Source: an uncultured virus (IMG/VR IMGVR_UViG_3300037493_005562) (lineage: Duplodnaviria; Heunggongvirae; Uroviricota; Caudoviricetes). From it: DNA of 64,000 nt. Positions 1 through 64,000 of this stretch are shown here, one piece after another; positions within the stretch are counted from its first letter, which is position 1; every line of letters starts with the position of its first letter. The notes below the pieces were generated by a model. That model saw nothing but the letters and a program-made list of their open reading frames with translations, did not search any database and had not been told where the DNA came from. The stretch is from the IMG/VR virus record IMGVR_UViG_3300037493_005562; one strand, written 5' to 3'. The position numbers were made by a program, and so were the translations under genes.

Positions 1-38
1 CTTCAAAGGCCAACTGGATCACCAGAACCACACCCCGA
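1..38 (-). tRNA. tRNA-Gln(TTG), 5' part only (truncated by window edge)
   Basis: Reverse complement TCGGGGTGTGGTTCTGGTGATCCAGTTGGC-CTTTGAA-G: acceptor, D arm and anticodon loop visible. Confidence 0.7.
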
Positions 39-43
39 TGAAG

Positions 44-118
44 TGCGGGAGACAGGACTCGAACCTGCACGATAGCCACGTTCCGAACGTGGTGGCCTAG
101 CCCTTGGCCCACTCCCGC
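44..118 (-). tRNA. tRNA-Pro(CGG)
   Basis: Cloverleaf; anticodon arm CCACG-TTCGGAA-CGTGG; T loop TTCGAGT. Confidence 0.9.
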
Positions 119-122
119 AAGA

Positions 123-200
123 TGGAGACCGATCCGGGACTCGAACCCGAACAACTGGTTTTGCAAACCTGTGGCCGCTCCACGGCGACACCGACCGGTC
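123..200 (-). tRNA. tRNA-Cys(GCA)
   Basis: Loop TTGCAAA, U73 discriminator, encoded CCA. Confidence 0.88.
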
Positions 201-207
201 ATGAATA

Positions 208-279
208 TTGGGGATAGATGAATCGAACATCTGCCTGCGGTTTCAGAGACCGCCGTACTACCATTATACAGAATCCCCA
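208..279 (-). tRNA. tRNA-Gln(CTG)
   Basis: GCGGT-CTCTGAA-ACCGC; TGGGGAT/ATCCCCA acceptor. Confidence 0.9.
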
Positions 280-287
280 ATGAATAC

Positions 288-365
288 TGGTGGGCGCAGC
301 AGGGCTCGAACCTGCGCATTTCCCGGTTATCAGCCGAGTGCCTTTACCAACTTGGCCACACGCCC
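288..365 (-). tRNA. tRNA-Ile(GAT)
   Basis: CTCGG-CTGATAA-CCGGG; encoded CCA. Confidence 0.92.
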
Positions 366-379
366 ATGAAAGAAACAAA

Positions 380-453
380 TGGCGGGAACGGCAAGAATCG
401 AACTTGCAATCGGCACCTTAACAGGGTGCTGCTAACCATTCAGCTTCGTTCCC
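380..453 (-). tRNA. tRNA-Asn(GTT)
   Basis: GCACC-CTGTTAA-GGTGC; encoded CCA. Confidence 0.9.
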
Positions 454-458
454 GAGAA

Positions 459-536
459 TGGAAGCGGGAGTGAGACTTGAACTCACGTGGAACAGGGTAT
501 GAGCCTGTGCTGGGGCCAACTCCAGTCTATCCCGCA
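459..536 (-). tRNA. tRNA-Met/Ile2(CAT)
   Basis: ACAGG-CTCATAC-CCTGT; unpaired 1:72; encoded CCA; Met versus Ile2 identity not resolved. Confidence 0.85.
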
Positions 537-541
537 ACAAA

Positions 542-616
542 TGGTGTTCCCACGGAGAATTGAACTCCGGTTTCCGGATTGAGAATCCAGCGTCCTTGCC
601 GCTAGACGATGGGAAC
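542..616 (-). tRNA. tRNA-Glu(CTC)
   Basis: CTGGA-TTCTCAA-TCCGG; encoded CCA. Confidence 0.92.
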
Positions 617-624
617 GTGAAGAA

Positions 625-696
625 TACGGGTGAGAGGGATCGAACCTCCGACCTGCTGGTTCCAAACCAGCCGCGCTCCCCCTGCGCTACACCCGT
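625..696 (-). tRNA. tRNA-Pro(TGG)
   Basis: GCTGG-TTTGGAA-CCAGC. Confidence 0.9.
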
Positions 697-707
697 GTGA
701 AGAGAAC

Positions 708-782
708 GGTGGGGTCGAGGGGGGTCGAACCCCTGTCTCTCGACTTAAAAGGACGGTGCTCTGCCGATTGAGCTACGACCCC
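708..782 (-). tRNA. tRNA-Lys(TTT)
   Basis: Loop CTTTTAA; canonical D and T arms; anticodon stem has mismatches. Confidence 0.85.
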
Positions 783-845
783 AGAGGTTTGGAGTCGTCG
801 GATTTTCGTGGCATCGCTGTCTCCGTGTCTGGGGTTGTGGGTGAA

Positions 846-921
846 TGGTGGGCAGCATCGGGCTCGAACCGATCGTCACCGGATTAAGAGTCCGGGGCTT
901 CACCATGGTAGCAAGCTGCCC
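846..921 (-). tRNA. tRNA-Lys(CTT)
   Basis: CCGGA-CTCTTAA-TCCGG; encoded CCA. Confidence 0.9.
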
Positions 922-932
922 ATGAACGAAAA

Positions 933-1010
933 TGGCGGTACGTACGGGATTTGAACCCGTGATCTCCAGCGTGACAGGCTAGCGGCCACTCCAGACTGGC
1001 CCAACGTACC
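933..1010 (-). tRNA. tRNA-Asp(GTC)
   Basis: CTAGC-CTGTCAC-GCTGG; encoded CCA. Confidence 0.92.
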
Positions 1011-1021
1011 GTAAGAAAAAG

Positions 1022-1097
1022 TGGGGTGAGTGAGGGGACTTGAACCCCCTCCACAGGCTTCACAGGCCCGCGCTCTACCGGTTAAGCTACACCCACC
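1022..1097 (-). tRNA. tRNA-His(GTG)
   Basis: CGGGC-CTGTGAA-GCCTG; G-1:C73; encoded CCA. Confidence 0.92.
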
Positions 1098-1109
1098 ACA
1101 AGAAAAGAA

Positions 1110-1182
1110 TGCCCACACGCGGACTCGAACCGCGAATCTTCGGCTTCGGAGGCCAACGCTCTATCCATTGAGCCATGTGGGC
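1110..1182 (-). tRNA. tRNA-Arg(CCG)
   Basis: TTGGC-CTCCGAA-GCCGA. Confidence 0.9.
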
Positions 1183-1193
1183 GAGATTGAGAG

Positions 1194-1290
1194 TGTACCC
1201 GGCGAGAGAGCGTCGTTGTTAGGCGACACATCTCCCGCCGGGAGTCACTACCCACATCGGATGGCGCCGACGTGGGGTTTCTCTCGTACA
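1194..1290 (-). ncRNA. Unknown structured RNA (three-way junction) inside tRNA array 1
   Basis: TGTAC/GTACA closing stem, 10-bp hairpin CCCACGTCGG/CCGATGTGGG and long hairpin CCCGGCGGGAGA..TCTCTCGCCGGG; no T loop. Confidence 0.5.
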
Positions 1291-1328
1291 ATCGATCTGG
1301 AGTTTTCAAGGAACTTGAAACATGAAGA

Positions 1329-1407
1329 TGGTGGGGAAAGCGGGAGTCGAACCCGCACTATTCCTGATTCGTAATCAGGTGGCCTGTCCAATTGGCCGGA
1401 TTTCCCC
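1329..1407 (-). tRNA. tRNA-Arg(ACG), first gene of array 1
   Basis: CCTGA-TTACGAA-TCAGG; encoded CCA. Confidence 0.9.
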
Positions 1408-1425
1408 ATGTCGTTTTCGGGGCCC

Positions 1426-1469
1426 AAAAACCAGAAACCCCGGTCGCTCTTTCGAGGGACCGGGGTTCC
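1426..1469 (-). terminator. Attenuator terminator upstream of tRNA array 1
   Basis: GGAACCCCGGTC-CCTC-GAAA-GAGC-GACCGGGGTTTC followed by TGGTTTTT. Confidence 0.85.
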
Positions 1470-1494
1470 GAGTGGCTGGGCTTCCTTTCGGTTG

Positions 1495-1692
1495 CTACTC
1501 CAGCTTCTCTCCCTGGTCCCGCGTCGCGGGCTTCTCGTCGCGCTCTTCGCGCCCGATACCATGGCCGATGGTATTCATCGGGATGGCGGCGTCTTGCGTT
1601 CCCTGCGCGCGGCCAACACACGGACACACGTCGACGACGGCCGCGGTTTTGACCGTGACTGGCGTGTTCGTGATGTTGCGGGTGAAGGACAC
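1495..1692 (-). CDS. Putative attenuation leader peptide of tRNA array 1 (65 aa)
   Basis: GTG start after GAGGT; lies between promoter and terminator; its 3' end forms the antiterminator arm; codons match array-1 anticodons. Confidence 0.75.
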   Translation of the reverse strand: MSFTRNITNTPVTVKTAAVVDVCPCVGRAQGTQDAAIPMNTIGHGIGREERDEKPATRDQGEKLE

Positions 1693-1784
1693 GGTAGGCG
1701 AACCTCGAATGAAGGGATTGTGGGAGACCGTGCTATCCGGCCCGTCGAGCGGGTCAATCGGTAGGCGATGTCTCTCGTGCTTTT

Positions 1785-1813
1785 AAGGTACTCGATACGG
1801 TTACGGGGCGCAA
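1785..1813 (-). promoter_or_regulatory. Sigma70-type promoter of tRNA array 1
   Basis: TTGCGC-N17-TACCTT; 27/28 nt identical (1788-1815) to the array-2 promoter (27505-27532). Confidence 0.8.
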
Positions 1814-2093
1814 GGCGACATCGAAAGAAAGTACATGTGTTGGCGATCGAAGCCGGAAAGTTCGCGTCTATACCGACAGGGGTGAGGGTAACGCTGAACA
1901 GGGGCCAGACACCCCCAGGCGTCACGATGAAGAACCCACGCGCTCCAGGATCTGGTGAGTAAACGGCAAAGGCCCCATCAGCGCCAAGGGCGTCGGAGCG
2001 CGTGTCCCAAGCCTCCCCGCACGTCTTCTGTCCTGTAAGGCTTGCTATCAGGCTTCGTAGCCACTCGACATCCTGGTTGATCATCCGCGTCTC

Positions 2094-3120
2094 CTACAGG
2101 TCGTAGATCGTGACCGGGATCCCCTGCGCAAGCAGCTCGTCCCGAATGATGGGCTCGATCAAGGTCCAGTCCCCGCCCGCGAGCCGCGACCGACATGTGC
2201 AGCAACCTTTTCGCAAAGGTCTACGAAGTAGTCCATGGTGTAGACATTCTTCATGATGTTGATGTGCTTGTGGACCCACTGGACATTACCTTCGACATAC
2301 CCGACGGAGCTGTCAATACGGTCCAGGGAGGCTGAGGTTCTGCTGTTCTTTCCGGCCGAAAAATTCAGGGGTTGACCCGAAAGAGCACAACGCTGCCCTT
2401 GCTTCTCAAAGAGGCCCCAGGCGTACTCCTTAGAGATAGCAAAGGCCAGTCCACGCTCCCTAGCGCGCAGCTCGTAACCTCTCCAGAAATTTGCCGAAAT
2501 TCCTTTGAATCCTTTGAACCCAGGATTGTTCTCCCCAGAATTTCGAGCGTACTGGTCTCGGCGACACCCACAGGATGTTGTTGCTCCCCTCTTCAGTGAG
2601 GGGGCAAGCACGGGGTGCTCCTCCTTCCCGCAGTTTAAGCACCTGCAAACTGCAAAATAAACGCCCCTTTTAGCTGCGTATTCAGTTTTGCCAACTTGCT
2701 CCATGCGCAGCACTTCGAGATATCCGAAGCGACGACCCGTCAAGTCTTCTAGCGGTGGCTTTCGATTGCGAGGGCGACACCCGCAACTGCTGCTAGTGCC
2801 CCGTCGCAGGTTTTCTGGGTAGTAGGTCTTGACGACTCCGCAATCACAACGACCCACTACGTGGTACAGCGAGCCTTTCTTTTCCATACCGATAGCCTCG
2901 ATCATACCAAAGCGCTGTCCGGTAAGATCCTTATGCGTCTGACCCATTACCCCCCCCCTGTGGAGTATGTTAACTCCGTCTTTCACGGGTGTACAGAGGG
3001 GTACCAGGGCGTGATGTTTGTAGACGCGTCGTTCACGATGTGCACGAGCACCATTGGCTTGGGCTTGCCGGGGGCGGCGAAGGGGTCGGTGGCGTCGCCG
3101 GTAAGGTAGGTGATGTTCAC
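2094..3120 (-). pseudogene. Macrodomain (Poa1p/TARG1-like) gene remnant split by an endonuclease gene
   Basis: N-terminus VNITYLTGDATDP...VLVHIVND (3120-3020) and C-terminus LAGGDWTLIEPIIRDELLAQGIPVTIYDL (~2185-2094); centre missing. Confidence 0.7.
2159..2947 (-). CDS. Homing endonuclease-like protein (two DLTGxRFG/CxC repeats plus HNH-like domain)
   Basis: DLTGQRFG..CDCG..SCGC repeated twice; SLDRIDSSVGYVEGNVQWVHKHINIMK. Confidence 0.8.
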   Translation of the reverse strand: MGQTHKDLTGQRFGMIEAIGMEKKGSLYHVVGRCDCGVVKTYYPENLRRGTSSSCGCRPRNRKPPLEDLTGRRFGYLEVLRMEQVGKTEYAAKRGVYFAVCRCLNCGKEEHPVLAPSLKRGATTSCGCRRDQYARNSGENNPGFKGFKGISANFWRGYELRARERGLAFAISKEYAWGLFEKQGQRCALSGQPLNFSAGKNSRTSASLDRIDSSVGYVEGNVQWVHKHINIMKNVYTMDYFVDLCEKVAAHVGRGSRAGTGP

Positions 3121-3431
3121 TTCTTGACGCTCACGATGTCCCGTTGCGGCCGACGGACAGCCGTGTGGAGATCGTTGAACAGCGAATTCATGGCGAGTTC
3201 GTCGGTGGTTGCTGCCCCCATGTCTTCTGTGAAGCCAGAGCCGTGTGTGTTGGTCCACGACTCCCAAAGGCCGGTCCTCGTGTTGATGGTCAACGAGCCG
3301 CCGTGGTGGCTGCTAGGAGGTCGTCGACCTAGAGAGGCCCACGCCCGCTCTTCGACGATGCGGAGACACTCATCGAGCGAGACTTCAACGTCCACGTTGT
3401 GTTGGGTGACAGAGGCTTTGGTGCGCGGCAT
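3117..3431 (-). CDS. Hypothetical protein
   Basis: ORF in tightly packed operon, RBS-like GGAG. Confidence 0.6.
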   Translation of the reverse strand: MPRTKASVTQHNVDVEVSLDECLRIVEERAWASLGRRPPSSHHGGSLTINTRTGLWESWTNTHGSGFTEDMGAATTDELAMNSLFNDLHTAVRRPQRDIVSVKK

Positions 3432-3764
3432 TTAGGCTCCCTGCTGAAGGATGTACAACACGTCGCTGAGCGCGGTCGTGACCTCGCCGATGGCGTAAGT
3501 GCGTCCCGGGTCCAAAGGATGTGCCTTGACCCTCTGAACAAACAGCGTGTGATGTCCAGGTGTACGTTGACGTTTGAACGTGAAGCCCTGCACCGTTACG
3601 CTGTCGCCCACAACAAGGCCGTATAGCACTTCGCGTTCGAACAGGTAGATTTCGTCGGGGCTCATCTTCTTAGGAACCCAACGCAACCCAGGCTGAGCAG
3701 AAGATGCTGCCACCCCGTCCATAACATCCGCGTCGTCGCCGTCGTTTCGACCGTGCCCACTCAT
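3432..3764 (-). CDS. Hypothetical protein
   Basis: AAGGAG RBS before MSGHGRND. Confidence 0.6.
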   Translation of the reverse strand: MSGHGRNDGDDADVMDGVAASSAQPGLRWVPKKMSPDEIYLFEREVLYGLVVGDSVTVQGFTFKRQRTPGHHTLFVQRVKAHPLDPGRTYAIGEVTTALSDVLYILQQGA

Positions 3765-3798
3765 CGTTGCTCCTTGAAACTGGTAGAGGGATCTCCCG

Positions 3799-4512
3799 TC
3801 ACTTGGCGTAATCGTCGCAGATGATCGCCGACCCAACGAACTTCGGACCCTCGTACAGGTTGATGACACGGCTCACGTGGGCCAAGTGCTTGTGCGGCGC
3901 GTTGGGTACCAGGAAGCGGATCGAACAGGGGATGCTGTCCCCGAGGGTCTTCTCACCCTCGTTGTCCTCATCGAAGTCGAGATGCACCGACCACATCTCA
4001 TCGTTCACGAGGGTCGTGCAGGCGTACGACGCTCCAGACACGGGTGTCTTCCGACCCCCTTCGGCCAGGAACGTGACCCGGGCGGGGGCTGCGCAGAACG
4101 TCATCAGCCACGCAGTGTCTCCGTAGGGTTTGTCGTCCTTCGTGAGCGGGATCGTGTCCGCGGCCATTCGCAACATCGCGCGCCAGGACAAACGCTCGTC
4201 CTGCTTTTCGAGCATCCTCGAAGTGTGCGCCTTCATCTCGAACGTGCCCGTGGCGAAGAGCTTGAAGAGCAGCAGCGTCTCGAACTGGAGAAAGCCACAG
4301 GTGTAGGCGATCCACAGGAGCACGCCCCGGTACCCGTCCGTCTTCGGGTCCCGCAGCAGCTTCGAGATCGCCCGGTCCAGGGCCCTGCCCTGGGTCTCGT
4401 CCCCGGTTTCCAGGTACTCGTCCATCAACGAGATGGCGGTCTCTTTCCGGGTGGCGGGGTCGTCCGTGGACAGAAGGAGGGTGATGCGAGGATCTGGATC
4501 GGAACTGTTCAC
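3799..4512 (-). CDS. Hypothetical protein
   Basis: GTGA start/stop overlap with upstream gene; GC3-biased codons. Confidence 0.6.
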   Translation of the reverse strand: MNSSDPDPRITLLLSTDDPATRKETAISLMDEYLETGDETQGRALDRAISKLLRDPKTDGYRGVLLWIAYTCGFLQFETLLLFKLFATGTFEMKAHTSRMLEKQDERLSWRAMLRMAADTIPLTKDDKPYGDTAWLMTFCAAPARVTFLAEGGRKTPVSGASYACTTLVNDEMWSVHLDFDEDNEGEKTLGDSIPCSIRFLVPNAPHKHLAHVSRVINLYEGPKFVGSAIICDDYAK

Positions 4513-5720
4513 TTCGTGCCTCCTAGAACCCGAATCGAAGTTCCGACACGAGGCCACGCACCGTTGCGCGCGACACCGTGCTCGATCTGGTCGCGGGCGT
4601 TGTCTTTGTCCGTCCCCAAGTACAGATGCCTTGGATCACAACACCCGGCACTCCCGCGCCCGCAACGGTGGAGTACGTGGATCCTTGGGGGGACCTCACC
4701 CACATAGAGAGTGTACGCGAGTCGATGGGTCAAATAGCTCTGGCCCCTATAGTTGAGGTAGCCGTACCCCGCGCTGTGCTTCTTGCCTGTGTACACGAGG
4801 CACCCTTCTGGATCTACAGCGCATTCTCGACGTAACCGTTCAACCAGGACAGCTTTGTCGGTGTCCGAAAGAAGCAACGGCTTCGCAGGCTCCTTTTTAC
4901 GGGGCCCGGTCGGGGCCTCGACCGGCGTTTGAGGCTTGTCGAGTTCGCCGCGTACGATACAGCCCACGACGTTGCCGGACAGGCCGTACTTGCGACCCAA
5001 GCTCCGGTGCGACTGGATAGGGTCTATCACATATTCCGCCTGGATGGCCCGACGCGTCTCTTCAGGTACTTTGGTTTCCCCACGGCGCGACTCGATCTTC
5101 CGACGCTCTCCCCGACGGAGCCTCGAAATGTTCTTCTGCGATGTTCCCCATTTTTTGGCGAGAACGGATGCTGGTTCCTGAGACGTACGAATATCGTTAA
5201 CCGCCTCGACGGAAAGCTCGGCGCGTCGCGGAAGCGGATCGGGCAGGTGCCAATACGTTGTTCCGTTCAGGGCACGAGCCATCGAAGATATAGCAACACC
5301 CGCTTCTCGCGCGAGGTCTCCGACGCGGACATTCTCGTCCCGGTATCTTCGACGTGCTTCAGTGACAGCCTCGTCGGTCATCTTTGCTCGACCGGCTCGC
5401 TCTCCGGGGGGTCGAGGAAGACGTCCGCGCTCAACGCAATCGCGCATGTTGTCTACTGCGGTACCCAGTTCCAAGTGCTCGACGTTGACGCACACTGGAC
5501 GATCGCACTTGTGACGTAGGTAAAGTCTCTTGTCTGGCTTGGGACCATGACGCTGTTCCCACAGGATACGTGCGACCTTGATGCCTCCTTGGGGGCCCGG
5601 TATACGACCGTACCCCCAATCGTCGACGTAACCCGTCCAGTCGTGGCACGCGGTACCGAGCCTTGGGTGGATGGGTCCCTCGGTGTTGATGAGCGAAGCC
5701 ACATCAGAGGACGTCTTCAC
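4509..5720 (-). CDS. HNH endonuclease with two HNH domains flanking HTH-like repeats
   Basis: CHDWTG..GYG..RHKCDRPVCVNVEHLELGTAVDNMRD and CLVYTG..GYG..HRLAY..LHRCG..CCDPRHLYLGTDKDNARD. Confidence 0.85.
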   Translation of the reverse strand: MKTSSDVASLINTEGPIHPRLGTACHDWTGYVDDWGYGRIPGPQGGIKVARILWEQRHGPKPDKRLYLRHKCDRPVCVNVEHLELGTAVDNMRDCVERGRLPRPPGERAGRAKMTDEAVTEARRRYRDENVRVGDLAREAGVAISSMARALNGTTYWHLPDPLPRRAELSVEAVNDIRTSQEPASVLAKKWGTSQKNISRLRRGERRKIESRRGETKVPEETRRAIQAEYVIDPIQSHRSLGRKYGLSGNVVGCIVRGELDKPQTPVEAPTGPRKKEPAKPLLLSDTDKAVLVERLRRECAVDPEGCLVYTGKKHSAGYGYLNYRGQSYLTHRLAYTLYVGEVPPRIHVLHRCGRGSAGCCDPRHLYLGTDKDNARDQIEHGVARNGAWPRVGTSIRVLGGTK

Positions 5721-6025
5721 GTACGCACCGCTCCCTCGGGAACAAACGCCTCGGGCTTCACGACCCGAAACGTCAGTCGGTCCGCGACGCCCGCGTGATC
5801 GACACACACCAACGCCGCAGCTTTTACGGGCTGCAACAGACGCAGCGCGTGATCCAGAGCCGCGTGTTCGTCCTTGTGAACGCCGTTCACTTCGCAGTAG
5901 CGCGCGAACTGCTCCTCCGCGGGCTCGGGCGGACCCGGCTGCGTAATCTGCCAGAAGGCGTACCTCGTTCCCGTGTCGTTGTAGTCCGCGAGGTCGAGCA
6001 ACTCGATCCAAAACCCCTGTGTCAT
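5717..6025 (-). CDS. Hypothetical protein
   Basis: AGGAGAAGG RBS; operon packing. Confidence 0.6.
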   Translation of the reverse strand: MTQGFWIELLDLADYNDTGTRYAFWQITQPGPPEPAEEQFARYCEVNGVHKDEHAALDHALRLLQPVKAAALVCVDHAGVADRLTFRVVKPEAFVPEGAVRT

Positions 6026-6065
6026 TTTCCTTCTCCTGATTCAGAGTCCCAACTTGTGTAAAGGG

Positions 6066-6362
6066 TCACTTGTCCTCCCGCCAATCGGCGTGGTCCCACG
6101 TGCAGTCCGCCGCGGGCTTCCCGCAGAAGCCGCAGAACTTCTGGGCCTGGGTGGACGGGCGTTCATCGGAAATGACGCGATTGATTTCCCGAATTCGTTC
6201 CGTGTACAGCCTCGCCATCTGCCTGCCGTGCTCATCGTCGCCGAGCCCGTTGGCTTCGAGGGACATCGCCATGTCCTGCAACGCAACGCGAACCGTCATC
6301 GCCTGCGCGGAGTTGAGCAAGTAGCCGTTGATCGTGATGTTGGGCTCAACAGAGATGTTCAT
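6066..6362 (-). CDS. Hypothetical phage protein
   Basis: ATGA overlap with upstream gene; phage-like ITING..AQAMTVRVAL segment. Confidence 0.6.
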   Translation of the reverse strand: MNISVEPNITINGYLLNSAQAMTVRVALQDMAMSLEANGLGDDEHGRQMARLYTERIREINRVISDERPSTQAQKFCGFCGKPAADCTWDHADWREDK

Positions 6363-6682
6363 CTTTTACTCCACTCCCCAACTGTGATCATCGTCTCCGC
6401 CTTCCCCAATTCGACGCCAAGCATCAGCAGCCGCAGGGGTTCCCCGTCAACGTGCCCGGCCATGACCAAACCCTGGACCGTCCCTGCGATCTCCTCAGCG
6501 GTATGACCATCCAATACAAATTCGGGGACGGACAAACGACGGGGGGTAACACCCTTCTCTTTTCTGGGCCCTACCCCTTCGAGTACGTGAAAGTAGTACG
6601 AAGCGCGAATAGAGCCTTCTACGATATCGACGTGCCAAGAGGCCATGTCGTCTTCAGGCGTGAGACCGTTGGGGTGGTTCAT
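6359..6682 (-). CDS. Hypothetical protein (C-terminus similar to 6723-7304)
   Basis: TAEEIA..VDGEPLRLLMLGVELGKAE. Confidence 0.6.
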   Translation of the reverse strand: MNHPNGLTPEDDMASWHVDIVEGSIRASYYFHVLEGVGPRKEKGVTPRRLSVPEFVLDGHTAEEIAGTVQGLVMAGHVDGEPLRLLMLGVELGKAETMITVGEWSKR

Positions 6683-6722
6683 GTCATCTCCTTAGGGTGG
6701 ATCGTGGCTTCATCAGAACGGG

Positions 6723-7304
6723 TCAAGGCTTCATCTCCAACTCGGCCTTGCCCAACGCGATCCCGAGTCGCATCAGGGCCAGGAAGTCCCCGTCGACCAA
6801 GTCGGCCTCGACCTGGACCACGACCTCGTCCGCGGTTCTGCCTGTGACGAAATACTCCATCTTACTGTCGGGCGGGTAGTACCCGACGTAGGTGGCCCGA
6901 AGTTGCTTGACCTTTGGGAGAGGGCGAGTCTGTTCGCCCTCTCGAACGTGCTTGGAGCAAACAGGCAGGACGCGGCGATCGGTTACGGCGCGCATGAGAA
7001 ATGCTGGAGCCCCGCACAAATACCCAGGTTCGGGAGCCACGACCGCGCCACATCGGCCGACGGAGTCCTCCTCCGTGTCGACGACGTCCACGCGCCACGC
7101 ATACCGCGACACTTGTGAGAACGGGGACCCGTACGGTCCGCCGTCACACTCCTCGCAAGGGTGTGATTGACGCTTCTGACCGGACTCCACCGTACATTCC
7201 CCGTCCATGTTGCCGTACTTGCACCCGTGCCGCTTGCAGCAGTGCTCAGTGTGGACGTCCCGGTTGGCCTCGTCTTCGGGCTCGAACTTGATGGGGTAGG
7301 TCAT
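6723..7304 (-). CDS. Hypothetical protein with Cys/His metal-binding motif
   Basis: DVHTEHCCKRHGCKYG..C..CEEC. Confidence 0.65.
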   Translation of the reverse strand: MTYPIKFEPEDEANRDVHTEHCCKRHGCKYGNMDGECTVESGQKRQSHPCEECDGGPYGSPFSQVSRYAWRVDVVDTEEDSVGRCGAVVAPEPGYLCGAPAFLMRAVTDRRVLPVCSKHVREGEQTRPLPKVKQLRATYVGYYPPDSKMEYFVTGRTADEVVVQVEADLVDGDFLALMRLGIALGKAELEMKP

Positions 7305-8044
7305 CGCGTTTCTCCCAAGAAATACGCCTTGGCAACTTGCAGCACGTGCTGCTTACGACTCTCCAAGTCGGGCGACCAGAGCGGTCTCACGATCTGCGCC
7401 CCGCTGTCCACCAGGAGGCCGCGCAGGAGCACGTCGTAGCGCCAGTGGTACATCGGGTCGGGCACGCGCGCCGGGTCGTCCCCGAGCCACTGCCCCGCTG
7501 CCAGGGGGGTGTAGAAGATCACGTCGTAGAGATCCAAGTGCGCGTACGCCCGTTCCTTGAACTCCGCGTCCACCACATCCGGCGCGTGCATCAGTGTGTA
7601 CGCGAGGTCGTCGAGCGTCGTGCGGTCCGTGACGAAGCCAGTGGCTCCGGCAGGTGCTTGGCTCTCGACGTTGACGGGGTGTCGCTCCCACTCGATCTTC
7701 TTCGCCTGGAGCTTCTTCTGGAACAGAGAGCGCACCGTCGGGACGTTGTGTGGGTCGCCCCCACTTTCCCGAATGTTCCGAAGGATGTAGGGGTCGTCGA
7801 AGTGGACCCGGGAGATCCCAGCGGCGTACTCCGCGTCTCCGTTCCGCAGACCGTTCTCGTAGCTTGAGAGGAACGCACGATCCACGGCGTACGGGTCGCC
7901 GTCGCCCTTCTCGTTGACGAACCCCATCTCCTTCGCCATGGAGCGCGAGCCGTGCGGGTTGATCAACAGGTTGAACTGCTCCGCGAGGTACTTGGTGAGG
8001 GTTGTCTTTCCCGTCGCGGAAGCGCCAGCAAAAGCGATTTTCAT
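7301..8044 (-). CDS. P-loop kinase/ATPase, NadR/AAA_28-like
   Basis: IAFAGASATGKTT; FVTDRTTLDDLAY; YDVIFY. Confidence 0.75.
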   Translation of the reverse strand: MKIAFAGASATGKTTLTKYLAEQFNLLINPHGSRSMAKEMGFVNEKGDGDPYAVDRAFLSSYENGLRNGDAEYAAGISRVHFDDPYILRNIRESGGDPHNVPTVRSLFQKKLQAKKIEWERHPVNVESQAPAGATGFVTDRTTLDDLAYTLMHAPDVVDAEFKERAYAHLDLYDVIFYTPLAAGQWLGDDPARVPDPMYHWRYDVLLRGLLVDSGAQIVRPLWSPDLESRKQHVLQVAKAYFLGETR

Positions 8045-9090
8045 ACGGTACTTCCTTTCAGACGGGGTTCGAGTTCTCGGGCGTAGACGTGTTCAGCGGC
8101 GGCGGTTCTGGTTGGGAATCCGCCCCTCGTGTCCCCGCCACCATGGAAGTAGTGTCGGCCTGCCCAGCTCTTGCCTTCCCTCATCACGCGGCCGATGATC
8201 TTGTGGTCAGAGCGCAGAGAGACGTAGCCCCAGCCATGTGGGTCGGGCTTCGAGATGGAGTAAGGCTTCACCACTCGGCCCTCGCGCGTGAAGAGCGAGC
8301 CCAGAACGCGCGCTCGGCCATCACGAGCCGAAACATGGCTTTGTTGTAGTGGTGGGTGCTTTCCCCACACAGGAGCGGGTACAGGCTCGCCTGCACGAGC
8401 CAATCCACGTCACTGAACGGGTTGATCTCGACGAAGTGCACACCTGCCTCCTCACGCCACATCACCAAGCTCCTTCATCGATTCGCCATTCGATCCACCC
8501 ATCGCGACTGAAGAACGCCTTCGGCCACTGCTTCAAGCCCCGAGCACGCGCCCAAGACATCTCGGCCTGGACCTGCCAGCAGATGTCGCTGAAGGTGTTC
8601 ATTCGCAGGTCATCCGCTCCTCGCGTCGTCACGCATGAGGCTTTCCAGTTCCCGGGCGTAGTTGTTCTCGACCCAGGCGGGTCCGATCCAACCGAGATCC
8701 GTGAGCTTGGCCTTGTGCATGACCCGTTCGAGCACCCGCTTGTGCAGGGCTCCCGCGTAGGTGCGTACACGTTCCTCGATGCGTTCGTCGTCGTCGTTCA
8801 TCCCACACCCCCTGGAACGATTCGCACGGGCTTCATCTTGCTCATCAGGAACACTCGTCCATCCGTTCCGAGAATCGGAAGGTGGTGCCCGTCGCCGTCC
8901 TTCGTGACCGTGATGAGCTTGGGCCACATCGTGTTGAAGTCCTTGGCCGAAAGCCGCTGGCGATTCTGCCCCAACTGGTAGGTTTCCGGGAGCTGTACGC
9001 GTTGATACAACCCGTCGTAGGAAACCATCTCGAAGAACGCTCCGACGGGAACGTCCTCAAGGGTGTTCGGAAACTCGGGGGAGTACGCCA

Positions 9091-9411
9091 TCACCCACTC
9101 TCCGGAAGCCAGTCTGTCTCTTCCCCACACACGAAGTCCTGGCGTGAGTCCGACACGACCCAGGTGTGACGGTCCGTGTCGCCAGCGTCTCCGTCCTCCG
9201 GCGACGGAACCGAAACGTCCCAGTCCGCGACGCCCGCTTCCTCTTCGACGAGACGTGCCTTGTGCTTGTTGATCAGAGCCCGGACCTCAGCCACGGGCAT
9301 GTCCACGGGTGCGGCGACCGTGATGTCGAACCACGCCTCGAACGTGACGGTGTAGAGCTTGCAGGGTGCCGCCGAGGTGTCACCTTGGCGCCACGTAGGG
9401 TCGTCGTTCAT
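9091..9411 (-). CDS. Hypothetical protein
   Basis: ATGA overlap, AAGGAG RBS. Confidence 0.55.
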   Translation of the reverse strand: MNDDPTWRQGDTSAAPCKLYTVTFEAWFDITVAAPVDMPVAEVRALINKHKARLVEEEAGVADWDVSVPSPEDGDAGDTDRHTWVVSDSRQDFVCGEETDWLPESG

Positions 9412-9905
9412 GGGGTCTCCTTGGTCACGGTGTAGAGCCGACCAAGAACCTCGCCCAAACCGAAACTCGAAGCGATGTACCCGTCATCCCGTTTCCACGT
9501 GCCGAGCTGAGTCTTGGTGAAGTACGCTGCGATCGGCCACGAGCGATCCACGTCCGCGTTCAGGTCATCCAGGCAGGCCAGCTTCGTCCCGACAGGCAGG
9601 GCGCGCAGCTCTCCCTCCGTACAGATACACCGAAAGCCGACAAGCTCTGCGGGAAGGCCGTATTTGTGTTCTCGGACGTTGAGATCGTCGGATTCGAGAG
9701 CCTGCTCCCGTTCCCACGCATGGAACGCGAGCATCAAAGGCTCGATGGCCTCGCCCATGAAGGGGCCGTCATAGCCCGTGTCCCGCAGAAACTTCAGTTC
9801 GTCGACGACCTTGCGCAAGCGCAGGACTTCGCTCGCAAGCTCCTGGGACTCGGTCCCGCCGAAGCGTTCGAGGATCAGCAGACGGTCGTTGGTCAGCGCC
9901 GACAT
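9408..9905 (-). CDS. Hypothetical protein
   Basis: Operon packing, GGGAG RBS. Confidence 0.55.
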   Translation of the reverse strand: MSALTNDRLLILERFGGTESQELASEVLRLRKVVDELKFLRDTGYDGPFMGEAIEPLMLAFHAWEREQALESDDLNVREHKYGLPAELVGFRCICTEGELRALPVGTKLACLDDLNADVDRSWPIAAYFTKTQLGTWKRDDGYIASSFGLGEVLGRLYTVTKETP

Positions 9906-10657
9906 AGCTGCTCCCATCGCGCGACCGTCGCCTCGGTGTAGGGCAACGAGCCCAAAGCGTAGTTTCCAAGCGCATATTGATCGTTGACTTCGACCAGGAG
10001 CGTTTTACCTTCCTTCGTGACGCCGACGTCGAGCCCGTACGCGACCGGAGCCGACCTGTACGCCTTGATCATCTGAATCACGGTCGCCTTGTCGGGGAGG
10101 ATCCAGTTGTCACCGTAGTACCGGTGGATCCCCAACAACGCCCCTTCATGCACGAAGCACCGGTACTCGGACACGAAGTCCACGAGCCCCGACACCCAGA
10201 CGGGCATCTCTTTGTCGACGTTCGAGGTCTCGGCCAAGTCACGAAACCGCTCGATCGTATGGCCCGTGAACATCTTGTGCTCCACGGGCTTGATGAACAC
10301 CGGCTTGATGTGCTCGGGCTTGGCCTCGTCTTCGATGAAGGCTTTGTGAACCTCCCCGAGCGTCGAGCGTCGGATCTCACGACCGAACCACGGAGTCAGC
10401 TCCTCGGGGTAGTCGAGCGGCGGGGGGATCGGAACACCGATCTGACGAAGTGTGTCGTGAACCGTCTTCACCCACCCGTGAACGAGCGTAGTCGCATCGA
10501 TGTCCAGGTGGTTGAACACGCGGGGGTCGAGCTGGCACGCCTGGAAGCCTTCCGGGCGCAGACCCAGGAACCGAGCCCCCTCCCACAGGGCGTACCCGCA
10601 CGGGGCCACGGGCATGCCGTCTTCGCCGAGCTGGATGTAGACTTTCTTGACGGTCAT
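9893..10657 (-). CDS. ATP-grasp domain protein (R2K/DUF4343-like)
   Basis: DYPEEL..GREI; PVFIKP..KMFTG; FVSEYRCFV; AYGLDVG..LLVEVND. Confidence 0.8.
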   Translation of the reverse strand: MTVKKVYIQLGEDGMPVAPCGYALWEGARFLGLRPEGFQACQLDPRVFNHLDIDATTLVHGWVKTVHDTLRQIGVPIPPPLDYPEELTPWFGREIRRSTLGEVHKAFIEDEAKPEHIKPVFIKPVEHKMFTGHTIERFRDLAETSNVDKEMPVWVSGLVDFVSEYRCFVHEGALLGIHRYYGDNWILPDKATVIQMIKAYRSAPVAYGLDVGVTKEGKTLLVEVNDQYALGNYALGSLPYTEATVARWEQLCRR

Positions 10658-10878
10658 CTACCCACCCTGGTAATCGTCGGACCCGTAGGACCCGAGCGGC
10701 GTTTTGGGTTCCGAGGACTCGCTGTGCAGGTTGTTGACGGGCACCATCAACAGGACGGAATGACCGCGTTCGTAGACCTCGACAAGCTCGTAGTTCCTCG
10801 GCAGCTTGCAAATCTTGCCGCTCGTCCCGCAGGCGGGGCCTTTGACAACACGAACGTGCGTTCCTTCGCGGAAATTGG

Positions 10879-11202
10879 TCACGGGGGTGTCTCGTAAGCT
10901 TTCGAGAAATCAGAGTCTTGGATCAGGACAGGTGTCCCGCCGTCGTGATCCCAAAGCCAGTCCCCGGGCGAAACCGTGGCAAGTATCGTACATATTCCGC
11001 CGTCAACGAAACACAACGCTTTGCCTGGGGGGACCGCAGGAACAGGAAGCCTCTCGACGAGGGTGTAGTAGTCGCGCACTCGCTGAGTCACAGCCTCGTC
11101 GCTCTCGATCACGCCGCGAATGACCACGTGCCGAGGGTCGTCAGGCGGCCACCACTGGAACACCTCGCCCTTCATCTGTACAGGCTTCTTCTGGAACTTC
11201 AC
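10879..11202 (-). CDS. Hypothetical phage protein
   Basis: KFQKKPV..VSPGDWL..DFSKAYE pattern typical of small phage PGDW-type proteins. Confidence 0.55.
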   Translation of the reverse strand: MKFQKKPVQMKGEVFQWWPPDDPRHVVIRGVIESDEAVTQRVRDYYTLVERLPVPAVPPGKALCFVDGGICTILATVSPGDWLWDHDGGTPVLIQDSDFSKAYETPP

Positions 11203-11224
11203 GGGGTTGCCTCGCCTCTCACGG

Positions 11225-11590
11225 TTACGTAACCGAAGCGCCTACGTTGTCAAGACGCCGAATCTCGCCGCAGAAGTCGTCGCCGCACATCATTTCAATC
11301 TTGATGCTTCCACCTTCGGCACCCGTTGGCGGAGTGACGTGCAGCGCCATCTCGTGCGAAAGGTCCCCAAGGATGCAGCGGCCCACAACCGTGATGAAGA
11401 CCACGGGCGTGTCCTTGGGGTACCGCGCGAGCAGGACGGCCTCCTCCTCCACAAAGGGCCCACGGTCGTTCATTCCGGGGCACTCGGCTGGGAACTCGTG
11501 GACCTCGACGAAGTCCGGAGCGCCGGGAGAGGTCCGCACGCGGTAGTGCATGAAACTGTCGATACGGATCTGGTTCTCGATGGGGCTCAT
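11225..11590 (-). CDS. Hypothetical protein
   Basis: ATGA overlap with upstream gene. Confidence 0.55.
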   Translation of the reverse strand: MSPIENQIRIDSFMHYRVRTSPGAPDFVEVHEFPAECPGMNDRGPFVEEEAVLLARYPKDTPVVFITVVGRCILGDLSHEMALHVTPPTGAEGGSIKIEMMCGDDFCGEIRRLDNVGASVT

Positions 11591-12048
11591 GTCTTCTTCC
11601 TGTGATCGCCGTGTTCTATGCCCTCCGCAGCCGCTTCAAGTCTGTCCCCCGCCGAACAGTCGGGGAACTGGTCTGCCTCGGCACGAAGATAGGCCACCGT
11701 CGAGGCACGCTCTTCAACGACGAGGTCCTTCGCTAACGTTGCGACGTTTGCGACCGCTTGGGCCATCATGTCCATCGTGACCGAGCGATACTCGTGCTGT
11801 TTCTCAAGCTCTTCGATCTTTGCGAGCAGGAACGCGATGTCGGCCGGAGCGTTGGCGATCAGCGTCGCGTCTGCGGAGCTAAAGTCCTCGCCCTGCGCCT
11901 GGACCGTATTCAGGTTCGCGTACTCGGCAACATAGACCAACGCACCGCCGCGAGGCCCCTCTATGACGGAGTCACCCGCCTCCCACGACCACGGGGCGGG
12001 CGTTGCAGCCGCGAGCCTTGCCTTGATTTCGTCGATGCGGGTACTCAT
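11587..12048 (-). CDS. Ead/Ea22-like phage protein
   Basis: IKARLAAATPAPW..DATLIANAPADIAFLLAKIEEL. Confidence 0.65.
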   Translation of the reverse strand: MSTRIDEIKARLAAATPAPWSWEAGDSVIEGPRGGALVYVAEYANLNTVQAQGEDFSSADATLIANAPADIAFLLAKIEELEKQHEYRSVTMDMMAQAVANVATLAKDLVVEERASTVAYLRAEADQFPDCSAGDRLEAAAEGIEHGDHRKKT

Positions 12049-12332
12049 GTCGTCTTCCTGGCGAGCAACGTCGCGCGCATCTCATCGAGGCTCGCTCGTG
12101 CGCGATTGCTGACCTCGGGCCCGAAGAGTTGTTTCGGATCGAGCGGTGTCCGGTCACCGAAGCTCTCGACCCACACGAGGAGATCCGCCTCGACTGCTTC
12201 GGGGAGACGACTGAAAACCTGTTCCGTGATACGCGGGTTCTCGTGGCAGTGCATCACGACGAGCGAATAGGCGTACTGCCGAGGTCCTCGCTCGATCTCC
12301 TCCAGCAGCCATGTGGCCTTGTCTTGTCTCAC
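12045..12332 (-). CDS. Hypothetical protein
   Basis: Start/stop overlaps on both sides. Confidence 0.5.
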   Translation of the reverse strand: MRQDKATWLLEEIERGPRQYAYSLVVMHCHENPRITEQVFSRLPEAVEADLLVWVESFGDRTPLDPKQLFGPEVSNRARASLDEMRATLLARKTT

Positions 12333-12829
12333 GTTCGACCCCGTGGATGGAGAATCGCGTCGATGACTTCTGAGAGACTGGAGAGAATGGTGGGACCCGG
12401 GAAAAGGGTCGGGCGCGCCAACGCCGTCTGCGTCACAACGTCAAACCGCCGGGAGTAATTCGGGTGTGCGCCGAGGATCAGCGTTTTCGTAGTCATCGAC
12501 CACGCGCCCAACTCGTAAAGCGCGATGGGGCAGACCGTCTCTTCCGGAAACCAGAACACGATCACGTCCGCGACGCGAAGCATCCGATGCTCCCAGCGGA
12601 TCTGGGCCTCGGCCAGCGTCGGGTCGTCCAGCTTGAAGCTCTTCCGCCGGGGGTTGATCAGGGTCAGGCGTTTGTTGGCCCAGTCGTCTTCCCGGCACTG
12701 GGTCACAACCTCGGCCTGCCAGTCGGGACAACCCGTGATCCCGCCCGCGAGGAAGATGCTCGTGCGCGCATCCGGCGATACCCCGGAGCCCGCATACTCA
12801 GTGGGGCATTCGATGTATTGCAGGCTCAT
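12329..12829 (-). CDS. Nucleoside 2-deoxyribosyltransferase-like protein
   Basis: SIFLAGGITGCPDWQ..INPRR..QIRWE..ADVIVFWFP..CPIALYELG. Confidence 0.85.
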   Translation of the reverse strand: MSLQYIECPTEYAGSGVSPDARTSIFLAGGITGCPDWQAEVVTQCREDDWANKRLTLINPRRKSFKLDDPTLAEAQIRWEHRMLRVADVIVFWFPEETVCPIALYELGAWSMTTKTLILGAHPNYSRRFDVVTQTALARPTLFPGPTILSSLSEVIDAILHPRGRT

Positions 12830-13311
12830 CGAGAAGACCCGTCGTGACACACTTCCCGCAACGCAAGCAATTCCTTTGTCCGCTCGAAGGCTTCCGACTC
12901 ATACGCGAACAACTCAGCGGGGGGCTCGCTGTAGCTAGCCACCCGATACTGCGCCGACGCCGGAACGTACTCGACAGATACTTTCGGGACGCCTCCCACA
13001 AGCACCACAACGCCGTTGAAGTGTCCAGGGAGGCTAAGAGACACGTCCCCCTCCGGACCGCGACGAACGAGGGCGTAGAACATCGAAAAGCCACCCGTCT
13101 TCGGGCCCCGAATGTCCACCGGTTCCATTCGTAGAACCTCACTCCAAGGTGGCTCCTCCGGGGGGGCTGTTGGTGAAGTCCAGTTGATGGGGGCCAACCA
13201 GCGGCCCCCGCTCTGGGTCACGCCCACGGCCGCGAGCGACGAACCGCCGCTCTTCCAGTACACGGTGTAGAGGCCGGGATTGATGTTCCGGAACGGGGAG
13301 GTGTCGATCAT
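12826..13311 (-). CDS. Hypothetical protein
   Basis: ATGA overlaps; GLYTVYWKSGGSSLAAVG motif. Confidence 0.55.
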   Translation of the reverse strand: MIDTSPFRNINPGLYTVYWKSGGSSLAAVGVTQSGGRWLAPINWTSPTAPPEEPPWSEVLRMEPVDIRGPKTGGFSMFYALVRRGPEGDVSLSLPGHFNGVVVLVGGVPKVSVEYVPASAQYRVASYSEPPAELFAYESEAFERTKELLALREVCHDGSSR

Positions 13312-13658
13312 GACTTCTTCCTGTGGTCGCCGCGTTCGATCTCTTTGGCGAAACTCCCGCCGTAGTGGTCCCACAAATAGACCAGGGTTGCCTCCTTCTC
13401 GGTCTCGATCTCGCCACGGAGACGTTCAACCTCTGCGAGCAGGTAGGTGAGGTCGGCGGGAGCATTGGCGATCAACGCCGCGTGTGCGTGACCCTTCTCG
13501 TCCCCAGGAAGTCCTTCCTCGACCGTACATACGGACCAGGGATCTCCTGGGGCGTCCCTGTCCACGACTTCAACATCGCAAAGGTTACGGGGGTCTACGT
13601 GCCACGGGCCCGGTACCACGGCCGCAAGCCGTGACTTGATGTCGTCGATTCGGTTCAT
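13308..13658 (-). CDS. Ead/Ea22-like protein (paralog of 11587-12048)
   Basis: IKSRLAAVVPGPW..ALIANAPADLTYLLAEVERL; shared C-terminus IE.GDHRKK. Confidence 0.65.
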   Translation of the reverse strand: MNRIDDIKSRLAAVVPGPWHVDPRNLCDVEVVDRDAPGDPWSVCTVEEGLPGDEKGHAHAALIANAPADLTYLLAEVERLRGEIETEKEATLVYLWDHYGGSFAKEIERGDHRKKS

Positions 13659-14737
13659 CGAAGTCCCTCCGCGAATCCGTTCGGCTTGATGTGCCTTGTC
13701 CAGTGCGCCTGAGTTTGAACGTGCCCTGCGCGAACCCACTTCAAGAGCTTCTTCCTGAACTCTGAGAAGCGGAACCCTGCCGTCGTTCGCACGACGTAGC
13801 CTTCGGCCTCGGCCGACCAGTGCGGAGTCGGGACGAACTTCCGCAGAAGCGCTTCATCCCACGGGCCGCGGTACAAGACCGGCACCGTGTGGAGTCCGAG
13901 CATCTCAGCGTACGCGACGGTGTCATCCCACGAGAGCGCCTCGTTCTTCTCGTTCCAGATCGAGAACACGAAGAACACCGCAGGCAGGTTCTCGTACCGA
14001 ATCGAGTGCTCGCCCCACAGATTCTCGCCCGCCGCGCGCCACCCTTGAGGCAGCTCGTGGGCGATCTGTCCATGCAGTGCCTTCACGCGGTCGCGGTCGA
14101 TGCGCGGAGCGTACTCCAACGAGCGTGCGTGGACGTAGTCGGCGTACATGTTGGTGTTCTCGCCGTCGAGTTTCAACGTAACGACGACTTCCTGACCTTC
14201 GAGTCCCGAGAGGTCGTTCTGAACACGGTCGTCGTCCGTAACCCCGGGGGACCACGGGGCGTGATGAGATCGGGGATACTTCACGTAGGGCGTGAACAGG
14301 TGAAGGACTTCGGCCAGCACCTTCTGCACGCTCTCGTCGAAGAACAACTCGCCGCGTAGACGTGTCCCGTTCGCCAGAATGGCGTTGCCCCACTTGTCGT
14401 ATCTTTCGTCGGAGTAGAGGTGATTCGGGAGCACAATGCGCGCGATGCCCGCAGCCTCGCGGGCTTCCTCGACGGAGACGAGGGTCTGCTCGCACCGAAG
14501 GTGGTCGGCCTCGCAAACGGTGACGCCGTTGTCGAGGAAGTACCCTCCTTCCTCCCCAGGAGCGGTCCAGAGTTTGCGTTCGATCAGATGGTGAGCGTCA
14601 TGTTTGCCTTCGGGCGTCTCGCCCGCGGTCTTCCCGCAGAGCACGCACTTGTGCCCGTCCCGCGCGAACACGGTGACGCGGAACTCGTCCCTGGTCAGGA
14701 GCTTGTGCGCCGCTGGCGCTGTGTGGACGTGCGACAT
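13655..14737 (-). CDS. HNH endonuclease-RNA ligase (Rnl2-like) fusion
   Basis: N-terminal VFARDGHKCVLC..DAHHL..NGVTVCEADH; KYPRSHH; motif I TLKLDGEN; EGYVVR; KWVR. Confidence 0.85.
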   Translation of the reverse strand: MSHVHTAPAAHKLLTRDEFRVTVFARDGHKCVLCGKTAGETPEGKHDAHHLIERKLWTAPGEEGGYFLDNGVTVCEADHLRCEQTLVSVEEAREAAGIARIVLPNHLYSDERYDKWGNAILANGTRLRGELFFDESVQKVLAEVLHLFTPYVKYPRSHHAPWSPGVTDDDRVQNDLSGLEGQEVVVTLKLDGENTNMYADYVHARSLEYAPRIDRDRVKALHGQIAHELPQGWRAAGENLWGEHSIRYENLPAVFFVFSIWNEKNEALSWDDTVAYAEMLGLHTVPVLYRGPWDEALLRKFVPTPHWSAEAEGYVVRTTAGFRFSEFRKKLLKWVRAGHVQTQAHWTRHIKPNGFAEGLR

Positions 14738-15144
14738 CAGCCGTCCCACTCGGGACGGTACATCGATTGGGCGAGGCGACGAGCTGCTTCAAGCGTTGGG
14801 TGCTTTCCGTAGAGCTTCGCCCCAAGGCGAATCATCTTCATGCAGGCACGCGCTTCGTCTGGGTCTTTGCCGTCCAGGGCCCGAATTAGCGCGTCGACTT
14901 CACGATCAGGATTGAACGTCGTCTCGGGGACATCGTAAGGCCACTCCCACTCGGGTCGGTTGAACTCGGTCAGGAAGAGATTCCCAAACGCTTCGTCGAC
15001 TCCGCCGAAGTCCTTGACGTAGCGACGAACGTTCTCCAGTTCGAGCCGCGCTTTAGGTACGTCCTTCGCATCCAACGCCATGCTCATAAGTAGCAGCGCG
15101 GCGCTTGCTTGCTCCCGCGCCCAAATCTGGTCGGACGTTTTCAT
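14737..15144 (-). CDS. Hypothetical protein
   Basis: TGATG coupling on both sides. Confidence 0.55.
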   Translation of the reverse strand: MKTSDQIWAREQASAALLLMSMALDAKDVPKARLELENVRRYVKDFGGVDEAFGNLFLTEFNRPEWEWPYDVPETTFNPDREVDALIRALDGKDPDEARACMKMIRLGAKLYGKHPTLEAARRLAQSMYRPEWDG

Positions 15145-15563
15145 CAGGGCTCCCTCGGGGGTGCGTACTTCTTCTGGAGCGCCAAAAGCTGATCCCGCTC
15201 CCGACGCTCGTTGTCCAGACGGAAACGCTCGGTGCGGCGTTCGTCCTCGATGCGTTCTTCCTCTGCACGCCTATCGCGGATCTGCCCCGCCCGAATCTCG
15301 GCGTGATGCCGGATGTCCGTCGCGACGGCCTGTTCCTCGTCGGTCCAGTCGGTGTACTGCCTTCCGTTGATGAGCAGCGTACATGCGTACTCAGCCTCGC
15401 AAGGATCCGTCTTCGTAGCCAGAAACCCCGCCCAGCGCTCGATGATGCACACGACCTCGTCGCTGCACTCGATTTCGAGGTCTGACTCGTACCGGTTGTA
15501 GTAGTACCCCTGACCGTCGGTCTCCGCGCTGTTGTGCTTGTACGCGATGAGGGTGAAGTTCAC
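15144..15563 (-). CDS. Hypothetical protein
   Basis: GTGA overlap; coiled-coil C-terminus. Confidence 0.55.
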   Translation of the reverse strand: MNFTLIAYKHNSAETDGQGYYYNRYESDLEIECSDEVVCIIERWAGFLATKTDPCEAEYACTLLINGRQYTDWTDEEQAVATDIRHHAEIRAGQIRDRRAEEERIEDERRTERFRLDNERRERDQLLALQKKYAPPREP

Positions 15564-15991
15564 GGCTTCACCAGGGATACCGGGATCTTAATCTGGCGGG
15601 CACCGAAGTACGCACACCCAAACTTGTGCTGGTACTGTTCGCCGACGCGGCCAGGGCAGCCCGGACAGTCCTCGGACGCAGGCCACGGTCTGTCCTTGCG
15701 GGGATTGGGATCCATCCACGCATCGTCGTAGCCTTCATCTGCATAGGTCACGATGGCGGGGTGTCCGGATCGAAGGATCGACACAAGGTACGCCTGGAAA
15801 CCTCCCTCGCGGACGGTCATCCCGTGATCCGCTGCGATCTCCTCAGCAGTCTCGTGACGGAGCTTCGTCCAGTGGGTGAAGCGCAACTTCACCTCCCCCT
15901 CATTGAGCCCCGTTGCCTTCTCGAACGCCGCATAGAAGTCGCTGGTGTCCGCGGCGGCCTTCCAAGCAGCCAGAATCTCCTGCGCGTTCAC
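15560..15991 (-). CDS. Hypothetical protein
   Basis: GTGA overlap; C-terminal CPGC..H..C motif. Confidence 0.55.
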   Translation of the reverse strand: MNAQEILAAWKAAADTSDFYAAFEKATGLNEGEVKLRFTHWTKLRHETAEEIAADHGMTVREGGFQAYLVSILRSGHPAIVTYADEGYDDAWMDPNPRKDRPWPASEDCPGCPGRVGEQYQHKFGCAYFGARQIKIPVSLVKP

Positions 15992-16518
15992 GATGCCCTC
16001 TTCGGGCCGAAGAGCTTCCCCAGGCCGGTCAACAGCGTTCGTGTCGCGGGCGAGATTTCCTTGATCTGCCGAGGCGCGCTCTCCGGAATCACCGGAACCG
16101 ACGCCGGGGCCGTCTTCCGGATCGTGGCGCTGGCTTCGATGGCTTGCACCGTGTCTGAGACAGGTTCTGACGCACCCCATCGCCGGGAACGAGGGAGCAT
16201 AGGGATCTCATACTCCCCCCGCCCTTCGATCACCTGATGTTCGCTCTTTCCAGCCGCGACCACGACACCGTTGGGCCAGCCGGTGATGTCCTCCTGTATC
16301 GCCACGAGCCGCCACGGGGGGCCGATGCGATCGAGCACGGGGCGGTCCTTGTGAGCGATCGTGTCCCGAATCGGAATCTCGGGAACGCCCACGGGCGCAG
16401 AACAGTTCACGCGGAAGCGCCGCCCTGTTGCCGCTCCCTGCACGAGTGCCGAGACCGGCACACCGTCGGCGTCGAGGTGGAGGCCGACGAGCTTCCAGGG
16501 GCCGTGTTGTTCGGTCAC
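15988..16518 (-). CDS. Hypothetical protein with internal duplication
   Basis: GPWKLVGLHLDADGVP versus PPWRLVAIQEDITGWP. Confidence 0.55.
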   Translation of the reverse strand: MTEQHGPWKLVGLHLDADGVPVSALVQGAATGRRFRVNCSAPVGVPEIPIRDTIAHKDRPVLDRIGPPWRLVAIQEDITGWPNGVVVAAGKSEHQVIEGRGEYEIPMLPRSRRWGASEPVSDTVQAIEASATIRKTAPASVPVIPESAPRQIKEISPATRTLLTGLGKLFGPKRAS

Positions 16519-16913
16519 GATGTCACCGCTGCGCGGACTTCACGGAGCGCCGCGAGTCGGATCTCAGGCAGGTCATGCAGCGCGACGACGGTAGCCTTGA
16601 CCTTGTACCAGGACCGAACCACGCGACACACCTCGTCTGCGCGAGCGCGGTTGTGAAACCGCGTGACCTCGAACATCGCAGGGGTCGTGTGAACGGCAAA
16701 GAAAAGAGGTTCTCGGGGAGACACCGACGTGTCTCCCGTCGCGACGACAAACGCAGCGTCCTCGTCGATCGCCACAACGAACAGGGGCTCGGAAGGAAGG
16801 CGCACGGTGAGCCAGCCGTCGATTTCAGCGTCGAGGATGTTGGCGGACGAAGGCATGGGGACGCCCGGAGAAAAGAAGTGGAAGAAGGAGTGAGCAGACG
16901 TGGGGATTTCCAC
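16515..16913 (-). CDS. Hypothetical protein
   Basis: Overlaps the downstream start codon. Confidence 0.45.
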   Translation of the reverse strand: MEIPTSAHSFFHFFSPGVPMPSSANILDAEIDGWLTVRLPSEPLFVVAIDEDAAFVVATGDTSVSPREPLFFAVHTTPAMFEVTRFHNRARADEVCRVVRSWYKVKATVVALHDLPEIRLAALREVRAAVTS

Positions 16914-16939
16914 CCCGGGGCGTATCGGTCGTTCCCCTG

Positions 16940-17180
16940 ATCTTCGCGAGAGCCCCCTGCCAAGGCTCCACCCCCATGCCTGGGGGCTACCTACGGATAG
17001 CTCTCGATCTGCCCTTTAAGGGCTACGTCGCTCACGTGAGGTGGTTGCAACAAAGGAGGACCGACCAAACCCCCCGGTACAGTCGGTCCCCCAGCCGTTG
17101 TGCAGGCTGGGGTCTTTTCGACACGCGGTAGTAAAAGGTGGGGGACTACCGGGCGGGTCGTTGTGACCCCGCCCGTGTGT
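16940..17180 (-). ncRNA. Hairpin-rich intergenic element (candidate ncRNA or regulatory leader)
   Basis: About seven consecutive stem-loops in a non-coding gap. Confidence 0.4.
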
Positions 17181-17181
17181 C

Positions 17182-18855
17182 TTAGCTGCCGTTCGCGGAG
17201 GAGCCGGAGTTGGCCGCGTTCGCGCGGACCTTCTCCTTCTGGCGCTCTTCGAGGTTCACGACGGTCTTGTCTTCGATCGCGCCGAACATGCCGCCCGCGC
17301 CGTTCGCCATGGACGCCATCTGGCCGAGGCCCGCCATCATCTCGATGATGTCGGTGCTGACCGACGCCAGCATCGAGCCGAGATCGTCCACGTTCTTCAC
17401 GGCGTCGAAGAAGATCGCCGCGTCGGAGCCCACGACGACGTACTTGCGGACGGTCTCAGGGACCGACTCGGGAGCGCGGATCGCCGCCTCGCGCACGAGG
17501 ATGGGGATCATCGTGAGGATCATGCGGTCGTAGCCCTCGTGGTCGGGAAGCGACGGGTACGCCTGACGCAGCTTGCTCTTGACGAGGTCGAGGATCTTCC
17601 GCTCGGTCGCGGTCACGGCCTTGCCGATCGCCGCGGTCGTGTACGCCTGCTTGGCGACGCTGAAGGTAGAGGGGGCTTCGTTGACGGACATGGTCTTCTC
17701 CTGGGGGGTGTTGATGTTGATTTTGGTTGCGGTAACGAATTTGGCAAGGATGCCCGCCGGAAGGGCGGCAAAGGCGCCGAGACGAACGCCCTGACTCTGC
17801 GCTTTCGTGCGAAGCGCGGTGAGCGCGGCGGCGGGAGTCGAGGACATGACGTCGACCAGCACGCGACCGTCCGAATCCACGAGCGCTGCGCTCACTGCGC
17901 GGTCGTTCGCGGCCTCGATCTGGACGGCCCAGTCGTCGGGGCCCGGAATCTCCGTGTAGAGCGTCGTATTGGTCGCGTTCTGCGCGAGGTGCCAATCCCC
18001 TTCGGAGACGAGCGCAGCGGTCGCCAACGTCTGACCGTGGAACGTCGCGGAGAGGTCGGCGGAAACGGCACCCGCCATCATGCCAGGAGCGATGCGCGCG
18101 GAGTAGCTCCGACGAAACGCGTTGACCGCGTCCTCCATCGTGCGAGCGGGATCCAGTCGCACGACCCGGTCGCCGTTCGCAGTGAACGTCTCGAAGACGT
18201 ACTTGGTGCCGCGCGGAGCCGAACGCCGAATCTCGGCAAACTCCGTCGAGCTGATCTTGCAACGCAACGCGTTCTGACCGACGTTCATGGGGCGGGAGAC
18301 AATCTCCCACGTTCCTTCCCTTGCGGGCGCAACGGCACTCATTGTGAAAACTCCAGGGTCTTGGGGGGTATAAGTCACTTGAACGTGACCAGGGGGAACG
18401 GGAGCGCCCTTTAGGGCGGTGAAAGCTGCGCGAAGCAACGCTTCGCTATCGGAGCGACCTTGCCGAATCTCGACCGCGTATCCGGCCTCGACCAGCGCCG
18501 CGTCGACCAGACCGAGAAGCGGGATCTTCGGAGGGGTTCCGGTCACGCCGGGAGGCGACCACGAGGGACGCGTCCAACCCGCCTCACACACATTGATGTT
18601 GGCAAGAGCCAGAGGCGCAGACACCGCGAGAGCCGCTTTGTCAAGGACGTAACAGGCAGGAGCGTCGGCACCTGCCGACCCGGTGATCACCCGTCCCGAA
18701 GCGTCGGCGGGAAACACGCGGGCAAGAACCCACCCGCTCGCATTTCGCCGAACGAAGTCGTTGCCCTCCCGGCACCACATGCCGATCGGCTTTCCAGCCA
18801 GTGGCGTGCTCGGCGCGGGAACCGGAACCTCGACGTACCAAGGGGCGGGATTCAT
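17182..18855 (-). CDS. Large hypothetical protein (557 aa)
   Basis: Long ORF, GGAGG RBS, ATGA overlap. Confidence 0.7.
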   Translation of the reverse strand: MNPAPWYVEVPVPAPSTPLAGKPIGMWCREGNDFVRRNASGWVLARVFPADASGRVITGSAGADAPACYVLDKAALAVSAPLALANINVCEAGWTRPSWSPPGVTGTPPKIPLLGLVDAALVEAGYAVEIRQGRSDSEALLRAAFTALKGAPVPPGHVQVTYTPQDPGVFTMSAVAPAREGTWEIVSRPMNVGQNALRCKISSTEFAEIRRSAPRGTKYVFETFTANGDRVVRLDPARTMEDAVNAFRRSYSARIAPGMMAGAVSADLSATFHGQTLATAALVSEGDWHLAQNATNTTLYTEIPGPDDWAVQIEAANDRAVSAALVDSDGRVLVDVMSSTPAAALTALRTKAQSQGVRLGAFAALPAGILAKFVTATKININTPQEKTMSVNEAPSTFSVAKQAYTTAAIGKAVTATERKILDLVKSKLRQAYPSLPDHEGYDRMILTMIPILVREAAIRAPESVPETVRKYVVVGSDAAIFFDAVKNVDDLGSMLASVSTDIIEMMAGLGQMASMANGAGGMFGAIEDKTVVNLEERQKEKVRANAANSGSSANGS

Positions 18856-19103
18856 CGGGCGCCTCCGAAGGCAAACGCGGTACTCGGACGAACGGTGCGG
18901 GACGCGAGATCGATGATGTACCCGTCAAGGCTCACGTCACGATCACGACCGATGCCCGGTACGTTTCCAGCAGCGATTTCAAGCTCGATGTCGCAGATAC
19001 CCGGGTGTCCGGTATAGGAACCAGTCTGCCCTCGGTAGAAGACCTTCAGGGCGGGCGTGGGAGGTTCCACGGTTTCCGGTCGATGTTGGGCGTTTCGGTT
19101 CAT
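18852..19103 (-). CDS. Hypothetical protein
   Basis: GAGG RBS; directly downstream of promoter at 19135-19163. Confidence 0.55.
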   Translation of the reverse strand: MNRNAQHRPETVEPPTPALKVFYRGQTGSYTGHPGICDIELEIAAGNVPGIGRDRDVSLDGYIIDLASRTVRPSTAFAFGGAR

Positions 19104-19134
19104 CGTTTCCTCGGTCGGTTTCGCTTACACCATC

Positions 19135-19163
19135 TATGTAACCGATCCTGCTACGACGCGCAA
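19135..19163 (-). promoter_or_regulatory. Promoter TTGCGC-N17-TACATA with GTA-N11-TAC operator
   Basis: GTAGCAGGATCGGTTAC. Confidence 0.65.
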
Positions 19164-19232
19164 GTCGATTCTTTGGGTGCCTCGCGTATGGATAGGTAGT
19201 GGGGGGGGAGGGGGGGGTAGGGGCGCTTAAAC

Positions 19233-19649
19233 CTAAACTCGGGCTGGCCGTTCGGGTACAGGCATCCCGTAGTCCGTGAGGATCCGCAAACGTGGAAGCC
19301 AGGAAGCTGATTTAACGACATAGGTACGGTAGTCGTACTTTCCGGGGCCGCACCACCCTGCAAGGACAAGACCGTCTAGGGAGCAGACCCACCAGACCAA
19401 ACGCTTATCGAGGCGATCCAGGGCCGTCTCGATGGCGTTGTACGCAACGGCATCTGCTCCCCCTGGGGCAGGGATCCCCCTTCCGGGGTGGGAGTGGGCG
19501 ATACCCATCAGGTTGTCCCGATTCGTCCAGATCGCGTCCCAGAGTTTCGGGTCGTCTTGAATCTCCACGGAGGATGCGTGGGCTGAATCGGGTACGTGCC
19601 AGTAGATCGGGTTGCCTTTTCGGTCAATCAGTACCGCTACTTCTCGCAA
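19233..19649 (-). CDS. JAB/MPN (JAMM) domain protein
   Basis: RE near N-terminus; MGIAHSHPG..P...D. Confidence 0.7.
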   Translation of the reverse strand: MREVAVLIDRKGNPIYWHVPDSAHASSVEIQDDPKLWDAIWTNRDNLMGIAHSHPGRGIPAPGGADAVAYNAIETALDRLDKRLVWWVCSLDGLVLAGWCGPGKYDYRTYVVKSASWLPRLRILTDYGMPVPERPARV

Positions 19650-20248
19650 AGGGACTCCTTTGAAGTTGGAACCGAAACTGCTCCAGTGGGTTGATCAATG
19701 TCGTCCCAACTGAACCCGAACGAGCCTTTTTGTACTTCCAACAGCGCGCCGCCATACCCCAAAATGGCGTCCGCGTGCCAGACGATGCGGGGATTCGGGT
19801 GGTACGCCGTGTGCCCCCTGAGTCCCGCCGCCTTTGTGTCCAAAATGTCGTTGTGGAGCTGGCTGTACGCACGTCGGGCATCTGCGAGGGTCCGCCCAGG
19901 CTGTTCCGAGGCATGGAGCGAAAGCGCGATTCCTGTGCTCCGAGAGATTCCAGCCGCGCAGTGAATAAGGATCACACGGGGGTGCTCCCCTCGACGTTCC
20001 GGTTCAAGAGCACGGGCCACGTCCTCGTAGGAGGGAGGTACGCTGCCTGCGAGTGTCGGACAGGGGACGTCGTCAAACTCAAGCCTTGTTACGGGAACGC
20101 CCTTGTCCTCACCGTAAATCGCGAGGGTGGAAGGCATGTCGAAAACCCCAAATCCAAAACCCCCGATTGAGAAGATCGCAGATGGACGAAGTTTACGGTG
20201 CCGAACGGCGTCGACCGCCTCTTCTCTACTTGTGACCCTGAGTTTCAA
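19637..20248 (-). CDS. Cys-based protein-tyrosine/dual-specificity phosphatase-like protein
   Basis: LEFDD; LIHCAAGISRS; HPNPRIV. Confidence 0.85.
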   Translation of the reverse strand: MKLRVTSREEAVDAVRHRKLRPSAIFSIGGFGFGVFDMPSTLAIYGEDKGVPVTRLEFDDVPCPTLAGSVPPSYEDVARALEPERRGEHPRVILIHCAAGISRSTGIALSLHASEQPGRTLADARRAYSQLHNDILDTKAAGLRGHTAYHPNPRIVWHADAILGYGGALLEVQKGSFGFSWDDIDQPTGAVSVPTSKESLCEK

Positions 20249-20265
20249 GCTCCCTCCGAACAGGG

Positions 20266-20293
20266 CACGTAACCTAACAGGTTACGCGCGCAA
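20266..20293 (-). promoter_or_regulatory. Promoter TTGCGC-N16-TACGTG with perfect operator GTAACC-N5-GGTTAC
   Basis: GTAACCTAACAGGTTAC at 20269-20285. Confidence 0.65.
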
Positions 20294-20657
20294 CCCTAGA
20301 ACTCAGCACTCGCTTGAAGTACACTCCTGTCGTGGTCGGGAGAAGGTCGCTCAATTCCGAGCGGCTTCTTGCCTTTGTCGGTCTTCCGACCACGCTCCCG
20401 AAGGCGCTGCCGTTCGTTCCGGCGGCTCTGGAACCGTCGTCACCGTTGACGGCAGCCGTGCAGGCTCCATAACGAACAGGCCACAAGGACCGCGTGAGGA
20501 TCTCCCTCCGCAGGAGAGATTCCACTCGGTGTCACCGCAGAAGGCACAAGGAAGGCTAGATTGCTTGCTCACGGTAGCTGAGACTCGACAGGGGGTAGGA
20601 GGGTTCCCAGATATAAGGTAGAGTGAGGATATATCCGCTCAAGGCAGGACGGCAACC

Positions 20658-21005
20658 ATGGCTCGCTGGAAACATCACGCGATCAACCCCACCAAACTAC
20701 TCAGCCCGGAGCAGATCGAAAACCTTGCGCTGGCCGCTGTCGAGTCTGCCGAGATTCACAAAGATACGATGACGGGGGCCGAGCGGCATTCTGTAGCCAC
20801 CGACATGCTCCTCGATAAGCTCGATGATTTCCTGAAGTGGGGTAACTCCCCTGTCGGCGCGGTCCTTGAAATCCTCGACGGCCCCGCCCTCCACATTCTG
20901 TGGTCCTTCGCAGGGGCCGAAATTCAACGGGCGTTCGACAAGTGGCAGGCGAAGCACGCGCATCGACGGCCAACCCTCGCGCCACCTGATTCTGGCGCCT
21001 CCTAG
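20658..21005 (+). CDS. Hypothetical protein
   Basis: AGGA RBS; coherent ORF. Confidence 0.6.
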   Translation: MARWKHHAINPTKLLSPEQIENLALAAVESAEIHKDTMTGAERHSVATDMLLDKLDDFLKWGNSPVGAVLEILDGPALHILWSFAGAEIQRAFDKWQAKHAHRRPTLAPPDSGAS

Positions 21006-21010
21006 AATCG

Positions 21011-21054
21011 AGAGTTTCGGTTCAAGAGTTTCGGTTCAAGAGTTTAGGTTCAAG
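21011..21054 (+). repeat. 14-bp tandem repeat x3 (AGAGTTTCGGTTCA)
   Basis: Directly visible. Confidence 0.8.
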
Positions 21055-21102
21055 GGTAGGGGGGGGCAGGGGTGCGCTCCCCCCTCCCTTATAAAGTCGT
21101 GC

Positions 21103-21131
21103 TTGACAAGTGTATCCGGTTCGGTTACATA
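21103..21131 (+). promoter_or_regulatory. Promoter TTGACA-N17-TACATA with operator
   Basis: GTATCCGGTTCGGTTAC. Confidence 0.7.
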
Positions 21132-21156
21132 GAGTACGAACCCCGGAGCCGAAACC

Positions 21157-21837
21157 TTGCTAGGCAAGCTGCGATACCAGCGACAGGAAGCGTCCAGACA
21201 GCGTGTCTGGTACCAGTCGCCGTGGGAGCCTGAAAGGCACCTGTGTGACCTCGAAAAAGTGTCCACTGTGTCCGGTGATTCCCCTTGGCGGCTCTACGGC
21301 ACGGATGGGACGCATCTCATCAACGGTGCCTCGCGGGAAGAGGCCGTGAAGGCGTTTTTCCAGTACGCAGGGGACAATGGATACGCGGTTGCCCAAAACG
21401 AATGGCGAGCGCGCAGGTCGCTGTGGTGCGGACACATGCGCTACACGCAGATTCCGGCGATCGAGGCGTTGCCTTCGGAGTACCTTGGTCAGCTCTACAC
21501 CTACTTGGACAGGCGTTTGACGTTGTGCCGAAAGGACTTGTCAAAGGCGGTGTTTATGGACTGCCTCGCGCTCCGAAACACGGGGCGAACTGTCTTGCTT
21601 GTCGGGTCTTCCCTGTGCGTCACGGATTGCGACTCTCATTTGGGCCTTGACGCGAGCGGGTTGCCCCGCGTCCATGCGAACGTGGAAATGTTCGAGGACC
21701 CGAACGAGGCTTCCTTCCTGCTCTCGCAGTTGAACGGCGAGATGTTGAAGATCCACGCAGAGGCGATCTTCCCTGCCCCCTACCTTTTCCCTGAGCCGCT
21801 CCAGCGGAACCCGTACAGCTACAACCCTCGATTCTGA
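21157..21837 (+). CDS. Hypothetical protein
   Basis: GGAG RBS, TTG start, follows promoter. Confidence 0.55.
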   Translation: MLGKLRYQRQEASRQRVWYQSPWEPERHLCDLEKVSTVSGDSPWRLYGTDGTHLINGASREEAVKAFFQYAGDNGYAVAQNEWRARRSLWCGHMRYTQIPAIEALPSEYLGQLYTYLDRRLTLCRKDLSKAVFMDCLALRNTGRTVLLVGSSLCVTDCDSHLGLDASGLPRVHANVEMFEDPNEASFLLSQLNGEMLKIHAEAIFPAPYLFPEPLQRNPYSYNPRF

Positions 21838-21852
21838 GAGAGTCACCACCCC

Positions 21853-23502
21853 ATGATCTCTAGCTTGAAAATTACGGATCGCTCCGCTGCTCCCTGCCCC
21901 TGGTGGGGAGCCGTCACCGGGCTTCGCGACCAAACCGGTTTTGACTTCAAGCCGGGTGTAAACGTGATTGTCGGCCCTTCCGGGTCTGGACGCAGCACCC
22001 TGCTCCGAAGCATCGCACGTCTGCTGCACGCGGAAGACGGCGTGAGCGTCGTGAACAGTCAATCCGTGAGCAAGCTGGAGAAGTGGGAGCATACGGCGTC
22101 TTCAAACCGCCTCCAGTTGGGGGCAACCCTTAACTTCGACGGCAAGGCGGTGATCTACCTCGACCACCTGAACAAGCTGTCGGCAACGTCGGGGAGCGGC
22201 CCTGTCCGGCGCCGCCTCGAATACGTTCTCAAGGCTCTCAAAACGCAAGAGGCCCCGGAGATCAAGTGGGACTGGCTTTCCAGAAACATTGTGGTCCCTC
22301 CAGCCTCCCCCACGTACGCGACAACGGCGGCGATGACCTACCAAGAGAAGGAGAGGGCGAAGGTCGAGTCGATCTCGAACTCCCTGGTAGGGACGATCGA
22401 GGTGGGGCAGCCCACGCTGCTGATCGATAACATCCCCGGCATCTCGTTCCTCAACTCGATGTTCTTGTGGGATGAGATGCTCCGCGCGTCGGACAAATTG
22501 CAGATCATCACCGCACTTGACTCGCCGTGGGCGCTCTGCGCAGATCCCGACGTGAACCACATCGAACTGGTTCCAGGCTACCTCGACGTGTGCCGTGCAG
22601 GGCTCGCCTTTCTGAAGACATGCGCTCCAAGCGCCGAGGAGATCCGCAACGTACACGCGGAGGCGGTCTACGATGAGTGGAAGGCAACGGTTGTCGAAAC
22701 CACCATGGAAAAGCTGAATCTGACGAACATCGGAAACTCCGGGTACAGCCACAACCAGATCGGCTACTCGTCGTCGTCGTCCGCCCCTCCGTCGCCCCCG
22801 ACTCCCGCCGCCCCTTCGCGGACGAGCACTTGGAGAGACGAATGGGAATCAGCCGTCTACGATACCTCCCATCGCACGTCCACCACGACGTACGCAGGCA
22901 AAGGGAGATCCAAGACGTCCGAGGTCGTGCAGGGTTTCGAGATGAAAGATGCGGAGGTAGGTATCGCAGAGCCTTGCCCGTCTGCCATTCAAGAGACAAA
23001 GAAGAAAGCGGCAGCGGGGGCGAAGACGAAAGCCGCTCCCACGCCCACGGAGCTGCCTCCTGTGTCCGCGCTCGTGGCGGCCCTCCCGAAACCTCCGGTG
23101 GTTCCTGCCACACCTGTCGCAAACAACGACCCCCTCTCTGGGATCCGGAACTATATGCCGGACTGGTCTGTGAGCGACATCATCGCCATTCAAACGGAAC
23201 TCACGCGGCTGCGCTACTACGCGTTCAAGATCGACGGGAGTCTTGGGCACAACACGCAGCGGGCCCTTTTCGCGGCGTACGAAAACTCCGGTTGGAAGTA
23301 CATGGGCGCGGTAGCGATTCTTTCGTACCTCAAGAACAGCGCTCCTCTCGGACCAGAGCCCGCCCCCCTTACTGCCACGCCGCCCGCTCCCGGGGCCGCG
23401 GGCGAAAGGACGCCCAGACCTTCGGTACTCATCGACATCGAGGGTGGGATCGACGAACTCGATGAGCTGGAGCTGTCCGCCCGCTACGGGTGGTGCTCAT
23501 GA
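21853..23502 (+). CDS. Degenerate ABC/AAA_21-type ATPase fused to a peptidoglycan-binding-like domain
   Basis: FKPGVNVIVGPSGSGRST; LLIDN; C-terminal IQTELTRLRYYAFKIDGSLGHNTQRAL. Confidence 0.6.
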   Translation: MISSLKITDRSAAPCPWWGAVTGLRDQTGFDFKPGVNVIVGPSGSGRSTLLRSIARLLHAEDGVSVVNSQSVSKLEKWEHTASSNRLQLGATLNFDGKAVIYLDHLNKLSATSGSGPVRRRLEYVLKALKTQEAPEIKWDWLSRNIVVPPASPTYATTAAMTYQEKERAKVESISNSLVGTIEVGQPTLLIDNIPGISFLNSMFLWDEMLRASDKLQIITALDSPWALCADPDVNHIELVPGYLDVCRAGLAFLKTCAPSAEEIRNVHAEAVYDEWKATVVETTMEKLNLTNIGNSGYSHNQIGYSSSSSAPPSPPTPAAPSRTSTWRDEWESAVYDTSHRTSTTTYAGKGRSKTSEVVQGFEMKDAEVGIAEPCPSAIQETKKKAAAGAKTKAAPTPTELPPVSALVAALPKPPVVPATPVANNDPLSGIRNYMPDWSVSDIIAIQTELTRLRYYAFKIDGSLGHNTQRALFAAYENSGWKYMGAVAILSYLKNSAPLGPEPAPLTATPPAPGAAGERTPRPSVLIDIEGGIDELDELELSARYGWCS

Positions 23503-24545
23503 CGATCGGGGAAGTCCGACTCCGCATCGTCACGGCAAACAGTGGGCCTGCAAGGGCACGGGCTATCGTGGCTCCGTGGCAGTACGAAAGAGGCTTGCCA
23601 ACAAAGACATATCTCGTACAAGCTCGGCTCCTGGCTCTCCCCCCTGACGATCCCTTCGCCTCGTGGACTGACCTGTGTTTCGTAAGAGAGACACACCCCA
23701 TGCCCTCCCTCCGACAATCCCCCACGAGTACCCCCAGGGCCTCAAGGTGGTACGCAACAAACTCGTACGGGGAGAGCCTTACAGCGGCGCAGCTAAGTGC
23801 CAAGACGGCTGCGTCTTTGGGGTACGACACCCTTCTGCCGTCGGCTCAAGCCGAAGCTCGCCGGAAGCGTTCTGCCCTGATGTACCCGTGGACCTCCGGA
23901 GAAGGTAGTGCCGCTTGCCAACTCCGCTACTCCACTACTCAGTATCGAAGGAGCGTGTTCCGCATCTTGCAACGCTACGGCGCGTGCGTGTCGATGCGCA
24001 ACAGCATCGAGCTTCTGACGTACAGGAGTCAGGAAGTGGTGTTTGGAAATACCATCCGGTTCATAGCCGTCCTCACTCCAGACGCAAATGGTCCCGTAGA
24101 GACATACGGTTCGGGAGATACAGAGCAGAAAGAGTGCTCCTTCGTTTCGGAGCGTATGAATAACGAGCTTTCCGCGCTGTGGGCGCACTACCAGAAGGCT
24201 CAGGGCGCCGTTCCGGAAGCGTTCGTCGCCCCTCCCCCGCACCTCATGGCTATGCGCCTGCATTCCGAAACCGTTGTGGAGGCGGAGGCGTTCCCGTTCC
24301 GCATGTCCACAACAGGCGTGCCGGAACGCATCTTCACAGGGGCCTCTCCCAACCCCTTCGCAGGGACCTCTCCCAGCCCCTTCGTGTTCGAGGACGACGA
24401 GAACGAGAACGACGAGAACGAGAACGAAGACGACGAGAACGAGAACGAAGACGACGAGATCGAAGTCGTCGGAGACGCGAGCGCAACCCTCCGGCAAAGT
24501 CTCATCGACGTCCTCGTCAACAACCCCAGTCGGGGGAACCGGTAA
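23499..24545 (+). CDS. Hypothetical protein with acidic (EDDENEN)n tail
   Basis: ATGA overlap; repeat at ~24390-24460. Confidence 0.6.
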   Translation: MTIGEVRLRIVTANSGPARARAIVAPWQYERGLPTKTYLVQARLLALPPDDPFASWTDLCFVRETHPMPSLRQSPTSTPRASRWYATNSYGESLTAAQLSAKTAASLGYDTLLPSAQAEARRKRSALMYPWTSGEGSAACQLRYSTTQYRRSVFRILQRYGACVSMRNSIELLTYRSQEVVFGNTIRFIAVLTPDANGPVETYGSGDTEQKECSFVSERMNNELSALWAHYQKAQGAVPEAFVAPPPHLMAMRLHSETVVEAEAFPFRMSTTGVPERIFTGASPNPFAGTSPSPFVFEDDENENDENENEDDENENEDDEIEVVGDASATLRQSLIDVLVNNPSRGNR

Positions 24546-24550
24546 GAAAC

Positions 24551-24636
24551 GGCGGACACGGAGGGACTCGAACCCCCAAAGGCTTTCGCCCACGCTCGCT
24601 CTCAAGGCGAGTGCCTTACCTTTAGGCTACGTGCCC
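24551..24636 (-). tRNA. tRNA-Ser(TGA)
   Basis: CTCGC-CTTGAGA-GCGAG; long variable arm; G73. Confidence 0.88.
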
Positions 24637-24682
24637 ATGATGTCTGGGAGGGATGCGGTGCAAAACTGTGTTACAGCACCGA

Positions 24683-25189
24683 ATGTTCACCCTTACTCTC
24701 CCTTGGTTGGTCGTTGTGGCGTCACTGCTCTTGTGGCTTCCGCAGAACGCGGTTCACGAGGGGGCGCACTGTCTCGCACATAAGTATGCCGGGGACGAGA
24801 TCGTAAAGTTCTGGCCGTTCCCCTCTTGGGCCCTCGGGTCGTTCTCCTTCGCGTACATGAGCTACCGGAGGCGAACCCCCGTGTCCCCTCACCTGGACGG
24901 ATTCTGCGCAGCAGCCCCTCAGATCGTGAACACGTGCGTCCTCGCCCTGCTCATCCCGCTGCACTTCATCTCCCTTCCGCCCTGGTTGTTCTCGATCTGC
25001 GCCGCGTTGGTGATCGTGAACTTCGCAGACGGAGCCGTCAACCTGGGCACGTTCTACCGGTCGACGCCTCGTCCCACGGACGGGTGGACCTGGGCAGCCC
25101 TGTGGAAGCTGCCCACTTGGGGTTGCCGAGCCTTCGCGGTGACGTGGCACCTCCTGTTTGGTGCTCACGTCGCAGCTTTTCTGCTGTAA
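24683..25189 (+). CDS. Membrane protein with HExxH motif (M50/DUF3267-like metalloprotease)
   Basis: VHEGAH; AAAPQ; several hydrophobic segments. Confidence 0.65.
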   Translation: MFTLTLPWLVVVASLLLWLPQNAVHEGAHCLAHKYAGDEIVKFWPFPSWALGSFSFAYMSYRRRTPVSPHLDGFCAAAPQIVNTCVLALLIPLHFISLPPWLFSICAALVIVNFADGAVNLGTFYRSTPRPTDGWTWAALWKLPTWGCRAFAVTWHLLFGAHVAAFLL

Positions 25190-25194
25190 CAAGA

Positions 25195-25285
25195 TGGCGG
25201 AGAAGGCGAGATTTGAACTCGCACGCGCCTTGCGACGCACACTCGTTTTCGAGACGAGGCCAATATCCAGTTCTGGCACTTCTCC
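25195..25285 (-). tRNA. tRNA-Ser(CGA)
   Basis: CTCGT-CTCGAAA-ACGAG; variable arm; GCCA end. Confidence 0.9.
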
Positions 25286-25289
25286 AAGA

Positions 25290-25377
25290 TGGCGGAGCGT
25301 GCAAGAGTCGAACTTGCCTGGGCTTTTATACCCGTAGCCAATTTAGCAAATTGGGTGCCCACCTCGGGCAACGCACC
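25290..25377 (-). tRNA. tRNA-Ser(GCT)
   Basis: CCAAT-TTGCTAA-ATTGG; variable arm; short D arm; GCCA end. Confidence 0.85.
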
Positions 25378-25384
25378 GTGTAAA

Positions 25385-25506
25385 TTCCTGCCGCCGAACT
25401 TCCACGTCTCGGCACGCCTCGGGGGCTCTCGCCCAGGCATCGCTGCCTTGCTTCCCGAGGCCGGGGATTCGAACCCCACTAAGTCCCCCGAAGAGGACGA
25501 CAAGAA
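25385..25506 (-). ncRNA. Circularly permuted tRNA-like RNA (YrlA/Y-RNA-like topology)
   Basis: Order: closing stem, variable-arm hairpin, T arm GGGG-TTCGAAT-CCCC, closed acceptor stem GCCTCGGG..CCCGAGGC, D arm GCCGA..TCGGC, closing stem. Confidence 0.65.
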
Positions 25507-25507
25507 A

Positions 25508-25597
25508 TGGCGGAGCGCGTGGGCCTCGAACCCACCAGGGCCTTTCGACCCCCCTCTGGCTTCCAACCAGTGCCGGTCCCCGGACCGGTTCCGCTCC
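25508..25597 (-). tRNA. tRNA-Ser(GGA), atypical 6-bp D stem with 4-nt loop
   Basis: CTGG-TTGGAAG-CCAG; D arm CCGGTC-CGGG-GACCGG; GCCA end. Confidence 0.8.
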
Positions 25598-25606
25598 ATG
25601 AAAGAA

Positions 25607-25733
25607 TCGACCTGACAAGTAGAACAGTCCGTTACCGCGTTCCAACACCTCTCCGAAGAGAGCGGCCTCGCCCGTAGCCGTTGTCCGCCCCGAAGGACGG
25701 AGAGGAAGTCGAATCCTCAAGTGTTCAAGTCGA
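25607..25733 (-). ncRNA. Circularly permuted tRNA mimic with UUCG-capped acceptor and anticodon stems
   Basis: T arm GAGGA-TTCGACT-TCCTC; TCCGTCC-TTCG-GGGCGGA; D arm CGGC..GCCG; CTCTC-TTCG-GAGAG; closed by AACAC/GTGTT and TCGACTTGA/TCAGGTCGA. Confidence 0.65.
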
Positions 25734-25735
25734 AG

Positions 25736-25817
25736 GGTGCCCCGTGCCGGGATCGAGTCGGCAAGTCTTTCGACGCTGGCGTCTAGGGCCAGTGCGTTTG
25801 CATTTCGCCAACGGGGC
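25736..25817 (-). tRNA. tRNA-Leu(TAG), degenerate T and D loops
   Basis: CTGGC-CCTAGAC-GCCAG; variable arm GTC-GAAA-GAC; T loop CTCGATC. Confidence 0.7.
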
Positions 25818-25826
25818 AAAGAGAAG

Positions 25827-25899
25827 CAGGGACGCTCGGACTCGAACCGAGATCACCAGATTTGGAGTCTAGTGGGTTAGCCATTACCTTCACGTCCCT
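25827..25899 (-). tRNA. tRNA-Trp(CCA)
   Basis: CTAGA-CTCCAAA-TCTGG; G73. Confidence 0.9.
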
Positions 25900-25904
25900 A
25901 CGAA

Positions 25905-25966
25905 TGGTGCGATCGGCGGGAATCGAACCCACACCCTTTCGGACGCGCCGACGTTGCGGAGCGTCC
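25905..25966 (-). pseudogene. 3' half of a class II (Leu-like) tRNA
   Basis: GTCC-GAAA-GGGT variable arm, GTGGG-TTCGATT-CCCGC T arm, CGATCGC-A-CCA; no adjacent 5' half. Confidence 0.6.
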
Positions 25967-25986
25967 ACGAACGGGGCCCTATCCCC

Positions 25987-26754
25987 CTAGACTTTACCTG
26001 CTCGCAGTTTAGTCCAATATCCCCGTGCTGGAAGAGCAATGCCTCGGCGTCTACACCGATGGGCGACTGCATTACCCGAAACCCCTAATTGTCGTGCGAT
26101 AACGCTTGGTGGAACCTGCCACACCTTTACCGCCAGTTCCGAATCTACAGGCCACTGAGCACGTTCCTTCCTTGGAGGGTTACACTGTGAGCAAGTACGG
26201 GAAGCTCGCTGCTTGGTATTCCCACACTCACACAAGGAAGGGAGAGCCCTCCGCCGAGTCTTCCTACCTGCGGGACCTACGCCGCCATCCGTGTTCGTCT
26301 GGGAATGGCAGTTAGGGCACACGAAGCGTAGATTCTCCGGCCGATTATCCCAAGCTTTTCCGTTGATATGGTCCACCTCCAGCCGTAGAGGCCGCCCATT
26401 CCAGAACGGTTGTAGCCCACACTCACTGCACTTCAACTCCCGCCCAATCTCGATAAGCTTGCGCCGAAGGAGAGCGCCACGACACGGCCGGGTCAACTCG
26501 GGCCCCACAACAAGGATCTCGTCGGGCCTACGATACGAAGGAGACTTGCGGGCACTCCACGGTAGTAGACCCCGTTGCTGGGCACCTTTCATGTGGCTCA
26601 CATCCAAGCCGTACCTAACGATCAATCGTTGAATGTGACCGTAGTTTCCCCCGGAGGCGCGGAGACCAAGTACCCTGAGTACCCCCGCGATTGAAGGGGA
26701 AGTCTTAACGACTGGAGCTAACAATTCTCTGGTGTACTTGGTAGTCTTGCCCAT
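25987..26754 (-). CDS. HNH homing endonuclease inserted in tRNA array 2
   Basis: KCSECG..WNG..LEVDHINGKAWDNRPENLRFVCPNCHSQT; own promoter TTGACG-N17-TACAGT. Confidence 0.9.
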   Translation of the reverse strand: MGKTTKYTRELLAPVVKTSPSIAGVLRVLGLRASGGNYGHIQRLIVRYGLDVSHMKGAQQRGLLPWSARKSPSYRRPDEILVVGPELTRPCRGALLRRKLIEIGRELKCSECGLQPFWNGRPLRLEVDHINGKAWDNRPENLRFVCPNCHSQTNTDGGVGPAGRKTRRRALPSLCECGNTKQRASRTCSQCNPPRKERAQWPVDSELAVKVWQVPPSVIARQLGVSGNAVAHRCRRRGIALPARGYWTKLRAGKV

Positions 26755-26791
26755 GACCGCACTGTATGCCAATACCAGAAATACGTCAAGG

Positions 26792-26868
26792 GGTGCCGTC
26801 GGGGGAACTCGAATCCCCACATTACTGCCGTCTCAGGGCAGCTCCTCTACCAATTGGGATACGACGGC
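26792..26868 (-). tRNA. tRNA-Leu(GAG), no variable arm
   Basis: CTGCC-CTGAGAC-GGCAG; 6-nt variable loop; A73. Confidence 0.88.
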
Positions 26869-26877
26869 GAACTAAAG

Positions 26878-26956
26878 GGTGCCCTCGCCCGGACTCGAAC
26901 CGGGACGTTAACTGGGTCTGAGCCAGCCTCCTCTACCAAGATTGGGATACGAGGGC
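26878..26956 (-). tRNA. tRNA-Leu(CAG), no variable arm
   Basis: GCTGG-CTCAGAC-CCAGT; 6-nt variable loop; A73. Confidence 0.88.
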
Positions 26957-26961
26957 ATGAA

Positions 26962-27054
26962 TGGTGGGCGGAGAGGGAGTTGAACCCCCAGAGTTTACCC
27001 GAATGGGACTGGTTTTACAGACCAGCGCGACCTACCGATAGTCGCCATCCGCCC
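26962..27054 (-). tRNA. tRNA-Tyr(GTA)
   Basis: CTGGT-CTGTAAA-ACCAG; long variable arm; ACCA end. Confidence 0.9.
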
Positions 27055-27061
27055 GTAACAG

Positions 27062-27135
27062 GGGTCAAGTCCAGGATCGAACTGGCTATTCTGCCTTTTC
27101 AGAGCAGCGAGGACACCGATGTCCTCCCCAAGACC
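27062..27135 (-). tRNA. tRNA-Phe(GAA), atypical
   Basis: CTGCT-CTGAAAA-GGCAG; two U-U mismatches in acceptor stem; C discriminator. Confidence 0.7.
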
Positions 27136-27143
27136 AAAGAAAA

Positions 27144-27219
27144 TGCGGACGGTCGGATTCGAACCGACAAACGAAGTCTTTTGAGGACCCCTGGTATACC
27201 AAGTTCCCTGCACGTCCGC
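27144..27219 (-). tRNA. tRNA-Leu(CAA), no variable arm; first gene of array 2
   Basis: GGGTC-CTCAAAA-GACTT; 5-nt variable loop. Confidence 0.85.
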
Positions 27220-27311
27220 GTGAAGTCGTCATCTTGATTCAGGATGTCAGAGATCGAGAAGCCGCTGCCAGGAACCGTTCCCTGCTTCGCCGCCCTCGAC
27301 CCTCTGGTCCC

Positions 27312-27356
27312 AAAAAGAGGAAACCCCCCTGGACCGTCGTGGTCGAGGGGGGTCCC
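27312..27356 (-). terminator. Attenuator terminator upstream of tRNA array 2
   Basis: GGACCCCCCTCGACC-ACGAC-GGTCCAGGGGGGTTTCC followed by TCTTTTT. Confidence 0.85.
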
Positions 27357-27375
27357 GTACCATCTGTCACGATGG

Positions 27376-27492
27376 CTACGTCGCCGCCCCCGGCGTCGAA
27401 AGCAGATAGGAACTCGACCATGAGCTATAAAAGCTCGTGGTGAGGGCCGTAAAGCTCTCGGACAGACGGGTGGTGGCGCGCAAGGTCTTCAT
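27376..27492 (-). CDS. Putative attenuation leader peptide of tRNA array 2 (38 aa, MKTLRATTRLSESFTALTTSFYSSWSSSYLLSTPGAAT)
   Basis: Starts ~9 nt below the -10 box; run of 13 S/F/Y/W/L codons; stop codon lies inside the antiterminator. Confidence 0.82.
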   Translation of the reverse strand: MKTLRATTRLSESFTALTTSFYSSWSSSYLLSTPGAAT

Positions 27493-27501
27493 GTTGCCTT
27501 G

Positions 27502-27530
27502 AATGTACTCGGTACGGTTACGGGGCGCAA
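27502..27530 (-). promoter_or_regulatory. Sigma70-type promoter of tRNA array 2
   Basis: TTGCGC-N17-TACATT; near-identical to the array-1 promoter. Confidence 0.8.
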
Positions 27531-27576
27531 GGGCGGCGCAAGAAAAAAGTGAGGGGTCGGCGTTCAATGCCATAAA

Positions 27577-28629
27577 CTAGGGCTTCGGGATGACGGCCCC
27601 TCCAGACACGAACCATGTACCCGTGGGCAAGTCGGCAGGTTGCGACCCCTGCCACTGAAGCAAGAACGAACCTGAAATGTTGCCGTTTGGCAGCCCCCAG
27701 GTGACGGGGCCCACGATGTCTTCACAGATCACGCGTACGTCGCTGATGCCGTTGATCGAGCCCCCCGGGACCGAGAAGAAGGCTGCTGCTGCCAATACAC
27801 CGTTCTGTGCGTGGATCGAGATGTCTTGCAGGGACATGTTGGCAACGCCCGTGCCCTTAAACATCACCCACTGCTGCGAGTTACACTGAATGGTGCCGTT
27901 CTTGAACGTACCGTTCGCGTTCGTGTTGAAGATCGGGGTACCTCCCGTGGCGGTCCAGAGATCCGAGTTCCACTCGAACCGCTGAAGGTGAAGGCCCTCG
28001 CCTGCCACGGCACCAGGACTGTCACACTCAAAGACGACCCCGTTGATCGTGATGACGTCCCCCCAGATTCCCTGCGCCTTGATCACACAGGTGGCGCCAG
28101 ATCCCCACATCACGACGTCCTCGAACACGAGCGTCGTACTGAGCCAATCTTGCACAAACGCGGGGGCTGAGAAGAACATGGTCAGGTTCTTGAAGGTGAT
28201 GTTCTCACCTCCTGCCGCAGGACCGGGGCTGTTTACTGTGAGAGTGTAGTCAGGATTGAAGCGCCGGAACTTCGGATCCCGCGTCGAGTAGATCACGAGA
28301 GGGTGTGTGCCCAGGTACTCCTGGCCCACCTCAACGGGGTTCCAGTCATGCTCTTGATCTTCACGAAGGCGACAGAGAATCGTAGTTCCAGCAGGGAACG
28401 CCGCCTGACCCACCGTGATGGCGGCTCCAACCGAAGGGTAGATCCGTCGAGCGGCATCCACTGCGGCGAGCAGATCGATGTAGTATTCATTCGTGGCAAC
28501 GAAAGGCGCGCTGGAGGGAGCCGCAGCGATCATCGCCGCGACTTCCGTACCCGAGGGGTACTGTCCCGCGCCCGTGCCCGTAGGAACGTCGCCAAAGCCG
28601 TGCGCGTGGTTGGGAATGTGTTCGCCCAT
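27577..28629 (-). CDS. Hypothetical beta-rich protein (possible beta-helix or receptor-binding protein)
   Basis: ITFKNLT, LVFEDVV, FKNGTI type strands; RBS present. Confidence 0.6.
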   Translation of the reverse strand: MGEHIPNHAHGFGDVPTGTGAGQYPSGTEVAAMIAAAPSSAPFVATNEYYIDLLAAVDAARRIYPSVGAAITVGQAAFPAGTTILCRLREDQEHDWNPVEVGQEYLGTHPLVIYSTRDPKFRRFNPDYTLTVNSPGPAAGGENITFKNLTMFFSAPAFVQDWLSTTLVFEDVVMWGSGATCVIKAQGIWGDVITINGVVFECDSPGAVAGEGLHLQRFEWNSDLWTATGGTPIFNTNANGTFKNGTIQCNSQQWVMFKGTGVANMSLQDISIHAQNGVLAAAAFFSVPGGSINGISDVRVICEDIVGPVTWGLPNGNISGSFLLQWQGSQPADLPTGTWFVSGGAVIPKP

Positions 28630-29088
28630 GACTTCTTCCCCAGGAACGAGTGGTGCCTGGGAAACGTATCACGGCGCGAGACGGTCCGACACGGCTACTT
28701 GGGGAGCAGTGCCCCGAGCTTCTTCGCGATTTCGTCCTGGCCCTTCGACTTCGCGAGATCCCGGATCACCTCGATCTCCTTGTGGGTGTTCTCCAGGTGA
28801 TCGATCGCGACTCGGGCCTTCGTGAGCCACGGTTTCGCCGCAGGCATCATCGTCCCGACCATCTGCTCAGCGGTCGCGAGGGTGGTCTTCAACTCGGACA
28901 GTTCACGCTTGTTCAAGGGATCCTCAGGGATGCAGGTACGGAGAACGGGAGCCCGAAGGTATCGAGGAAGCACTACATCGTCAACACCTGCTCCCCCCCT
29001 CGGACTGTCTTAAAAAAAGACCTCGACAGAGAGAGGACCTCGGGTGATACTTCGGGCGTCCAAGAGTCGCATCCTAACCGGATTCCCG

Positions 29089-29390
29089 CTGTCACCGACC
29101 TCCTGTATCACCAACCTCCGGACGAGGTCGGTTACGGAGGTCGGTTACACCTCTCAATGGCCTATAGAGCACACTGTCACCAACCTCTCCAACCTGAGGG
29201 GTGTGTTTCCGGGAAGACCTATAGAAACTTTTGGGAAAAACTTTCAAAACTTTTGAAACTCTCCTACAACCTTTCTAGAACCCCTTTAGGTTGGTTAGGT
29301 TGGTGACAAGATAGATAGAGAGGGGATCTCCAACCCCAACACCAACCGAAAAATCGGTCGGGTACAAACACCCCGTTGGTGACACCCCCG
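29089..29390. repeat. Iteron-like repeat cluster around an AT-rich patch (candidate replication origin)
   Basis: Several copies of TGTCACCRACCT / AGGTYGGTKACA in both orientations; AT-rich 29220-29280. Confidence 0.55.
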
Positions 29391-29615
29391 TTGAGTAAGA
29401 AAGTACAGCTTTTCGGCTAAGTACCTGCACAATACTCCAGAAGTAGTCATCACTATGCATAGATCGCGCCAAGTCTAAAACACGTCCGTTTTGACCCTCT
29501 GCATAGACCACGCCACAGGTCATTTTATCCAAAAGGTGCAACTCGCCGGACAGAGTGAAACCCCTTCGGCCGAGTGAAACCCCTTCATCCGAATGAAACC
29601 ACTCGAACCGAGTCG

Positions 29616-29650
29616 CACACAAACAAAACCACCCGCATGACGCGGGTGGC
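29616..29650 (-). terminator. Intrinsic terminator
   Basis: GCCACCCGCG-TCA-TGCGGGTGGT followed by TTTGTTTGT. Confidence 0.75.
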
Positions 29651-29703
29651 AGGTTCGTCTTCGGGATGCGTGTAGTGCCGTCGCGTAGTTACGGCAAGGC
29701 GAG

Positions 29704-30399
29704 CTACTCGTTCTTCTTGACCGCGTCCTTGATCTCTTCCACGACTTCCTTGATGTCTGCGATGACGGCCTTGACGTCGCCCTCTTTCACGTCCTGCACG
29801 CCCTTCACGACGTCTCCGACAACGTCCTTGGCAACGCCTACGAGCTTTGCGTTCCCCATGACCTTGCGAACCGCGCGGACCTTTTGCACTTCTCGGTACT
29901 GAGAGTGGGCGAGAACAGTGATGCCCGCAGCGGCTACGGCGCGAAACAGCGTGCTCTGATCCAGAGGGTGTCCCTGCATCACGTCCGCGAGTGCGCGAAC
30001 GGCAACTGCCGCAACCACCGTGATGACCGGAAGCAGGAAGCGGATCTGCTCGGCCTTCTCGCCAGCCACCTTCCGAACCGCCTGGACGGTGAACCACGCG
30101 AGGAGAACCACCGAGGGATCCGTTACATCCACCGGAACACCGGCTTCGGTAGCGGCCTTGGCAGCAGCCGTGGTAGCGGGGTCGACGAGAAGGGTGCCGA
30201 CTTCAACAGTGGCAGGGACCGCCACTGCGAGAGCGTCCGCTGCGGGAGCAGGGACGCCGACGGGCGCCCCCGCTGCGGGAGCGGTGACAGGTGCATCCGT
30301 TGCGGGAGCGGTGACGACGACAGGGGCGTCCACGACCGGAACGACGACCGGTGCTGCTGGAACGTCCGTTACAACGACGGGATCAGGAGGTGTTACCAT
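29704..30399 (-). CDS. Membrane protein, possible holin
   Basis: Pro/Ala/Val-rich N-terminus, about three hydrophobic segments, charged C-terminus. Confidence 0.55.
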   Translation of the reverse strand: MVTPPDPVVVTDVPAAPVVVPVVDAPVVVTAPATDAPVTAPAAGAPVGVPAPAADALAVAVPATVEVGTLLVDPATTAAAKAATEAGVPVDVTDPSVVLLAWFTVQAVRKVAGEKAEQIRFLLPVITVVAAVAVRALADVMQGHPLDQSTLFRAVAAAGITVLAHSQYREVQKVRAVRKVMGNAKLVGVAKDVVGDVVKGVQDVKEGDVKAVIADIKEVVEEIKDAVKKNE

Positions 30400-30578
30400 G
30401 GTGGTGTCTCTCAGGAACGAGGTGCCCCGAAGATACCCCGACGCGCGAGAGGTAGCTACTGTTCAGTTAGATAGTGGCTTTTTATAACGCCTGGAGGAGG
30501 CCCCGCGTAGTATCTAAGAGAGGGTTCGGTCCTTTTGGGTTACGCTACACTTCTCGACACCACAACCCGGGACATCTC

Positions 30579-31682
30579 ATGTGCGGAGTATTCGGAGCGC
30601 AGTTCACTGCGGACGCAACCGATGTGCAGCGCGCCCTCGCCCTCGCGGTGCTTGGCTACGCGAACGACGAGCGTGGTGACATGTCCTGGGGCATTTTTGG
30701 GTCTGAGTCCCCTACGGCACCCTGGGAAATTCAGAAGGACAAAGGTTCTATTCTGTACGCGCCCGTCGTGTGGTGGTCGAAGTTCACGACGGCCGCGGGT
30801 CACACCCGGTGGGCGACAACAGGTGCCGTCAACAAGGCGAACGCACATCCCTACCTCATCGGTAATACGATCGGTCTGCACAACGGCACGATATCGAACC
30901 ATGACGAGCTAAACTGGAAGTATAGCCGGAAGTTCCAGGTCGACTCCATGCACCTCGTCGCCCATGTTGACGAGGACCGGGACCTGACGGAGATCGCGAG
31001 CTACGGCACGCTCGTGTTTGCGAAGGTGGACGAGCCTGGGAGGATCTACCTCGGGAGTTGGAACGGTGGGGATCTCGCTGTGTACCGCACACCAATCGGA
31101 ATCCTCTGGTCCTCCGTCGCGAGCGCCGTCAAACAAGCCGTCAGCGCGCTCGACATTCAGGGCACACCCGTCCAGCTCGAAGAGCGGATGCTCTACGTCA
31201 TTCACGACTGTGATATTTTCGAGGAGGAGTCGAATTTCTTCACGTGCGAGAAGCGGGCGATCAAAGCGTGGGACGCACACAAGAAGCAAGGCGTGACCTC
31301 CCCTCCTCTGGCGACGGGCAAGGTCTCGAACTTCCTGCTCGACAATGCAGCAGAGGCGGAGTGGCGCGCCCTTTTCGACGAGGCCGACGCGCGTATCTCG
31401 GATCGAGAGTTGGCCGAAGTTGCTCAGGCCCTGGAAGAGGAGGACAGCGGATGGGAGTGGCAGCCGGAGACCGCTCCCGTCCTTACGCGGGAGGACCGAC
31501 AAGTTTGCATGCGCCTCGCCCTTTCCCACGGCATGTCGCAGAACGAAGCACGACGTGTTTTCGACGCGGAGTTCGACCCCTTTGATAAGGGAGATCCCCT
31601 GTATTGGGATGAAACATCCGGCGAGTTTATGCGCACGCTGTTCGTGAAGTGTACGCGCGCGGTGCGTGACGCCGGAGTTTAG
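30579..31682 (+). CDS. Class II glutamine amidotransferase domain protein
   Basis: MCGVFG N-terminal Cys; ERG; GHTRWATTG; NAHPY; HNGTI; VDS. Confidence 0.85.
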   Translation: MCGVFGAQFTADATDVQRALALAVLGYANDERGDMSWGIFGSESPTAPWEIQKDKGSILYAPVVWWSKFTTAAGHTRWATTGAVNKANAHPYLIGNTIGLHNGTISNHDELNWKYSRKFQVDSMHLVAHVDEDRDLTEIASYGTLVFAKVDEPGRIYLGSWNGGDLAVYRTPIGILWSSVASAVKQAVSALDIQGTPVQLEERMLYVIHDCDIFEEESNFFTCEKRAIKAWDAHKKQGVTSPPLATGKVSNFLLDNAAEAEWRALFDEADARISDRELAEVAQALEEEDSGWEWQPETAPVLTREDRQVCMRLALSHGMSQNEARRVFDAEFDPFDKGDPLYWDETSGEFMRTLFVKCTRAVRDAGV

Positions 31683-31689
31683 GGCCTCA

Positions 31690-32188
31690 TTACGGGCGAC
31701 CGCCTGAGCCCCGAAGGACCATCGACCCGTCTTCCCCTACGCACACGTCTGACAGAAGTACGCCTGTGACCTTGTGGAAGGTGTAGCCGTTCTTGTCTAC
31801 GAGTTCCGCGACGTGCAGCCACGTCTCACGATTCGCGAGGTTTTGCATCGCCTGCTCGCCGTCGAAACGCCCTCTGGTGGAGTTTCTGAAGCCTGTGTCG
31901 ATCGTTGTGCCTACGGCAGCTAGAAAGCCCTTGTACCTCCACATCGACGCGTTGTTCGCTGCATCGTCGGGACCGTGTCGCAGAACGATAACGGGGTAGG
32001 GCTGTCCGTCGTCGGGTTGGAACGTGATCCTGCCGAGAAGGACGTCGGGATCCCCCTTGCTTGCTTGGAGTCACGGTCACGTCATCCAGCCAGCGCCCGT
32101 GGACGAGTCCAAGCGGAACAGGGTGGACCCACTGCCGGGAGGGTCGGAATTGAGCCGCAGTCTCCATCGGCTTCACCTTAGTAGCCAT
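31690..32188 (-). pseudogene. Hypothetical gene frameshifted at (CAAG)3
   Basis: Removing one CAAG unit joins ...DVTVTPSK to GDPDVLLGRITFQ...MWRYKG. Confidence 0.5.
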
Positions 32189-32933
32189 CGACTTCATCGC
32201 CGTCAGAGGCAGCGTCCACGCCGGAGATCACACCTTCCGGCGTGAGCATCGCTGTGGGCGCCCACCCAGGTCCACGCGCGAACGCGAGCCACTTCTCGTA
32301 CGTTGTCGTGTCGTGACCGAACGTCGAAGCGTTGTTGTCCGCGAGCCAGCGCGCGAGCTTCTCCGGGGTATCGAACACGGGGGACTGGGGTGAGCCCTCG
32401 GTCGTGTTCTCCCAGAGCTGATAACCCTCGCCCGCCGGAGGCTCGAAGTTCTCCCATGCCTCATAGGCGACCTTCGCTTCGGGGCTTGACCAGATTCGCC
32501 CGTCTTCGTCGCACCCCGAGGTGCACTTCCCCCACACGCCGAGACGTTTCGCGCGCGTTTCGAGGCAGATCCACTGGTTGATCGAGTCGTGTCCGAGGAA
32601 GGCCCCCCTTGACCAAGCGTTGATCTCGTCCGCAGTAGGCTGGTGCGGCGGGTCCTTCGGCTTCCAGCCGTCTTCGCGCGTCCAGGCATGCGTGAAGTCC
32701 TTCAGGCGCCCACCCTTGACGAGAGCGTCGACCTCGTCCTGCGTGAGTTTGTTCATCCAGCGCTCACCCGTGTACCACGCGTTTTGGATCTTATTCGTCG
32801 CCGGGTTGTGGGTCGTCCCGAAGCACTACGGGCACTCTCGCGACTCCGCGTAGTGCGGGTTCAGGTACCCGTGCCAGATTTCGTCGAGCGGCCAGTCGAA
32901 GTCGAGGGCCACACGCTTGATTTCACGTCCCAT
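32178..32933 (-). pseudogene. Phage-type hypothetical gene with in-frame TAG at codon 36
   Basis: MGREIKRVALDFDWPL..ECP*CFG.. continues in frame into MNKLTQ..EGYQLWENTTEGSPQSPVF. Confidence 0.7.
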
Positions 32934-32934
32934 G

Positions 32935-33366
32935 TCAGTACCCCTGGAGGAGGGCTGCGGCGTCAGCCTTGCGACGCGTAGCGTCGAGCCGAATCCAGTC
33001 GCTCTGCTCGTAGCCGTTCTTCATTCGCGTGAGCGTTGGGTCCACGAGGTCGTTGAAATCGCCCGCGTTGAAACGAGCCAGGAAGTCCGTAACTGCCTGG
33101 GGGGGATTGGCGGGGTCTGTGATCTGGCAGTCCGCGAAGGTGAATCGTGCCGAAGGCTTTGCGCCCTTCATCCCAACGAGCCTGAGCCCGCTCCAGGTGT
33201 CGCAGTGGAGGTAGATCCCAGCAATCACAGGGTTCGCCCAATCACTGTTGGGAACCCCCTTGGCGCCCTGCTTGCGCAAGGACTCGGCGACTTCCTCGGC
33301 CGTGTCACCGAGCGACGCGACGTACTCGTTGATCTTCATGTCAAAATCCGAGGTATTCGAGGTCAT
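32935..33366 (-). CDS. Hypothetical protein
   Basis: Coherent ORF in operon. Confidence 0.6.
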   Translation of the reverse strand: MTSNTSDFDMKINEYVASLGDTAEEVAESLRKQGAKGVPNSDWANPVIAGIYLHCDTWSGLRLVGMKGAKPSARFTFADCQITDPANPPQAVTDFLARFNAGDFNDLVDPTLTRMKNGYEQSDWIRLDATRRKADAAALLQGY

Positions 33367-33847
33367 CTTCGGTGAGCGCCCATTCGTCCTGCATGTACGC
33401 CACGCCGGTCTGGGACCACTCCTTGATGGGCTTCAGGTTGCGCTGGATGCGTTCGAGCTTCTCGACGGCTTCCTTCTCGGTCTCGATGAGCTGCTTCTCG
33501 GTCAGGATGTTGTTGACGACACCCGCGCCGATGACGCGCTCCTCGCCCTCGCCCCGTTGTCCGCCCGGTGCCGCTGCGCCCGCGTTGCTGGAGATGGAGT
33601 AGGACATCTTCGCGCCACGGGACGAGTTGCTCACCATGTCGTTGGCGTACTGCGCGAGGATTTCGGACATGTCGGAGTCGGAGATTTCGTACTCCTCGCG
33701 AACACGAGCGACGCGCGCTTCGCGCTCGGTGATCTTGGCGCGGACGGCGACGAGCTTGATGCCGACCTTCTCCAGGATTTCGGCGGTGGACTTCTGGTAC
33801 GCGAAGCGAAGGGAGGCGCGGATAGCGTGGACGTTCGGACTTGCCAT
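33341..33847 (-). CDS. Hypothetical coiled-coil protein
   Basis: AGGAG RBS; strong GC3 bias. Confidence 0.7.
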   Translation of the reverse strand: MASPNVHAIRASLRFAYQKSTAEILEKVGIKLVAVRAKITEREARVARVREEYEISDSDMSEILAQYANDMVSNSSRGAKMSYSISSNAGAAAPGGQRGEGEERVIGAGVVNNILTEKQLIETEKEAVEKLERIQRNLKPIKEWSQTGVAYMQDEWALTEDDLEYLGF

Positions 33848-34089
33848 GTTCAGATGCTCCTAGTTTGAAACGTACGGGAAAGGGGAAGGAGAAGATGCGC
33901 CGAGCGTCTCGCTGCCATCCATACACAGCACGGCATCGAGCGGAGCCACGTGACAGGTAAAGCCACAGCGCACACACCTCACGATGATGAACGCGCTACC
34001 AGGGCCCATCCGATCTGGCGTGTACGAGAGCCCCCGCGTTTCCGGCGCGGCTCCACACTTGGGACAGCTTTCCTTAGGATCGAACCTTT

Positions 34090-34422
34090 TCATCGCCTCT
34101 CCCACAGCGCAACCGCGCTCACGACAGCACCCACGGCCTGGAACACGCCCAAGGCGATCTGGAACCGGTCCACCTTGCCGCCCAGGATGAGGACCGCGGA
34201 CACGCCGACGAGAGGTCCGATGATCGCAATCCACAACCCTGCGGAGTATCCGAGTCCGGTCAGGATGGACGCGATGCTGTACAGCACGATGGCCGAGATC
34301 GCGACGAAGTACCGACCTCGTTTCTCGTGGAAGGGCGCTGGATCTTGGGAAAGCTCCACGAGCCGGAGCACGTGACCTCCGACCCCGGCGCCGAAGAGAA
34401 GACCTGAAACGAAGAGGTTCAT
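34090..34422 (-). CDS. Small multi-pass membrane protein
   Basis: About four hydrophobic segments. Confidence 0.6.
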   Translation of the reverse strand: MNLFVSGLLFGAGVGGHVLRLVELSQDPAPFHEKRGRYFVAISAIVLYSIASILTGLGYSAGLWIAIIGPLVGVSAVLILGGKVDRFQIALGVFQAVGAVVSAVALWERR

Positions 34423-34907
34423 GTCGCCCCCTGGTAGAGAGAGGGTGCGACGCAGACGTAGTCGCCGTCCTCACCGAGTTTCATGTGTTCGCGTAGTACG
34501 GGGACCGCTCTTCCAGCCCAGGCGTAGTCGTTGAGCTGCGGGAGTCGGACAGTGCTGAAGAACATCCACGAATAGCGTCCTTCGAGGTCCATCTTGACGG
34601 TCGCCAGGACGTCAGCAAGGGTGACGAGAGACAACGAGGCGTCGTCGATTACGGGGCCGTTGTTGACGCCCGCAGCGACGGCGAATTTCCGGTAGGCTTC
34701 CCACGAGTCTCGGGGACGAAGGCACCAGGAATACACGGAAATAGGAGCGTTGTAGCCATCTTCGCTGTAGAACAGCATGCGGATGCGCGCACCGTCGTAT
34801 TTTGTCGAGGGCAGTACGTCTGCGACCGTCCACTTCCCGTGGACGAAACCGTCGGGCCAGTACGGATAGCGCCCGCTAAGGTCCCGCTCCAGGACGACGG
34901 TGTTCAC
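34419..34907 (-). CDS. Hypothetical protein
   Basis: Start/stop overlaps. Confidence 0.55.
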   Translation of the reverse strand: MNTVVLERDLSGRYPYWPDGFVHGKWTVADVLPSTKYDGARIRMLFYSEDGYNAPISVYSWCLRPRDSWEAYRKFAVAAGVNNGPVIDDASLSLVTLADVLATVKMDLEGRYSWMFFSTVRLPQLNDYAWAGRAVPVLREHMKLGEDGDYVCVAPSLYQGAT

Positions 34908-35500
34908 GATTCGCTCCCCGCCTTCTTCCCCGCCACCACGTCTTCGCGCTGCTTCTGTAAGTACGCGATCTCATCATCGATGGACTTCAACTTCTCCTGG
35001 CGCTTCTGTGCGATGAACGCTTCGAGATCGAATTCCACAGACAGGCGGTGGGCGATCTCGTCGATGGGTTCGGTTCCACGGGGAGTAAGGAGCACCCCCC
35101 TCTCCGCGAACTCGATTTCAACCGTCACGGCTACGCCGTTCCGGTCGATTACGACCACGTCGCGAAGCCGGGTAACGCTCCCGTCCTTGCCCCACCTACG
35201 CCGAGGCAGCTCACCGAGCAGGTCCCCGAGCAGGCGCCCGAGTTCACGATCGACGGGCTCGAAGGAGTAGCTGTCGTACCCCGTGTGAAGTTCCCACTTC
35301 CAGGTCTGGAGCGCCTTCGCGACGAGGGGGCCGAGACGTGCCGCCTGCTCGCGATGCACCTGTGCGATCTCATCGTGGGCGCGAGACACCCGCGCGGAAA
35401 GTCCCTCCCACTCTCGGTATTCGGCACAAGTCAGCAGCGCGTCGCACTCGCGCTCGACTCCGAGGACGGGAGCGTTGCATTGTGGGCAAAGGTTGCTCAT
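34904..35500 (-). CDS. Hypothetical protein
   Basis: GAGG RBS; follows promoter/operator at 35518-35545. Confidence 0.6.
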   Translation of the reverse strand: MSNLCPQCNAPVLGVERECDALLTCAEYREWEGLSARVSRAHDEIAQVHREQAARLGPLVAKALQTWKWELHTGYDSYSFEPVDRELGRLLGDLLGELPRRRWGKDGSVTRLRDVVVIDRNGVAVTVEIEFAERGVLLTPRGTEPIDEIAHRLSVEFDLEAFIAQKRQEKLKSIDDEIAYLQKQREDVVAGKKAGSES

Positions 35501-35557
35501 GTTCTTTCCTCGGACTCTATGTAACCTATATTTCTACAGCCGCAAACACGTACAGGA

Positions 35558-36010
35558 TCAGGGTTTCTTCTCGCCTGCCTTGGACTCGGCGTAACGAACG
35601 GCGTCCGCCCAACCCTCTTTCGAAGCCGGAAACCGTGCGGCGGGGGAGGGCGCTTCGTTCGGCTTTGGTTGGGTTTTCGGATCCCGAAAGTGGGGGTCGA
35701 TACGCCGCCACCGAAGCGCGTCCATTTCGGACACGTTTAGGAACACCATCACCTTCGAGCCCTCGAACGCGCACTTCGTGCAGCTCGGGTACTTGACCTT
35801 CAGGACGAGGTGGTGCCCAACCCTCGTCACGTCCTCGATGGCGTACTTGTCGGGATCTGGTGTCGAGGCTTCCAACTCTTCTCTCCTTCTGCGGACTAGA
35901 TCCGCCTTCAGGCTTTCGGACGCGCGCTGCTCGTCGAAGTAGGCGGCGCTACGCGTGTAGTCGGGGTGGGAGCTACAGTTCGGATCCCCTGCTTGATGAC
36001 GGCAGGTCAC
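35558..36010 (-). CDS. Hypothetical phage protein
   Basis: VKYPSCT..FEGSKVMVF..IDPHF..SPAARFP. Confidence 0.65.
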   Translation of the reverse strand: MTCRHQAGDPNCSSHPDYTRSAAYFDEQRASESLKADLVRRRREELEASTPDPDKYAIEDVTRVGHHLVLKVKYPSCTKCAFEGSKVMVFLNVSEMDALRWRRIDPHFRDPKTQPKPNEAPSPAARFPASKEGWADAVRYAESKAGEKKP

Positions 36011-36672
36011 GGCTTCTTCCCTTCGGTGGAAAGGAATTCCTGAAGGGCCTGATTAAGGATCTCTCCCCGAATCGTGACCGAGGACTCGCCCACCCGCTCC
36101 AGAGCGTCCATGAGCGTTCCGTTCCGCGTCTCCGGATAGACCTTGTTGCAGGCGCGGTTCCATCGCAGTCCGATCTCGCCGGGTTCCTTCTCGGGCCACG
36201 CCAGAGCGAAGTCTCGTTCGGCCAGCGCGTCGAGTACGGCGATCTCGACACCTTCCCAGGAACCGCCGTACATCAGGGGGCGCTTTTGGATCCCCTCCAA
36301 CTGCGCGTTGGCGCGAGCAAGCAGCACACTTGGCGGGATGAGGTCAGCACCAACGTAGGCTCGCACCGCGTCGATCGCTTCAACCTCGTCCCCCGGCGAG
36401 CAGTCGGACGAGTCCACCCACTCGACGTCGCGCATCGCTTTCGAGACGAGGCGAAGCAGCCCCGTGAACCACGTGCGCTCGGCGGCAACGCGCGCGACGA
36501 TAGGCGCGCTCTCCTCGACGGTGAGGAGCCTGTGCTCGGCCGAGCTGTACACACGTGCGCCCAAGTCGGGATCTGTTGCGGCGTCGCGAGCATCACGAGC
36601 GTCGCGCCTCTCCATGTCGTCGGCCATCTGCTCCACGCGGGAGTACAGGTAGTCGTAGCTTCCACCGCTCAT
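36007..36672 (-). CDS. Hypothetical phage protein
   Basis: MSGGSYDYLY..VEWVDSSD. Confidence 0.65.
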   Translation of the reverse strand: MSGGSYDYLYSRVEQMADDMERRDARDARDAATDPDLGARVYSSAEHRLLTVEESAPIVARVAAERTWFTGLLRLVSKAMRDVEWVDSSDCSPGDEVEAIDAVRAYVGADLIPPSVLLARANAQLEGIQKRPLMYGGSWEGVEIAVLDALAERDFALAWPEKEPGEIGLRWNRACNKVYPETRNGTLMDALERVGESSVTIRGEILNQALQEFLSTEGKKP

Positions 36673-37403
36673 GGTGACTCCTTCGCAAGCCAGCCGAGTT
36701 TGCGAGCCGCAGCTTCGGCGGCGCGCATGTTGCCAAGGAAGCCCTCCTCGTTACCCCACTCGTTGACGTCGAGGAGATCGCTGACCCCCGTGTAGCGCCA
36801 CACCCGCCAGTCCGAGTGGTCGGCAAAGAGGACGATCTTCTCGTCGAGGCGCCGAATCCACCCCTCACCGATCTGCTCGTCGCCCCACGCCCAGTGCTCG
36901 TTCAGCGCCCCCTCCGGCCGCCCCTGGTACGCAGCCAGCTCCGCCGCGAGTTTATCTCGCGCATCGTGAAGGGAGTCCGACAACAGGATTGTGGCTTTGA
37001 GCTGGGTTCGTACTTCGGCGATCTCAGCGATGTGCTTCTCGTGGAGCGTCACGCGCTCGGAGAGCCGTTGGCGCAGCTTTTCGTTAGTGTCTTCCAGTTC
37101 CCCGATCTCCGTGAAGTTTCGCTCCACGAGATTGCAGGTGGCGTCGAGCTTCTTTCGCAACTCGTCACGTTCGTTCTCCAGCACATGCTGGGTCTCGATG
37201 CCCCGAGCGACGATCGAGAGGGCTACGTCACGTTCGGCCCGAGCGTCGTCCCGTTCAAGCATGAACCGTTCGTCGTTCTCGGTCTTCGCTCGTCGATACG
37301 CAGCGAGAAGATCGACAGCATGTGTGAAGTGATCCTTGCTGGGATCCCGCAGGTGTCGCGAGGCGACCTCGCGGAGCGCCGTCTCGTAGTCTTTGTCTTC
37401 CAT
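36669..37403 (-). CDS. Hypothetical coiled-coil protein
   Basis: MEDKDYETAL start; heptad pattern. Confidence 0.55.
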   Translation of the reverse strand: MEDKDYETALREVASRHLRDPSKDHFTHAVDLLAAYRRAKTENDERFMLERDDARAERDVALSIVARGIETQHVLENERDELRKKLDATCNLVERNFTEIGELEDTNEKLRQRLSERVTLHEKHIAEIAEVRTQLKATILLSDSLHDARDKLAAELAAYQGRPEGALNEHWAWGDEQIGEGWIRRLDEKIVLFADHSDWRVWRYTGVSDLLDVNEWGNEEGFLGNMRAAEAAARKLGWLAKESP

Positions 37404-37865
37404 CAGGATCCAATCTCCGCACGTATCTTCCCGATGAGAACTTCGATCTCGTCGCTCTTCTGCGCGAATCCGGCCACTTCTTCCGCTGCGCCTTTGAGCA
37501 TGTAGCCCCACTCGTACGCCTGTCGTGCGCCTTCCACGAGCGGGAGGCACTCCTTCAGGAGCGCGAGCAGTTCAGCTTCACGCGCTTGACACCTGTGCGG
37601 AAGATGCGGTGTGGTAGAAGGTTTCACGAGTCCTCCAACGGCGTGTGCCACCACACTTCCACGTGACGCCAGAGCCACGTGCGCGTCGGGACCGTTCGGT
37701 CGTAGACCATGTCCCGGGGCCCGTACACCACGAGGGTGAACGTCGGCCAGAAGAACAGAGCCATGAGGGTGAGGAAGAGCCCGTCCCGCCCGAAGGCGAG
37801 AGGGGCGGCAGCACACAGGAGGATCACGATTCGGCAGCCTGCGGCCATGACCCGGAACGGGGACA

Positions 37866-38243
37866 TCAGGAACGCGTAGATAGCTCGCATGTTTTCCAGT
37901 CCTCCTCTGTAACGATCGGCGGGCAGATCCCGCCGTACTTGTAGGGTCCAGTTTCGTCGCACTGTTCGCAGTTCTCGACCATGTGGTCACGTCCAGCAGG
38001 AACGAAACGATAGCGGAAGTCCAGCTTCAAGGTCTTGAGCGCCGCGACGATCTTTTCTTCCTTTGGAGGCATTCGCCAATCGAAGTCAGAAACGCCGTCC
38101 GCGAAAACGTCCCTCTCGTCTGGCGCGTCCCAATCCAAGCCGCGCAGCAGAGATGCGACCCGACGTGTTGTAGACGCGTCCAGAGTGAGTCCAGGCCCTT
38201 CGGACCCGAACTTCAAGTCGAAGGTGTAGCGCTTCGCGGACAT
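37866..38243 (-). CDS. Hypothetical protein
   Basis: AGGAGG RBS. Confidence 0.55.
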   Translation of the reverse strand: MSAKRYTFDLKFGSEGPGLTLDASTTRRVASLLRGLDWDAPDERDVFADGVSDFDWRMPPKEEKIVAALKTLKLDFRYRFVPAGRDHMVENCEQCDETGPYKYGGICPPIVTEEDWKTCELSTRS

Positions 38244-38255
38244 CCGTACACCCTC

Positions 38256-40274
38256 CTACAGAGGCTCAAAGCCCGTCACGACGACCACGCGCTCGTACCC
38301 GAGCCCGTCCTTCCCCACCTTGACGGATCGAACGTTCGCGTCGACCATCGCAAGCTGAAGGTTGTACACGTCGCGAGCGATGCCTTCGGAAGGAACAGCC
38401 CCTGGCTGCTTGCCGTTCCACCCCGTGAGGGTCATCTCCGGGATGCCGAGAGCCGCCATGCTCGTGCGCAGCGCGAGGAAGCGTTCGACGAACTGCGACG
38501 ACAGCCAGGGATCTACCGGAACGGCGGCTTTGGCGGGAGCAGGGGCAGGGGCGGCTTCGGACACGGGTTTCTCCTTGATCAACGGGACGAGGGGGGGAGC
38601 GGGCGTGGCGGCAGCGAGCACGACCGGCGCGGGAGGAGAAACCGTCAGAGGCGGCGGCGGGGGAGTTTTGCTCCAACGAGCTTTTGCGCCCAACGCACCG
38701 TTCGCGCTGTGGGTTGGAGACTTCTCCGCAGGGACAGGCTCTTCCTTCTTCGGCGGACCCCAGCGCGCCTGCGCAGCTTTCGCGGCGGCGGCCTTTCGGG
38801 CGGCGGCCCCCTCTTCCAGCGCAGCTTTGGCCTTGGCGGCATCGATGACCGCGGCCGTCTTCACGGGGTTCTTGGTTTTCATCGCATCGAGGTGCAGATC
38901 GATGTACGTCGTCACCTCGTCGGCTTTGAGCCGCACGGCGGTCGAAGTCTGCGTCTTCTTGCCCCCGTTCTTTCCGCGACCCAGGGGAGGGCGGAAGGTC
39001 CACGCGAACCGACCGCGCCCGTCGGGCAGCGTACGGCTCGTAGAGAGTGCCGCTTTGATGCCTCGGTGTTCGATGTCGTCGGCGCCACCTGCCGTCACGG
39101 GGGGCAACCAGCCCTTCTCACGGGCGAGGGCCCACGCCTTACCCGTCCAGTGGTGTTCCTTCTTGAAGCGGTCGAGCTTGCCCGATTCGGCGTCGTCGTA
39201 GATCCGAGCGTCGAATTCTGCGCAGTCCTTCAAAGGCAGGTTGCCGTAGAGGCGCTCGATGCAGCGGACGTAGCTGTCGTACACGTTGAGCGTTCCGCCG
39301 TTGGCACTGGCACTGGCACTGGGCCGGTACGCGGCGAACAGGTCGAGGAGGGTGGTCGGCGTGGTCGGCGCGGGCGCAGGGGCCGCTTTCGCCGCAGGAG
39401 CAGGAGGAGCAGGAGCCGCTTTCGCCGCGGGAGCGGGAGCGGCCTTCGGGGGCACTACCGGCGGGGCGATCTTCTCGGGAGAGGGCTCGACGCTTGCGGC
39501 TGTCGCGGGAGTCTCCGCTACCGGCTCCTCGAATCCTGCGCGCGTGAGAGCCGCGGCGGTGGTTTCCCACTTGTAGGCGGTCACGTTCACGAGCGGGAGG
39601 TTCCGCGCTTTCGCCTGGAACCGGGCGGCATCCTGCTGAGGCTTGGTTGCTACGTCGGCAGCGATGAGCACGATCTCGCAGTCGGGAGGGATGGTTCCAG
39701 GGGCCTGGGTCGTTTCCCAGAGCCACTTCACGTCCAGCCCCCGATCCCGAAGCCCTGGGGTGATCTTGGCATCGATGTGCTTGCGGATGCCCCCGACAAG
39801 GAGGACCGATTTCGGGAGCCTCGCGACGGCGGGGGAGGTACTCGTACTCATGGGGGGTGCTCCGGGGTTCGAGGGCTGTGTAACTGTTTCGGTTACGGGT
39901 GTCAAGTCGAGGGTGTATCCGAAGGCGCGCAGTGTCTCATCGGATAGGCGCTTTCCTTCCTCGACCGAGGTGCAGTATCGGCTCGACCCAAGACCTGGGG
40001 AGCCGACCTCGCGGGCTGTCCAACGGTAGCCTTTTGGATCGGATCTGGGGGGTAGCCGCTGCGGACGACGGCTCACGCGGGCGACGACATACCCTGCGTA
40101 AGAGCCGTCCTTTTGTGGGAGAGGCACGCCTACGCGCCCGTCGCCCGTCGGTACGATGCGTACCACCATCCGGTGCCAATCCTCGGTTTGACCCTTTGGA
40201 AAGGAATCGAGGGTCCAGGGGCCGATGATTTCGGTAGGAAGGAGGGTAGGTCGCGGGGGTTTGGTAGCGGTCAT
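38256..40274 (-). CDS. Multidomain protein with DUF2325-like domain and Pro/Ala linkers
   Basis: SVLLVGG..DCEIVLIAADVAT..AKARNLPLV; near-leaderless start after promoter at 40281-40308. Confidence 0.65.
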   Translation of the reverse strand: MTATKPPRPTLLPTEIIGPWTLDSFPKGQTEDWHRMVVRIVPTGDGRVGVPLPQKDGSYAGYVVARVSRRPQRLPPRSDPKGYRWTAREVGSPGLGSSRYCTSVEEGKRLSDETLRAFGYTLDLTPVTETVTQPSNPGAPPMSTSTSPAVARLPKSVLLVGGIRKHIDAKITPGLRDRGLDVKWLWETTQAPGTIPPDCEIVLIAADVATKPQQDAARFQAKARNLPLVNVTAYKWETTAAALTRAGFEEPVAETPATAASVEPSPEKIAPPVVPPKAAPAPAAKAAPAPPAPAAKAAPAPAPTTPTTLLDLFAAYRPSASASANGGTLNVYDSYVRCIERLYGNLPLKDCAEFDARIYDDAESGKLDRFKKEHHWTGKAWALAREKGWLPPVTAGGADDIEHRGIKAALSTSRTLPDGRGRFAWTFRPPLGRGKNGGKKTQTSTAVRLKADEVTTYIDLHLDAMKTKNPVKTAAVIDAAKAKAALEEGAAARKAAAAKAAQARWGPPKKEEPVPAEKSPTHSANGALGAKARWSKTPPPPPLTVSPPAPVVLAAATPAPPLVPLIKEKPVSEAAPAPAPAKAAVPVDPWLSSQFVERFLALRTSMAALGIPEMTLTGWNGKQPGAVPSEGIARDVYNLQLAMVDANVRSVKVGKDGLGYERVVVVTGFEPL

Positions 40275-40320
40275 GTTAACTACGTAACCTATACTTCTAC
40301 GGAGTCAAGTAAGAACTTTT

Positions 40321-40944
40321 TTATCTCCATGAGATCACGTCCAAGGCTGTCTGTCCCCGCCAGCCCGTTTCCCAAACGAACAGCGCGTACTCGCAGGAGT
40401 CGGTGCTTCCATCGGTCGTAAACGACGGACGCTGGGAGAGGACGTAAACGTGCTTGGCCGGGTGCGCCTGCCACAGATCCGAGCGTTCGTCGCCGCCCAA
40501 GAAGTTCAAGCGTAGAAGGAAGGCGACGTTGTCGGACAAGGAGAGGGCGTGGCGAACGTGATCCTCTGCGGAAGACACGGCTGTGCGCCGATTGCCCTTC
40601 TCGATAAATATCGTGAACGGAGGGTTTCCCACGACCCAGTTGGGGCGTTTAGGGAGGGGTTTAGGATCTAGGAAGTCGCGCACTTCACGATGGATGATTC
40701 GAGAGTCCACTATCTTCAGCGCTTGTGCCTCGGGGTCGATGTCGCTCAGCATAAGGGTGGGGTTTTCGTTCCAGCCCGCTGCGGCAGCGCGCCCAAGGAC
40801 GGCTCGGACCCACGCGCCGCCACCCGCGTGCCCTTCGTAAATAACGTCGTGTCGTCGAAGTGGGAGCAAATCGATGAGAACGCGTGCCAGCTTCTGGGGC
40901 GTATAGTATCGAGCTAACCGTTCGTACTCGGTTCCTCGATTCAT
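40321..40944 (-). CDS. Amino-DNA methyltransferase (N6-adenine type)
   Basis: YYTP; EGHAGGG SAM-binding motif; VVGNPPF; FLLRLNFL; RPSFT. Confidence 0.85.
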   Translation of the reverse strand: MNRGTEYERLARYYTPQKLARVLIDLLPLRRHDVIYEGHAGGGAWVRAVLGRAAAAGWNENPTLMLSDIDPEAQALKIVDSRIIHREVRDFLDPKPLPKRPNWVVGNPPFTIFIEKGNRRTAVSSAEDHVRHALSLSDNVAFLLRLNFLGGDERSDLWQAHPAKHVYVLSQRPSFTTDGSTDSCEYALFVWETGWRGQTALDVISWR

Positions 40945-41537
40945 GGAAGACATTGCTGGCCTCGGCGTTCAATTTCCAGCGCCCCGTCACACTCGGGACA
41001 GACCCACTGCACGTCCAACCAGTGCTCGTGTTCGTACCCCAAGTAGTGGTCGGCTCGAACAAGGAAGCGGCCATCTGACCCGAGACCCGGATTTCGTGTA
41101 CAGAGCTGACACGAGTCAGGTCGAACAAGCTTACCGTTCTTGATAGCTTGATTCACTGCGCGTCGAGCACGATCCTTCTGTTTACCCTCGGGAGTGGAGC
41201 GGTACTTCAACGCATGCTGTCGCGACATCGCTTTATCGATGGGGTCTACGCGTCTAAGTTCTCGGCGACGTTCTCTGGCAGCCCCGGAGCGTTTTTGCGC
41301 CCGTTGAGCTTTCGCGTATTCAGTGTTTGCGGCTCGATGCTCCTGCATTTTCGCAGCACGATCAGCGTTGAAGCACGGAAGACACTGCCTGCGTCGAGAA
41401 AGATTCTTTCCGCCGCTTCGCGGAAAGGATTCTATGCTTTTTTCGGTGTCGCAGGAGTGACAGAATTTCGCGAACGGCTCGTGTTCGAGTCTTGCGTAAG
41501 CGTCGAGATTTCTCGCCTGTCCTGGTTTTCGTGCCAA
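40941..41537 (-). CDS. HNH-like endonuclease, lower GC than neighbours
   Basis: KFCHSC..CLPC; RAVNQAIKNGKLVRPDSCQLC..DH..LDVQWVCPEC. Confidence 0.65.
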   Translation of the reverse strand: MARKPGQARNLDAYARLEHEPFAKFCHSCDTEKSIESFPRSGGKNLSRRRQCLPCFNADRAAKMQEHRAANTEYAKAQRAQKRSGAARERRRELRRVDPIDKAMSRQHALKYRSTPEGKQKDRARRAVNQAIKNGKLVRPDSCQLCTRNPGLGSDGRFLVRADHYLGYEHEHWLDVQWVCPECDGALEIERRGQQCLP

Positions 41538-41545
41538 GTTATCCT

Positions 41546-41947
41546 CTAGTCCCAGTCTGAGTTAACGGCCTGGGGTTCAGGGATTTCGTCAGGATCTCCG
41601 TTGTCCCCGTCGTCGAGTAGCATCTCCGCCACGACGAGATCCAAATCGTCAGTCTCGCTAAGGCGGCAGGCTTGGAAGTGGGTGCGCTCACAGGGGCGGA
41701 TCACCAGAACGCCAGAAAGTGGACGCACGACCTTGATGCACACCGCAAGAACGCCCGTCACGCGGCGCTCGGGCGGGACGAGGTCCATCGGCAGCTCTGG
41801 GACGTGCAGGTCCACAGCATATCCCGCAGCCACGATGGGTTGAACGATGTTCCACCACCCTTGGGAGCGACACCACGCCAGTACACCTTCGAGGTAGTTT
41901 TCATCGCTGTCGTCCAACCCGACTCCTGCTGTTTCGTTGTGGCTCAT
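41546..41947 (-). CDS. Hypothetical protein
   Basis: ATGA overlap with helicase stop. Confidence 0.5.
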   Translation of the reverse strand: MSHNETAGVGLDDSDENYLEGVLAWCRSQGWWNIVQPIVAAGYAVDLHVPELPMDLVPPERRVTGVLAVCIKVVRPLSGVLVIRPCERTHFQACRLSETDDLDLVVAEMLLDDGDNGDPDEIPEPQAVNSDWD

Positions 41948-43731
41948 CCCGTGTACCACACGGAGGCCCGGTGTTTGGCGCGGGTCAATGCCGTATAGAG
42001 CCAACGACGCGCTGTCTCAGGCTCCCGGTAGTGCATCGCCCAGCACGCAGACTCCCACAAGATGCCTATTTCGTCCCACTGCGACCCCTGGCTCACGTGG
42101 CATGTGAGAACCTGACCGTAATCCACGTGAAGCCAGCTCGTCTCACCGTATCTCAAATGGCTTTGGGCCCACTTCCGAAACTCTCCCTGGGTTCGACCGA
42201 TCATGTCTCCGTTCACGAATAGCTCGTCGGCGCGTCCTGTGACTCGGATCCCAAACCCGACCGATGTGGCGGAGCGGGGAGGCAACGCTCGAACACTTTC
42301 GATCGTCAGCACCTCTCCGTTCATCACACCGATGTTGTGGTTGTTCATACGAACGAGGAGCAGGTCGCCGACGCTCACGGGAGCGCCATCCAACCCAAGA
42401 GCCTTGCGGACGCGCCCGTTCAAGTCTTGGCGCGCGGCATTCGTGTAGACGATCATCGTCGCGTCCGTACCCCGAGAGCGGCGGTCCACGACCCACTGGA
42501 CGATCTCGGGGCGGAAGTCTATCTTCGTTCCGTACTCGGCCTGTCGAAACATGACGTGCGACGCGTCTTCTTTCCGCCACGCCTTGTGGAAGGGCACGCC
42601 ACTTCGTACCTCGTTCGCGAGTCTGAGTACGGGGTTGCCCAGAGCCTGTCGATGCACGTGAGCCAGGGCCGCCGTGGGGTTGGCTAGATCCGGTCCCCAC
42701 GTCCCTTCCACAGGGGGAAGCTGTTCGCGGTCTCCGACGTACAGGAGAACGGTGTCCGATGGCATGTGGAGTTCGAGATCCCGATGTAGCTCCGCCGAGA
42801 TCATGGACGCTTCGTCCACGATGAGTAGCGTACGCGGCTCGCAAGGGGCGTGCGGGTTGCCGAACTCTAAAGTCTCACGTCGCTCCCCGACCCGAGTTAC
42901 CTCGCGGATCGCTCCATATAGGATGCGGTGGACTGTAGACGCGCGCCCCCCCGTGATTTCGGTCAGGCGTAGAGCAGCTTTCCCGGTGGGTGCCGCGTAT
43001 TGAACCTTCCACTGTGGGGGCGTGAGGGCTTGGGCGATCTGGCGTTGAAGTTCTCGTATCCGCGTGATGTTGGCGAACGTCATCCCCGGGGGAGGCTGCC
43101 CGCCGTCGCGATCCCGAACGAGTCTCTGAAGGGCATTCCGCGCGTTGAGAATCCGCCGGGGCAGGTAGTGGGATGGGGGGAGAGCAGGAAGCATCTCTTC
43201 GATCTTACGAACGCACAGAGCCCTTTCCGCAGGAGCCGCAGCAGGGTTCACCCCCAAGCGGGCAAACTTCTCATACCGGGAACGGGCCGGAGCCATGAGG
43301 GCGTGAGACCGGGTCTCCCACTCAGCGCTACGTACATCCAATTCGGCACGCAAGAGAAGCGTCTCCCACGCTGTCCGAGTTTCCCCCTCCTCGGCGTCAA
43401 GCAAGACTTGAAGCTCCGCTCGCGCCTCGTCTACGCCTTCTTGGTTGGTGCGTCTGGCGATCTCTTCGTTGAACCGAGCCGCGATGACCCGAATCAGGGT
43501 GGTTTTTCCAGTCCCCGCAGATCCTACGAGGGTCAAGGTTCGACGTCCCCGGCGCCTAGCTGTCTCCGCGATCTGCGCGAACAGGAGATCCAGAGCATGT
43601 TCCTGGTCCGCAGAGAGGGTCTGTGGGGATGAGGAAGGGGGAGACGTAATCTCCGTCGTCGAAGAAGGCTCCGCCTCTGCTTGCCACAGCGCAGCGACAA
43701 GGTCTGTGATCTTGGACGTGATTTCGTGCAT
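41944..43731 (-). CDS. SF1B DNA helicase, Dda/RecD-like
   Basis: GSAGTGKT, APTGKAA, TVHRILY, LIVDEASMI, VGDREQLPPV, HRQA, TCHVSQGSQW, LYTALTRA. Confidence 0.9.
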   Translation of the reverse strand: MHEITSKITDLVAALWQAEAEPSSTTEITSPPSSSPQTLSADQEHALDLLFAQIAETARRRGRRTLTLVGSAGTGKTTLIRVIAARFNEEIARRTNQEGVDEARAELQVLLDAEEGETRTAWETLLLRAELDVRSAEWETRSHALMAPARSRYEKFARLGVNPAAAPAERALCVRKIEEMLPALPPSHYLPRRILNARNALQRLVRDRDGGQPPPGMTFANITRIRELQRQIAQALTPPQWKVQYAAPTGKAALRLTEITGGRASTVHRILYGAIREVTRVGERRETLEFGNPHAPCEPRTLLIVDEASMISAELHRDLELHMPSDTVLLYVGDREQLPPVEGTWGPDLANPTAALAHVHRQALGNPVLRLANEVRSGVPFHKAWRKEDASHVMFRQAEYGTKIDFRPEIVQWVVDRRSRGTDATMIVYTNAARQDLNGRVRKALGLDGAPVSVGDLLLVRMNNHNIGVMNGEVLTIESVRALPPRSATSVGFGIRVTGRADELFVNGDMIGRTQGEFRKWAQSHLRYGETSWLHVDYGQVLTCHVSQGSQWDEIGILWESACWAMHYREPETARRWLYTALTRAKHRASVWYTG

Positions 43732-43740
43732 CTTCTCAGA

Positions 43741-44241
43741 TCAAGTAGGCAGGGTGCGGAACGAACGAGCTACGGGATCAAGGACCAACACAGGTACCTT
43801 CCTGGTAACCAGTTCTGCTACGCAGTGGGAGGTTCCGCCCGAAGGTTTTCCATCCCAGACCGCGAGCGCGAGATGTGCCCGAGCGGCCATCCACGTGTTT
43901 CTGGCAAGAAGCAGTTGCGCAGAGTGCTTTCTGTCTCTTGGTGGCGCAGGCTGTAGGAACGTGACCTGCGCGCAGCGAGCAAGCAGCGCGTGGTACTTTT
44001 CCTGGTCCTCGTCGCGCCATACGCGCTCCTGACCCACGAAGGGTACAGCCGCGAGAACAGGGATGTCGCAGGCTAGGGCAGCTTCTACGTACCACGTGTC
44101 CACACCGAGAGCCATCCCGCTGACCGCGACTGTGTTCCGGGGGTCTAGCACTCCCAGACACTTCGCGAGCGAGTCTTTGATCCACGGTATCTGTTCAGGG
44201 GCGAGCTTCTGCGGGCGATGCCCGGTGACGACGACGTTCAC
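43741..44241 (-). CDS. SLOG-family protein (YspA/DUF1273-like)
   Basis: VTGHRP; SGMALGVD; ARNTWM; AVWDGKPSGGT. Confidence 0.85.
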   Translation of the reverse strand: MNVVVTGHRPQKLAPEQIPWIKDSLAKCLGVLDPRNTVAVSGMALGVDTWYVEAALACDIPVLAAVPFVGQERVWRDEDQEKYHALLARCAQVTFLQPAPPRDRKHSAQLLLARNTWMAARAHLALAVWDGKPSGGTSHCVAELVTRKVPVLVLDPVARSFRTLPT

Positions 44242-45923
44242 CGGGGGGAAGGCGTGCTCGGGCGACGCGGCCACGATCCCCGGCGACGCTGCCGGGTTTC
44301 CGTTTCGCTCGGCTCGCTTCCGTTCGAGGGAGCGGCATCGAGCCGCGCGTCGCCTTCGCCTTCGCCTTCGCCTTCGCCTTCGCCTTCGCCTTCGCCTTCG
44401 CCTTCGCCTTCGCCTTCGCCTTCGCCTTCAGGTTCGCCTTCGGGTTCGCCTTCTTCGGGCTCATCCTCGACCATCAGCCCCGACGCACGCTCCCACGCAG
44501 ACAGGGCGTCGAGGACCACAACCGCAGCGGTAGCGTCTTGGTCGCCCGACGCTGCGCGGTGTCCGAAGAAGTCACATACCGTTGCCCACGCCGAGTCGAG
44601 GATCTCTTCTTCTGTGAGAACGGGAGGCGGAGGGGAGGGAGCCGCTACGACCTGCTTGGCGCGCTCCACGCGAAGCGCTTCCTGCACCATCAGTTGGATC
44701 TGCTCCAGTGACGCAGAAGATGGGGCGGTCGGCGGTGTGGCCGCAGGCGCGGTGGCCGCCGGAGGCATGCCCTTGATGAAGCCCGTACCTGCCGCCGAAG
44801 AGGGAAGAGGACCCGTAGGCGAAGACGAGACCGTCTGCCCCTTGCTGAGGATCACGTCGGTCTTGTTGTGGATTCCGGCTTCCGCCACGTCAATCATCAT
44901 GTTGATCGCTGCGAGTTCCCGTTCCTTCCACGTAGACGTCTCTTCTTCCCACATCGCCATCATGATCTTCGAGTTCGTGTACCAGTAAAGGTAGGCAACA
45001 CGCCACTTCGCCGGAGACTCAGTCAGGAGGAGGATGTTCACGGGCCAGAGACATCGAGACGTCGCTCGGGGAACCTTCTGGCTACCCTTCAGGTACCCGT
45101 AATGGGTGAAGTTGCGCGTCTCGGGGCGCGTGTCGAGTATTCGGATGTTGGCACCGCTTGGGATCGGAACCGTAAGTATGGTCCCCCGCTGCGGGGCGCG
45201 ACTGGTCATGGACAGCAGGATCTTGTCGGCGACGAAGAACCCCGTGACCCACTCCTTTTCGGGAGGTTTCGGCGGAACGACTACCTTTTTTGGCTCGTTC
45301 TCGTCCAGAACCGTGATGATCAGAGGGTTCGACGGAGTACCGGGTGCGGCAGCCGAGGTTTCCGGCGGGGGAACGAAACGCGCCATCGGCGGAGGTAGCT
45401 GTGCTTCAAGCCCAGGGGGGATAACGAAGCCACCGCTCGCGCCTCCCGGAGAGCGTCCCGCCTGAGTGGGGGCGATTCCAGCTCCAGCTTTCTGCGGTAC
45501 CATCCCTGCTACAGGGGGCGCGCCTCCTTTGCCTCCCGAACTTGGCCCCGTATCAGGGATCGCGACGGGAGATCCCGCAGGAGGAAGAGCCTCCCCTCCG
45601 GGACCACTCATGATGCGGTTCATCAGGCTTTGAACACTTGAGGTACTTCCAAACATACCTCCGCTCATGCCACCCATGCCGCCGCCCATGCCTCCCATCA
45701 TTCCCCCTGCACCGCTCGCCATGCTTGCAGGCGGAACGAGGCTGGCCGGGAACATGGCGTTGCGCGGGGCCCCCGGGATGCCCGAGGCATTGGTGGGGCG
45801 AGTCGTTTTTTCAAGCAGCACTTCGATCGGGCAGCCCTCACGAATAGGGTGCTTCACACCCTCAACTACGACGTACGCGACCCCTGCTTCGATTTCGACT
45901 GTTCCCTGCACGCGGACCCCCAC
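44238..45923 (-). CDS. Large low-complexity protein with (EG)n tract
   Basis: Long ORF; Gly/Met/Pro-rich segments. Confidence 0.65.
   Translation of the reverse strand: MGVRVQGTVEIEAGVAYVVVEGVKHPIREGCPIEVLLEKTTRPTNASGIPGAPRNAMFPASLVPPASMASGAGGMMGGMGGGMGGMSGGMFGSTSSVQSLMNRIMSGPGGEALPPAGSPVAIPDTGPSSGGKGGAPPVAGMVPQKAGAGIAPTQAGRSPGGASGGFVIPPGLEAQLPPPMARFVPPPETSAAAPGTPSNPLIITVLDENEPKKVVVPPKPPEKEWVTGFFVADKILLSMTSRAPQRGTILTVPIPSGANIRILDTRPETRNFTHYGYLKGSQKVPRATSRCLWPVNILLLTESPAKWRVAYLYWYTNSKIMMAMWEEETSTWKERELAAINMMIDVAEAGIHNKTDVILSKGQTVSSSPTGPLPSSAAGTGFIKGMPPAATAPAATPPTAPSSASLEQIQLMVQEALRVERAKQVVAAPSPPPPVLTEEEILDSAWATVCDFFGHRAASGDQDATAAVVVLDALSAWERASGLMVEDEPEEGEPEGEPEGEGEGEGEGEGEGEGEGEGEGEGEGDARLDAAPSNGSEPSETETRQRRRGSWPRRPSTPSPR
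44350..44457. repeat. 6-bp microsatellite (GCCTTC)n encoding poly-(EG)
   Basis: About 13 consecutive units plus degenerate copies. Confidence 0.9.
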
Positions 45924-46017
45924 TCTACGGGTATGGGCAACGGGTACGAGTATTCTTTGTTGACTATATCGTCAACCCTTATTTTAGGAGATCCTGCCCT
46001 AGTTTGTGACTTTAGGA

Positions 46018-46065
46018 GTTTACGACCAAAAACAGGGTTTACGACCAAAAACAGGGTTTACGACC
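46018..46065 (+). repeat. 19-bp tandem repeat x2.5 (GTTTACGACCAAAAACAGG)
   Basis: Directly visible in a divergent intergenic region. Confidence 0.8.
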
Positions 46066-46117
46066 GACAGGCCCCCCCCCAGGGGCCACCCCCCACCATC
46101 CCCTCGACGGGCTCTCC

Positions 46118-46146
46118 TTGACACTGGTAGCCAAATCGGTTACATA
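46118..46146 (+). promoter_or_regulatory. Promoter TTGACA-N17-TACATA with operator
   Basis: GTAGCCAAATCGGTTAC. Confidence 0.7.
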
Positions 46147-46220
46147 TAAAGCAACGGTGGACCTCTCCATCGAGTCAGAAACCTCTCTTTTTACCTAAAC
46201 CCCCCCCTTCGGAGTGTGCA

Positions 46221-46553
46221 GTGAGTCTGATCACGAATGCCAGTAACAAGAGCGAAATTGAGGCGTGGGCCCTTGCCTATCCAATCTTCGCGGTCGCCGT
46301 GGGACAGTTCCTCGTGAACGTGTTCCAGGGCAAGGTGGCGCGGGTCATTCCCGAGGGCTTCGGCCCGAATCAGCGCGCCGTCGTGTGGTGGGCCGAAGCA
46401 AACCCGCTGACGGCTCAGTTTCTGTTCATGCGGATCGGACCCCAGATCCTCAAGGCGGCGCAGGCGCAGTCGGCGCTGGTGTCGGTTTCCGCAGAAGACA
46501 TCGCCGCCGCCCTTCAGGACGTGGCCGATGCCGAGGAAGTCGAAGAGTCGTGA
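46221..46553 (+). CDS. Hypothetical protein
   Basis: GGAG RBS; first gene after promoter. Confidence 0.65.
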   Translation: MSLITNASNKSEIEAWALAYPIFAVAVGQFLVNVFQGKVARVIPEGFGPNQRAVVWWAEANPLTAQFLFMRIGPQILKAAQAQSALVSVSAEDIAAALQDVADAEEVEES

Positions 46554-46746
46554 GCGCCGTAGCCACCAAAGCGTTGCGTCCAGGGGTACGCCGCCTCAGC
46601 ATCGAGGTGGTCGTCTCCGACGAGGATCTCGTAGCCTTTTCCCGCTATCGGGAGAGGGAGTACGGAGAAACCGAGCCCGCGACGTGGGACGATCTCCGTG
46701 CAGCACTGGAGATTGGTGCGGGCAACACGCTTCAGGAGGTGACGTC

Positions 46747-47160
46747 GTGAGCGCAACGCCTGCCATTCCTGTTGCCATCCCTGTCGCCGTTCCCAAGTAC
46801 GATCCTGGGAACCCGACACATCGGCGGGCGCTGGCGTCCGCTCTGATCGAGGCCCTGAAGACAGCGGGCTTCCTTGAGGATCAGGCTCGCTCGGCTACTG
46901 AGGAACGAGTCTTTACTCGTGGCATTGAAGGCACGCGAGGGAAGATCGTCGTCTATACGACGATCCGAAACGACGCGGTACGGGATGAGGGATCGGATGC
47001 GATCCACGTTGCGGGCGTCGTCGAGGAGAAAGGCGTCTTTCGGAACAGGCCCGTCCACCGCACGGGTACGATCCCGGCGATTGTTGAACGGACCTTGGAG
47101 CGAGCCCGCGAGACGTGGGCAGGCGTACGGGACCAACACAAACAGAGGGGACGCGCGTGA
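46747..47160 (+). CDS. Hypothetical protein
   Basis: AGGAGGT RBS; GTGA overlaps. Confidence 0.6.
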   Translation: MSATPAIPVAIPVAVPKYDPGNPTHRRALASALIEALKTAGFLEDQARSATEERVFTRGIEGTRGKIVVYTTIRNDAVRDEGSDAIHVAGVVEEKGVFRNRPVHRTGTIPAIVERTLERARETWAGVRDQHKQRGRA

Positions 47161-47684
47161 ACATTTTTCTTATCTTCGGAACCCCTGTGCGCTCGGAGGG
47201 ACGTACGTTCCCGACCGTGAATGAAAACGCGTGTCGCGACGTGGTTTGTAACCTCCCGCTTTCCGGAACGAGGCTCTTCACCCCGCCCAACGAGAGGTTC
47301 GTCCCGTTGTTGCGCTCGCTGCGTCAAGCAGCGGCAGGGAACAGCGCGGCTGCGCAGGGATTCACCCTCGTCTCTGACATCGCGCAGGTACGTCGTCCCT
47401 TCCGTGTCGTATTCATCGGGGGAGGTCTGCGCGAGCTTGAGCTGTTCCAGTCTCTACACGGCCTACTCCCTTGCTTCCCTGTTACTTCGACGGGAGGGGC
47501 GACGGTCGACATGCTCGCCAGTGCCTCCCCCTCGTTCTCGGAGATGACCGCGCGCGACCTGCGTGGCGGAGTTTCGTACAACACGCTGTGGTCTCGGATC
47601 TTGAACGACTACTATCCGACCATCACACGCGCGGAGGTAGCACCGATCGTGTCAGAGCCTCCAGCCGTGATCACCGCACCGTGA
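47157..47684 (+). CDS. Divergent SLOG-like protein
   Basis: VVFIGGG..ELELFQSLHGLLPCFPVTSTGGA. Confidence 0.5.
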   Translation: MNIFLIFGTPVRSEGRTFPTVNENACRDVVCNLPLSGTRLFTPPNERFVPLLRSLRQAAAGNSAAAQGFTLVSDIAQVRRPFRVVFIGGGLRELELFQSLHGLLPCFPVTSTGGATVDMLASASPSFSEMTARDLRGGVSYNTLWSRILNDYYPTITRAEVAPIVSEPPAVITAP

Positions 47685-48394
47685 AACCCTACTACCGGGC
47701 GGTAGCGGGGGTGGAGGTGTTTCACCGGATGGTCTCAGACCCTCAGGTGGCTTCCGATCTGGCGTTCTACGTGACGGGAGGTTCGACAAGTCGAGTCTCT
47801 ACCGCCGCCACGGACATCCAGCGCATGTTGCAGCAACTCAGGAGTGCGATCCCGTACACCTTCGAGCGCAAGCTGGCCGACATGGTGTTTTCTTTGGGGC
47901 TTGACGACAGGCCCCCGCCGCCGGGAGTCTCGATTCCTCCGTTGATCGCCCCGGCGATCTGGATCGGCTTCGAGACTCCGATCCCCCTCTCGTCGGTCGA
48001 GGCTTTGCAGCACGAACAGGCGCTCAACGTCTATAAGCACTGGGAGAGGGGCGAGGTGCTCGGCTTCCTTGTTGCGGATGATAACGGCACCCCCGTCGTT
48101 TTCGAGTTCGTATCGGACGGCCGAGACCCGACGACAAACATCCCTCTTTGGCTCTGTCGCTACATGCTTGACGAGTCCTCGCCTCCCGTACCAGGGTGGT
48201 GTGGGCCGAGAGACTACTTCCCCTGGCGCATTGCGGCACTTATCGGGATCGTGCAGGACGCCGATGAGAGCGTGGTCATCGAGCAGACGAAAGCCTCCTA
48301 CGGTCTCCGTCGAGAACGAGAACAGGTCGAACGTAGAACGCGTACAAACTTGTCGGGACTAACGACGGGGTACACGGTGCGTTTGCGCGAGTGA
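47681..48394 (+). CDS. Hypothetical protein
   Basis: GTGA overlap. Confidence 0.55.
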   Translation: MKPYYRAVAGVEVFHRMVSDPQVASDLAFYVTGGSTSRVSTAATDIQRMLQQLRSAIPYTFERKLADMVFSLGLDDRPPPPGVSIPPLIAPAIWIGFETPIPLSSVEALQHEQALNVYKHWERGEVLGFLVADDNGTPVVFEFVSDGRDPTTNIPLWLCRYMLDESSPPVPGWCGPRDYFPWRIAALIGIVQDADESVVIEQTKASYGLRREREQVERRTRTNLSGLTTGYTVRLRE

Positions 48395-48465
48395 TCCCCC
48401 CTGCCTACCACATCGCGCCTCGTCGCGCTATACTTCGCGGGACACCACTCCCCGGAGCGTACTCC

Positions 48466-49752
48466 GTGTCCAGGATACTCGCACACAAGATCGCTCTTGA
48501 TCCCAGCCCCGACCAGCGCGTAGCGCTGGCGAAGGCCGCTGGCTGTGCGCGAGTCGCTTACAACTGGGGTCTCGCGGAGTGGACTCGTCAGTATGCCGCT
48601 CACAAGGTAGATCCTACCCTTCCTAAGCCGAATGGTGCCGCGCTTCGGAAGCAGTGGAACTCCGTAAAACACGAGCTGTTTCCCTGGGTGTCGGAGTCCC
48701 CGAAGGATGCGAACATCGAAGCGCTGTTCGACTTGGAGAAAGCGTTCAAGTCGTTCTTCGAAAAACGTACGAAGTACCCTAAGTTCCACTCGAAGCGGAA
48801 GAACACTCCCAGTTTCGGAGTGAGCAACGACAAGTTCCGCTTCGCGGGTAAGAAGGTTCGCCTGCCTGTGATCGGGTGGATCAAGACACGTGAGGCACTA
48901 CGCTTCGAAGGGAAGATCCTCTCGGGTCGAGTGACGTGCCGACGAGGTCGATGGCATCTATCTGTTCACGTCGAACTTCCGGAAAGCTACGCGAGACATG
49001 CAGCGCCTACGGATACGATCGTAGGTATTGATCTCGGGGTGTTGACGCTCGCGACCCTCTCGAACGGGACGGTGATCGAGAACCCTCGCGCTCTACGCAA
49101 CGCACAAAAACGACTGCATCGTGCTGAACTGTCCGTCGCTAGGAAACGTCGTGCATCGGACAAGAAACGCGGCGAACGCAAGAAGGGCGAAAAGCGCGAA
49201 ACGTCGAAACGACTACACGCGGCGTATCGAAAGCTGTCTCGCGTTCACGTCGATGTGGCGGCGGTTCGAGCAGATGTGATCCACAAAACGACGACGAAGA
49301 TCGCCGAGACCTTCCAGACCGTCGTCGTTGAGGATCTCGCGGTCCGCAATATGACACGTCGTGCGAAAGGTCGCGGGCGCGCTGCGAAGGCGGGGCTGAA
49401 CCGTTCGATTCTCGACGTGGGGTTTGGCGAGTTTCGTCGTCAACTCACCTACAAGCTCCCTCTTCATGGTGGGACGCTCATCGTCGCAGATCGCTTTTTT
49501 GCATCTTCGAAGACCTGTTCCGGCTGCGGAACGGTCAAGAAGGACTTGAGTTTGAAGGACCGCACTTTCACGTGCGGAGCCTGTAGCCTGTCAGTCAATC
49601 GTGACTTGAACGCGGCTTGCAATCTACGTACCCTCGGCTTGAGGGGAACTAACGCGCGCGGACATCGTGGAAGACCAACTGGAGACTCGTCTCCGGCGGC
49701 AACGGTGGTTGAAACGCGAACTCAAACACTGCACACTTGTGTGCACGTTTAA
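48466..49752 (+). mobile_element. tnpB: Solo TnpB RNA-guided endonuclease (IS607 or IS200/IS605 type), no TnpA
   Basis: AHKIALDP..AAGCARVAYNWGL; RuvC VGIDLGV, VVVEDL, NRDLNAA; Zn finger SSKTCSGCG..CGAC. Confidence 0.92.
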
Positions 49753-49766
49753 GGAAGCAGTATTTT

Positions 49767-50645
49767 ATGCGTCGTTTCAAGGCTCCTATGTTCGTCACGG
49801 GGAGCACTCGTTCCCTCGGCCGCATCGTTGACGGCGTGGTGGCTCCGGCTCGCAACGTACCTGGATGTGGCTCTGTCTTCTTCATCCCAGATCCCGTGCG
49901 CCCCCCTCCCGTGGGCTGGCTGCCGGTAGAGCAACCCGTTCCGTCAGGCCACTGCCTCGTGGAACTGTCCGACGATGCCGAGGTGCCTGAGGGGTGGCGG
50001 TTTATCGGGGACGTAGAGAGCCACCCCCCCGTTATTTCTCACGGCCTCCATGCGCAAAACGCAAGGCTCAAGGTCGTGGACGTGGCCCGCGCCGCGCGCG
50101 AAGTGGAGGCAGCAAAGGCTCGGGCAGAGGCCGAAGCTCAGGCCATCGTAGCCGCAGCCGCAAAAGCAGTGGCCGACGCCGAGGCGCGAGTGATTGCCGA
50201 GGCCGAGGCCGCAGCCAAAGCAGTGGCCGACGTAGAGGCCGCGACAAAGGCATATCTTGAAGCCGAAGCCGCGCGTGAAGCGGAAGCTGTGCGCGAAGCC
50301 ACGCGTGAAGCGGAAGCTGTACGTGAAGCGGAAGCCGCACGTGAAGCCGAAGCCGCGCGTGAAGCGGAAGCTGTACGTGAGGCGGAAGCCGCTCGGGCGG
50401 CCGAAGCCGCGCGCGAAGCCGAGGCTGTACGTGAAGCGGAAGCTGTGCGCGAAGCGGAAGCCGCGCGTGAGGCCGAAGTGCTGCGTGAAGCAGTGCGTGC
50501 AGCCGTGCGCGAAGCCGTCGCAGCATCGACGGTTCAGGATCCCGTCGTAGAAGGGGCGGCGCAGGTCGAGGCCCCCGTCGTGTCGGAGGAGGTCCCTCTC
50601 GCAGAGGATGCCGTGAAGAAGCCCGCGAGGAAGCGTAAGCGCTAA
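49767..50645 (+). CDS. Hypothetical protein with (REAEAV/A)n helical repeats
   Basis: 18-bp repeat array at ~50260-50515. Confidence 0.65.
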   Translation: MRRFKAPMFVTGSTRSLGRIVDGVVAPARNVPGCGSVFFIPDPVRPPPVGWLPVEQPVPSGHCLVELSDDAEVPEGWRFIGDVESHPPVISHGLHAQNARLKVVDVARAAREVEAAKARAEAEAQAIVAAAAKAVADAEARVIAEAEAAAKAVADVEAATKAYLEAEAAREAEAVREATREAEAVREAEAAREAEAAREAEAVREAEAARAAEAAREAEAVREAEAVREAEAAREAEVLREAVRAAVREAVAASTVQDPVVEGAAQVEAPVVSEEVPLAEDAVKKPARKRKR

Positions 50646-50666
50646 CCTCGGGCAGGGGCGCCCACG

Positions 50667-51074
50667 TTACGGCACGTCATCGAACGAGAAGTATTCGGCC
50701 ACTTCGCCCATCACGTCGCGCTCGATGTTCTCTTTGATCCAGGATTCGGTCGGAGCGTCGACGTGCTTGTGCGCGTGCTGCCAACCGAGGGACACGCCTC
50801 GTTCGACACACTCAGAGAGCAGTTTGTAGGCGTTGACCTTGATCACGGGCATCGTGATCTTGGCGGGCGGCTTCTCGGGGACCGGCTCGGGGTCCGCCGT
50901 AGGCGCCAGCAGGGCATCACGTACCTTGTTGAGCGTCGACATCACCTCGTCGAGCACGCTGGATGTGACCAGCACAGCGGTCCGCGAGCCCCCACCTTCG
51001 ACGTCGCCCTTCAGGCGACCTTGGAGCAAGCTGATGGCGACGGCTAGTTGGGCGTCGCGTTCGTTGACGTCGCT
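50667..51074 (-). CDS. Hypothetical protein
   Basis: MSDVNERD start with TGATG coupling. Confidence 0.55.
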   Translation of the reverse strand, partial: SDVNERDAQLAVAISLLQGRLKGDVEGGGSRTAVLVTSSVLDEVMSTLNKVRDALLAPTADPEPVPEKPPAKITMPVIKVNAYKLLSECVERGVSLGWQHAHKHVDAPTESWIKENIERDVMGEVAEYFSFDDVP

Positions 51075-51627
51075 CATGAGCACACTCCCGTTGTCCAGTA
51101 GTACAGGAACACGAAAGGGCCGCTTACAGCGACTAGGAGCTGGGTGACCAGAAGGCCCAGGACGAGAAGGAGCACCGCACCGAACGCGTTCGCCTCGTTC
51201 GATTGTTTGTCGGTGTTCCAGGCGCACGGCGGGCACATATACGTGAACGTGTAAAACGCGCCGTTGGAGCCGGAACGGACCGGCTGCAAGGACTTGCGGT
51301 CGAACGCCGAAGAGCACTTCGCGCAGAGCGCTTCATTTGCGGCCAGGGCGCTCACGACTCACGTACGTGAACGCCGTACCACTGCCGGTGGGCCTGCGCG
51401 TTGTAGCAGCACCCGTCGTGATGTTCAGGCTCGTCACACAGGAGCCCGCTCGGGCTCTGGTGGGAGCAGCCGAGGATGCCCTTGGGTTTCGGGGCGGCGT
51501 CGGGGATCGGAGTTTCAGCAGACTTCTTGGTCGCGCGACCGTACAGCACGGCGGCGGCCACGAGGCCCACAACGACGAGCCCGGTGACGAAGTGTTTCGG
51601 CGAAGGAGATGGGGTAGGCATACCCCA

Positions 51628-51655
51628 TATGTAACCGATTAAGACACGCTGTCAA
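51628..51655 (-). promoter_or_regulatory. Promoter TTGACA-N16-TACATA with degenerate operator
   Basis: GTGTCTTAATCGGTTAC. Confidence 0.65.
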
Positions 51656-51912
51656 GTTCGGCGTTACGCCGCCCTGGGACCGGGGGGGTTGTCGTAAAAG
51701 CCCATTTCTTGGGCTTCGGACGTTAACTCCGCGAGAAGTCCGGACACGTCGACCACGACCTTTCCGACGCGACAGTACGGACAGGGAACGCCGAGCGTCC
51801 AAGGTCCCCAGGTGGAAGGGCAAGTGTCACACCGCACAAGTAGCGCGCAGTCGTGCTTGGGGTTCGCCGTGACCGAACCACACTTTGAGCACTTGTTGGG
51901 ATCTTGTCCCAC

Positions 51913-52302
51913 CTACGCTGCCCGACGCCGAGCTTTAGAGACCTTCTTACGAACGTTCCGAGATACGGCGCGGGATGCGCCGAGGGACCGGCTGCTCCGA
52001 CTCAACTGCATCGAGGCGTAGATCAGAGCCGCGCCGATCGCCACGGCAATCGCGATTGCGAGGATTACGAGTCCGATCTTTATCGCCGCGCTCATAGATC
52101 GAGCCCCGTCGCCTACGGCGTCGAGTCGCTGCTTCAGCTCCGGGGAGATCGTGTGGACGACTTCGATAGCCCCCACGGAGTCCTGGGCCTCATACCCGCC
52201 GACACCTGTACCGGGCGCCATGTCGATCACGACCTTGGAGCGGTCTCGTGCCGCCTTCAAGTTCGACTTGAGCTTCCCAATCACGATGCGATCACCGGCC
52301 AT
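51913..52302 (-). CDS. Small membrane protein with basic C-terminus
   Basis: GGAG RBS; IGLVILAIAIAVAIGAALIY. Confidence 0.55.
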   Translation of the reverse strand: MAGDRIVIGKLKSNLKAARDRSKVVIDMAPGTGVGGYEAQDSVGAIEVVHTISPELKQRLDAVGDGARSMSAAIKIGLVILAIAIAVAIGAALIYASMQLSRSSRSLGASRAVSRNVRKKVSKARRRAA

Positions 52303-52331
52303 GTGGTGTTCTCCGTTCCGGGGGGAGCGTA

Positions 52332-53849
52332 TCACGCTGCGAGGATCTGCGCGATCATCTCGGGCGGCATTGGTTCCCGGCTTCCAGGTCCGAGCGGGAT
52401 CACGGGGAAGACTGTTGCCGCTTCGCGCCGTGCGTTGTTCGTCCCCCAGGCGCGGAGCACGTCAGCGGCTGCATAAATCTCCGTGAAGTACGCGTGTGGA
52501 ATTTCGATCTCCGGGGACTCAGCCTCGTACCCCGCCTCCGCGCCGATGTAGCCCGTTCCGTTCTGAAACCCCCACCAGCGCGTTCGGGCCAGGAAGTCTG
52601 GCGTGGCCCTCGTGAAGTACACGATGGCCTGTATCGCATCGACGACTTCCTGGGGGATGTGGATCCCTTCGGGCTCTGGCTGGAAGGGTTCGGGTTCTGG
52701 TTCGAAGGGTTCGGGCTCGAAACGGCGCTCCGGGCAGTCAATACCTTTTCCAGGATCGTGGGGGGCGTCTGTCCCCACCTCGGGAACGGGAGCGGCCCGA
52801 GGTTTCAGACTGATAGGGAAATTGACTTCCAGCTCGTCCTCGTCCTCGTCCTCGTCCAGGTTCCAGGGCCGCACTGGAGGCAAGGGTTTCGTCGAGATTA
52901 CAGGGAGCAAGACAGGGGAAAACCCGAAGGGTGGCGGGGGTGCCTGAATCGGGTTTTGCACAGCGTGCGGTGACGATACTCGCTGCGTTGGTCGCGCCGG
53001 AGGCTTCGTTGGCGCGAGCACAGGAGTGGTGGGGGGAAGCGCACGGGCTCCGTCTCGGTACGGCTGCGCCCGAGCAGCGTGTCGTTCTGCGTTTTTTGCG
53101 GCCTCAGCGCCGGAGATCGCCGAGGTTCCGGCCAGCCTCGCGAGGGGATCTGCCAGCTTCGCGGGAGGTTCTACCAGCTTCGCAGGCGGTTCTGCCGGAG
53201 CGACGGTTGTATCCCTGCGAGCCAGAGCCGCTTTTTGTGCCGCCATGCTTTCCAGTTTCTTGTCGAGGTTCTCAGACCGAGATCCTTTCCGGAGTTCCGC
53301 AGGTTTCAAACCAAGCCCGTACTGTTCGCACACGCGTTGAAACGTACGCCATGCCGTGCCGTATTGACTCTTCGCCTTGATCTTCAGGTCGAGTCCGTCG
53401 ATGAACTCAGCTACAGCTACGGGATCTGAGATGTCTCGAACCTCACGCAAGATTCTGCGAACGTACGTAGTGTAGGATTCCATCGTGCTTGCGGTGAGAG
53501 AACCTTCGGCCTCAATCACACTAACGAACGCCTCAATCTCCGAACGGTAGGCGTCGAGTTCTAGCGGGTGGTGTACCCACTCCAACTCTGCGGGTTCGCC
53601 AAGGTCGTACTGTCTACAGACGCGGCAGAAGGTACGCCAAGCTGTGCGGTAGCTCGTATCACTCTTTTTTTTACCCTTTTCAAAGAAGGCGATACCTTCT
53701 TTGACGGCGTCGACGCTCGACATATCTGTAATGAGTATGAGGAGTCGTTTGACCCTTCCCGCGTAAAGAGCCACGTTCTGAGGTCTCAGCTTACCCTCGG
53801 AAGTAAGCGCCACAGAGAAGGCTTTGACGATGGGGGGTGTGGCTGACAC
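52332..53849 (-). CDS. Protein with two tandem integrase SAM-like core-binding domains
   Basis: LRPQNVALYAGRVKRL..SYRTAWRTF and LTASTMESYTTYVRRIL..QYGTAWRTF. Confidence 0.55.
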   Translation of the reverse strand: MSATPPIVKAFSVALTSEGKLRPQNVALYAGRVKRLLILITDMSSVDAVKEGIAFFEKGKKKSDTSYRTAWRTFCRVCRQYDLGEPAELEWVHHPLELDAYRSEIEAFVSVIEAEGSLTASTMESYTTYVRRILREVRDISDPVAVAEFIDGLDLKIKAKSQYGTAWRTFQRVCEQYGLGLKPAELRKGSRSENLDKKLESMAAQKAALARRDTTVAPAEPPAKLVEPPAKLADPLARLAGTSAISGAEAAKNAERHAARAQPYRDGARALPPTTPVLAPTKPPARPTQRVSSPHAVQNPIQAPPPPFGFSPVLLPVISTKPLPPVRPWNLDEDEDEDELEVNFPISLKPRAAPVPEVGTDAPHDPGKGIDCPERRFEPEPFEPEPEPFQPEPEGIHIPQEVVDAIQAIVYFTRATPDFLARTRWWGFQNGTGYIGAEAGYEAESPEIEIPHAYFTEIYAAADVLRAWGTNNARREAATVFPVIPLGPGSREPMPPEMIAQILAA

Positions 53850-53995
53850 TTTTCGAGTCTACTTTGGTGCGGTCACACGTGCCAGTGTTCCGCACCAAAA
53901 GGACCGCACCTGATTGTCAACTTCCGTGTAGGTGGCTACACTCGACAGGTCTTGGATTCGCACGCCCGAGAGATCCTTCAAGGAGTCGCCCTAAA

Positions 53996-55603
53996 ATGTC
54001 TGTTGATACCAAGTGGAACGGGGAGTGGAAGGCCGTTCGTGAGTGGATCAGATCGCTGTTCCCTACCTCTCTCACCGACCCTTCCCTCGCGGCTGAGATC
54101 CCCTGCTCGATCGAGATCCACTTCGGTTCTCGCCAGCAGGTTGGGACGAGCCAGCCTGCGCGCAAGGTAGACGTGTCCGACATGGAGGCAGAAGACGCGG
54201 AGCGTCGGGTACTCCTGGACGTTGAAGAAGTGTTCGACACTCTCGGTCCCGAGCGTACTCAGGTCCTGCTCCAACTGAAGCCCACCCGACTCGTCGACGG
54301 CGCCGAGAAAGTCTGGAGTGAACGCACAAACCTTGTGCGGGGGTTTTCGCGCGTGACCGCAGTTCCGCAGCAGAGCGCGTTCCGTCCCGGCGCCGCCGCA
54401 GGGGCCCAGGCGCTCGCTGCTGCGGGGCACGATCCCGCCATCGCTTACGGCGGACGAGATCGGGTTCCGTCTGGCATCACCCTTCCGCAGATCGGAGGGC
54501 TTCCCGCTACAAGCTCTCCGTCGGCGATCCACCAGTCATGGAACGCCGCCGGGCAAGGTGCTCGTCCCCCTACGCTCGAAGCTCAGGTCGGAGCCGACAG
54601 CATGCTGCGCGGGGACGTGAACAACCAGAGCGTATGGCTCTACCTCGTCCAGCACCAGAGCGGGGAGATTCGGTTCCTGATCGAGCAGTGCGTAGGGATG
54701 ATGGCCCAGGTGATCGGCGTGACCGACAACATGGCGCGTGCAGCAGTGGCCGACTCGACGCGCAAGGGGAAGGCGGTCGAGGACATGATCAAGCAAGTAT
54801 CCTCGACGGAGCGTGATGCTGAGCGTGAGCGTGCACGTCTTGGGACCGAGGCCAAGCTCGCTCAGAGGGAGACGGAAATCCGGGATCTTGAACTCGAACG
54901 GCGGGATCTGGAGCTGGACAACCTTCGCGCGGAGATCCGCGCCTCAAAGGCGGCGGCCGAAGCCTCGGATCGTTTGCGTCAGGAGTCTGAGCGTCGTGCG
55001 GAACGGGAAGCGGCCAAGAAGAAGCCGAAGACGCCCGCTCCAGAAGAGGGTGGCGGGGGTCTTGGTGATGCGATCTCTCGGCAGTTCGAGGGCGCAGCCG
55101 GACAGTTCGTTCAGCAGGTCGTCGGTAACCTCGGCGGGGCGCTCGTCCAGGGCGCGACACCCGCAGCCCCCGCGGCGCCTGCCCCGGCTCCCGAGCCGGA
55201 ACCTGCCCCGGCTCCCCGCACGATCCGTCGAGGGGGTGTCGTTGTCACGCGGAGCGGAGGCGTGTCCCAAAACGCGGCGCCTGCACCTGCGGCGGCTCCG
55301 GCTCCTGCTGCTTCTCCGGGAGCGTTCGATCCCAACAACCTCACCCCTGAACAGGCTGCGTTCGGCTTGATGTTGCTCACGCCCGAGAAGCTGAAGGCGG
55401 CCATCCAGACGCTCACGCGTATGAATCGGGATCTCGCGCTCGACATCGCCGAGACGGCGGCGCGCGAAGTGGATCTCGTGGACGGCGTGACCGACGACGA
55501 CGATGAAAACGAGAACGAAGGTGACGACACGACGGGCGAAGAGGGCGACGAGGAAGATGCTGAAGGTGAAGACGCCGGAGACGGCGAAGAAGACGAGGAG
55601 TGA
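53996..55603 (+). CDS. Hypothetical coiled-coil protein with acidic tail
   Basis: AAGGAG RBS before MSVDTKW. Confidence 0.7.
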   Translation: MSVDTKWNGEWKAVREWIRSLFPTSLTDPSLAAEIPCSIEIHFGSRQQVGTSQPARKVDVSDMEAEDAERRVLLDVEEVFDTLGPERTQVLLQLKPTRLVDGAEKVWSERTNLVRGFSRVTAVPQQSAFRPGAAAGAQALAAAGHDPAIAYGGRDRVPSGITLPQIGGLPATSSPSAIHQSWNAAGQGARPPTLEAQVGADSMLRGDVNNQSVWLYLVQHQSGEIRFLIEQCVGMMAQVIGVTDNMARAAVADSTRKGKAVEDMIKQVSSTERDAERERARLGTEAKLAQRETEIRDLELERRDLELDNLRAEIRASKAAAEASDRLRQESERRAEREAAKKKPKTPAPEEGGGGLGDAISRQFEGAAGQFVQQVVGNLGGALVQGATPAAPAAPAPAPEPEPAPAPRTIRRGGVVVTRSGGVSQNAAPAPAAAPAPAASPGAFDPNNLTPEQAAFGLMLLTPEKLKAAIQTLTRMNRDLALDIAETAAREVDLVDGVTDDDDENENEGDDTTGEEGDEEDAEGEDAGDGEEDEE

Positions 55604-55605
55604 GT

Positions 55606-56112
55606 ATGAACGCCAATCTTGATCAGCGTCACGCGGAACTTGTGGAGCAGGCCGCCCGGGGTCTGGCGGCGGAATTGCTCCCCACGCTGACGATCGTCGA
55701 CGGATACGGACGACGTCCGAGTGAGATGAAGTACGTGATGACCAAGAAGGGCCCGATGGCGTACATCGGGGTCAAGGTCCCGAAGCCGACGGGGCTCGGG
55801 GCGAGCCTTCTGGTTTTGGATCACCATCTGTTGATGGGGATCATCCCTCCTGGCGCCACGCCAGCCGACTGGTTCGACTTCCCGATCCTGCTGAAGAGGA
55901 TCGCGGTTCTTCTCGGTGCAGATCCGAACGGCGTATCAGAGATGCGTACGGGATCTGCCGGTGCGAAGATCGTCGAGTCCGCGAAGGGGCTCGTGTCCCC
56001 TGGCAACGTTCACGCCGGATCTGGGAAGGTCACGGGGCTCGACGTCGGCGTCGGATCCTCGACCGAGCACCAGACGATCACGTTGCGTTGGCAGGCGCGG
56101 GAATCGGTGTAG
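55606..56112 (+). CDS. Hypothetical protein
   Basis: GAGGAG RBS. Confidence 0.6.
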   Translation: MNANLDQRHAELVEQAARGLAAELLPTLTIVDGYGRRPSEMKYVMTKKGPMAYIGVKVPKPTGLGASLLVLDHHLLMGIIPPGATPADWFDFPILLKRIAVLLGADPNGVSEMRTGSAGAKIVESAKGLVSPGNVHAGSGKVTGLDVGVGSSTEHQTITLRWQARESV

Positions 56113-56382
56113 GAGTCGAACGTCGCATGTTTCCGCGTTTGTCTGGAACGAACACGACCTGCTTCAGCACTAATCCGTCTTCACAGACGACTGCACGGAT
56201 CTCCGACACGATCAGGTTGTAGAACCCGGGCGGAAGACTCGGGGGGTACACGTTTGGGGCGCGGCCAGCGTACTCTTTTGGCGTCAACTCGCGATGCGCC
56301 CGCTCGAAGTCGACTTTCCGACAGTCCAGCGAAAATTCGTCGACGTGGTACCTTCCCGGCTCGTCTTCGTAGATTACGAGGT

Positions 56383-56775
56383 TCACTTCTCGTCCCAGTC
56401 GATGAGAAGATCCCACTCGCGCTCGCCGTCGGACCAGATCCACTGCTTGTTGGCGACGTCGTAGAGGTAGCAGTATTCCTGTTCGACGGCCTTGATCTTG
56501 AGGACCGTGTGCGCGGGATGGAGATCCTCGCCGCGATCCCGGTGGTACGCGATCGTGGTCCCGTGCTCAGGGCTGCTGAAGCTGTGCGGGCCGATCGGAT
56601 CAAGGCGAGGTTGAAGGTAGCTCAGGTCGCCGAGGGAGAGCAGGTGTCGGGCTTCTACTTCGCCGAACAGGAGTAGGATCGGCGCTTGGTGCTTCGGATA
56701 GCCATCGTTGTGGCAGTAGACGATCTCGCATGAGCCGTCGGTATTCAGGATCCCGATGTTGCTGCGTGTGGACAT
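56383..56775 (-). CDS. Hypothetical phage protein (MSTRS..YCHxDGYP type)
   Basis: MSTRSNIG..VYCHNDGYP..GDLSYL..IAYHRDRGE..EYCYLY. Confidence 0.75.
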   Translation of the reverse strand: MSTRSNIGILNTDGSCEIVYCHNDGYPKHQAPILLLFGEVEARHLLSLGDLSYLQPRLDPIGPHSFSSPEHGTTIAYHRDRGEDLHPAHTVLKIKAVEQEYCYLYDVANKQWIWSDGEREWDLLIDWDEK

Positions 56776-56944
56776 GGCGGCACCTCAGGGTTCGAGAAGA
56801 GAATAGGAAAGGGCGTTCCCTGGGTAACGGAGGCGTTGTGGCAGCAGCCGGTGCTGTGTTCGGGTTCATCGCAGGGAACCTCGTACCAGCAGGTGCTGCC
56901 GTCTTCGCAGAGGAACAACGCCCGTGGCGCGTACCACATCCCGG

Positions 56945-57397
56945 TCATCCGCGCATTCCGAAAGGGATCAGAAAGCTCACGACTTTCGCGTGCTTGCGAC
57001 CGTCTCGGGGATCTTCGGGACGGCGCGGAGCTACGGCGTTCCACGGATCCGCCCGCCCTTTGTAGTAGATCACGTACTGTTTCATCGCTTCGTTCCAGGC
57101 GACGATCCCCGTCCAACCCCCATCCGAGGGCGGACAGATGACCTCGCTATATTCGTTGACGAATGCCCACCAGTCAGGTCCGATCCTCGTCCCCGCTGGA
57201 ATTTTCTGTAATCCGGGTTCGAGCGGGACGCCGATCTCCCAAGCGAGTGCTGCACGGTCCGGGAGCGACCAGTGACTGAGATCCGATACTCGGAAGCCCG
57301 ACTGAATACGAAGCGAGATCGACCCATCCTCGCACACGAGTTCATCGTAAGTCTTCGCGATGAGACCGCTGGACGCGAGGGAGGGATCGGGGATCAT
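56945..57397 (-). CDS. Hypothetical protein (CEDG motif)
   Basis: ATGA overlaps; ELVCEDGS. Confidence 0.55.
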   Translation of the reverse strand: MIPDPSLASSGLIAKTYDELVCEDGSISLRIQSGFRVSDLSHWSLPDRAALAWEIGVPLEPGLQKIPAGTRIGPDWWAFVNEYSEVICPPSDGGWTGIVAWNEAMKQYVIYYKGRADPWNAVAPRRPEDPRDGRKHAKVVSFLIPFGMRG

Positions 57398-57961
57398 GTG
57401 AGATACCACGTAATTGTAGGGGCCGGGCTTGACGCCGACGCTCCTGTCACCGTCACGCCGACGTGAGTCATCGGAACGATGTTGACCAGTTCAGAAATCA
57501 ACCGAGAGGTACCGTCCTCACAGACGACTTCGCGCACACGTTGTTCGACCGTGTATGAGCCGGGTAAAAACACGGATGTTCTTTCCGTCACTCCCATTCG
57601 TGGATCCAGAGTTGGATGTTGATCTGTTGGAGAGGATCTTTTGCGAGGGACAAGATCACGGTTCCGCCCGCGGGGTCCTGTACACTTTGGACCTTCTCGG
57701 CGACCAAGTGGATCGCCGCGTCACGAACTTCGTCTGTGTAAGGTCGGCGGTCGTCTGTGATCACCATGAGCGACGCGCTTATGACACCGAAGCCCCTTGC
57801 CGCGCGGCGAGCGTTGTGGGCTTTCTCGTTCTCGACGTGAGCGACCAAACGTTGCAGACGCTCAACTTCCGCGAGGAGGACCTCTACGTCTTCCGTAGTC
57901 GGAGCCGCCTTGCGCGACTCGATTTCGAACAGGTTATCATCCGAGATGGGCGCGTTGGCGC

Positions 57962-58711
57962 TCACTCTTTGCCGTCCCACGGAGGCAACGAGTCGTCTTC
58001 TTCCTCGTCGTCTTCGGACTCCTCCGAGTCGTCTTCTTCCTCGTCTTCTTCCTCGTCGTCTTCGGACTCCTCCGAGTCGTCGTCTTCGGACTCCTCCGAG
58101 TCGTCGTCATCTTCGGAATCTTCCGCTTCCTCGCTGTCGTCGTCAGCTTCTTCCTCTTCTTCGCCTTCTTCGATCAAGAGGGCGGCGTCGAAGCTTTCGA
58201 TGTCCTCGCCCGTGTAGTCGAGCAGGAACGCGACGATGCCCGCTGCCTGGAGACGCTCCACGGCCAGCCACATTTCATCCGGGGCTGCTTCGACGTCGAA
58301 ATCGGATCCTGCGGCCATCGCCTTGGTGGCTTCGCGATCGTTGCGGTCGACGACTTCGAGGTGCGTCCACACACCGTCCATGAGGATGGTCTCGGCGCGC
58401 TCCACGTCCGCATCCGTACCGTTGATGGAGATCAGCCAGTCGAACGAGATGTCAGGGTCCTCTTTCAGAAGACGATCGATAGACGTCGAGATCGTGACAA
58501 GTTCGCGTTCCTCTTCGAGCCCCCACCCGTTGGAGCCCACGCGGGTCTTGGGGATCAGTACGTCGATCTCCCGCTTGACGGCGGCAGCAAGGGAGGCGGG
58601 TATTTCCCCGTCGATCTGGATCAGCGCGGTGTCAATCGCAGAGCCGCCAAGGTTGTTCCACCGAGCCAGCTTGGTTCCGAGGATCTCGTGAAGTACGACG
58701 GTGTCAGGCAT
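57962..58711 (-). CDS. Highly acidic protein with (DDSEESE)n tail
   Basis: GGAG RBS; repeats at 57990-58170. Confidence 0.65.
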   Translation of the reverse strand: MPDTVVLHEILGTKLARWNNLGGSAIDTALIQIDGEIPASLAAAVKREIDVLIPKTRVGSNGWGLEEERELVTISTSIDRLLKEDPDISFDWLISINGTDADVERAETILMDGVWTHLEVVDRNDREATKAMAAGSDFDVEAAPDEMWLAVERLQAAGIVAFLLDYTGEDIESFDAALLIEEGEEEEEADDDSEEAEDSEDDDDSEESEDDDSEESEDDEEEDEEEDDSEESEDDEEEDDSLPPWDGKE

Positions 58712-59083
58712 AGGGTGTGCTCCGGCGGCGCAAAGGTCAGGTTAGGCGGTAGCTCTATAAGCCACGAACGAGGGCACGTTGGGCCAGCAAGTGTCCTCGC
58801 CTACTGCCAGTAACCATCCCGCAACGGTTGGCAATGGGTAAAAGTGTAGTTTGCATCGTAGAGACACGGGTCAACGTCACTTTTGGGCGGTACACTACTT
58901 GGTGCGGTCCCATAAGGCACGAGGGTATCGGCGTTGGACCTAGACTTGCGTGGAATCGGCTGATAGCCTTTCGGTGACGTACACGCCGGGTACGAGATCC
59001 CTTGGGGTCTACGCATCCCGACAGACACCACTCCCGAAAGTCCCGAAATCTAGGGACGAAACAAGTTCAATCGGAGGCTCACA

Positions 59084-62000
59084 GTGCGTACCGCCTACCA
59101 CCGCAACCACCTGCGCCAGATCACGGGGCCCTCAGAAGAGGAGCTTGCCTGTGGCCTGCCCGTCAACTTCATCGTCGGTGGATTCTTCCCTGACGTGCCT
59201 ACGACCAAGGGCGCCTACCACAAGGGCGACGCCTGGGGTGAGGGCGAAAAGCTCCACAAGTCCCGGTACGCTGGTTTCCGCGGCGATGCTGATCCCTCGA
59301 ATGTGTCGGGTCTCGACGACGAGGAAGCGTACCTCCCCTGGCTCGGTACCGAGTGGGACGTCGGTGGTCGGGGCAAGGGCTTCAACCCGAACCGCTACAT
59401 CAGCCGGGCAGCGGGAGCGTTCACGCCGCGCGGCGGTTTCCGCACCGGTCTGTCGCTCGACTCCTACGGCACCCCGGTCGGCGCGATTGCCTCCGAGTTT
59501 TCAGGAGAGGACGACGAGGGCGACATGGTCGACTTCTCGATGACGGGCGCGGGCATCGGCCGAGGCTTCAACGCCCCGGGTCTGTACAAGGCGTCGCGAG
59601 GATCTTTCGGTCGCAAGCAGGGCCTTCGCGGATCATTCCTCGACGGCAATCCGGCGCAGGTCGGCGGGTATGCTGCCGACATCGGTACCTACTCGGACGC
59701 GGTGCAGTCCGGTGCCATCGCCAGTGAGTTCAACGACGCGTACGAGGACGAGGAAGACGCAGCGATGGTCGACTTCTCGTGGACCGGCGCAGGTCCGGGT
59801 CGCGGCTTCAACCGTCGCGGGCTGTACGGCGTGGGTAGGGGCGGTTTCGTTCGGCGTGAAGGCTTCCGCGGCAACTTCCTTGACGGCAATCCCGTCCAGG
59901 TCGGAAGTGCTGCGGGTCGAGACATCAAGCACGCGGAGCACTTGAAGCAGATCACCGCGCTTCTTGCGGAGATCAAGGCTACGGGGAAGGTACCCACCAA
60001 CGCCCGTCTCCAAGCGATTGCGAGCGTGTTCTCGATCATCCCCGGTGGAAAGCCCAGCCCCGTCGACGCGACGTGGAAGTGGATCGCGTGGTTGGAGAAG
60101 ACCAAGGCGAAGCTGGAGTCCAAGGTCGGCGCTATGCAAGAGACCGCTGAGGAGAAGGAGGCGGAGCAGGTGCGTCGCTATGCGAAGCGTAGGGGTGCTA
60201 TCGTCCGCGCGGCCGAAGCGTTCAAGGAGTGGGCGACCGACGAGTTGATCCCCACGTTCTCTCGTTTCGCGGACACGGACGGCAACGCATTCGGGTACAT
60301 CGTCGAACTCCCTTCGGAAAACGATCGTTCCGACGCGAACTCAGCGGCGCAGCGCATCGCACGTCGTCACAACACTCACTACGTGTTCGTGGGTCGGGAC
60401 GAGGGTTTTGACGTCGGTGAGGACGAGCAGGTCGTGATCTTCTCCGACAACGCGGCGGCGGCGATCTTCGTTCCTGCGCAGTTCTCGGTCTCCGGGTTCG
60501 ACATGATCTCGGCGAAAACCGGAGCCCTGTTCGGCAAACTCAAGGAGCGCCTTCAGTCGTTCGCAGGTGGCGGTAACGAGGTGAAGCAGCTTGAGGGCAA
60601 GGTCAAGCGCCTGAAGAAGCAGCTCGGCGGCGCCGAAGCCCAGCTCGCTGCGGCGAAGGCGGATGGGGACGGAGCCAAGTCCGAGGAGGCGGAATCTGGT
60701 CGCATCGCTGTAGGCTTCCTTGGCAAGCGCAAGGGGCAGGCTGCGGAAGGCAAGGTCGTACTTTCGGCCGGGAAGTACGACATTAGCAAGCGCACCGAGG
60801 ACGCCGACGAAGACGATGATGAGGATGCTCCCGCTGCCCCCGCGTACGACCATACCCTCTCTGACGGAGACGAGGGCGAATCTGTGAAGGTTCTCCAGCG
60901 CGCCCTGAATGCGGGTCCTGGATTCAATCTCTCTATCGACGGAGATTTCGGACCCTCGACGACAGCGGCGGTTCGTACCTTCCAGAAGAGCGCGCAGATC
61001 ACCGCTGACGGGGTGTTTGGTCCCGACACGTTGGTGGCGTTGAATCGCAATCTCAAGGGGCACGGCAAGCCCACCGTTCGATTCAGCGGCAGTGACCTTG
61101 TCGTGGGGGGGCTGGCCGGGTCCGGCTACCCTTTTGACGAGTCGGGCGCTCTCGATCTCGACGATCTCCGTGAAGAGGCCGAAGAGGCACAGGACGCCTA
61201 CGACGACGCGGTGAGGGAGTTTCGAGCCCGTCGAGGTTCCGCGAGCGCTGTGCGCGAAGCAGGTCACCGTAAGGCCCAGACTGGCGCAGCGTACACAGCG
61301 GCGCAGGAAGAAGCGGAGGAAGGCGGGACCGTGATCCGGTCCTCGGGCTTCACGCCGATGAGCGCGCAGTACGCGATGACGGCCGCTGGACTTCCCGGTA
61401 TGAGTGGTGTTCTTCCGTCCGGCGGCTTCGACGTTGGCAAGCTGTCCCTGAAGACTGGCAAGAAGGCCAAGAAGAAGCGCAAGGCTCGGCAGGCTGAACG
61501 AAAGGCGACAAAGGCCGCGGGTCGACCCAAGATGATGGGCACCAAGAAGTGGGGCAAGATCAAAGCAGGCAAGAAGCCCTCTGGGATGACCCAGAAGAGG
61601 TGGGGCAAGCTTCAGGCAGGCAAGAAGCCCATCGGAATGGGCAAGAAGAAGTTTGGCAAGATCCAAGCAGGTCTCGGTGCCTCGTCCTCGATGTCCAAGA
61701 CTCGTCCGACGGGTTCGGGCTCGGGCGTGACGCATACGCGTCCGAAGGGTCTCGGCGCCTCTGTGCCCACGACCTCGCGCGCACAGCCGGGCGCGGGAAC
61801 GCCTCCAGGCGCTTTGCCTCTCTCGACGGACCCTGGAATGATTCCGCTGATTCCGCCGAAGGATCCCATGATGGACCCCATGATGCCTCCTCCGGGCGGC
61901 GAGATGGGCGGTGGCGGTGGCGGCCCCATGGGTGGCGGTGGTGGTGGCGGTGAGCCTCCCGGCGGTGGTGGCGGTGGCGGCCCCATGGGCGGCGGTGGTG

Positions 62001-62713
62001 ACGAGCCCGAGGACGACGACTACGACTTCGGTGACCAAGAGGAAATCGAGGACGAACAGGATCCTGGTTTCCAGATCATCGATCTTGGCGGCGACGAGGA
62101 AGAAGAGGAGCCCGACGCACAGTTCATCTCCCTCGACGGAGATGAAGAAGAGGGCGAGGAAGACACCGACACGGGTGTCCGTGTGATCCCGATGCCTCGC
62201 CCGGGCTTCGGTCGTTTCGGCTTCATGGGTCCGAGCGTCAAGGCCCCCGGAAAGCACGGTCGCGCGATCGGTGTCAACCCGATGGGTCAGACGATCTACG
62301 AATCGGGTCGGATCGTGATCGGATCCGTCGGTCACTCGGAAGACGAGGACGATGGACACTACGACGACATCTACTACGACGAAGACTCGTACTACGATGA
62401 CGCCGAGGACGACGAGGACGACTCCGGCCTGATCGGACTTTCGCCCGGGGACCTCGAAGCAGATCCTCAGTCGTACATCGACATCGACTTCGGTGACGGT
62501 CACTCAGAAGAGATCGAGACCGGCAACATCGACTTCGCGGATCTCGTGGGCGCTCATCCACATCCGCGTCTTCGTCGGGCTCGGGCTCGTGCGCAGGGTC
62601 GGGGCCGTGGGCCTCGGGCACACCCCAAGCATCCTCCGCACCCGCAGACTCCTCCCCCGCGGCGCCGTCGTCCGGGCTGGAAGAAGCGTCAACTCGGTCG
62701 CGGCCCTCGGTAA
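59084..62713 (+). CDS. 1209-aa modular protein with peptidoglycan-binding (PG_binding_1-like) domain; probable virion protein
   Basis: GGAGG RBS; TLSDGDEGESVKVLQRALN..IDGDFGPSTTAAVRTFQ..ADGVFGPDT; internal repeats. Confidence 0.75.
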   Translation: MRTAYHRNHLRQITGPSEEELACGLPVNFIVGGFFPDVPTTKGAYHKGDAWGEGEKLHKSRYAGFRGDADPSNVSGLDDEEAYLPWLGTEWDVGGRGKGFNPNRYISRAAGAFTPRGGFRTGLSLDSYGTPVGAIASEFSGEDDEGDMVDFSMTGAGIGRGFNAPGLYKASRGSFGRKQGLRGSFLDGNPAQVGGYAADIGTYSDAVQSGAIASEFNDAYEDEEDAAMVDFSWTGAGPGRGFNRRGLYGVGRGGFVRREGFRGNFLDGNPVQVGSAAGRDIKHAEHLKQITALLAEIKATGKVPTNARLQAIASVFSIIPGGKPSPVDATWKWIAWLEKTKAKLESKVGAMQETAEEKEAEQVRRYAKRRGAIVRAAEAFKEWATDELIPTFSRFADTDGNAFGYIVELPSENDRSDANSAAQRIARRHNTHYVFVGRDEGFDVGEDEQVVIFSDNAAAAIFVPAQFSVSGFDMISAKTGALFGKLKERLQSFAGGGNEVKQLEGKVKRLKKQLGGAEAQLAAAKADGDGAKSEEAESGRIAVGFLGKRKGQAAEGKVVLSAGKYDISKRTEDADEDDDEDAPAAPAYDHTLSDGDEGESVKVLQRALNAGPGFNLSIDGDFGPSTTAAVRTFQKSAQITADGVFGPDTLVALNRNLKGHGKPTVRFSGSDLVVGGLAGSGYPFDESGALDLDDLREEAEEAQDAYDDAVREFRARRGSASAVREAGHRKAQTGAAYTAAQEEAEEGGTVIRSSGFTPMSAQYAMTAAGLPGMSGVLPSGGFDVGKLSLKTGKKAKKKRKARQAERKATKAAGRPKMMGTKKWGKIKAGKKPSGMTQKRWGKLQAGKKPIGMGKKKFGKIQAGLGASSSMSKTRPTGSGSGVTHTRPKGLGASVPTTSRAQPGAGTPPGALPLSTDPGMIPLIPPKDPMMDPMMPPPGGEMGGGGGGPMGGGGGGGEPPGGGGGGGPMGGGGDEPEDDDYDFGDQEEIEDEQDPGFQIIDLGGDEEEEEPDAQFISLDGDEEEGEEDTDTGVRVIPMPRPGFGRFGFMGPSVKAPGKHGRAIGVNPMGQTIYESGRIVIGSVGHSEDEDDGHYDDIYYDEDSYYDDAEDDEDDSGLIGLSPGDLEADPQSYIDIDFGDGHSEEIETGNIDFADLVGAHPHPRLRRARARAQGRGRGPRAHPKHPPHPQTPPPRRRRPGWKKRQLGRGPR

Positions 62714-62734
62714 TCAACGTACAGGAGATTCCCG

Positions 62735-63064
62735 ATGCCACGTCTCGTTGTAGGTCGAATCCAGACGCCAACTCCCGCGCAATCCCCGCGCATGGTCGTG
62801 GGGCGCACGGCGCCGCAGGTCGGCATGCTGTCGTCCGCGTCGGGCAAGTATCCGGTGAATGGCGCGATGCGTCAGAGTCTGAATAACTGGATCTACGACA
62901 AGCCCGAAGAGTACGGAATGACCGAAGGCGAGGCCACACGCGACTGGGATCGGATCGAGAAACGCATTCAGCGTTTCTATTCGATGTCCGGAGGCTACGG
63001 CGACGACATCGGTTGGAAATCCGGGGTGTTCGGCCACGGGTTCAACTTCCAGTACGCCTTGTAG
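62735..63064 (+). CDS. Hypothetical protein
   Basis: AGGAG RBS. Confidence 0.6.
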   Translation: MPRLVVGRIQTPTPAQSPRMVVGRTAPQVGMLSSASGKYPVNGAMRQSLNNWIYDKPEEYGMTEGEATRDWDRIEKRIQRFYSMSGGYGDDIGWKSGVFGHGFNFQYAL

Positions 63065-63289
63065 GTTTCCTCCTACCCTTTTCCGGGGTAGCCCGGATTT
63101 AGCTGACAGCAAGTTGACTAAGTAGTAAACGTCCATAGCGACCACACTCGGCGGTGCGGTTTCACAAGGACGGCGAATCAGGTTTCAACCCGCTTTTCCG
63201 TCTTGCACACAAATCTCACCTCCGATAAAGTTTCAACCATCAGCGAGAGCACGAGAAATCGGGTTCACGCCAAGCCAGGAGACGCCACG

Positions 63290-64000
63290 ATGAATGCCCC
63301 CTCGGTAGCCGATATCCAGAAGAGCCTTGGTGGAGCCGTCAAGGCCCCGTCCAAGAAGTCGACCAAGAAGTCGGCGAAGAAGGCTCACGCCAAGAAGGCG
63401 CACAAGCCCGCGAAGGCTTCGACGGCCAAGAAGGCTTCCAAGAAGTCCTCCAAGAAGACCGGCAAGCGCAGCAAGCGCGCGTCGGGCATCTGGTCGCGCA
63501 TCCTCGGCGCGAAGGGCCGTCAGGGTCAGGTCACCAAGGCGGCAGTCACCGTCGGCGAAGTGATCCTCGCTGGCGCTGCGGCGCAAGGCATCAAGGCTGT
63601 GTATCAGGGCCGTGGCGGCGACTTCAGCCCCATGGGCGTTGACCTCCGCATCCCGCTCGGCCTCGCGGCGTTCGTACCCGCGCTCTGGAAGAAGGAGTCG
63701 ACGAACCACCACTGGCTCAACATCGGCACCGGCATCCTCGGCTCGTACCTCTTCGACAAGACGTATGAAATGGCTGGCAATCTCAAGATTGCTCAGGCTC
63801 CCAGCGCGGTGGCTTCGGGCATCGTGGTCGGCCGCCTCGGCAAGCGCCGCGAGAAGCACCTGGAGAAGAAGGAAGGTCGCCTTGAACACCGCCTGGACAA
63901 GCTCCGCGGCAAGCAGGGTCGCCTCGCTGAGAAGCACCCCGAGCTTGCGTCGCGTCCCGCTCCGAGCCGCGCGCAGCCCGGCCGCCCCGGCGGTCGCCCT
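63290..64000 (+). CDS. Partial gene: Lys/Ala/Ser-rich (histone H1-like) N-terminus followed by hydrophobic segments
   Basis: AGGAG RBS; MNAPSVADIQKSLGGAVKAPSKKSTKKSAKKAHAKK...; open to window end, so absent from the ORF track. Confidence 0.75.
   Translation, partial: MNAPSVADIQKSLGGAVKAPSKKSTKKSAKKAHAKKAHKPAKASTAKKASKKSSKKTGKRSKRASGIWSRILGAKGRQGQVTKAAVTVGEVILAGAAAQGIKAVYQGRGGDFSPMGVDLRIPLGLAAFVPALWKKESTNHHWLNIGTGILGSYLFDKTYEMAGNLKIAQAPSAVASGIVVGRLGKRREKHLEKKEGRLEHRLDKLRGKQGRLAEKHPELASRPAPSRAQPGRPGGRP

Follow-up and report, generated by a model that had tools for sequence, protein, structure and literature searches.

A Candidate Attenuator Upstream of tRNA Array 1

We propose, with a probability of roughly 0.6, that tRNA array 1 of this uncultured phage is gated by a ribosome-operated, multivalent leader-peptide transcription attenuator. 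In the 64,000-nt stretch of DNA that was analysed (the window), the array is preceded on the minus strand by a 27-nt box, a 65-codon open reading frame (ORF) and a terminator-like hairpin. A reading based on the sequence only had described the locus as a second leader-peptide attenuator, with a codon set complementing that of tRNA array 2. This core is supported by the codon statistics, the gene-like ORF, its counterpart in a relative and the hairpin, whereas the predicted antiterminator is not distinctive and the promoter is putative.

Array 1 (1407–43, minus strand) contains 14 tRNA genes predicted by ARAGORN, in the order of transcription Arg-ACG, Arg-CCG, His, Asp, Lys-CTT, Lys-TTT, Pro-TGG, Glu-CTC, Met, Asn, Ile-GAT, Gln-CTG, Cys and Pro-CGG; 12 of the 14 are also matched by the Rfam tRNA family at gathering score. 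The window edge truncates a further tRNA, of which the 5′ part remains (42–1, minus strand; fragment 1 to ~39). Read by eye, the anticodon loop CU-UUG-AA (CUUUGAA) corresponds to Gln-UUG, and the fragment is called by neither ARAGORN nor Rfam. The 15 visible anticodons counted earlier hence comprise 14 in complete genes and a fifteenth recognised in the edge-cut fragment by eye only. A second strongly structured spacer (146 nt, 1183–1328, z −6.1) lies within the array. Among four sediment sequencing runs, contigs in two extend left of position 1, one by 533 nt and one by ~2.8 kb; the leader region is identical wherever it is covered in these runs, which leaves no natural variants to compare. 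None of the sequencing runs listed for this stretch is an RNA run.

Upstream of the first tRNA, folding predicts a terminator-like element (1469–1426, minus strand), composed of a hairpin GGAACCCCGGUC...GACCGGGGUUUC (1469–1434) followed by UGG and the run UUUUU (1430–1426); the sequence directly after the hairpin reads UGGUUUUU. Its energy amounts to −28 to −30 kcal/mol (z −5.1), and none of 200 shuffles folds as well. Among the 32 T5 runs in the window, eight are combined with a hairpin; the array-1 hairpin is the strongest of these eight sites, and the hairpins of arrays 1 and 2 are the two strongest. A simple terminator scan misses the array-1 hairpin, and the terminator claimed earlier is present before the array as a predicted hairpin with a U-run (−30 kcal/mol), at which transcription would be expected to end. 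The leader stop codon is located ~25 nt ahead of the stem. The first tRNA begins 18 nt past the U-run, a distance too short to accommodate a separate promoter.

The 27-nt box CTTGCGCCCCGTAACCGTAYCGAGTAC (1814–1788, minus strand) is present in exactly two copies in the 64 kb, with 0 expected by chance; the second, an exact match on the same strand (27531–27505), precedes array 2. It contains a direct repeat CCGTA-A-CCGTA and possesses a promoter-like form TTGCGC-N17-TANNNT (1813–1785), with TTGCGC at 1813–1808, a 17-nt spacer and TACCTT at 1790–1785. We infer from this form that the box is a promoter, and the presence of an identical box before array 2 speaks for a function. However, a sigma-70 consensus scan does not call it, TTGCGC-17-TACCTT being under the threshold of 9/12 matches. 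The earlier statement that both arrays share the same promoter is therefore accurate for the identical box, while its promoter role remains presumptive. In searches of contigs from viruses, metagenomes and genomes, a 26-nt pattern of the box has 0 matches. The putative 5′ untranslated region (1782–1693, minus strand), read from the sequence, folds unremarkably (z +0.76) and carries GAGG (1706–1703) 10 nt upstream of the GTG start of the leader. The layout differs between the two leaders, as the 5′ untranslated region is ~86 nt long in leader 1 and the ATG of leader 2 lies 9 nt past the second hexamer of the box.

Coding Signal and Conservation of the Leader ORF

The leader ORF (1692–1495, minus strand) extends from GTG at 1692 to TAG at 1495 and encodes, in 65 codons and the stop, the peptide VSFTRNITNTPVTVKTAAVVDVCPCVGRAQGTQDAAIPMNTIGHGIGREERDEKPATRDQGEKLE; its presence and length agree with the sequence-only reading. 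The ORF is also recorded on a contig of 153,576 nt. Its codon-usage log-likelihood is 33.5 bits, compared with a mean of 28.4 for real-gene windows and a 99th percentile of 27.3 for off-frame windows, and its per-codon score is matched by 0 of 58 spurious ORFs of 50–90 codons. The coding signal supports the view that the ORF is translated.

A homologue, P0005 (64 aa), is found in one relative, sharing the GTG start and the end of the ORF at 89% aligned identity. Two indels separate the two sequences, both in frame, and P0005 likewise contains S, F and L once each and lacks Y and W. It is encoded on one 38,418-nt contig together with P0003, a 74%-identical homologue of the gene neighbouring the leader; conservation is thus read from a single known relative through its proteins P0003 and P0005. 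Lack of conservation had been named earlier as an observation that would speak against the leader, but the frame is kept in this relative. The C-terminal 28 residues of the peptide are 100% identical in P0005, which could equally reflect a functional small protein. In a leader-profile search of 1.84 billion representative proteins, P0005 is the only credible match; three others were rejected as multi-stretch matches inside long proteins. No Pfam family matches the peptide at E ≤ 0.1.

Codon Content of the Two Leaders

Leader 1 contains a strict cognate codon for 15/15 visible tRNAs within 64 codons (P = 0.0014), including the rare codons AAA, CCA, CAA, TGT and CAT, and every codon listed for these anticodons by the earlier reading is present. 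Random draws from the phage’s own codon usage, used as the null, cover a mean of 10.5 tRNAs; with array-2 codons excluded from the draws, the probability of 15/15 coverage is 0.005. Codons read by array 2 account for 2/64 positions against 17.7% expected (P = 4 × 10⁻⁴), and the joint probability of full coverage and array-2 avoidance is 5 × 10⁻⁶, to be read with the codon hypothesis having been formed post hoc, from the same data.

As noted earlier, S, F and L occur once each, at the ends of the peptide (VSF...KLE), and Y and W are absent. Taken together, S, L, F, Y and W occupy 3/64 positions against 20.9% expected (P = 3 × 10⁻⁴), in line with the depletion suspected beforehand. Base composition was rejected as its cause, since Val, Ile and Met, whose codons also have T at the second position, total 11/64 and Leu 1. 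Array-1 amino acids overall are mildly enriched (35/64 against 45.3% expected, P = 0.08). Of the last 18 codons (REERDEKPATRDQGEKLE), located just ahead of and within the predicted antiterminator, 14 encode array-1 amino acids of mixed kinds. Classical attenuators are marked by tandem runs of a single regulatory codon towards the 3′ end of the leader; leader 1 has none, and tandem repetition of any one codon does not go beyond two.

The leader had also been described as rich in Val, Thr, Ala and all four Gly codons. The four Gly codons are indeed present, but T, V, A and G together are not enriched in leader 1 (26/64 against 33.9% expected, P = 0.16), leaving the statement on Val, Thr and Ala unsupported; Thr alone is mildly high (8/64, P = 0.048).

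Leader 2 presents the mirror image. Array-2 codons make up 17/37 of its codons (P = 9 × 10⁻⁵) and cover 9/10 array-2 tRNAs (P = 7 × 10⁻⁴), and array-1 amino acids are reduced to 5/37 (P = 4 × 10⁻⁵). A Fisher test comparing the composition of the two leaders gives 2 × 10⁻⁷. Thr is enriched in both leaders (8/64 and 8/37) with no Thr tRNA in view, and leader 2 combines 8 Thr and 4 Ala codons with an array 2 devoid of Thr and Ala tRNAs. As Val, Thr, Ala and Gly are at background in leader 1, and Thr and Ala occur in leader 2 without such tRNAs, these codons may be neutral filler. The expectation that Val, Thr, Ala and Gly tRNAs would be found left of the window does not follow strictly from the attenuator model.

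Both leader regions share an architecture consisting of the box, an ORF, a predicted inner hairpin holding the UAG and a predicted outer helix in which the terminator 5′ arm takes part, and both end in a tail of the form GGGGUUUC..UUUUUGGG. The two regions align in the box only, on which ground a recent duplication was rejected as the source of the parallel design. A homologue search with leader 2 returned only the window’s own protein.

Predicted Antiterminator and Mode of Action

For the transcript as it stands before synthesis of the terminator 3′ arm, minimum-energy folding predicts a 65-nt antiterminator (1520–1456, minus strand; −29.4 kcal/mol). Its outer helix is formed by GGGACC.GGG and CCC.GGUCCC, and its inner hairpin by GAG..GCUGG..CC-GAAA-GG..CCAGC..CUC, with the UAG stop (1497–1495) in the 5′ strand; in leader 2, the UAG is placed likewise, within the inner hairpin of its predicted antiterminator. 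The structure proposed earlier thus folds as written, with the UAG in its 5′ half and the terminator 5′ arm used, but its pairing is no rarer than in shuffles. Against dinucleotide shuffles of the upstream 70 nt, 12% of which pair at least 9/12 arm nucleotides, the P values are 0.12 (arm pairing), 0.155 (energy gain) and 0.016 (total energy); for the predicted antiterminator of leader 2, they are 0.27 (arm pairing) and 0.23 (energy gain). In the full-length transcript, folding favours the terminator over the antiterminator by 6.7 kcal/mol, and any switch must therefore be kinetic. A small hairpin CCCGC-GAC-GCGGG (1532–1511, minus strand), present in minimum-energy folds, has GGG in common with the antiterminator 5′ arm (GGGACCAGGG, 1520–1511) and may act as an anti-antiterminator.

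We hypothesize that the locus would operate as follows. Transcription would start at or near the shared 27-nt box, and a ribosome would translate the 65-codon leader, the step supported by the coding signal. While the last part of the leader is being transcribed, the antiterminator would fold first and sequester the 5′ arm of the terminator. Under fast decoding, the ribosome would reach the last codons and the UAG, which are part of the antiterminator 5′ half, so that its arrival would melt that structure; the terminator hairpin and U-run would then form, stopping transcription 18 nt short of the first tRNA. A ribosome slowed anywhere in the leader, by a shortage of tRNAs that read Arg, His, Asp, Lys, Pro, Glu, Met, Asn, Ile, Gln or Cys codons, would arrive late, so that the antiterminator would persist and array 1 would be transcribed. 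With codons for Ser, Leu, Tyr, Trp and Phe avoided in leader 1, a lack of array-2 tRNAs would leave it unaffected, and leader 2 would show the reverse response. We infer the direction of regulation from this order of events; the outcome would be negative feedback on decoding capacity, separate for the two tRNA subsets.

We speculate that the system may further act as a viral tRNA-depletion sensor linked to counter-defence, a reading that we regard as possible but rather doubtful. Large phages would then gate separate, isotype-sorted arrays by codon-matched leaders that gauge the decoding speed of host ribosomes for each codon set, and would turn replacement tRNAs on only upon depletion of the respective part of the pool, through causes such as host anticodon nucleases or phage-induced turnover of host tRNAs. 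An RNA ligase is encoded in the window (13655–14749). If the attenuator model is true, phage tRNA arrays would be feedback-controlled reporters of the decoding capacity of the infected cell and not constitutive ‘codon-usage patches’, which bears on the reasons why phages carry tRNAs and on the contest between tRNA-cleaving host defences and phage replacement tRNAs. The locus is also compact and testable, with two leaders of complementary codon sets in one genome, the swapping or recoding of which should swap the response.

Alternative Explanations

A stop codon ~25 nt before a terminator stem is the normal layout of a gene with its terminator. Combined with the gene-like codon usage, the complete conservation of the last 28 residues in the relative and an antiterminator not beyond chance, it could indicate a small phage gene of the ordinary kind, ended by a terminator of its own, in which the 65-aa hydrophilic peptide is functional and the codon match is a by-product of peptide composition; expression of the array would then depend on leaky read-through or an unrecognised start. 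We consider this unlikely, because two unrelated ORFs behind the same box have opposite compositions, each matching its own array (Fisher 2 × 10⁻⁷), and the strict coverage in leader 1 is complete down to the rare codons (P = 0.0014). The absence of a Pfam match and the single true homologue among 1.84 billion representatives also weigh against an ordinary small gene, and the space between the U-run and the first tRNA has no room for a promoter. More improbable still is a translated leader serving another purpose, such as RNA processing or stability, or the shielding of a long untranslated tRNA precursor from Rho or RNases, or, as a variant, a hairpin that terminates constitutively but partially and keeps array transcription at a fixed low level with no tRNA sensing. 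Such roles would leave unexplained why each leader covers the codons of its own array and avoids those of the other, and why in both leaders the UAG is placed in a hairpin reaching into the terminator 5′ arm. They would be in line with a strong hairpin directly before the first tRNA, with the thermodynamic preference for the terminator state and with the structured 146-nt spacer inside the array, which suggests structured processing elements.

At 61% GC, a 65-codon open frame is not rare (~0.13 per frame, estimated from base composition), and the post hoc origin of the hypothesis adds some weight to a chance ORF in GC-rich intergenic DNA between a conserved box and a terminator. We nevertheless judge this explanation very improbable: none of the 58 spurious ORFs reaches the codon-usage score of the leader, the relative retains the frame despite two indels and the joint codon statistic is 5 × 10⁻⁶.

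Comparison with Known Systems and Other Phages

Textbooks describe leader-peptide attenuation for genes of amino-acid synthesis and of tRNA charging; in a full-text literature search, we found no account of it before tRNA genes themselves. The enterobacterial amino-acid operon attenuators include the multivalent ilvGMEDA, ilvBN and thr leaders, as well as trpL, hisL, leuL and pheL. Similar to these, the present locus combines a promoter (putative here), a short, probably translated ORF and an intrinsic terminator (predicted here) before the regulated genes, with an alternative hairpin on the terminator 5′ arm (likewise predicted here), a stop codon so placed that a finishing ribosome would block the alternative hairpin, and more than one amino acid that would be sensed. 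Unlike them, it would regulate tRNA genes and not biosynthetic enzymes, so that the sensed quantity would be the product itself, namely decoding capacity; it also uses 65 codons for about 11–15 amino acids, lacks tandem runs and belongs to a phage. Since the downstream genes are at least 14 tRNA genes, not biosynthesis or aminoacyl-tRNA synthetase genes, we treat the locus as a variant rather than a member of the classical family.

The pheM leader of pheST controls an aminoacyl-tRNA synthetase operon by attenuation and hence likewise places a leader peptide responsive to charged tRNA supply before translation-apparatus genes, but it senses Phe only, has a protein-coding target and is chromosomally located in bacteria. 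T-box riboswitches are also leader RNAs upstream of translation-related genes that report tRNA status through a terminator/antiterminator choice; however, they bind uncharged tRNA directly without an ORF, whereas the ribosome would be the sensor here. The Rfam leader families (Trp, His, Leu, Thr) and the T-box have no match, positions 1–2200 giving only tRNA-type and chance matches at E ≤ 1, and in the whole window tRNA alone reaches gathering score.

Myrna, T5-like phages and Sixama likewise carry tRNA genes in dense arrays on one strand, with HNH endonuclease genes and small ORFs in between. In a quick look at four other phage tRNA regions, from an uncultured 595-kb phage (L002), Myrna (L003), the T5-like HildyBeyeler (L004) and Sixama (L005), no clear codon-matched leader was detected: small ORFs before the tRNA blocks of HildyBeyeler are not enriched in matching amino acids (all P > 0.01), and nothing obvious was seen in those of L002, Myrna and Sixama. 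Compared with these four regions, isotype sorting into two arrays with matched leaders is special to the present phage and its relative.

Among GenBank phages, no close relative was found: megablast gave no match and blastn only single-tRNA matches. Single-protein scans of viral contigs for relatives yielded nothing, nor did a search of viral contigs with the leader alignment A2. A search with alignment A1 recovered one 1,029-nt fragment (L001) in metagenome contigs and none in viral or genome contigs. In tblastn searches of GenBank phages, two other window proteins had no match, while the helicase gave 28% identity and the RNA ligase showed ~53% identity to Caulobacter jumbo phages.

Arrangement of the leader region and array 1

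The minus strand at the left edge of the window carries 14 tRNA genes (array 1; 1407 to 43, ARAGORN), in transcription order Arg-ACG, Arg-CCG, His, Asp, Lys-CTT, Lys-TTT, Pro-TGG, Glu-CTC, Met, Asn, Ile-GAT, Gln-CTG, Cys and Pro-CGG. Read by eye, the first ~40 bases of the window resemble the 5′ half of another tRNA with the anticodon loop CU-UUG-AA, called by no tool. Upstream of the array, on the same strand, the parts listed by the sequence-only reading are all present: a 27-nt box (1814–1788) shared with a second tRNA block, array 2, a 65-codon ORF (leader 1; GTG 1692 to TAG 1495, GAGG 10 nt upstream of the start) and a terminator-like hairpin (1469–1434). We consider it somewhat probable (about 0.6) that they form a leader-peptide attenuator of array 1, the most likely mechanism as deduced throughout from anatomy.

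Array 2 (minus strand) encodes Leu-CAA, Tyr, Leu-CAG, Leu-GAG, Trp, Ser-GCT, Ser-CGA and Ser-TGA according to ARAGORN. Ser-GGA and Leu-TAG (25509–25594 and 25735–25818, minus strand) appear only at a lower threshold; with them the array comprises all long-variable-arm tRNAs (Leu, Ser, Tyr) plus Trp.

The window stretch is present in sediment metagenome runs, where two contigs (737 nt and 3,566 nt) extend left past position 1. Array 1 content differs between strains, because in one sediment-run contig 334 other letters replace 205–452 (Gln-CTG, Ile, Asn) between matching flanks; the leader region (742–2200) is identical in that run. The 146-nt spacer between the array's first two tRNAs, Arg-ACG and Arg-CCG (1183–1328, minus strand), folds into three hairpins (−62.9 kcal/mol, z −6.1) and has no Rfam match.

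Gene-like features of leader 1

Open frames of ~65 codons are not rare in GC-rich DNA. The codon usage of leader 1 is gene-like: it scores 33.5 bits, against a mean of 28.4 (sd 13) for 65-codon windows of trusted genes and a 99th percentile of 27.3 for off-frame windows. Per codon it reaches 0.516, a value attained by 0 of 58 spurious ORFs of 50–90 codons inside trusted genes (maximum 0.371). A search of 5.8 billion proteins returned its own product and one relative of 64 aa, encoded on a 38,418-nt contig together with a homologue (74% identical) of the neighbouring gene 3799–4557. The relative shares the GTG start and the end of leader 1, with 89% aligned identity, and since both of its two indels are in frame, the reading frame has been kept. 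No further credible member emerged when 1.84 billion representative proteins were searched with a profile, and the peptide matches no Pfam family.

The second copy of the box lies before array 2 (27531–27505, minus strand), with one pyrimidine change; it is the only other copy in the window, and 0 chance matches are expected. Leader region 2 might be taken for a recent copy of region 1, an explanation that we ruled out since the two regions align in the box alone. Three contig collections (viral, metagenome and genome) contain no match to the box pattern, and simple consensus scans called neither the box nor the array hairpins. Another frame, a 169-codon ORF (1575–2084, minus strand), begins upstream of the box, reads through it as LAPRNRIEY and overlaps the first 39 codons of leader 1 in a different frame; its coding score is confined to the first ~75 codons, and neither Pfam nor PHROG gives a match. 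Before array 2, a frame begins at ATG 27573, 4 nt past the upstream gene's stop codon; it reads the box in this register too (LAPRNRTEY) and runs on into leader 2.

Codon content of the two leaders

Codon usage was compared with 14 trusted window genes (7,188 codons), and coverage was counted strictly, with an A-ending codon required for U34 tRNAs having a C34 sister. As the sequence-only reading had stated, leader 1 contains a cognate codon for every visible tRNA (15/15; P=0.0014, or P=0.005 with array-2 codons excluded), while random 64-codon draws average 10.5. Codons read by array 2 are depleted, with 2/64 against 17.7% expected (P=4e-4), and the joint probability of coverage and avoidance is 5e-6. 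Base composition was rejected as the cause of this depletion: Val, Ile and Met codons, which also have T in the second position, are plentiful, and Leu occurs once. Taken together, array-1 amino acids are only mildly enriched (35/64, P=0.08), reaching 14 of the final 18 codons (REERDEKPATRDQGEKLE), and tandem runs of a regulatory codon are absent; the signal is one of full coverage plus avoidance, not of single-codon runs.

Leader 2 (ATG 27492; 27376–27492, minus strand; 38 codons) has the opposite composition: 17 of 37 codons belong to array 2 (P=9e-5), 9 of 10 array-2 tRNAs are covered (P=7e-4), and array-1 amino acids account for just 5/37 (P=4e-5). Since both amino-acid categories were defined by tRNA content and not by the leaders, the codon test is fair, though the hypothesis itself was formed after seeing the data.

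The sequence-only reading also described leader 1 as rich in Val, Thr, Ala and all four Gly codons, and expected the corresponding tRNAs left of position 1. All four Gly codons do occur, but the four amino acids together are not enriched (26/64 against 33.9% expected, P=0.16), Thr alone being somewhat high (8/64, P=0.048). Thr is also frequent in leader 2 (8/37, P=0.002), which has 4 Ala codons as well; array 2 contains neither Thr nor Ala tRNA, so by the model's own logic both leaders may carry such codons as neutral filler. It is plausible that Val/Thr/Ala/Gly tRNAs lie left of position 1, since at least 25 tRNAs are present and a phage of this kind probably encodes them somewhere. The prediction is weaker than first put and is not a sharp test. 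The Thr codons of both leaders are ACC and ACG only, and no Thr tRNA is in view.

Predicted terminator and antiterminator folds

The hairpin 1469–1434 (−30 kcal/mol, z −5.1; 0 of 200 shuffles fold equally well) is followed by UGGUUUUU, with 18 nt between the end of the U-run and the first tRNA. A hairpin of −20 kcal/mol or lower precedes 8 of the 32 T5 runs present on the two strands, and the strongest such sites are the two before arrays 1 and 2 (−32.3 and −27.7), which makes these predicted terminators distinctive.

An antiterminator that embeds the UAG and uses the terminator's 5′ arm is indeed predicted (1520–1456, minus strand; −29.4 kcal/mol), and the minimum-energy nascent fold contains it as long as the terminator 3′ arm is not yet made. 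Its outer helix is GGGACC.GGG/CCC.GGUCCC, and the UAG falls within the 5′ strand of its inner hairpin; judging by the usual ribosome footprint, this strand and part of the outer arm would be covered while a ribosome occupies the UAG. In the full-length RNA, the balance favours the terminator plus inner hairpin (−52.6) over the antiterminator state (−45.9) by 6.7 kcal/mol, so any switch must be kinetic, which is also the case for classical attenuators. The fold layout recurs in leader 2 with a different sequence. When the arm was kept constant and the 70 nt upstream of it were shuffled, 12% of leader 1 shuffles paired at least 9/12 arm bases and 15.5% matched the energy gain (27% and 23% for leader 2). 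Since shuffles often pair as well, the predicted antiterminator is by itself no evidence for attenuation. The proposed pair of attenuators with complementary codon sets is partly supported, by codon statistics, a gene-like ORF that is kept in one relative, and distinctive hairpins.

Proposed mechanism and relation to known systems

We suggest a kinetic race between ribosome and RNA polymerase over leader 1. A ribosome that decodes rapidly would melt the antiterminator, and transcription would halt; if decoding slowed at any array-1 codon, the antiterminator would stay folded and transcription would continue into the array. A long leader with every codon of the set would add up delays, in which case the lack of tandem runs makes sense, and avoiding the other array's codons would hold the two circuits apart.

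The ilv and thr leaders are multivalent leader-peptide attenuators with the same logic; here, in contrast, the genes that would be regulated are tRNAs, and tandem runs are absent. Given these differences, and no match to Rfam leader or T-box models, the system is classed as a variant of leader-peptide attenuators and not as a member. In the part of the full-text literature covered by our search, no paper was found that describes tRNA genes or arrays under leader-peptide attenuation. The codon-matched leader design is not universal among phage tRNA regions, and a quick look at four others revealed no clear case. Mycobacterium phage Myrna has a 25-codon GTG ORF ~260 nt upstream of the first tRNA of its 30-plus-tRNA array; ~25 nt before that tRNA lies a short hairpin that carries a T-run (CACACCC..GGGTGTTTTCTCC).

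Genomic setting

The source is a large uncultured phage (window G+C 61%) with no close DNA-level relative among GenBank phages, and several large window proteins have no phage match. Besides HNH endonucleases, an RNA ligase and a Dda-like helicase, the window codes for a 1,209-aa protein bearing a peptidoglycan-binding domain and, within the phage genome, a TnpB/IS605 OrfB-type transposase (48391–49752, plus strand). Three HNH endonuclease genes (2159–2986, 4509–6011 and 25987–26820, minus strand) adjoin or lie within the tRNA arrays; array 2 is interrupted by one of them, and one encodes two HNH domains. The RNA ligase gene (13655–14749, minus strand; PHROG 24030, E 8e-119) is located between the arrays, and its product is ~53% identical to counterparts from Caulobacter jumbo phages; it may function in tRNA repair, which would suit a tRNA-depletion scenario.

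Follow-up and report, generated by a model that had tools for sequence, protein, structure and literature searches.

Phage tRNA genes are usually regarded as a fixed supplement to codon usage or as decoys against the tRNA-cleaving defenses of the host, and to our knowledge the control of their expression is essentially undescribed. The DNA analyzed here, a stretch of 64,000 nt (the window), originates from a large uncultured phage; its sequence is present in sediment DNA sequencing runs, and the contigs of one metatranscriptome cover a few of its genes but are uninformative about transcript starts, transcript ends or read-through at leader 1. It carries two tRNA arrays, each preceded by a copy of the same short sequence, which raises the question of how the two arrays are controlled, and whether separately.

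At the default settings of ARAGORN, 22 tRNAs were detected in the window, all on the minus strand. As a preliminary description of this DNA had stated, the two arrays lie approximately 23 kb apart (measured gap, 23.1 kb; Table 1). The 14 tRNAs of array 1 represent 11 amino acids (Arg ×2, His, Asp, Lys ×2, Pro ×2, Glu, Met, Asn, Ile, Gln and Cys), and the array continues past the start of the window, where it is cut. A 15th, incomplete tRNA (42..1) was matched best by the 5΄ halves of the Gln tRNAs of relatives, and is probably a Gln tRNA as well. In array 2, eight tRNAs were called by ARAGORN at default settings and 10 after the use of Rfam and of ARAGORN at 90%, which added a fourth Leu tRNA (25738–25817) and a fourth Ser tRNA (25512–25597). 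A Phe-like element (27062–27138) was called only at the 80% threshold of ARAGORN and had no Rfam match up to E = 10, and a Thr-like element (25905–25985) was weak and sub-threshold (17.9 bits); no confident Gly, Ala, Val, Thr or Phe tRNA was detected in the window by ARAGORN or Rfam. Accordingly, the assignment of Leu, Ser, Tyr, Phe and Trp to array 2 in the preliminary description was confirmed for all but Phe, which is sub-threshold only. Its statement that the arrays share no amino acid holds only for the visible part, since the window begins within array 1, and its notion of a genetic code split in two went too far: 15 of the 20 amino acids are seen confidently, and relatives have further tRNAs elsewhere.

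Array 2 had also been described as grouping the classes with a long variable arm (class II). Three of its Leu tRNAs are 76, 77 and 81 nt in length and are therefore too short for such an arm (the other measures 84 nt), and the Trp tRNA has 74 nt, so that this description was not upheld. As an organizing principle the class is only partly kept, as it fits the four Ser tRNAs, the Tyr tRNA and one Leu tRNA of array 2. We also considered that array 2 might comprise the tRNAs for U-starting codons, and rejected this candidate because the Cys tRNA lies in array 1, three Leu tRNAs and one Ser tRNA decode codons that start with another base, and the Phe and Trp tRNAs of relatives are in the other array. 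Array 2 is interrupted twice, by an HNH endonuclease gene with its own sigma-70-like site (26789–26761) and by a plus-strand ORF (24653–25189) ahead of the last Ser tRNA.

Table 1. Positions of the tRNA arrays and of the elements that precede or interrupt them in the window
Feature	Position	Strand	Description
tRNA array 1	1..1407	-	14 tRNAs at 43-1407 and a partial 15th at 1-42
Candidate antiterminator segment 1	1493..1521	-	Final codons of leader 1, with complementarity to the 5΄ arm of hairpin 1
Terminator-like hairpin 1	1426..1465	-	Core 1438-1465 with GAAA loop; T-rich tail 1426-1437
Leader frame 1	1495..1692	-	GTG start, 65 codons and stop; GAGG ~10 nt upstream; GC3 0.82
Twin block, copy 1	1778..1815	-	38 nt; -35-like 1808-1813, 17 nt spacer, -10-like 1785-1790
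RNA ligase gene between the arrays	13655..14749	-	phrog_24030, E 8e-119; PF09414; synteny anchor to relatives
tRNA array 2	24551..27219	-	Leu ×4, Tyr, Trp, Ser ×4 (ARAGORN and Rfam)
HNH endonuclease gene inside array 2	25987..26820	-	phrog_10822, E 3e-41
Terminator-like hairpin 2	27312..27352	-	Core 27324-27352; T-rich tail 27312-27323
Leader frame 2	27376..27492	-	ATG start, 38 codons and stop
Candidate antiterminator segment 2	27385..27420	-	Inside the end of leader 2
Candidate sensor run in leader 2	27397..27435	-	13 consecutive codons, only Ser, Phe, Tyr, Trp and Leu; five different Ser codons
Twin block, copy 2	27495..27532	-	38 nt; -35-like 27525-27530, -10-like 27502-27507

The same order of elements was found at both arrays: the twin block, a short frame, a hairpin 18–19 nt past the stop codon, a T-rich tail of 12 nt and the first tRNA. 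Judging from the sequence, we consider it fairly probable that both arrays are operons under ribosome-mediated leader-peptide attenuation of the trp/his type and form two feedback channels, and each block would probably be expressed in response to a shortage of its own tRNAs. Transcription would start at or near the twin block, and the short frame would be translated, its codons matching the tRNAs of the downstream array. During fast decoding, the ribosome would cover the last codons of the frame, so that the downstream hairpin would form and transcription would stop before the tRNA genes; during slow decoding, owing to scarcity, lack of charging or damage of those tRNAs, the end of the frame would be left free to pair with the 5΄ hairpin arm, and RNA polymerase would continue into the array. 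The new tRNAs would speed up decoding, and the gate would close again. We infer this direction of the response, from slow decoding to read-through. Two arrays with complementary leaders would form two separate feedback loops with one common start signal.

The twin sequence had been described as identical at 27 of 28 positions, and the 28-mer indeed matched exactly twice in the window (1788–1815 and 27505–27532, with one base differing), a match that was obtained in none of 100 shuffles. The conservation covers 38 nt in full, the flanks are unrelated, and no third copy was found in the 64 kb with up to three mismatches. On the strand of the tRNAs, short T-runs lie ahead of both copies; these are the similar upstream A-tracts reported earlier for the plus strand. 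Each copy contains the hexamers TTGCGC and TACCTT or TACATT, separated by 17 nt, which agree with the sigma-70 consensus at only 3/6 and 3–4/6 positions, and a simple sigma-70 scan of the window listed neither copy. The twin blocks are putative promoters. Since copy 2 ends 3 nt ahead of the ATG of leader 2, either the mRNA must be leaderless or the block itself is transcribed; if the block is a promoter, leader 2 would be leaderless or nearly so. An exact scan of viral_contigs with the twin core gave no match, and seven loci in metagenome_contigs were rejected as chance matches in unrelated coding sequence, with no extended match. A motif upstream of the leaders and common to both leaders of one genome was observed in the window and in the relatives G001 and G002.

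We then compared the codons of the two frames, which are presumably translated, with the anticodons of the arrays, using long ORFs as the background. In leader 1, 32 of 64 codons are read by array 1 (background 0.35, P = 0.011) and only 2 of 64 by array 2 (background 0.18, P = 3e-4); in leader 2, the relation is reversed, with 17 of 37 codons read by array 2 (background 0.18, P = 9e-5) and 5 of 37 by array 1 (background 0.35, P = 3e-3). Every anticodon of an array is sampled by its own leader (14/14 for array 1 and 10/10 for array 2), whereas full sampling was reached by only 1.5% (leader 1) and 0.5% (leader 2) of 5000 random windows of equal length. The match was specific to the frame in leader 2 (17 versus 1 and 8 of 36 codons), and this frame control was weak in leader 1 (31 versus 23 and 30 of 63). 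Leader 1 also has an alternative in-frame ATG at about 1578, which would give a version of 27 codons; the N-terminus of leader 1 aligns with the leaders of relatives. Among the 32 codons of leader 1 that the visible array 1 does not read, 26 are Thr, Val, Ala or Gly codons, and leader 2 contains eight Thr and four Ala codons without a confident matching tRNA. A Trp codon is present in leader 2 and absent from leader 1, and the Trp tRNA of the window lies in array 2. The run of 13 codons in leader 2 is the second longest of its kind in the six frames of the window, where six of the seven other runs of at least eight codons are Ser-only or Ser/Phe repeats.

Distant jumbo phages, one of them the cultured Salicola phage SCTP-2, have the same layout. 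All nine leaders compared (two from the window, two each from G001, G002 and G004, and one from G003) were enriched in codons read by their own array (P from 0.03 to 6e-6), the enrichment being marginal for G001_B (P = 0.03 and 0.07). After addition of the leaders of G006, G010 and SCTP-2, all 16 leaders (16/16) had more codons read by their own array than by any other array of their genome, a count that may be flattered because part of the leaders were hand-picked from longer automatic lists (strongest hairpins at array heads) and whose trials are non-independent owing to common ancestry. The random assortment of isotypes in relatives that, according to the preliminary description, would refute its proposal was not observed for Leu, Ser and Tyr, the tRNAs of which are absent from the tight arrays of five relatives (0/22, 0/20, 0/20, 0/28 and 0/26), but the Phe and Trp tRNAs of relatives lie in the tight array, the leaders of which contain Phe and Trp. 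The exact set of five amino acids was not supported; the Leu/Ser/Tyr array of relatives also includes Gly, Ala, Pro, Val and Thr. In G002, the leader of the tight array contains three Phe codons and one Trp codon, yet no Phe or Trp tRNA was called in that array. As for other phages, Caulobacter phage CcrSC was rejected as a model (RNA ligase at ~53%, but no tRNA feature within 20 kb), a Dda-like helicase showed only ~28% identity among named phages, the protein encoded upstream of array 2 (27577–28629) had no relative in viral_contigs, and a crude finder detected no clear leader units at the dense tRNA cluster of Sinorhizobium phage Phosso.

These data also bear on an alternative that we regard as unlikely, namely that each short frame is an ordinary small gene of the phage with its own promoter and terminator, that the arrays are transcribed by constitutive leak through the terminator or from unrecognised promoters, and that the codon match is a by-product, for example of unusual composition constraints on small proteins. 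Units of a small ORF and a terminator are common in phages, and the leader peptides of the relatives' tight arrays share some sequence order, as a real protein would. The leaders of the Leu/Ser/Tyr arrays, however, are alike in composition and have almost no common sequence, leader 1 matches no PHROG family, and one leader of 39 scored codons contains no Leu, Ser, Tyr or Ala at all; moreover, the composition of the frame tracks the array behind it in all 16 cases and shifts when tRNAs change array. The spacing points in both directions: approximately 90 nt lie between the tail of hairpin 2 and the first tRNA of array 2, but the tail of hairpin 1 ends only 18 nt before the first tRNA of array 1, so that no separate promoter fits there. 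In neither leader did the scans reveal a promoter-like site in the interval from the hairpin to the array.

Leader-peptide attenuation further predicts that the hairpins terminate transcription and that the end of the frame can open them. Hairpin 1 is strongly stable (–36.5 kcal/mol, z = –4.8, with 0 of 200 shuffles as stable), and hairpin 2, in a GC-rich stretch, has –31.1 kcal/mol with a z-score of only –1.4 (23 of 200 shuffles as stable). A simple terminator scan listed neither of them. We infer that they act as terminators and, together with the candidate segments at the frame ends, as an antiterminator switch. The pairing of the segments with the hairpin arms (–23.7 kcal/mol, z = 0.3 for segment 1; –19.4 kcal/mol, z = –1.2 for segment 2) was no better than in shuffles. 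In an own-versus-cross matrix, the own arm was the best partner in both row and column for segment 1 (–19.0) and for segment 2 (–19.5, the next best in the column being –12.0). When the last 16 codons of the nine leaders were compared with the terminator arms, the own one was best in six of nine columns, which was matched by 2 of 20,000 permutations. A candidate partner lay within the last 11 codons in seven of the nine leaders, and no antiterminator pairing was found for the G002_A leader.

It is quite unlikely, in our assessment, that the hairpin is instead a conserved RNA element with another role, such as a processing or stability signal located 5΄ in the tRNA precursor, or a binding site for a phage antitermination or RNA-binding protein, in which case the frame might modulate it otherwise or even oppositely (efficient translation leading to read-through). 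The C-GAAA-G loop in eight of the nine hairpins of the window and relatives, together with the TCTGG motif in several tails, exceeds the needs of a generic terminator, some tails of the relatives' Leu/Ser/Tyr-array leaders are poor in T, and the relatives have a further conserved element of approximately 50 nt between hairpin and array; Rfam contained no family for this element or for the leader of a relative. On the other hand, the GAAA loop is absent from hairpin 2, both hairpins of the window have long GC stems and T-rich tails like the terminator that follows an ordinary gene near 29628–29650, and the apparent specific complementarity of each frame end to the arm of its own hairpin is what an attenuator predicts.

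A very unlikely reading is that the split and the twin block reflect evolutionary history and have no role in regulation, through clustering of isoacceptors by local duplication, an ancestral layout and a recent duplication or gene conversion of the block; it agrees with the adjoining isoacceptors within the arrays (Ser ×3, Leu ×2, Lys ×2 and Arg ×2), the synteny of loose array, RNA ligase and tight array common to the window, G001, G002 and G004, the spacer between the hexamers, identical in both copies as after recent copying, and the homing HNH genes in and beside the arrays, but it leaves the leader frames, their complementary codon content and the terminator pairing unexplained, the leader–array match persists despite a gene order heavily shuffled among relatives, and it may hold for the origin of the split alongside attenuation. 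The earlier proposal of independent attenuation is supported in silico, in that each array has, behind a shared upstream block, a terminator-like hairpin and its own leader frame, which is matched to its codons and avoids those of the other array, in a layout kept in relatives; overall, what had been observed at this locus largely holds, and its interpretation is partly supported.

In the literature searched, no description of leader-peptide control of tRNA genes was found. We compared the phage leaders with known attenuators. Leader peptides of this kind in enterobacteria include trpL, hisL, leuL and pheL and the multivalent thrL and ilvL. Two articles treat such leaders as transcription attenuators of amino-acid operons (PMC1183508, PMC3082878). 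Shared with the trpL type are the (putative) promoter, the short frame rich in regulatory codons, the (putative) intrinsic terminator just past the stop codon and, as a candidate, a segment close to the frame end with the potential to pair with the terminator's 5΄ arm; as in thrL and ilvL, several amino acids would be sensed together. In contrast to the trpL type, the regulated genes would be tRNAs rather than biosynthetic enzymes, with the product acting directly on the sensor, and 11 or more isotypes (leader 1) or 4–5 (leader 2) are sampled: instead of a run of one codon, the leaders have at least one codon for nearly every anticodon. The phage leaders are moreover borne by a virus in at least two complementary copies per genome, and a three- or four-segment structure is only a candidate. 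Leader-peptide attenuation of a gene of the translation apparatus occurs in the pheST operon of E. coli with its pheM leader, which differs in that a synthetase gene is controlled, one amino acid is sensed and the system is cellular. T-box riboswitches (Rfam RF00230) likewise sense tRNA status in a leader with a terminator/antiterminator switch upstream of translation-related genes, but they work without translation, by direct binding of uncharged tRNA; no T-box match was found in 1–30000 or 24400–27560 (Rfam, E up to 1 and 10). Leaderless polycysteine short ORFs are reported to serve as attenuators in mycobacteria (bioRxiv 10.1101/834739), where the sensing ORF lies at the 5΄ end of the transcript, as leader 2 would if the twin block is a promoter; there, cysteine is sensed for operonic protein genes and not for tRNA arrays. 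The jumbo phage XacN1 of Xanthomonas similarly has dozens of clustered tRNA genes, and the main text of its report, in which 'leader', 'attenuat-', 'terminator' and 'promoter' do not occur, describes no control of the array (PMC5852040).

We see about an even chance that the tRNA supply of large phages consists more generally of autonomous homeostats, each block being gated by a mini-gene that samples all of its anticodons. Loss of any one tRNA, whether caused by shut-off of the host, by a codon mismatch or by an anticodon nuclease of the host, would then reopen exactly the block able to replace it; the window would represent a two-channel version, and relatives including SCTP-2 would have two to three or more channels. 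If the leaders work in the proposed way, the virus would gauge decoding speed codon by codon and answer with the matching set of tRNAs, in what would be the first leader-peptide attenuation whose regulated product is the sensed molecule itself. Such control would also explain the sorting of jumbo-phage tRNA genes into blocks and would make the leaders compact natural sensors of tRNA availability. Because the cultured SCTP-2 has the same layout, the idea is directly testable. The rule that a leader mirrors its array further predicts Thr, Val, Ala and Gly tRNAs past the edge of the window.

We applied standard wobble rules to the anticodons called by ARAGORN and compared the codons of the two leaders, the short frames lying between each tRNA array and the twin block (the near-identical upstream element heading both arrays), with the long ORFs as background. 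Array 1 reads 32 of the 64 codons of leader 1 (background 0.35; enrichment, P = 0.011), and array 2 reads 2 of the 64 (background 0.18; depletion, P = 3e-4). Array 2 reads 17 of the 37 codons of leader 2 (background 0.18; P = 9e-5), and array 1 reads 5 of these (background 0.35; P = 3e-3). All anticodons (14/14 in array 1 and 10/10 in array 2) have at least one cognate codon in their own leader; random long-ORF windows of equal length reached such full sampling in 1.5% (14/14) and 0.5% (10/10) of 5000 draws. In leader 2, 13 consecutive codons (27435-27397) specify Ser, Phe, Tyr, Trp or Leu and no other amino acid, Ser being written with five different codons. Across the six frames of the window this is the second-longest run of its kind, and six of the seven other such runs of at least 8 codons are Ser-only or Ser/Phe repeats. 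The frame control was strong for leader 2 (17 vs 1 and 8 of 36 codons) and weak for leader 1 (31 vs 23 and 30 of 63 codons). Among the 32 leader-1 codons unread by the visible part of array 1, 26 specify Thr, Val, Ala or Gly; if the mirror rule holds, tRNAs for these amino acids would lie in the unseen continuation of the array; the DNA sequencing runs that contain the window reach past its start. Leader 2 contains 8 Thr and 4 Ala codons that lack a confident tRNA, and a weak Thr-like element would suit four of the Thr codons.

All tRNAs detected by ARAGORN in the window lie on the minus strand. A truncated 15th tRNA of array 1 (42..1) has its best match in the 5' halves of Gln tRNAs from related phages, and 2 of the 10 confident tRNAs of array 2 were called only via Rfam or at the 90% ARAGORN threshold. 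Two sub-threshold elements, one Phe-like (27062-27138) and one Thr-like (25905-25985), also lie in array 2. The preliminary description held that the genetic code is split between two arrays sharing no amino acid. The absence of a shared amino acid holds within the visible part of the arrays; the split of the code is an overstatement, as no Gly, Ala, Val, Thr or confident Phe tRNA is seen in the window. Its description of array 2 as grouping long-variable-arm tRNAs fits only part of the array, with three of the four Leu tRNAs being just 76-81 nt long. Leu tRNAs of 70-81 nt, which are too short to hold the usual long variable arm, are found repeatedly across this phage group (window 26792-27219, minus strand, and relatives). 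A short-period repeat (24389-24457) adjoins the last Ser tRNA. It lies inside the 3' end of plus-strand ORF 23490-24545 and, in one frame of the minus strand, reads as a run of 23 Ser/Phe residues.

Coordinates of the features in the window and in related phages
Feature	Coordinates	Strand	Remarks
Array 1	1407 to 43	-	14 tRNAs, 11 amino acids; continues past window edge
Array 2	27219 to 24551	-	10 confident tRNAs: Leu x4, Ser x4, Tyr, Trp
Leader 1	1692 to 1495	-	65 codons; third-position G+C 0.82
Leader 2	27492 to 27376	-	38 codons; start 3 nt past twin block
RNA ligase gene	13655-14749	-	phrog_24030, E 8e-119; PF09414; between arrays
HNH endonuclease gene 1 of 3	25987-26820	-	inside array 2; own promoter-like site
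HNH endonuclease genes 2 and 3 of 3	2159-2986, 4509-6011	-	just upstream of array 1 head
AAA_28 P-loop gene	7301-8044	-	between arrays, beside RNA ligase
ATP-grasp R2K-type gene	9893-10657	-	between arrays, beside RNA ligase
Nucleoside 2-deoxyribosyltransferase-like gene	12329-12850	-	between arrays, beside RNA ligase
DNA methyltransferase-like gene	40321-40953	-	
Transposase-like gene	48391-49752	+	phrog_506, E 1e-100
SCTP-2 units	MF360958.1 296481-309200 (locus L086)		three leader-hairpin units, hairpins almost identical
Conserved ~50-nt element (loci in relatives)	L065 ~3560-3640; L061 ~4690-4770; L058, L066, L072 at equivalent place		
Amber-anticodon tRNAs	G001 258611-258769; G002 124199-124272, 126682-126759; L075 (G006); PV764938.1 ~446731		

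Both arrays of the window show the same order of elements: the twin block, the short frame, a GC-rich hairpin and a 12-nt T-rich tail, the two tails being similar to each other. The long hairpins begin 18-19 nt past the leader stop codons, with folding energies of -36.5 kcal/mol for hairpin 1 (z = -4.8) and -31.1 kcal/mol for hairpin 2 (z only -1.4 within its GC-rich stretch). Because only 18 nt separate tail 1 from the first tRNA of array 1, another promoter would not fit there. Given the position of its start codon, leader 2 would either be read from a leaderless mRNA or require that the twin block itself be transcribed.

These features suggest, with somewhat better than even probability, that the tRNA operons are under leader-peptide attenuation. 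When the leader is decoded fast, the terminator would form; when decoding is slow, with cognate tRNAs scarce, uncharged or damaged, the end of the frame would be freed and could pair with the terminator arm, so that transcription would enter the tRNA array, and the newly made tRNAs would close the gate again. Two complementary leaders would then constitute two feedback loops behind one common start signal, which is essentially the two-channel idea of the preliminary description. That interpretation was partly supported, and its core, namely separate attenuation with twin start signals, is better supported than could be known at the time. It also suggested a possible link to host tRNases. Less likely rivals to attenuation are that the frames are ordinary small genes with leaky terminators, that the hairpin has another role or the logic is inverted, and that the layout reflects purely a history of duplication and inheritance.

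We compared the candidate antiterminator pairing of leader ends and terminator arms, a defining feature of attenuators, for nine leaders from the window and its relatives. In 7 of 9 cases, the stretch that pairs best with the 5' arm of the terminator falls among the final 11 codons of the same leader. When all leader ends were set against all terminator arms in a 9 x 9 matrix, six of the nine own pairs were the strongest of their column. The mean diagonal excess of the whole matrix was matched by 2 of 20000 permutations, and the own pairing of each window leader (-19.0 and -19.5 kcal/mol) ranked first in its row as well as its column. Taken alone, however, the window pairings were not significant against shuffled sequence (z = 0.3 and -1.2), and among the nine leaders that of the loose array (the array type carrying Leu/Ser/Tyr) in the relative G002 showed no such pairing. 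We therefore treat the antiterminator as a candidate feature.

The attenuation reading was further examined in relatives. A short frame again precedes every relative array examined, with 40-45 codons at tight arrays (the second array type) and 28-33 at loose arrays, and ends 0-32 nt ahead of a strong hairpin; a C-GAAA-G loop is present in 8 of 9 hairpins. Codons of the own array were enriched in every one of the nine leaders that we examined first (P = 0.03 to 6e-6). We extended the set to 16 leaders by adding G006, G010 (a more distant relative with three arrays) and the cultured Salicola phage SCTP-2, and found that in 16/16 the own array reads the most leader codons compared with any other array of the same genome, some leader units having been hand-picked by the strongest hairpin at array heads from longer automatic lists. 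The counts for own versus other arrays were 23 vs 6 and 7, 20 vs 4 and 2, and 15 vs 1 and 6 in SCTP-2, and 9 vs 8 and 4, 30 vs 2 and 10, and 18 vs 1 and 1 in G010. Each SCTP-2 unit precedes a small tRNA block whose isotypes are mirrored by its leader, and this phage offers a ready bench model for the leader-array layout.

Leader content and array content move together. In relatives, Phe and Trp occur in the leaders of the tight arrays. The window has its Trp tRNA in array 2, and a Trp codon occurs in leader 2 and none in leader 1. Three Ile codons are present in the leader of one loose array that carries Ile tRNAs. As counter-examples, the tight-array leader of G002 has three Phe codons and one Trp codon with no such tRNA called in the array, and the enrichment of the G001 tight-array leader is only marginal. 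The tight-array leaders align mutually and, more loosely, with leader 1, and the loose-array leaders have composition in common and hardly any sequence. Both array types of relatives also have, past the leader terminator and ahead of the first tRNA, a conserved element of ~50 nt, which begins GGACCGCGA and closes with GAGTGCGA, a few bases and AAAGG; it has no Rfam match and was not found in the window.

We searched the complete records that contain the RNA-ligase loci for tRNAs and extracted the arrays of three near-complete IMG/VR phages (G001, G002 and G004) and two partial ones (G003 and G006). The layout of the window along transcription, loose array, RNA ligase, tight array, is kept in G001-G004 and G006. 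Segregation of Leu, Ser and Tyr is conserved, with 0/22, 0/20, 0/20, 0/28 and 0/26 such tRNAs in tight arrays and all of them in loose arrays (14/26, 9/22, 10/24 and 11/27), which also carry Gly, Ala, Pro and some Val, Thr, Ile and Cys. The proposed grouping of Phe and Trp with these isotypes is not conserved: the tight array holds both in G001, G003, G004 and G006. One or two tRNAs per relative, apart from the main arrays, have an anticodon complementary to the amber stop (ARAGORN label Pyl) and may be suppressor tRNAs; none was seen in the window.

The observation of two arrays with twin upstream blocks was, overall, confirmed in part. The 28-mer occurs in exactly two copies differing at one base (0/100 shuffles with any match) and belongs to a conserved block of 38 nt with unrelated flanking sequences; no third copy exists in the window even when up to 3 mismatches are allowed. 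In one DNA run, jumps of the assembly graph from one copy to the other demonstrate the repeat independently. On the tRNA strand, the block carries TTGCGC followed after 17 nt by TACCTT or TACATT, a weak sigma-70 match; a simple sigma-70 promoter scan of the window listed neither copy, and we regard the block as a candidate promoter. We also compared the regions upstream of both leaders within each genome, and found shared motifs in the window (38 nt, score 28 vs shuffle maximum 12), G001 (32 nt, 16 vs 12.5) and G002 (21 nt exact, 21 vs 12); the same comparison gave none in G004 or G006. AT-richer relatives have a TATA-rich motif ~20-75 nt upstream of the leader frames, unlike the twin block in sequence.

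In anatomy, the window leaders resemble enterobacterial leader-peptide attenuators, especially multivalent ones, and the pheST leader. Unlike in those systems, the regulated genes here are tRNAs, many isotypes are sampled with about one codon or more per anticodon, and each phage genome has several complementary copies. T-box riboswitches likewise sense tRNA; a covariance-model scan of window 1-30000 and 24400-27560 gave no T-box match. Full-text literature searches outside subscription journals revealed no account of tRNA genes, phage-borne or other, being controlled by leader-peptide attenuation, and the main text of the Xanthomonas phage XacN1 tRNA paper (PMC5852040) never contains leader, attenuat-, terminator or promoter.

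The window (G+C ~61%) has a phage-type gene content, including an RNA ligase, a Dda-like helicase, a DNA methyltransferase and a large lysin-domain protein. The location of the RNA ligase is compatible with a tRNA-repair theme and proves nothing; the ATP-grasp R2K, deoxyribosyltransferase-like and AAA_28 genes may have nucleotides as substrates or a part in RNA repair. The three HNH genes look like homing endonucleases, which may move or reshuffle tRNA blocks; the 500-aa HNH protein near the head of array 1 contains two HNH-type stretches. No near-identical match to the window was found among 50,697 phage records. Its nearest relatives by RNA ligase are jumbo phages with 50-56% identity, comprising uncultured IMG/VR contigs of 100-460 kb, Caulobacter phage CcrSC, Salicola phage SCTP-2 and Ralstonia phage RsoM2USA, and the window sequence is present in sediment metagenome runs.

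Follow-up and report, generated by a model that had tools for sequence, protein, structure and literature searches.

How does a phage that carries its own arrays of tRNA genes control when they are made? The question is raised by tRNA array 2, on the minus strand of a 64,000-nucleotide window (the whole stretch of viral DNA analysed), where a promoter-like block, a short ORF and a hairpin with a U-rich tail precede the tRNA genes. Our reading, to which we give a probability of about 0.68, is that this leader is a ribosome-mediated (leader-peptide) transcription attenuator gating a phage tRNA operon. Each tRNA block of this large uncultured phage would then probably be made only when the ribosome reads the corresponding codons slowly.

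Layout of leader 2 and tRNA array 2

The features of leader 2 and of the array that follows it are:

27532-27495, minus strand: promoter-like block, common to both leaders of the window
27530-27525, minus strand: proposed -35 TTGCGC, with a 17-nt spacer to the -10
27507-27502, minus strand: proposed -10 TACATT, ending 9 nt upstream of the ATG
27492-27376, minus strand: leader ORF 2, MKTLRATTRLSESFTALTTSFYSSWSSSYLLSTPGAAT, 38 codons plus UAG, ATG at 27492
27459-27397, minus strand: long imperfect hairpin in ORF 2, from folding, which holds the regulatory run
27435-27397, minus strand: regulatory run SFYSSWSSSYLLS, 13 codons, 12 of them cognate to array-2 tRNAs
27395-27382, minus strand: small GC hairpin CGCCGGGGGCGGCG, from minimum-energy structures
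27392-27344, minus strand: predicted antiterminator, its 5' arm including the final codons of the ORF with the UAG stop (27378-27376)
27356-27319 and 27318-27311, minus strand: predicted intrinsic terminator, hairpin and U-rich tail, -27.4 kcal/mol
27219-27144, minus strand: first array gene, a tRNA of atypical form, anticodon CAA, variable arm short (ARAGORN)
26792..27054, minus strand: tRNA-Tyr(GUA), tRNA-Leu(CAG) and tRNA-Leu(GAG) (ARAGORN, Rfam)
25987..26820, minus strand: ORF for an HNH homing endonuclease, inserted among the tRNA genes (phrog_10822, E-value 3.3e-41)
25195..25899, minus strand: segment from tRNA-Trp(CCA) to tRNA-Ser(CGA), including tRNA-Ser(GCU) (ARAGORN, Rfam)
25817-25738, minus strand: tRNA-like gene with anticodon loop CCUAGAC, Leu-UAG-like (Rfam, 40.1 bits)
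25597-25512, minus strand: tRNA-Ser(GGA), anticodon read by eye
24551..24636, minus strand: tRNA-Ser(UGA), last of array 2 (ARAGORN, Rfam)

The order proposed in the first-pass annotation holds on the minus strand for the ORF, the hairpin with its U-rich tail and the tRNAs, but a simple consensus scanner calls neither a promoter at the block, where the -35 matches 3/6 positions, nor the leader-2 terminator, and these missing calls count against the attenuator reading. The same applies to the Shine-Dalgarno sequence, none being evident for leader 2. If the proposed -10 is right, the leader-2 mRNA would be nearly leaderless, because this element ends so close to the ATG. A further ATG upstream, at 27573, lies in the reading frame of the ORF and adjoins the stop of the preceding gene. 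A 26-nt motif of the block, TTGCGCCCCGTAACCGTAYCGAGTAC, occurs exactly twice in the 64 kb window and not at all in shuffles; the two copies head the two tRNA arrays, and no other site is found.

Array 2 comprises ten tRNA or tRNA-like genes (Leu x4, Tyr, Trp, Ser x4), in the order Leu-like(CAA), Tyr, Leu(CAG), Leu(GAG), Trp, Leu-like(UAG), Ser(GGA), Ser(GCU), Ser(CGA), Ser(UGA). The CAA gene scores 22.8 bits in Rfam, under the 29-bit cut-off, while the Leu-UAG-like gene, whose anticodon was also read by eye, was seen in the Rfam scan and not recovered by a narrower one. The array had been described as holding tRNAs for Leu, Phe, Tyr, Trp and Ser only. Four of these amino acids are represented, but neither ARAGORN nor Rfam found a tRNA-Phe, and "only" does not survive either, since the array also contains the HNH endonuclease ORF, as well as an ORF on the other strand that sets tRNA-Ser(UGA) apart from the other genes.

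Codons of leader ORF 2

The 38-codon ORF and its 13-codon run were both confirmed, the one non-cognate codon of the run being UUU (Phe). Among the 11 runs of at least seven L/F/Y/W/S residues in all six frames, SFYSSWSSSYLLS is the second longest, and the single longer one is a low-complexity SF repeat. As annotated, each Ser anticodon of the array (GCU, UGA, CGA, GGA) finds a match among the Ser codons AGC, UCA, UCG, AGU and UCC; Leu is written UUG, CUG, CUC and CUU in the ORF. L/F/Y/W/S residues make up 19/37 of leader 2 (binomial p 1.1e-4), and 10/10 array-2 anticodons find a cognate codon in it, a coverage reached by 0.46% of 37-codon open windows in six frames. Array-2 tRNAs read 17 of the 37 post-start codons. 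The remaining 20, eight of them Thr, are non-cognate and count against the attenuator reading, as do the two UUU codons that have no Phe tRNA in array 2.

Predicted terminator and antiterminator of leader 2

The 211-nt leader 2 folds with a z-score of -5.05, and 0/200 shuffles fold as well. Its long hairpin may, from the folding, make the ribosome pause or correspond to a region-1 structure. The terminator hairpin is followed by UCUUUUUG, and transcription would be expected to end at about 27311. The 5' arm of this hairpin doubles as the 3' arm of the antiterminator, the fold of lowest energy for the 59 nt of nascent RNA up to that arm (-26.0 kcal/mol; the exact alternative pairing of the first-pass annotation scores -23.7 kcal/mol). 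The small hairpin CGCCGGGGGCGGCG and the antiterminator are rivals for the G run. An alternative hairpin with the UAG in its 5' arm does exist, as had been claimed, but its pairing gain is not beyond chance: 664/1000 dinucleotide shuffles match or exceed it, and 567/1000 do so in the same test with a 60-nt upstream part.

The nascent RNA yields the antiterminator, but the terminator is favoured at equilibrium for every ribosome position (probability 0.86-0.99). With a ribosome stalled at codons 5-30, the predicted sequestration of the terminator arm is 0.66-0.71; for codons 31-36 it is 0.24-0.54, and for a ribosome at the stop, 0.56. This dependence on stall position agrees with the model: the arm is sequestered (0.6-0.72) at the sensing codons and less so near the ORF end. 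The preference for the terminator at equilibrium counts against the attenuator reading, as does the value at the stop (0.56), which is only modestly under the stalled value (0.69).

A second leader before tRNA array 1

The same architecture, with promoter motif, complementary ORF, antiterminator and terminator, is found a second time in the window, before array 1:

1788..1813, minus strand: second copy of the motif, heading tRNA array 1 (motif search)
1495..1692, minus strand: leader ORF 1, GUG start, 65 codons plus UAG, empirical p 0.0066
1523-1453, minus strand: predicted leader-1 antiterminator, stop codon inside, -32.3 kcal/mol
1469-1434 and 1433-1423, minus strand: predicted leader-1 terminator, hairpin and tail, -26.8 kcal/mol
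43..1407, minus strand: tRNA array 1, 14 genes visible (ARAGORN)

Array 1 is probably cut by the window start; its visible genes are Arg x2, His, Asp, Lys x2, Pro x2, Glu, Met, Asn, Ile, Gln and Cys. Leader ORF 1 contains all 15 amino acids outside L/F/Y/W/S (Thr, Val, Ala and Gly together account for 27/64 residues) and just 3/64 residues from that set (binomial p 1.1e-4). For 14/14 visible anticodons of array 1, a cognate codon is present in leader 1, a coverage that 1.1% of open windows achieve. Array-1-type residues stand to array-2-type residues as 35:2 in leader 1, and in leader 2 the ratio is 5:17 (Fisher p 1.3e-8).

Aligning the two leaders shows that the promoter block is the sole sequence they share; their U-rich tails are alike. 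In both, the predicted fold of the nascent RNA is an antiterminator with the stop codon inside, and for leader 1 the pairing gain is significant, matched by 1/1000 shuffles. The leader-1 terminator, likewise not called by the consensus scanner, has a tail only 20 nt from the first tRNA.

Leaders in other huge phages and in a variant contig

The codon match was evaluated by label permutation on the 350 nt upstream of tRNAs in seven huge-phage records. ORF codons track the downstream tRNAs in five of them (LR745208, p 5e-5; CcrSC, 0.0025; SCTP-2, 0.018; LR756500, 0.039; LR745206, 0.0015) but not significantly in RsoM2USA (p 0.11) and LR756501 (p 0.52). In these phages, leader MRFFTTTRTRTAGLTRKG precedes three Thr tRNAs, MNQHLHHHCY precedes Tyr/Cys/His tRNAs, and a leader with CUG, CUA, UUG, CUU and UUA precedes five Leu tRNAs, while in CcrSC a leader with 33/38 cognate residues precedes the array PTKLLLHASSSW. 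Canonical terminators are seen in the AT-rich records. At least two of the SCTP-2 leaders have the end of the ORF, with its stop codon, within an antiterminator arm that pairs with the terminator arm. The LR745208 leaders have no evident U-tract terminator, which counts against the attenuator reading. Overall, this reading gains independent support, because the window repeats the architecture and other huge phages show the codon match.

A variant contig from a second sediment metagenome matches 27224-27532 with 7 differences, and both its flanks are unlike those of the window. We count for attenuation that the cassette is kept despite the unlike flanks. All five of the listed differences are 3' of the stop codon; one U-to-C change in the U-tract and one change that breaks an antiterminator pair count against.

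Alternative explanations

An unlikely alternative is that the ORFs are translated and sense the codons of their arrays, with an output other than terminator/antiterminator competition. Candidates for this output are access of Rho, processing by RNase, the stability of the transcript, or a ribosome that hinders the first tRNA from folding. It would accommodate the LR745208 leaders, which stop 6-50 nt from the first tRNA without an evident U-tract, as well as the chance-level antiterminator of leader 2 and the lack of a switch in equilibrium folding. The strong hairpins and U-tracts in both window leaders, SCTP-2, LR745206 and LR756500, and the significant leader-1 antiterminator, speak for attenuation instead.

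Considerably less probable is a constitutive promoter followed by a leaky terminator or processing hairpin, with untranslated ORFs whose codons are a coincidence or a by-product of RNA structure. An untranslated sequence would have no reason to track tRNA identity, and the complementary composition of the two leaders (p 1.3e-8), the coverage of every anticodon by its own leader and the significant permutation tests in 5/7 other phages all argue against it, even though no Shine-Dalgarno is evident, the regulatory run lies inside a long hairpin and the simple scanner calls no promoter.

The hairpin and U-tract might instead end the transcript of the upstream gene (27577-28629), in which case a different promoter, within the 90-nt spacer, would drive the tRNAs, and the motif would serve as an operator or packaging-type site. 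The in-frame ATG at 27573 and the weak -35 match fit such an arrangement, which we nevertheless judge very improbable: the order of motif, ORF, terminator and tRNA recurs at array 1 with a gap of only 20 nt, the variant contig retains exactly the block from motif to spacer, and the scanner shows no promoter-like site in the spacer. Functional micropeptides unconnected with tRNA sensing deserve hardly any weight, as the leaders have loosely Thr-rich N-termini across phages (e.g. MSFSMYTKTTT, MNSYTTS, MSFTRNITNT) but the two window leaders share no sequence outside the promoter block, and composition tracks the array rather than a conserved peptide.

Proposed mechanism

Under ribosome-mediated attenuation, transcription would start at the promoter motif that is common only to the two tRNA arrays of the window, and a ribosome would translate the short ORF, whose central run consists of Ser, Leu, Tyr and Trp codons of the downstream tRNAs. 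With quick decoding, the ribosome would reach the UAG stop and hold the 5' arm of the antiterminator single-stranded; the freed terminator, a GC hairpin with a U-tract, would form and transcription would stop about 90 nt upstream of the first tRNA. Scarcity of any of the charged tRNAs would stall the ribosome within the run, at least six codons upstream of the stop, so that the antiterminator could fold, the polymerase read through and array 2 be transcribed. The new tRNAs would relieve the stall, closing a negative feedback loop, and the remaining amino acids would be covered by the leader of array 1. Possible triggers are cleavage of host tRNAs, a mismatch in codon usage or amino-acid starvation. 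The purpose suggested in the first-pass annotation, replacement of tRNAs cut by host nucleases, is conjectural.

Comparison with known systems

Leader-peptide attenuators that respond to several amino acids are known from the enterobacterial thr and ilvGMEDA leaders, and related ones from trp, his, leu and pheA. The phage leaders resemble the thr/ilvGMEDA type in their promoter-proximal short ORF enriched in regulatory codons, in a stop codon beside or inside the antiterminator, in an intrinsic terminator that excludes the antiterminator and precedes the first structural gene, and in the proposed sensing of several amino acids by one leader. In contrast to the enterobacterial systems, the regulated genes are tRNAs, so that the sensed molecule would be the product itself; leader 2 lists four amino acids and ten anticodons, and leader 1, with its 65 codons, as many as 15 amino acids. 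The setting is a phage, the mRNA is proposed to be nearly leaderless and there is no sequence homology. Rfam leader families gave no match at E-values up to 1.

Aminoacyl-tRNA synthetase genes are also controlled by attenuators, either through a leader peptide (pheM, for pheST) or by T-box leaders, which bind uncharged tRNA directly without a ribosome. There too a decoding component is controlled by the supply of its cognate charged tRNA, but the genes under pheM or T-box control encode proteins, and a single amino acid is sensed; Rfam gave no match to a T-box. Literature searches found no published account of a codon-matched leader ORF with an attenuator before tRNA arrays.

Mycobacterial leaderless short ORFs encoding polycysteine are reported to be Cys-responsive attenuators (bioRxiv 10.1101/834739). 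They share with the phage leaders a (nearly) leaderless short ORF at the 5' end of an operon, at which ribosome stalling would sense aminoacyl-tRNA supply, but they are cellular, respond to a single amino acid and control protein genes of Cys metabolism.

Codon-matched counterparts are in LR745208, CcrSC, SCTP-2, LR756500 and LR745206, which also have a repeated promoter/terminator cassette, a variable ORF between whose composition follows the downstream tRNAs, and an ORF end inside the antiterminator arm. They have no sequence homology to the window, and the U-tract is not evident in LR745208. The arrays of those phages are sorted by single amino acids, whereas in the window two large sets divide the code between them.

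Leader 2 and its codon match with tRNA array 2

The second tRNA array of the window is preceded on the minus strand by leader 2, which comprises a promoter-like block, a 38-codon ORF and a predicted terminator. The ORF, MKTLRATTRLSESFTALTTSFYSSWSSSYLLSTPGAAT* (27492-27376, minus strand), lies between the stop codon of the upstream gene at 27577 and the first tRNA at 27219, downstream of the conserved promoter-like block (27532-27495) and before the first structural gene. ARAGORN finds 22 tRNA genes in the window, all on the minus strand, and the arrays contain the following features:

43-1407, minus strand: tRNA array 1 (14 genes, ARAGORN)
24551-27219, minus strand: tRNA array 2 (8 genes, ARAGORN; two more tRNA-like genes from Rfam)
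27144-27219, minus strand: Leu-like(CAA) tRNA, the first after leader 2 (Rfam, 22.8 bits, below the 29-bit cut-off)
25987-26820, minus strand: HNH homing-endonuclease ORF in mid-array 2 (phrog_10822, E-value 3.3e-41)
25817-25738, minus strand: Leu-like(UAG) tRNA-like gene (Rfam only, 40.1 bits; not relisted in a narrower scan)
25597-25512, minus strand: Ser(GGA) tRNA-like gene (Rfam; anticodon loop read by eye)
24653-25189, plus strand: 178-aa ORF inside array 2, which cuts off Ser(UGA) (third-position GC 0.78)

The run of 13 consecutive codons described in the first-pass annotation, SFYSSWSSSYLLS, is present, and is the second longest of the 11 L/F/Y/W/S runs of at least seven residues in the six frames, exceeded only by an SF repeat of low complexity. 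Of the 13 codons in the run, 12 are read by array-2 tRNAs, as are 17 of the 37 that follow the start codon, and the leader holds a cognate codon for each of the 10 array-2 anticodons, a coverage achieved by 0.46% of the 37-codon open windows of the window. Both the anatomy of the leader and this codon match are matters of direct observation. A tRNA-Phe had also been listed for array 2, but none was found, and the Phe codons of leader 2 have no matching tRNA in the array.

The order of array 2 is Leu-like(CAA), Tyr, Leu(CAG), Leu(GAG), HNH ORF, Trp, Leu-like(UAG), Ser(GGA), Ser(GCU), Ser(CGA), opposite-strand ORF and Ser(UGA), and no ATG ORF that could serve as an internal leader was seen in its gaps. 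The first tRNA has a Leu anticodon (CAA) yet a short variable arm, unlike bacterial tRNA-Leu. The gene at 25738-25817, with an anticodon loop read by eye as CCUAGAC, carries C at position 33 where U33 is expected; it may represent a variant of Leu-UAG, or else a gene that has decayed. A lone T-arm-like motif, GGGGTTCGAATCCCC, at ~25440-25480 (minus strand) between Ser(GGA) and Ser(GCU), may be a tRNA remnant. At the HNH ORF, a sigma-70-like site is called at 26789-26761. The 178-aa ORF has hydrophobic stretches and a HEGAH motif, and no match in Pfam or PHROGs. A 351-aa ORF ending beside the array has a C-terminal acidic D/E/N repeat (24334-24545, plus strand), the antisense frame of which gives a 23-residue SF repeat (24389-24457, minus strand), the longest L/F/Y/W/S run of the window.

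Predicted promoter, terminator and antiterminator of leader 2

The promoter and the intrinsic terminator proposed for leader 2 were each upheld in part. The promoter is represented by a motif block common to both leaders of the window, but a consensus scanner makes no call there; the predicted terminator consists of a hairpin (-27.4 kcal/mol) and, behind it, UCUUUUUG, but a simple scanner leaves it uncalled, as it does the terminator of leader 1. The AUG follows the end of the -10 hexamer by 9 nt, a spacing that suggests a nearly leaderless mRNA for leader 2; no Shine-Dalgarno sequence is evident for this ORF.

The leader 2 RNA is unusually structured (z = -5.05). The alternative hairpin of the first-pass annotation, hereafter the antiterminator, proved to be the minimum-energy fold (-26.0 kcal/mol) of this RNA before the 3' arm of the terminator emerges, with the UAG stop codon in its 5' arm and the 5' arm of the terminator sequestered. 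Its pairing gain is no better than that of shuffled sequence, being matched or exceeded by 664 of 1000 shuffles, or 567 of 1000 with a 60-nt upstream part. Two mutually exclusive folds had been anticipated, and the antiterminator is the predicted fold of the nascent RNA, but equilibrium folding favours the terminator wherever the ribosome is placed (probability 0.86-0.99). In the nascent-RNA model, sequestration of the terminator arm is 0.66-0.71 for stalls at codons 5-30, 0.24-0.54 at codons 31-36 and 0.56 at the stop codon, so that the effect of ribosome position on the leader 2 antiterminator is modest.

Leader 1 as an internal replicate

A second copy of the design, leader 1, precedes tRNA array 1. 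The window holds exactly two copies of the 26-nt promoter motif TTGCGCCCCGTAACCGTAYCGAGTAC, at 27530-27505 and, upstream of array 1, at 1813-1788; in shuffles it occurs 0 times. The two leaders share this motif and have similar terminator tails, forming a cassette around a variable ORF, and cannot be aligned outside these two parts. Matches to the promoter motif were absent from viral contigs and metagenome contigs. Six matches in genome contigs were discarded, none being near a tRNA, with about 17 expected by chance for an 18-mer by our estimate. The ORF of leader 1 is:

1692-1495, minus strand: leader 1 ORF, 65 codons, GUG start (L/F/Y/W/S account for only 3 residues; 15 of the 15 other amino acids are present)

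Windows of this composition make up an empirical fraction of 0.0066. Cognate codons are present for all 14 visible array-1 anticodons, as in 1.1% of open windows, and the ratio of array-1-type to array-2-type residues is 35:2 in leader 1 and 5:17 in leader 2 (Fisher p 1.3e-8). GAGG stands 10 nt ahead of the GUG. The predicted terminator has -26.8 kcal/mol and the tail UGGUUUUUGGG; the predicted antiterminator has -32.3 kcal/mol and contains the stop codon, and its pairing gain is matched by only 1 of 1000 shuffles. Sequestration of the terminator arm in the nascent-RNA model is 0.58-0.72, dropping to 0.25-0.47 from codon 55 on.

Codon-matched leaders in other huge phages

In LR745208, an uncultured phage of 485 kb, the tRNAs are sorted by amino acid, and most blocks lie behind a consensus promoter and a matching short ATG ORF:

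Thr x3 block: leader ORF MRFFTTTRTRTAGLTRKG
Arg x3 + Gly x2 block: leader ORF MSFSMYTKTTTHGRDGGTLARGCGRVQRRRRIRPTT
Leu x5 block: leader with CUG, CUA, UUG, CUU and UUA
Glu/Asp/Glu block: leader ORF MNSYTTSERERESDSERT
Tyr/Cys/His block: leader ORF MNQHLHHHCY
Pro/Ala block: leader ORF MNLSTHSTNTAPAATAACVVACVGPAAPPAA
Gln x2 block: leader ending in QQPQQQQQ

Some tRNA blocks are ungated, such as the Ser x4 block of this phage (position 1254 of its stretch L008), where ~70 nt separate the upstream gene from the first tRNA and hold no leader ORF. No U-tract is evident in the LR745208 leaders. At 2197-2407 of another stretch of this record, L006, two odd tRNA-like genes each lie behind a short ORF of their own, one with the four-base anticodon ttta (ARAGORN) and the other, found by Rfam only, with an enlarged anticodon loop.

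The expectation that leader codons track array content in other phages was assessed with a label-permutation test, in which the best ORF score per unit is compared between its own and swapped tRNA sets. With 350 nt of upstream sequence, p is below 0.05 in five of the seven huge-phage records, in agreement with the expectation.

Label-permutation p values (20000 permutations) for upstream regions of 220 or 350 nt
LR745208: 220 nt, 5e-5; 350 nt, 5e-5
CcrSC: 220 nt, 0.36; 350 nt, 0.0025
SCTP-2: 220 nt, 0.015; 350 nt, 0.018
RsoM2USA: 220 nt, 0.125; 350 nt, 0.11
LR756500: 220 nt, 0.0097; 350 nt, 0.039
LR756501: 220 nt, 0.51; 350 nt, 0.52
LR745206: 220 nt, 2e-4; 350 nt, 0.0015

The leader ahead of the large CcrSC array (Pro, Thr, Lys, Leu x3, His, Ala, Ser x3, Trp) has 33 cognate residues out of 38. 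Canonical terminators follow leaders in SCTP-2, LR745206 and LR756500, the SCTP-2 leaders sharing one terminator, and in at least two SCTP-2 leaders the end of the ORF and its stop codon pair with the 5' arm of the terminator. Many leaders have Thr-rich N-termini whatever tRNAs follow (MKTLRATT, MSFTRNITNT, MSFSMYTKTTT, MNSYTTS, MNLSTHSTNT), and these include both leaders of the window (27492-27468 and 1692-1663).

Proposed mechanism and relation to known attenuators

We infer that the leader ORF is translated, that transcription can terminate behind it and that the two hairpins act as a switch. If the codon run is decoded fast, the ribosome would arrive at the stop codon, which lies within the antiterminator arm; the terminator would then form and the array would stay off. 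If the ribosome instead stalls at Ser, Leu, Tyr or Trp codons, the antiterminator would be left free, and the polymerase would read through and make the tRNAs, which in turn would relieve the stall. Candidate triggers are cleavage of host tRNAs, a mismatch in codon usage and starvation.

In its proposed mode of working leader 2 resembles the multivalent leader-peptide attenuators of the thr and ilv operons, and it has in common with the trp, his, leu, thr, ilv and pheA attenuators a short ORF, cognate regulatory codons and a predicted intrinsic terminator. A cmscan of 23500-28500 with E-values up to 1 gave tRNA-type matches and two chance hits only, with no match to the Rfam amino-acid leader families (Thr, Leu, Trp and His leaders), nor to a T-box riboswitch covariance model. 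The tRNA-Phe genes of E. coli might have Phe-rich leaders and were considered as a precedent, which was rejected: at pheV of strain K-12 only a promoter-like site immediately precedes the tRNA, with no leader ORF, and a phage tRNA-Phe used as BLAST query retrieved nothing in E. coli genomes. The tRNA-operon passage of PMC3082878 is unrelated, and the extracts returned by full-text literature searches contained no account of leader peptides ahead of tRNA genes.

A more far-reaching reading, to which we assign a probability of about one half, is that each tRNA block of a huge phage stands under a 'roll-call' leader with a codon per tRNA, by which the phage senses decoding and replaces the exact set that fails, for instance when tRNAs are lost to host anticodon nucleases or host shut-off. 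The roll-call would then be a widespread viral feedback circuit, found from GC-rich to AT-rich huge phages. These include two cultivable phages, CcrSC on Caulobacter vibrioides CB15 and SCTP-2 on Salicola, which makes the idea directly testable.

Phage tRNA genes are usually viewed as constitutive codon-usage helpers or as decoys against tRNA-cutting defences. If codon-matched attenuators gate them, their expression would be regulated according to the state of the host decoding machinery, the leader sequence would tell which tRNAs the phage monitors, and the tRNA block (here Leu/Ser/Tyr/Trp versus the rest) would be a regulatory unit. Leader-peptide attenuation, known for amino-acid and synthetase genes, would then also cover tRNA genes, the product of which is itself the molecule sensed, and such leaders would provide natural multi-codon sensors for synthetic biology.

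Natural variation of leader 2 and its phage setting

The leader 2 stretch is present in sediment metagenome runs; among the runs listed, none is recorded as RNA. In a second run, X2, a 1635-nt contig matches 27224-27532, from promoter to spacer, with 7 differences (~98% identity), and its two flanks do not resemble the window. Five of the 7 differences are listed (27359, 27313, 27308, 27307 and 27283); all five are downstream of the stop codon and none is in the ORF or the promoter block. Since the block is kept while the flanks differ, and the listed changes lie outside ORF and promoter, leader 2 behaves as a conserved cassette. In the variant, one change makes the U-tract weaker and another disrupts an antiterminator base pair, both of which are unhelpful to the attenuator model. 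Upstream of the promoter, the contig resembles the counterpart in leader 1; together with the unrelated flanks, this points to recombination of leader cassettes.

With about 61% GC, the window is high-GC DNA of a large phage, and Pfam and PHROGs scans of 51 ORFs in it reveal a jumbo-phage setting with an RNA ligase, HNH endonucleases, a Dda-like helicase and TnpB:

13655-14749, minus strand: RNA ligase with HNH-like N-terminal part (Pfam RNA_ligase, E-value 1.2e-27; phrog_24030)
48391-49752, plus strand: IS605-family TnpB/OrfB gene (Pfam OrfB_IS605 and Cas12f1-like TNB domain)

The same scans of the 51 ORFs gave no aminoacyl-tRNA synthetase and no tRNA-repair kinase/phosphatase partner of the ligase. 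The ligase is located between arrays 1 and 2, a position that fits a tRNA-repair theme, and is ~53% identical to ligases of the Caulobacter jumbo phages CcrSC and CcrBL9 and of the uncultured 485-kb phage. The phage collection contains nothing close to the array region. Two further neighbouring proteins have no relatives among viral contigs, and the upstream 350-aa protein has none in the phage collection or viral contigs; an 87%-identical homologue of the latter, P0002, was found, encoded on a 60-kb JGI contig.
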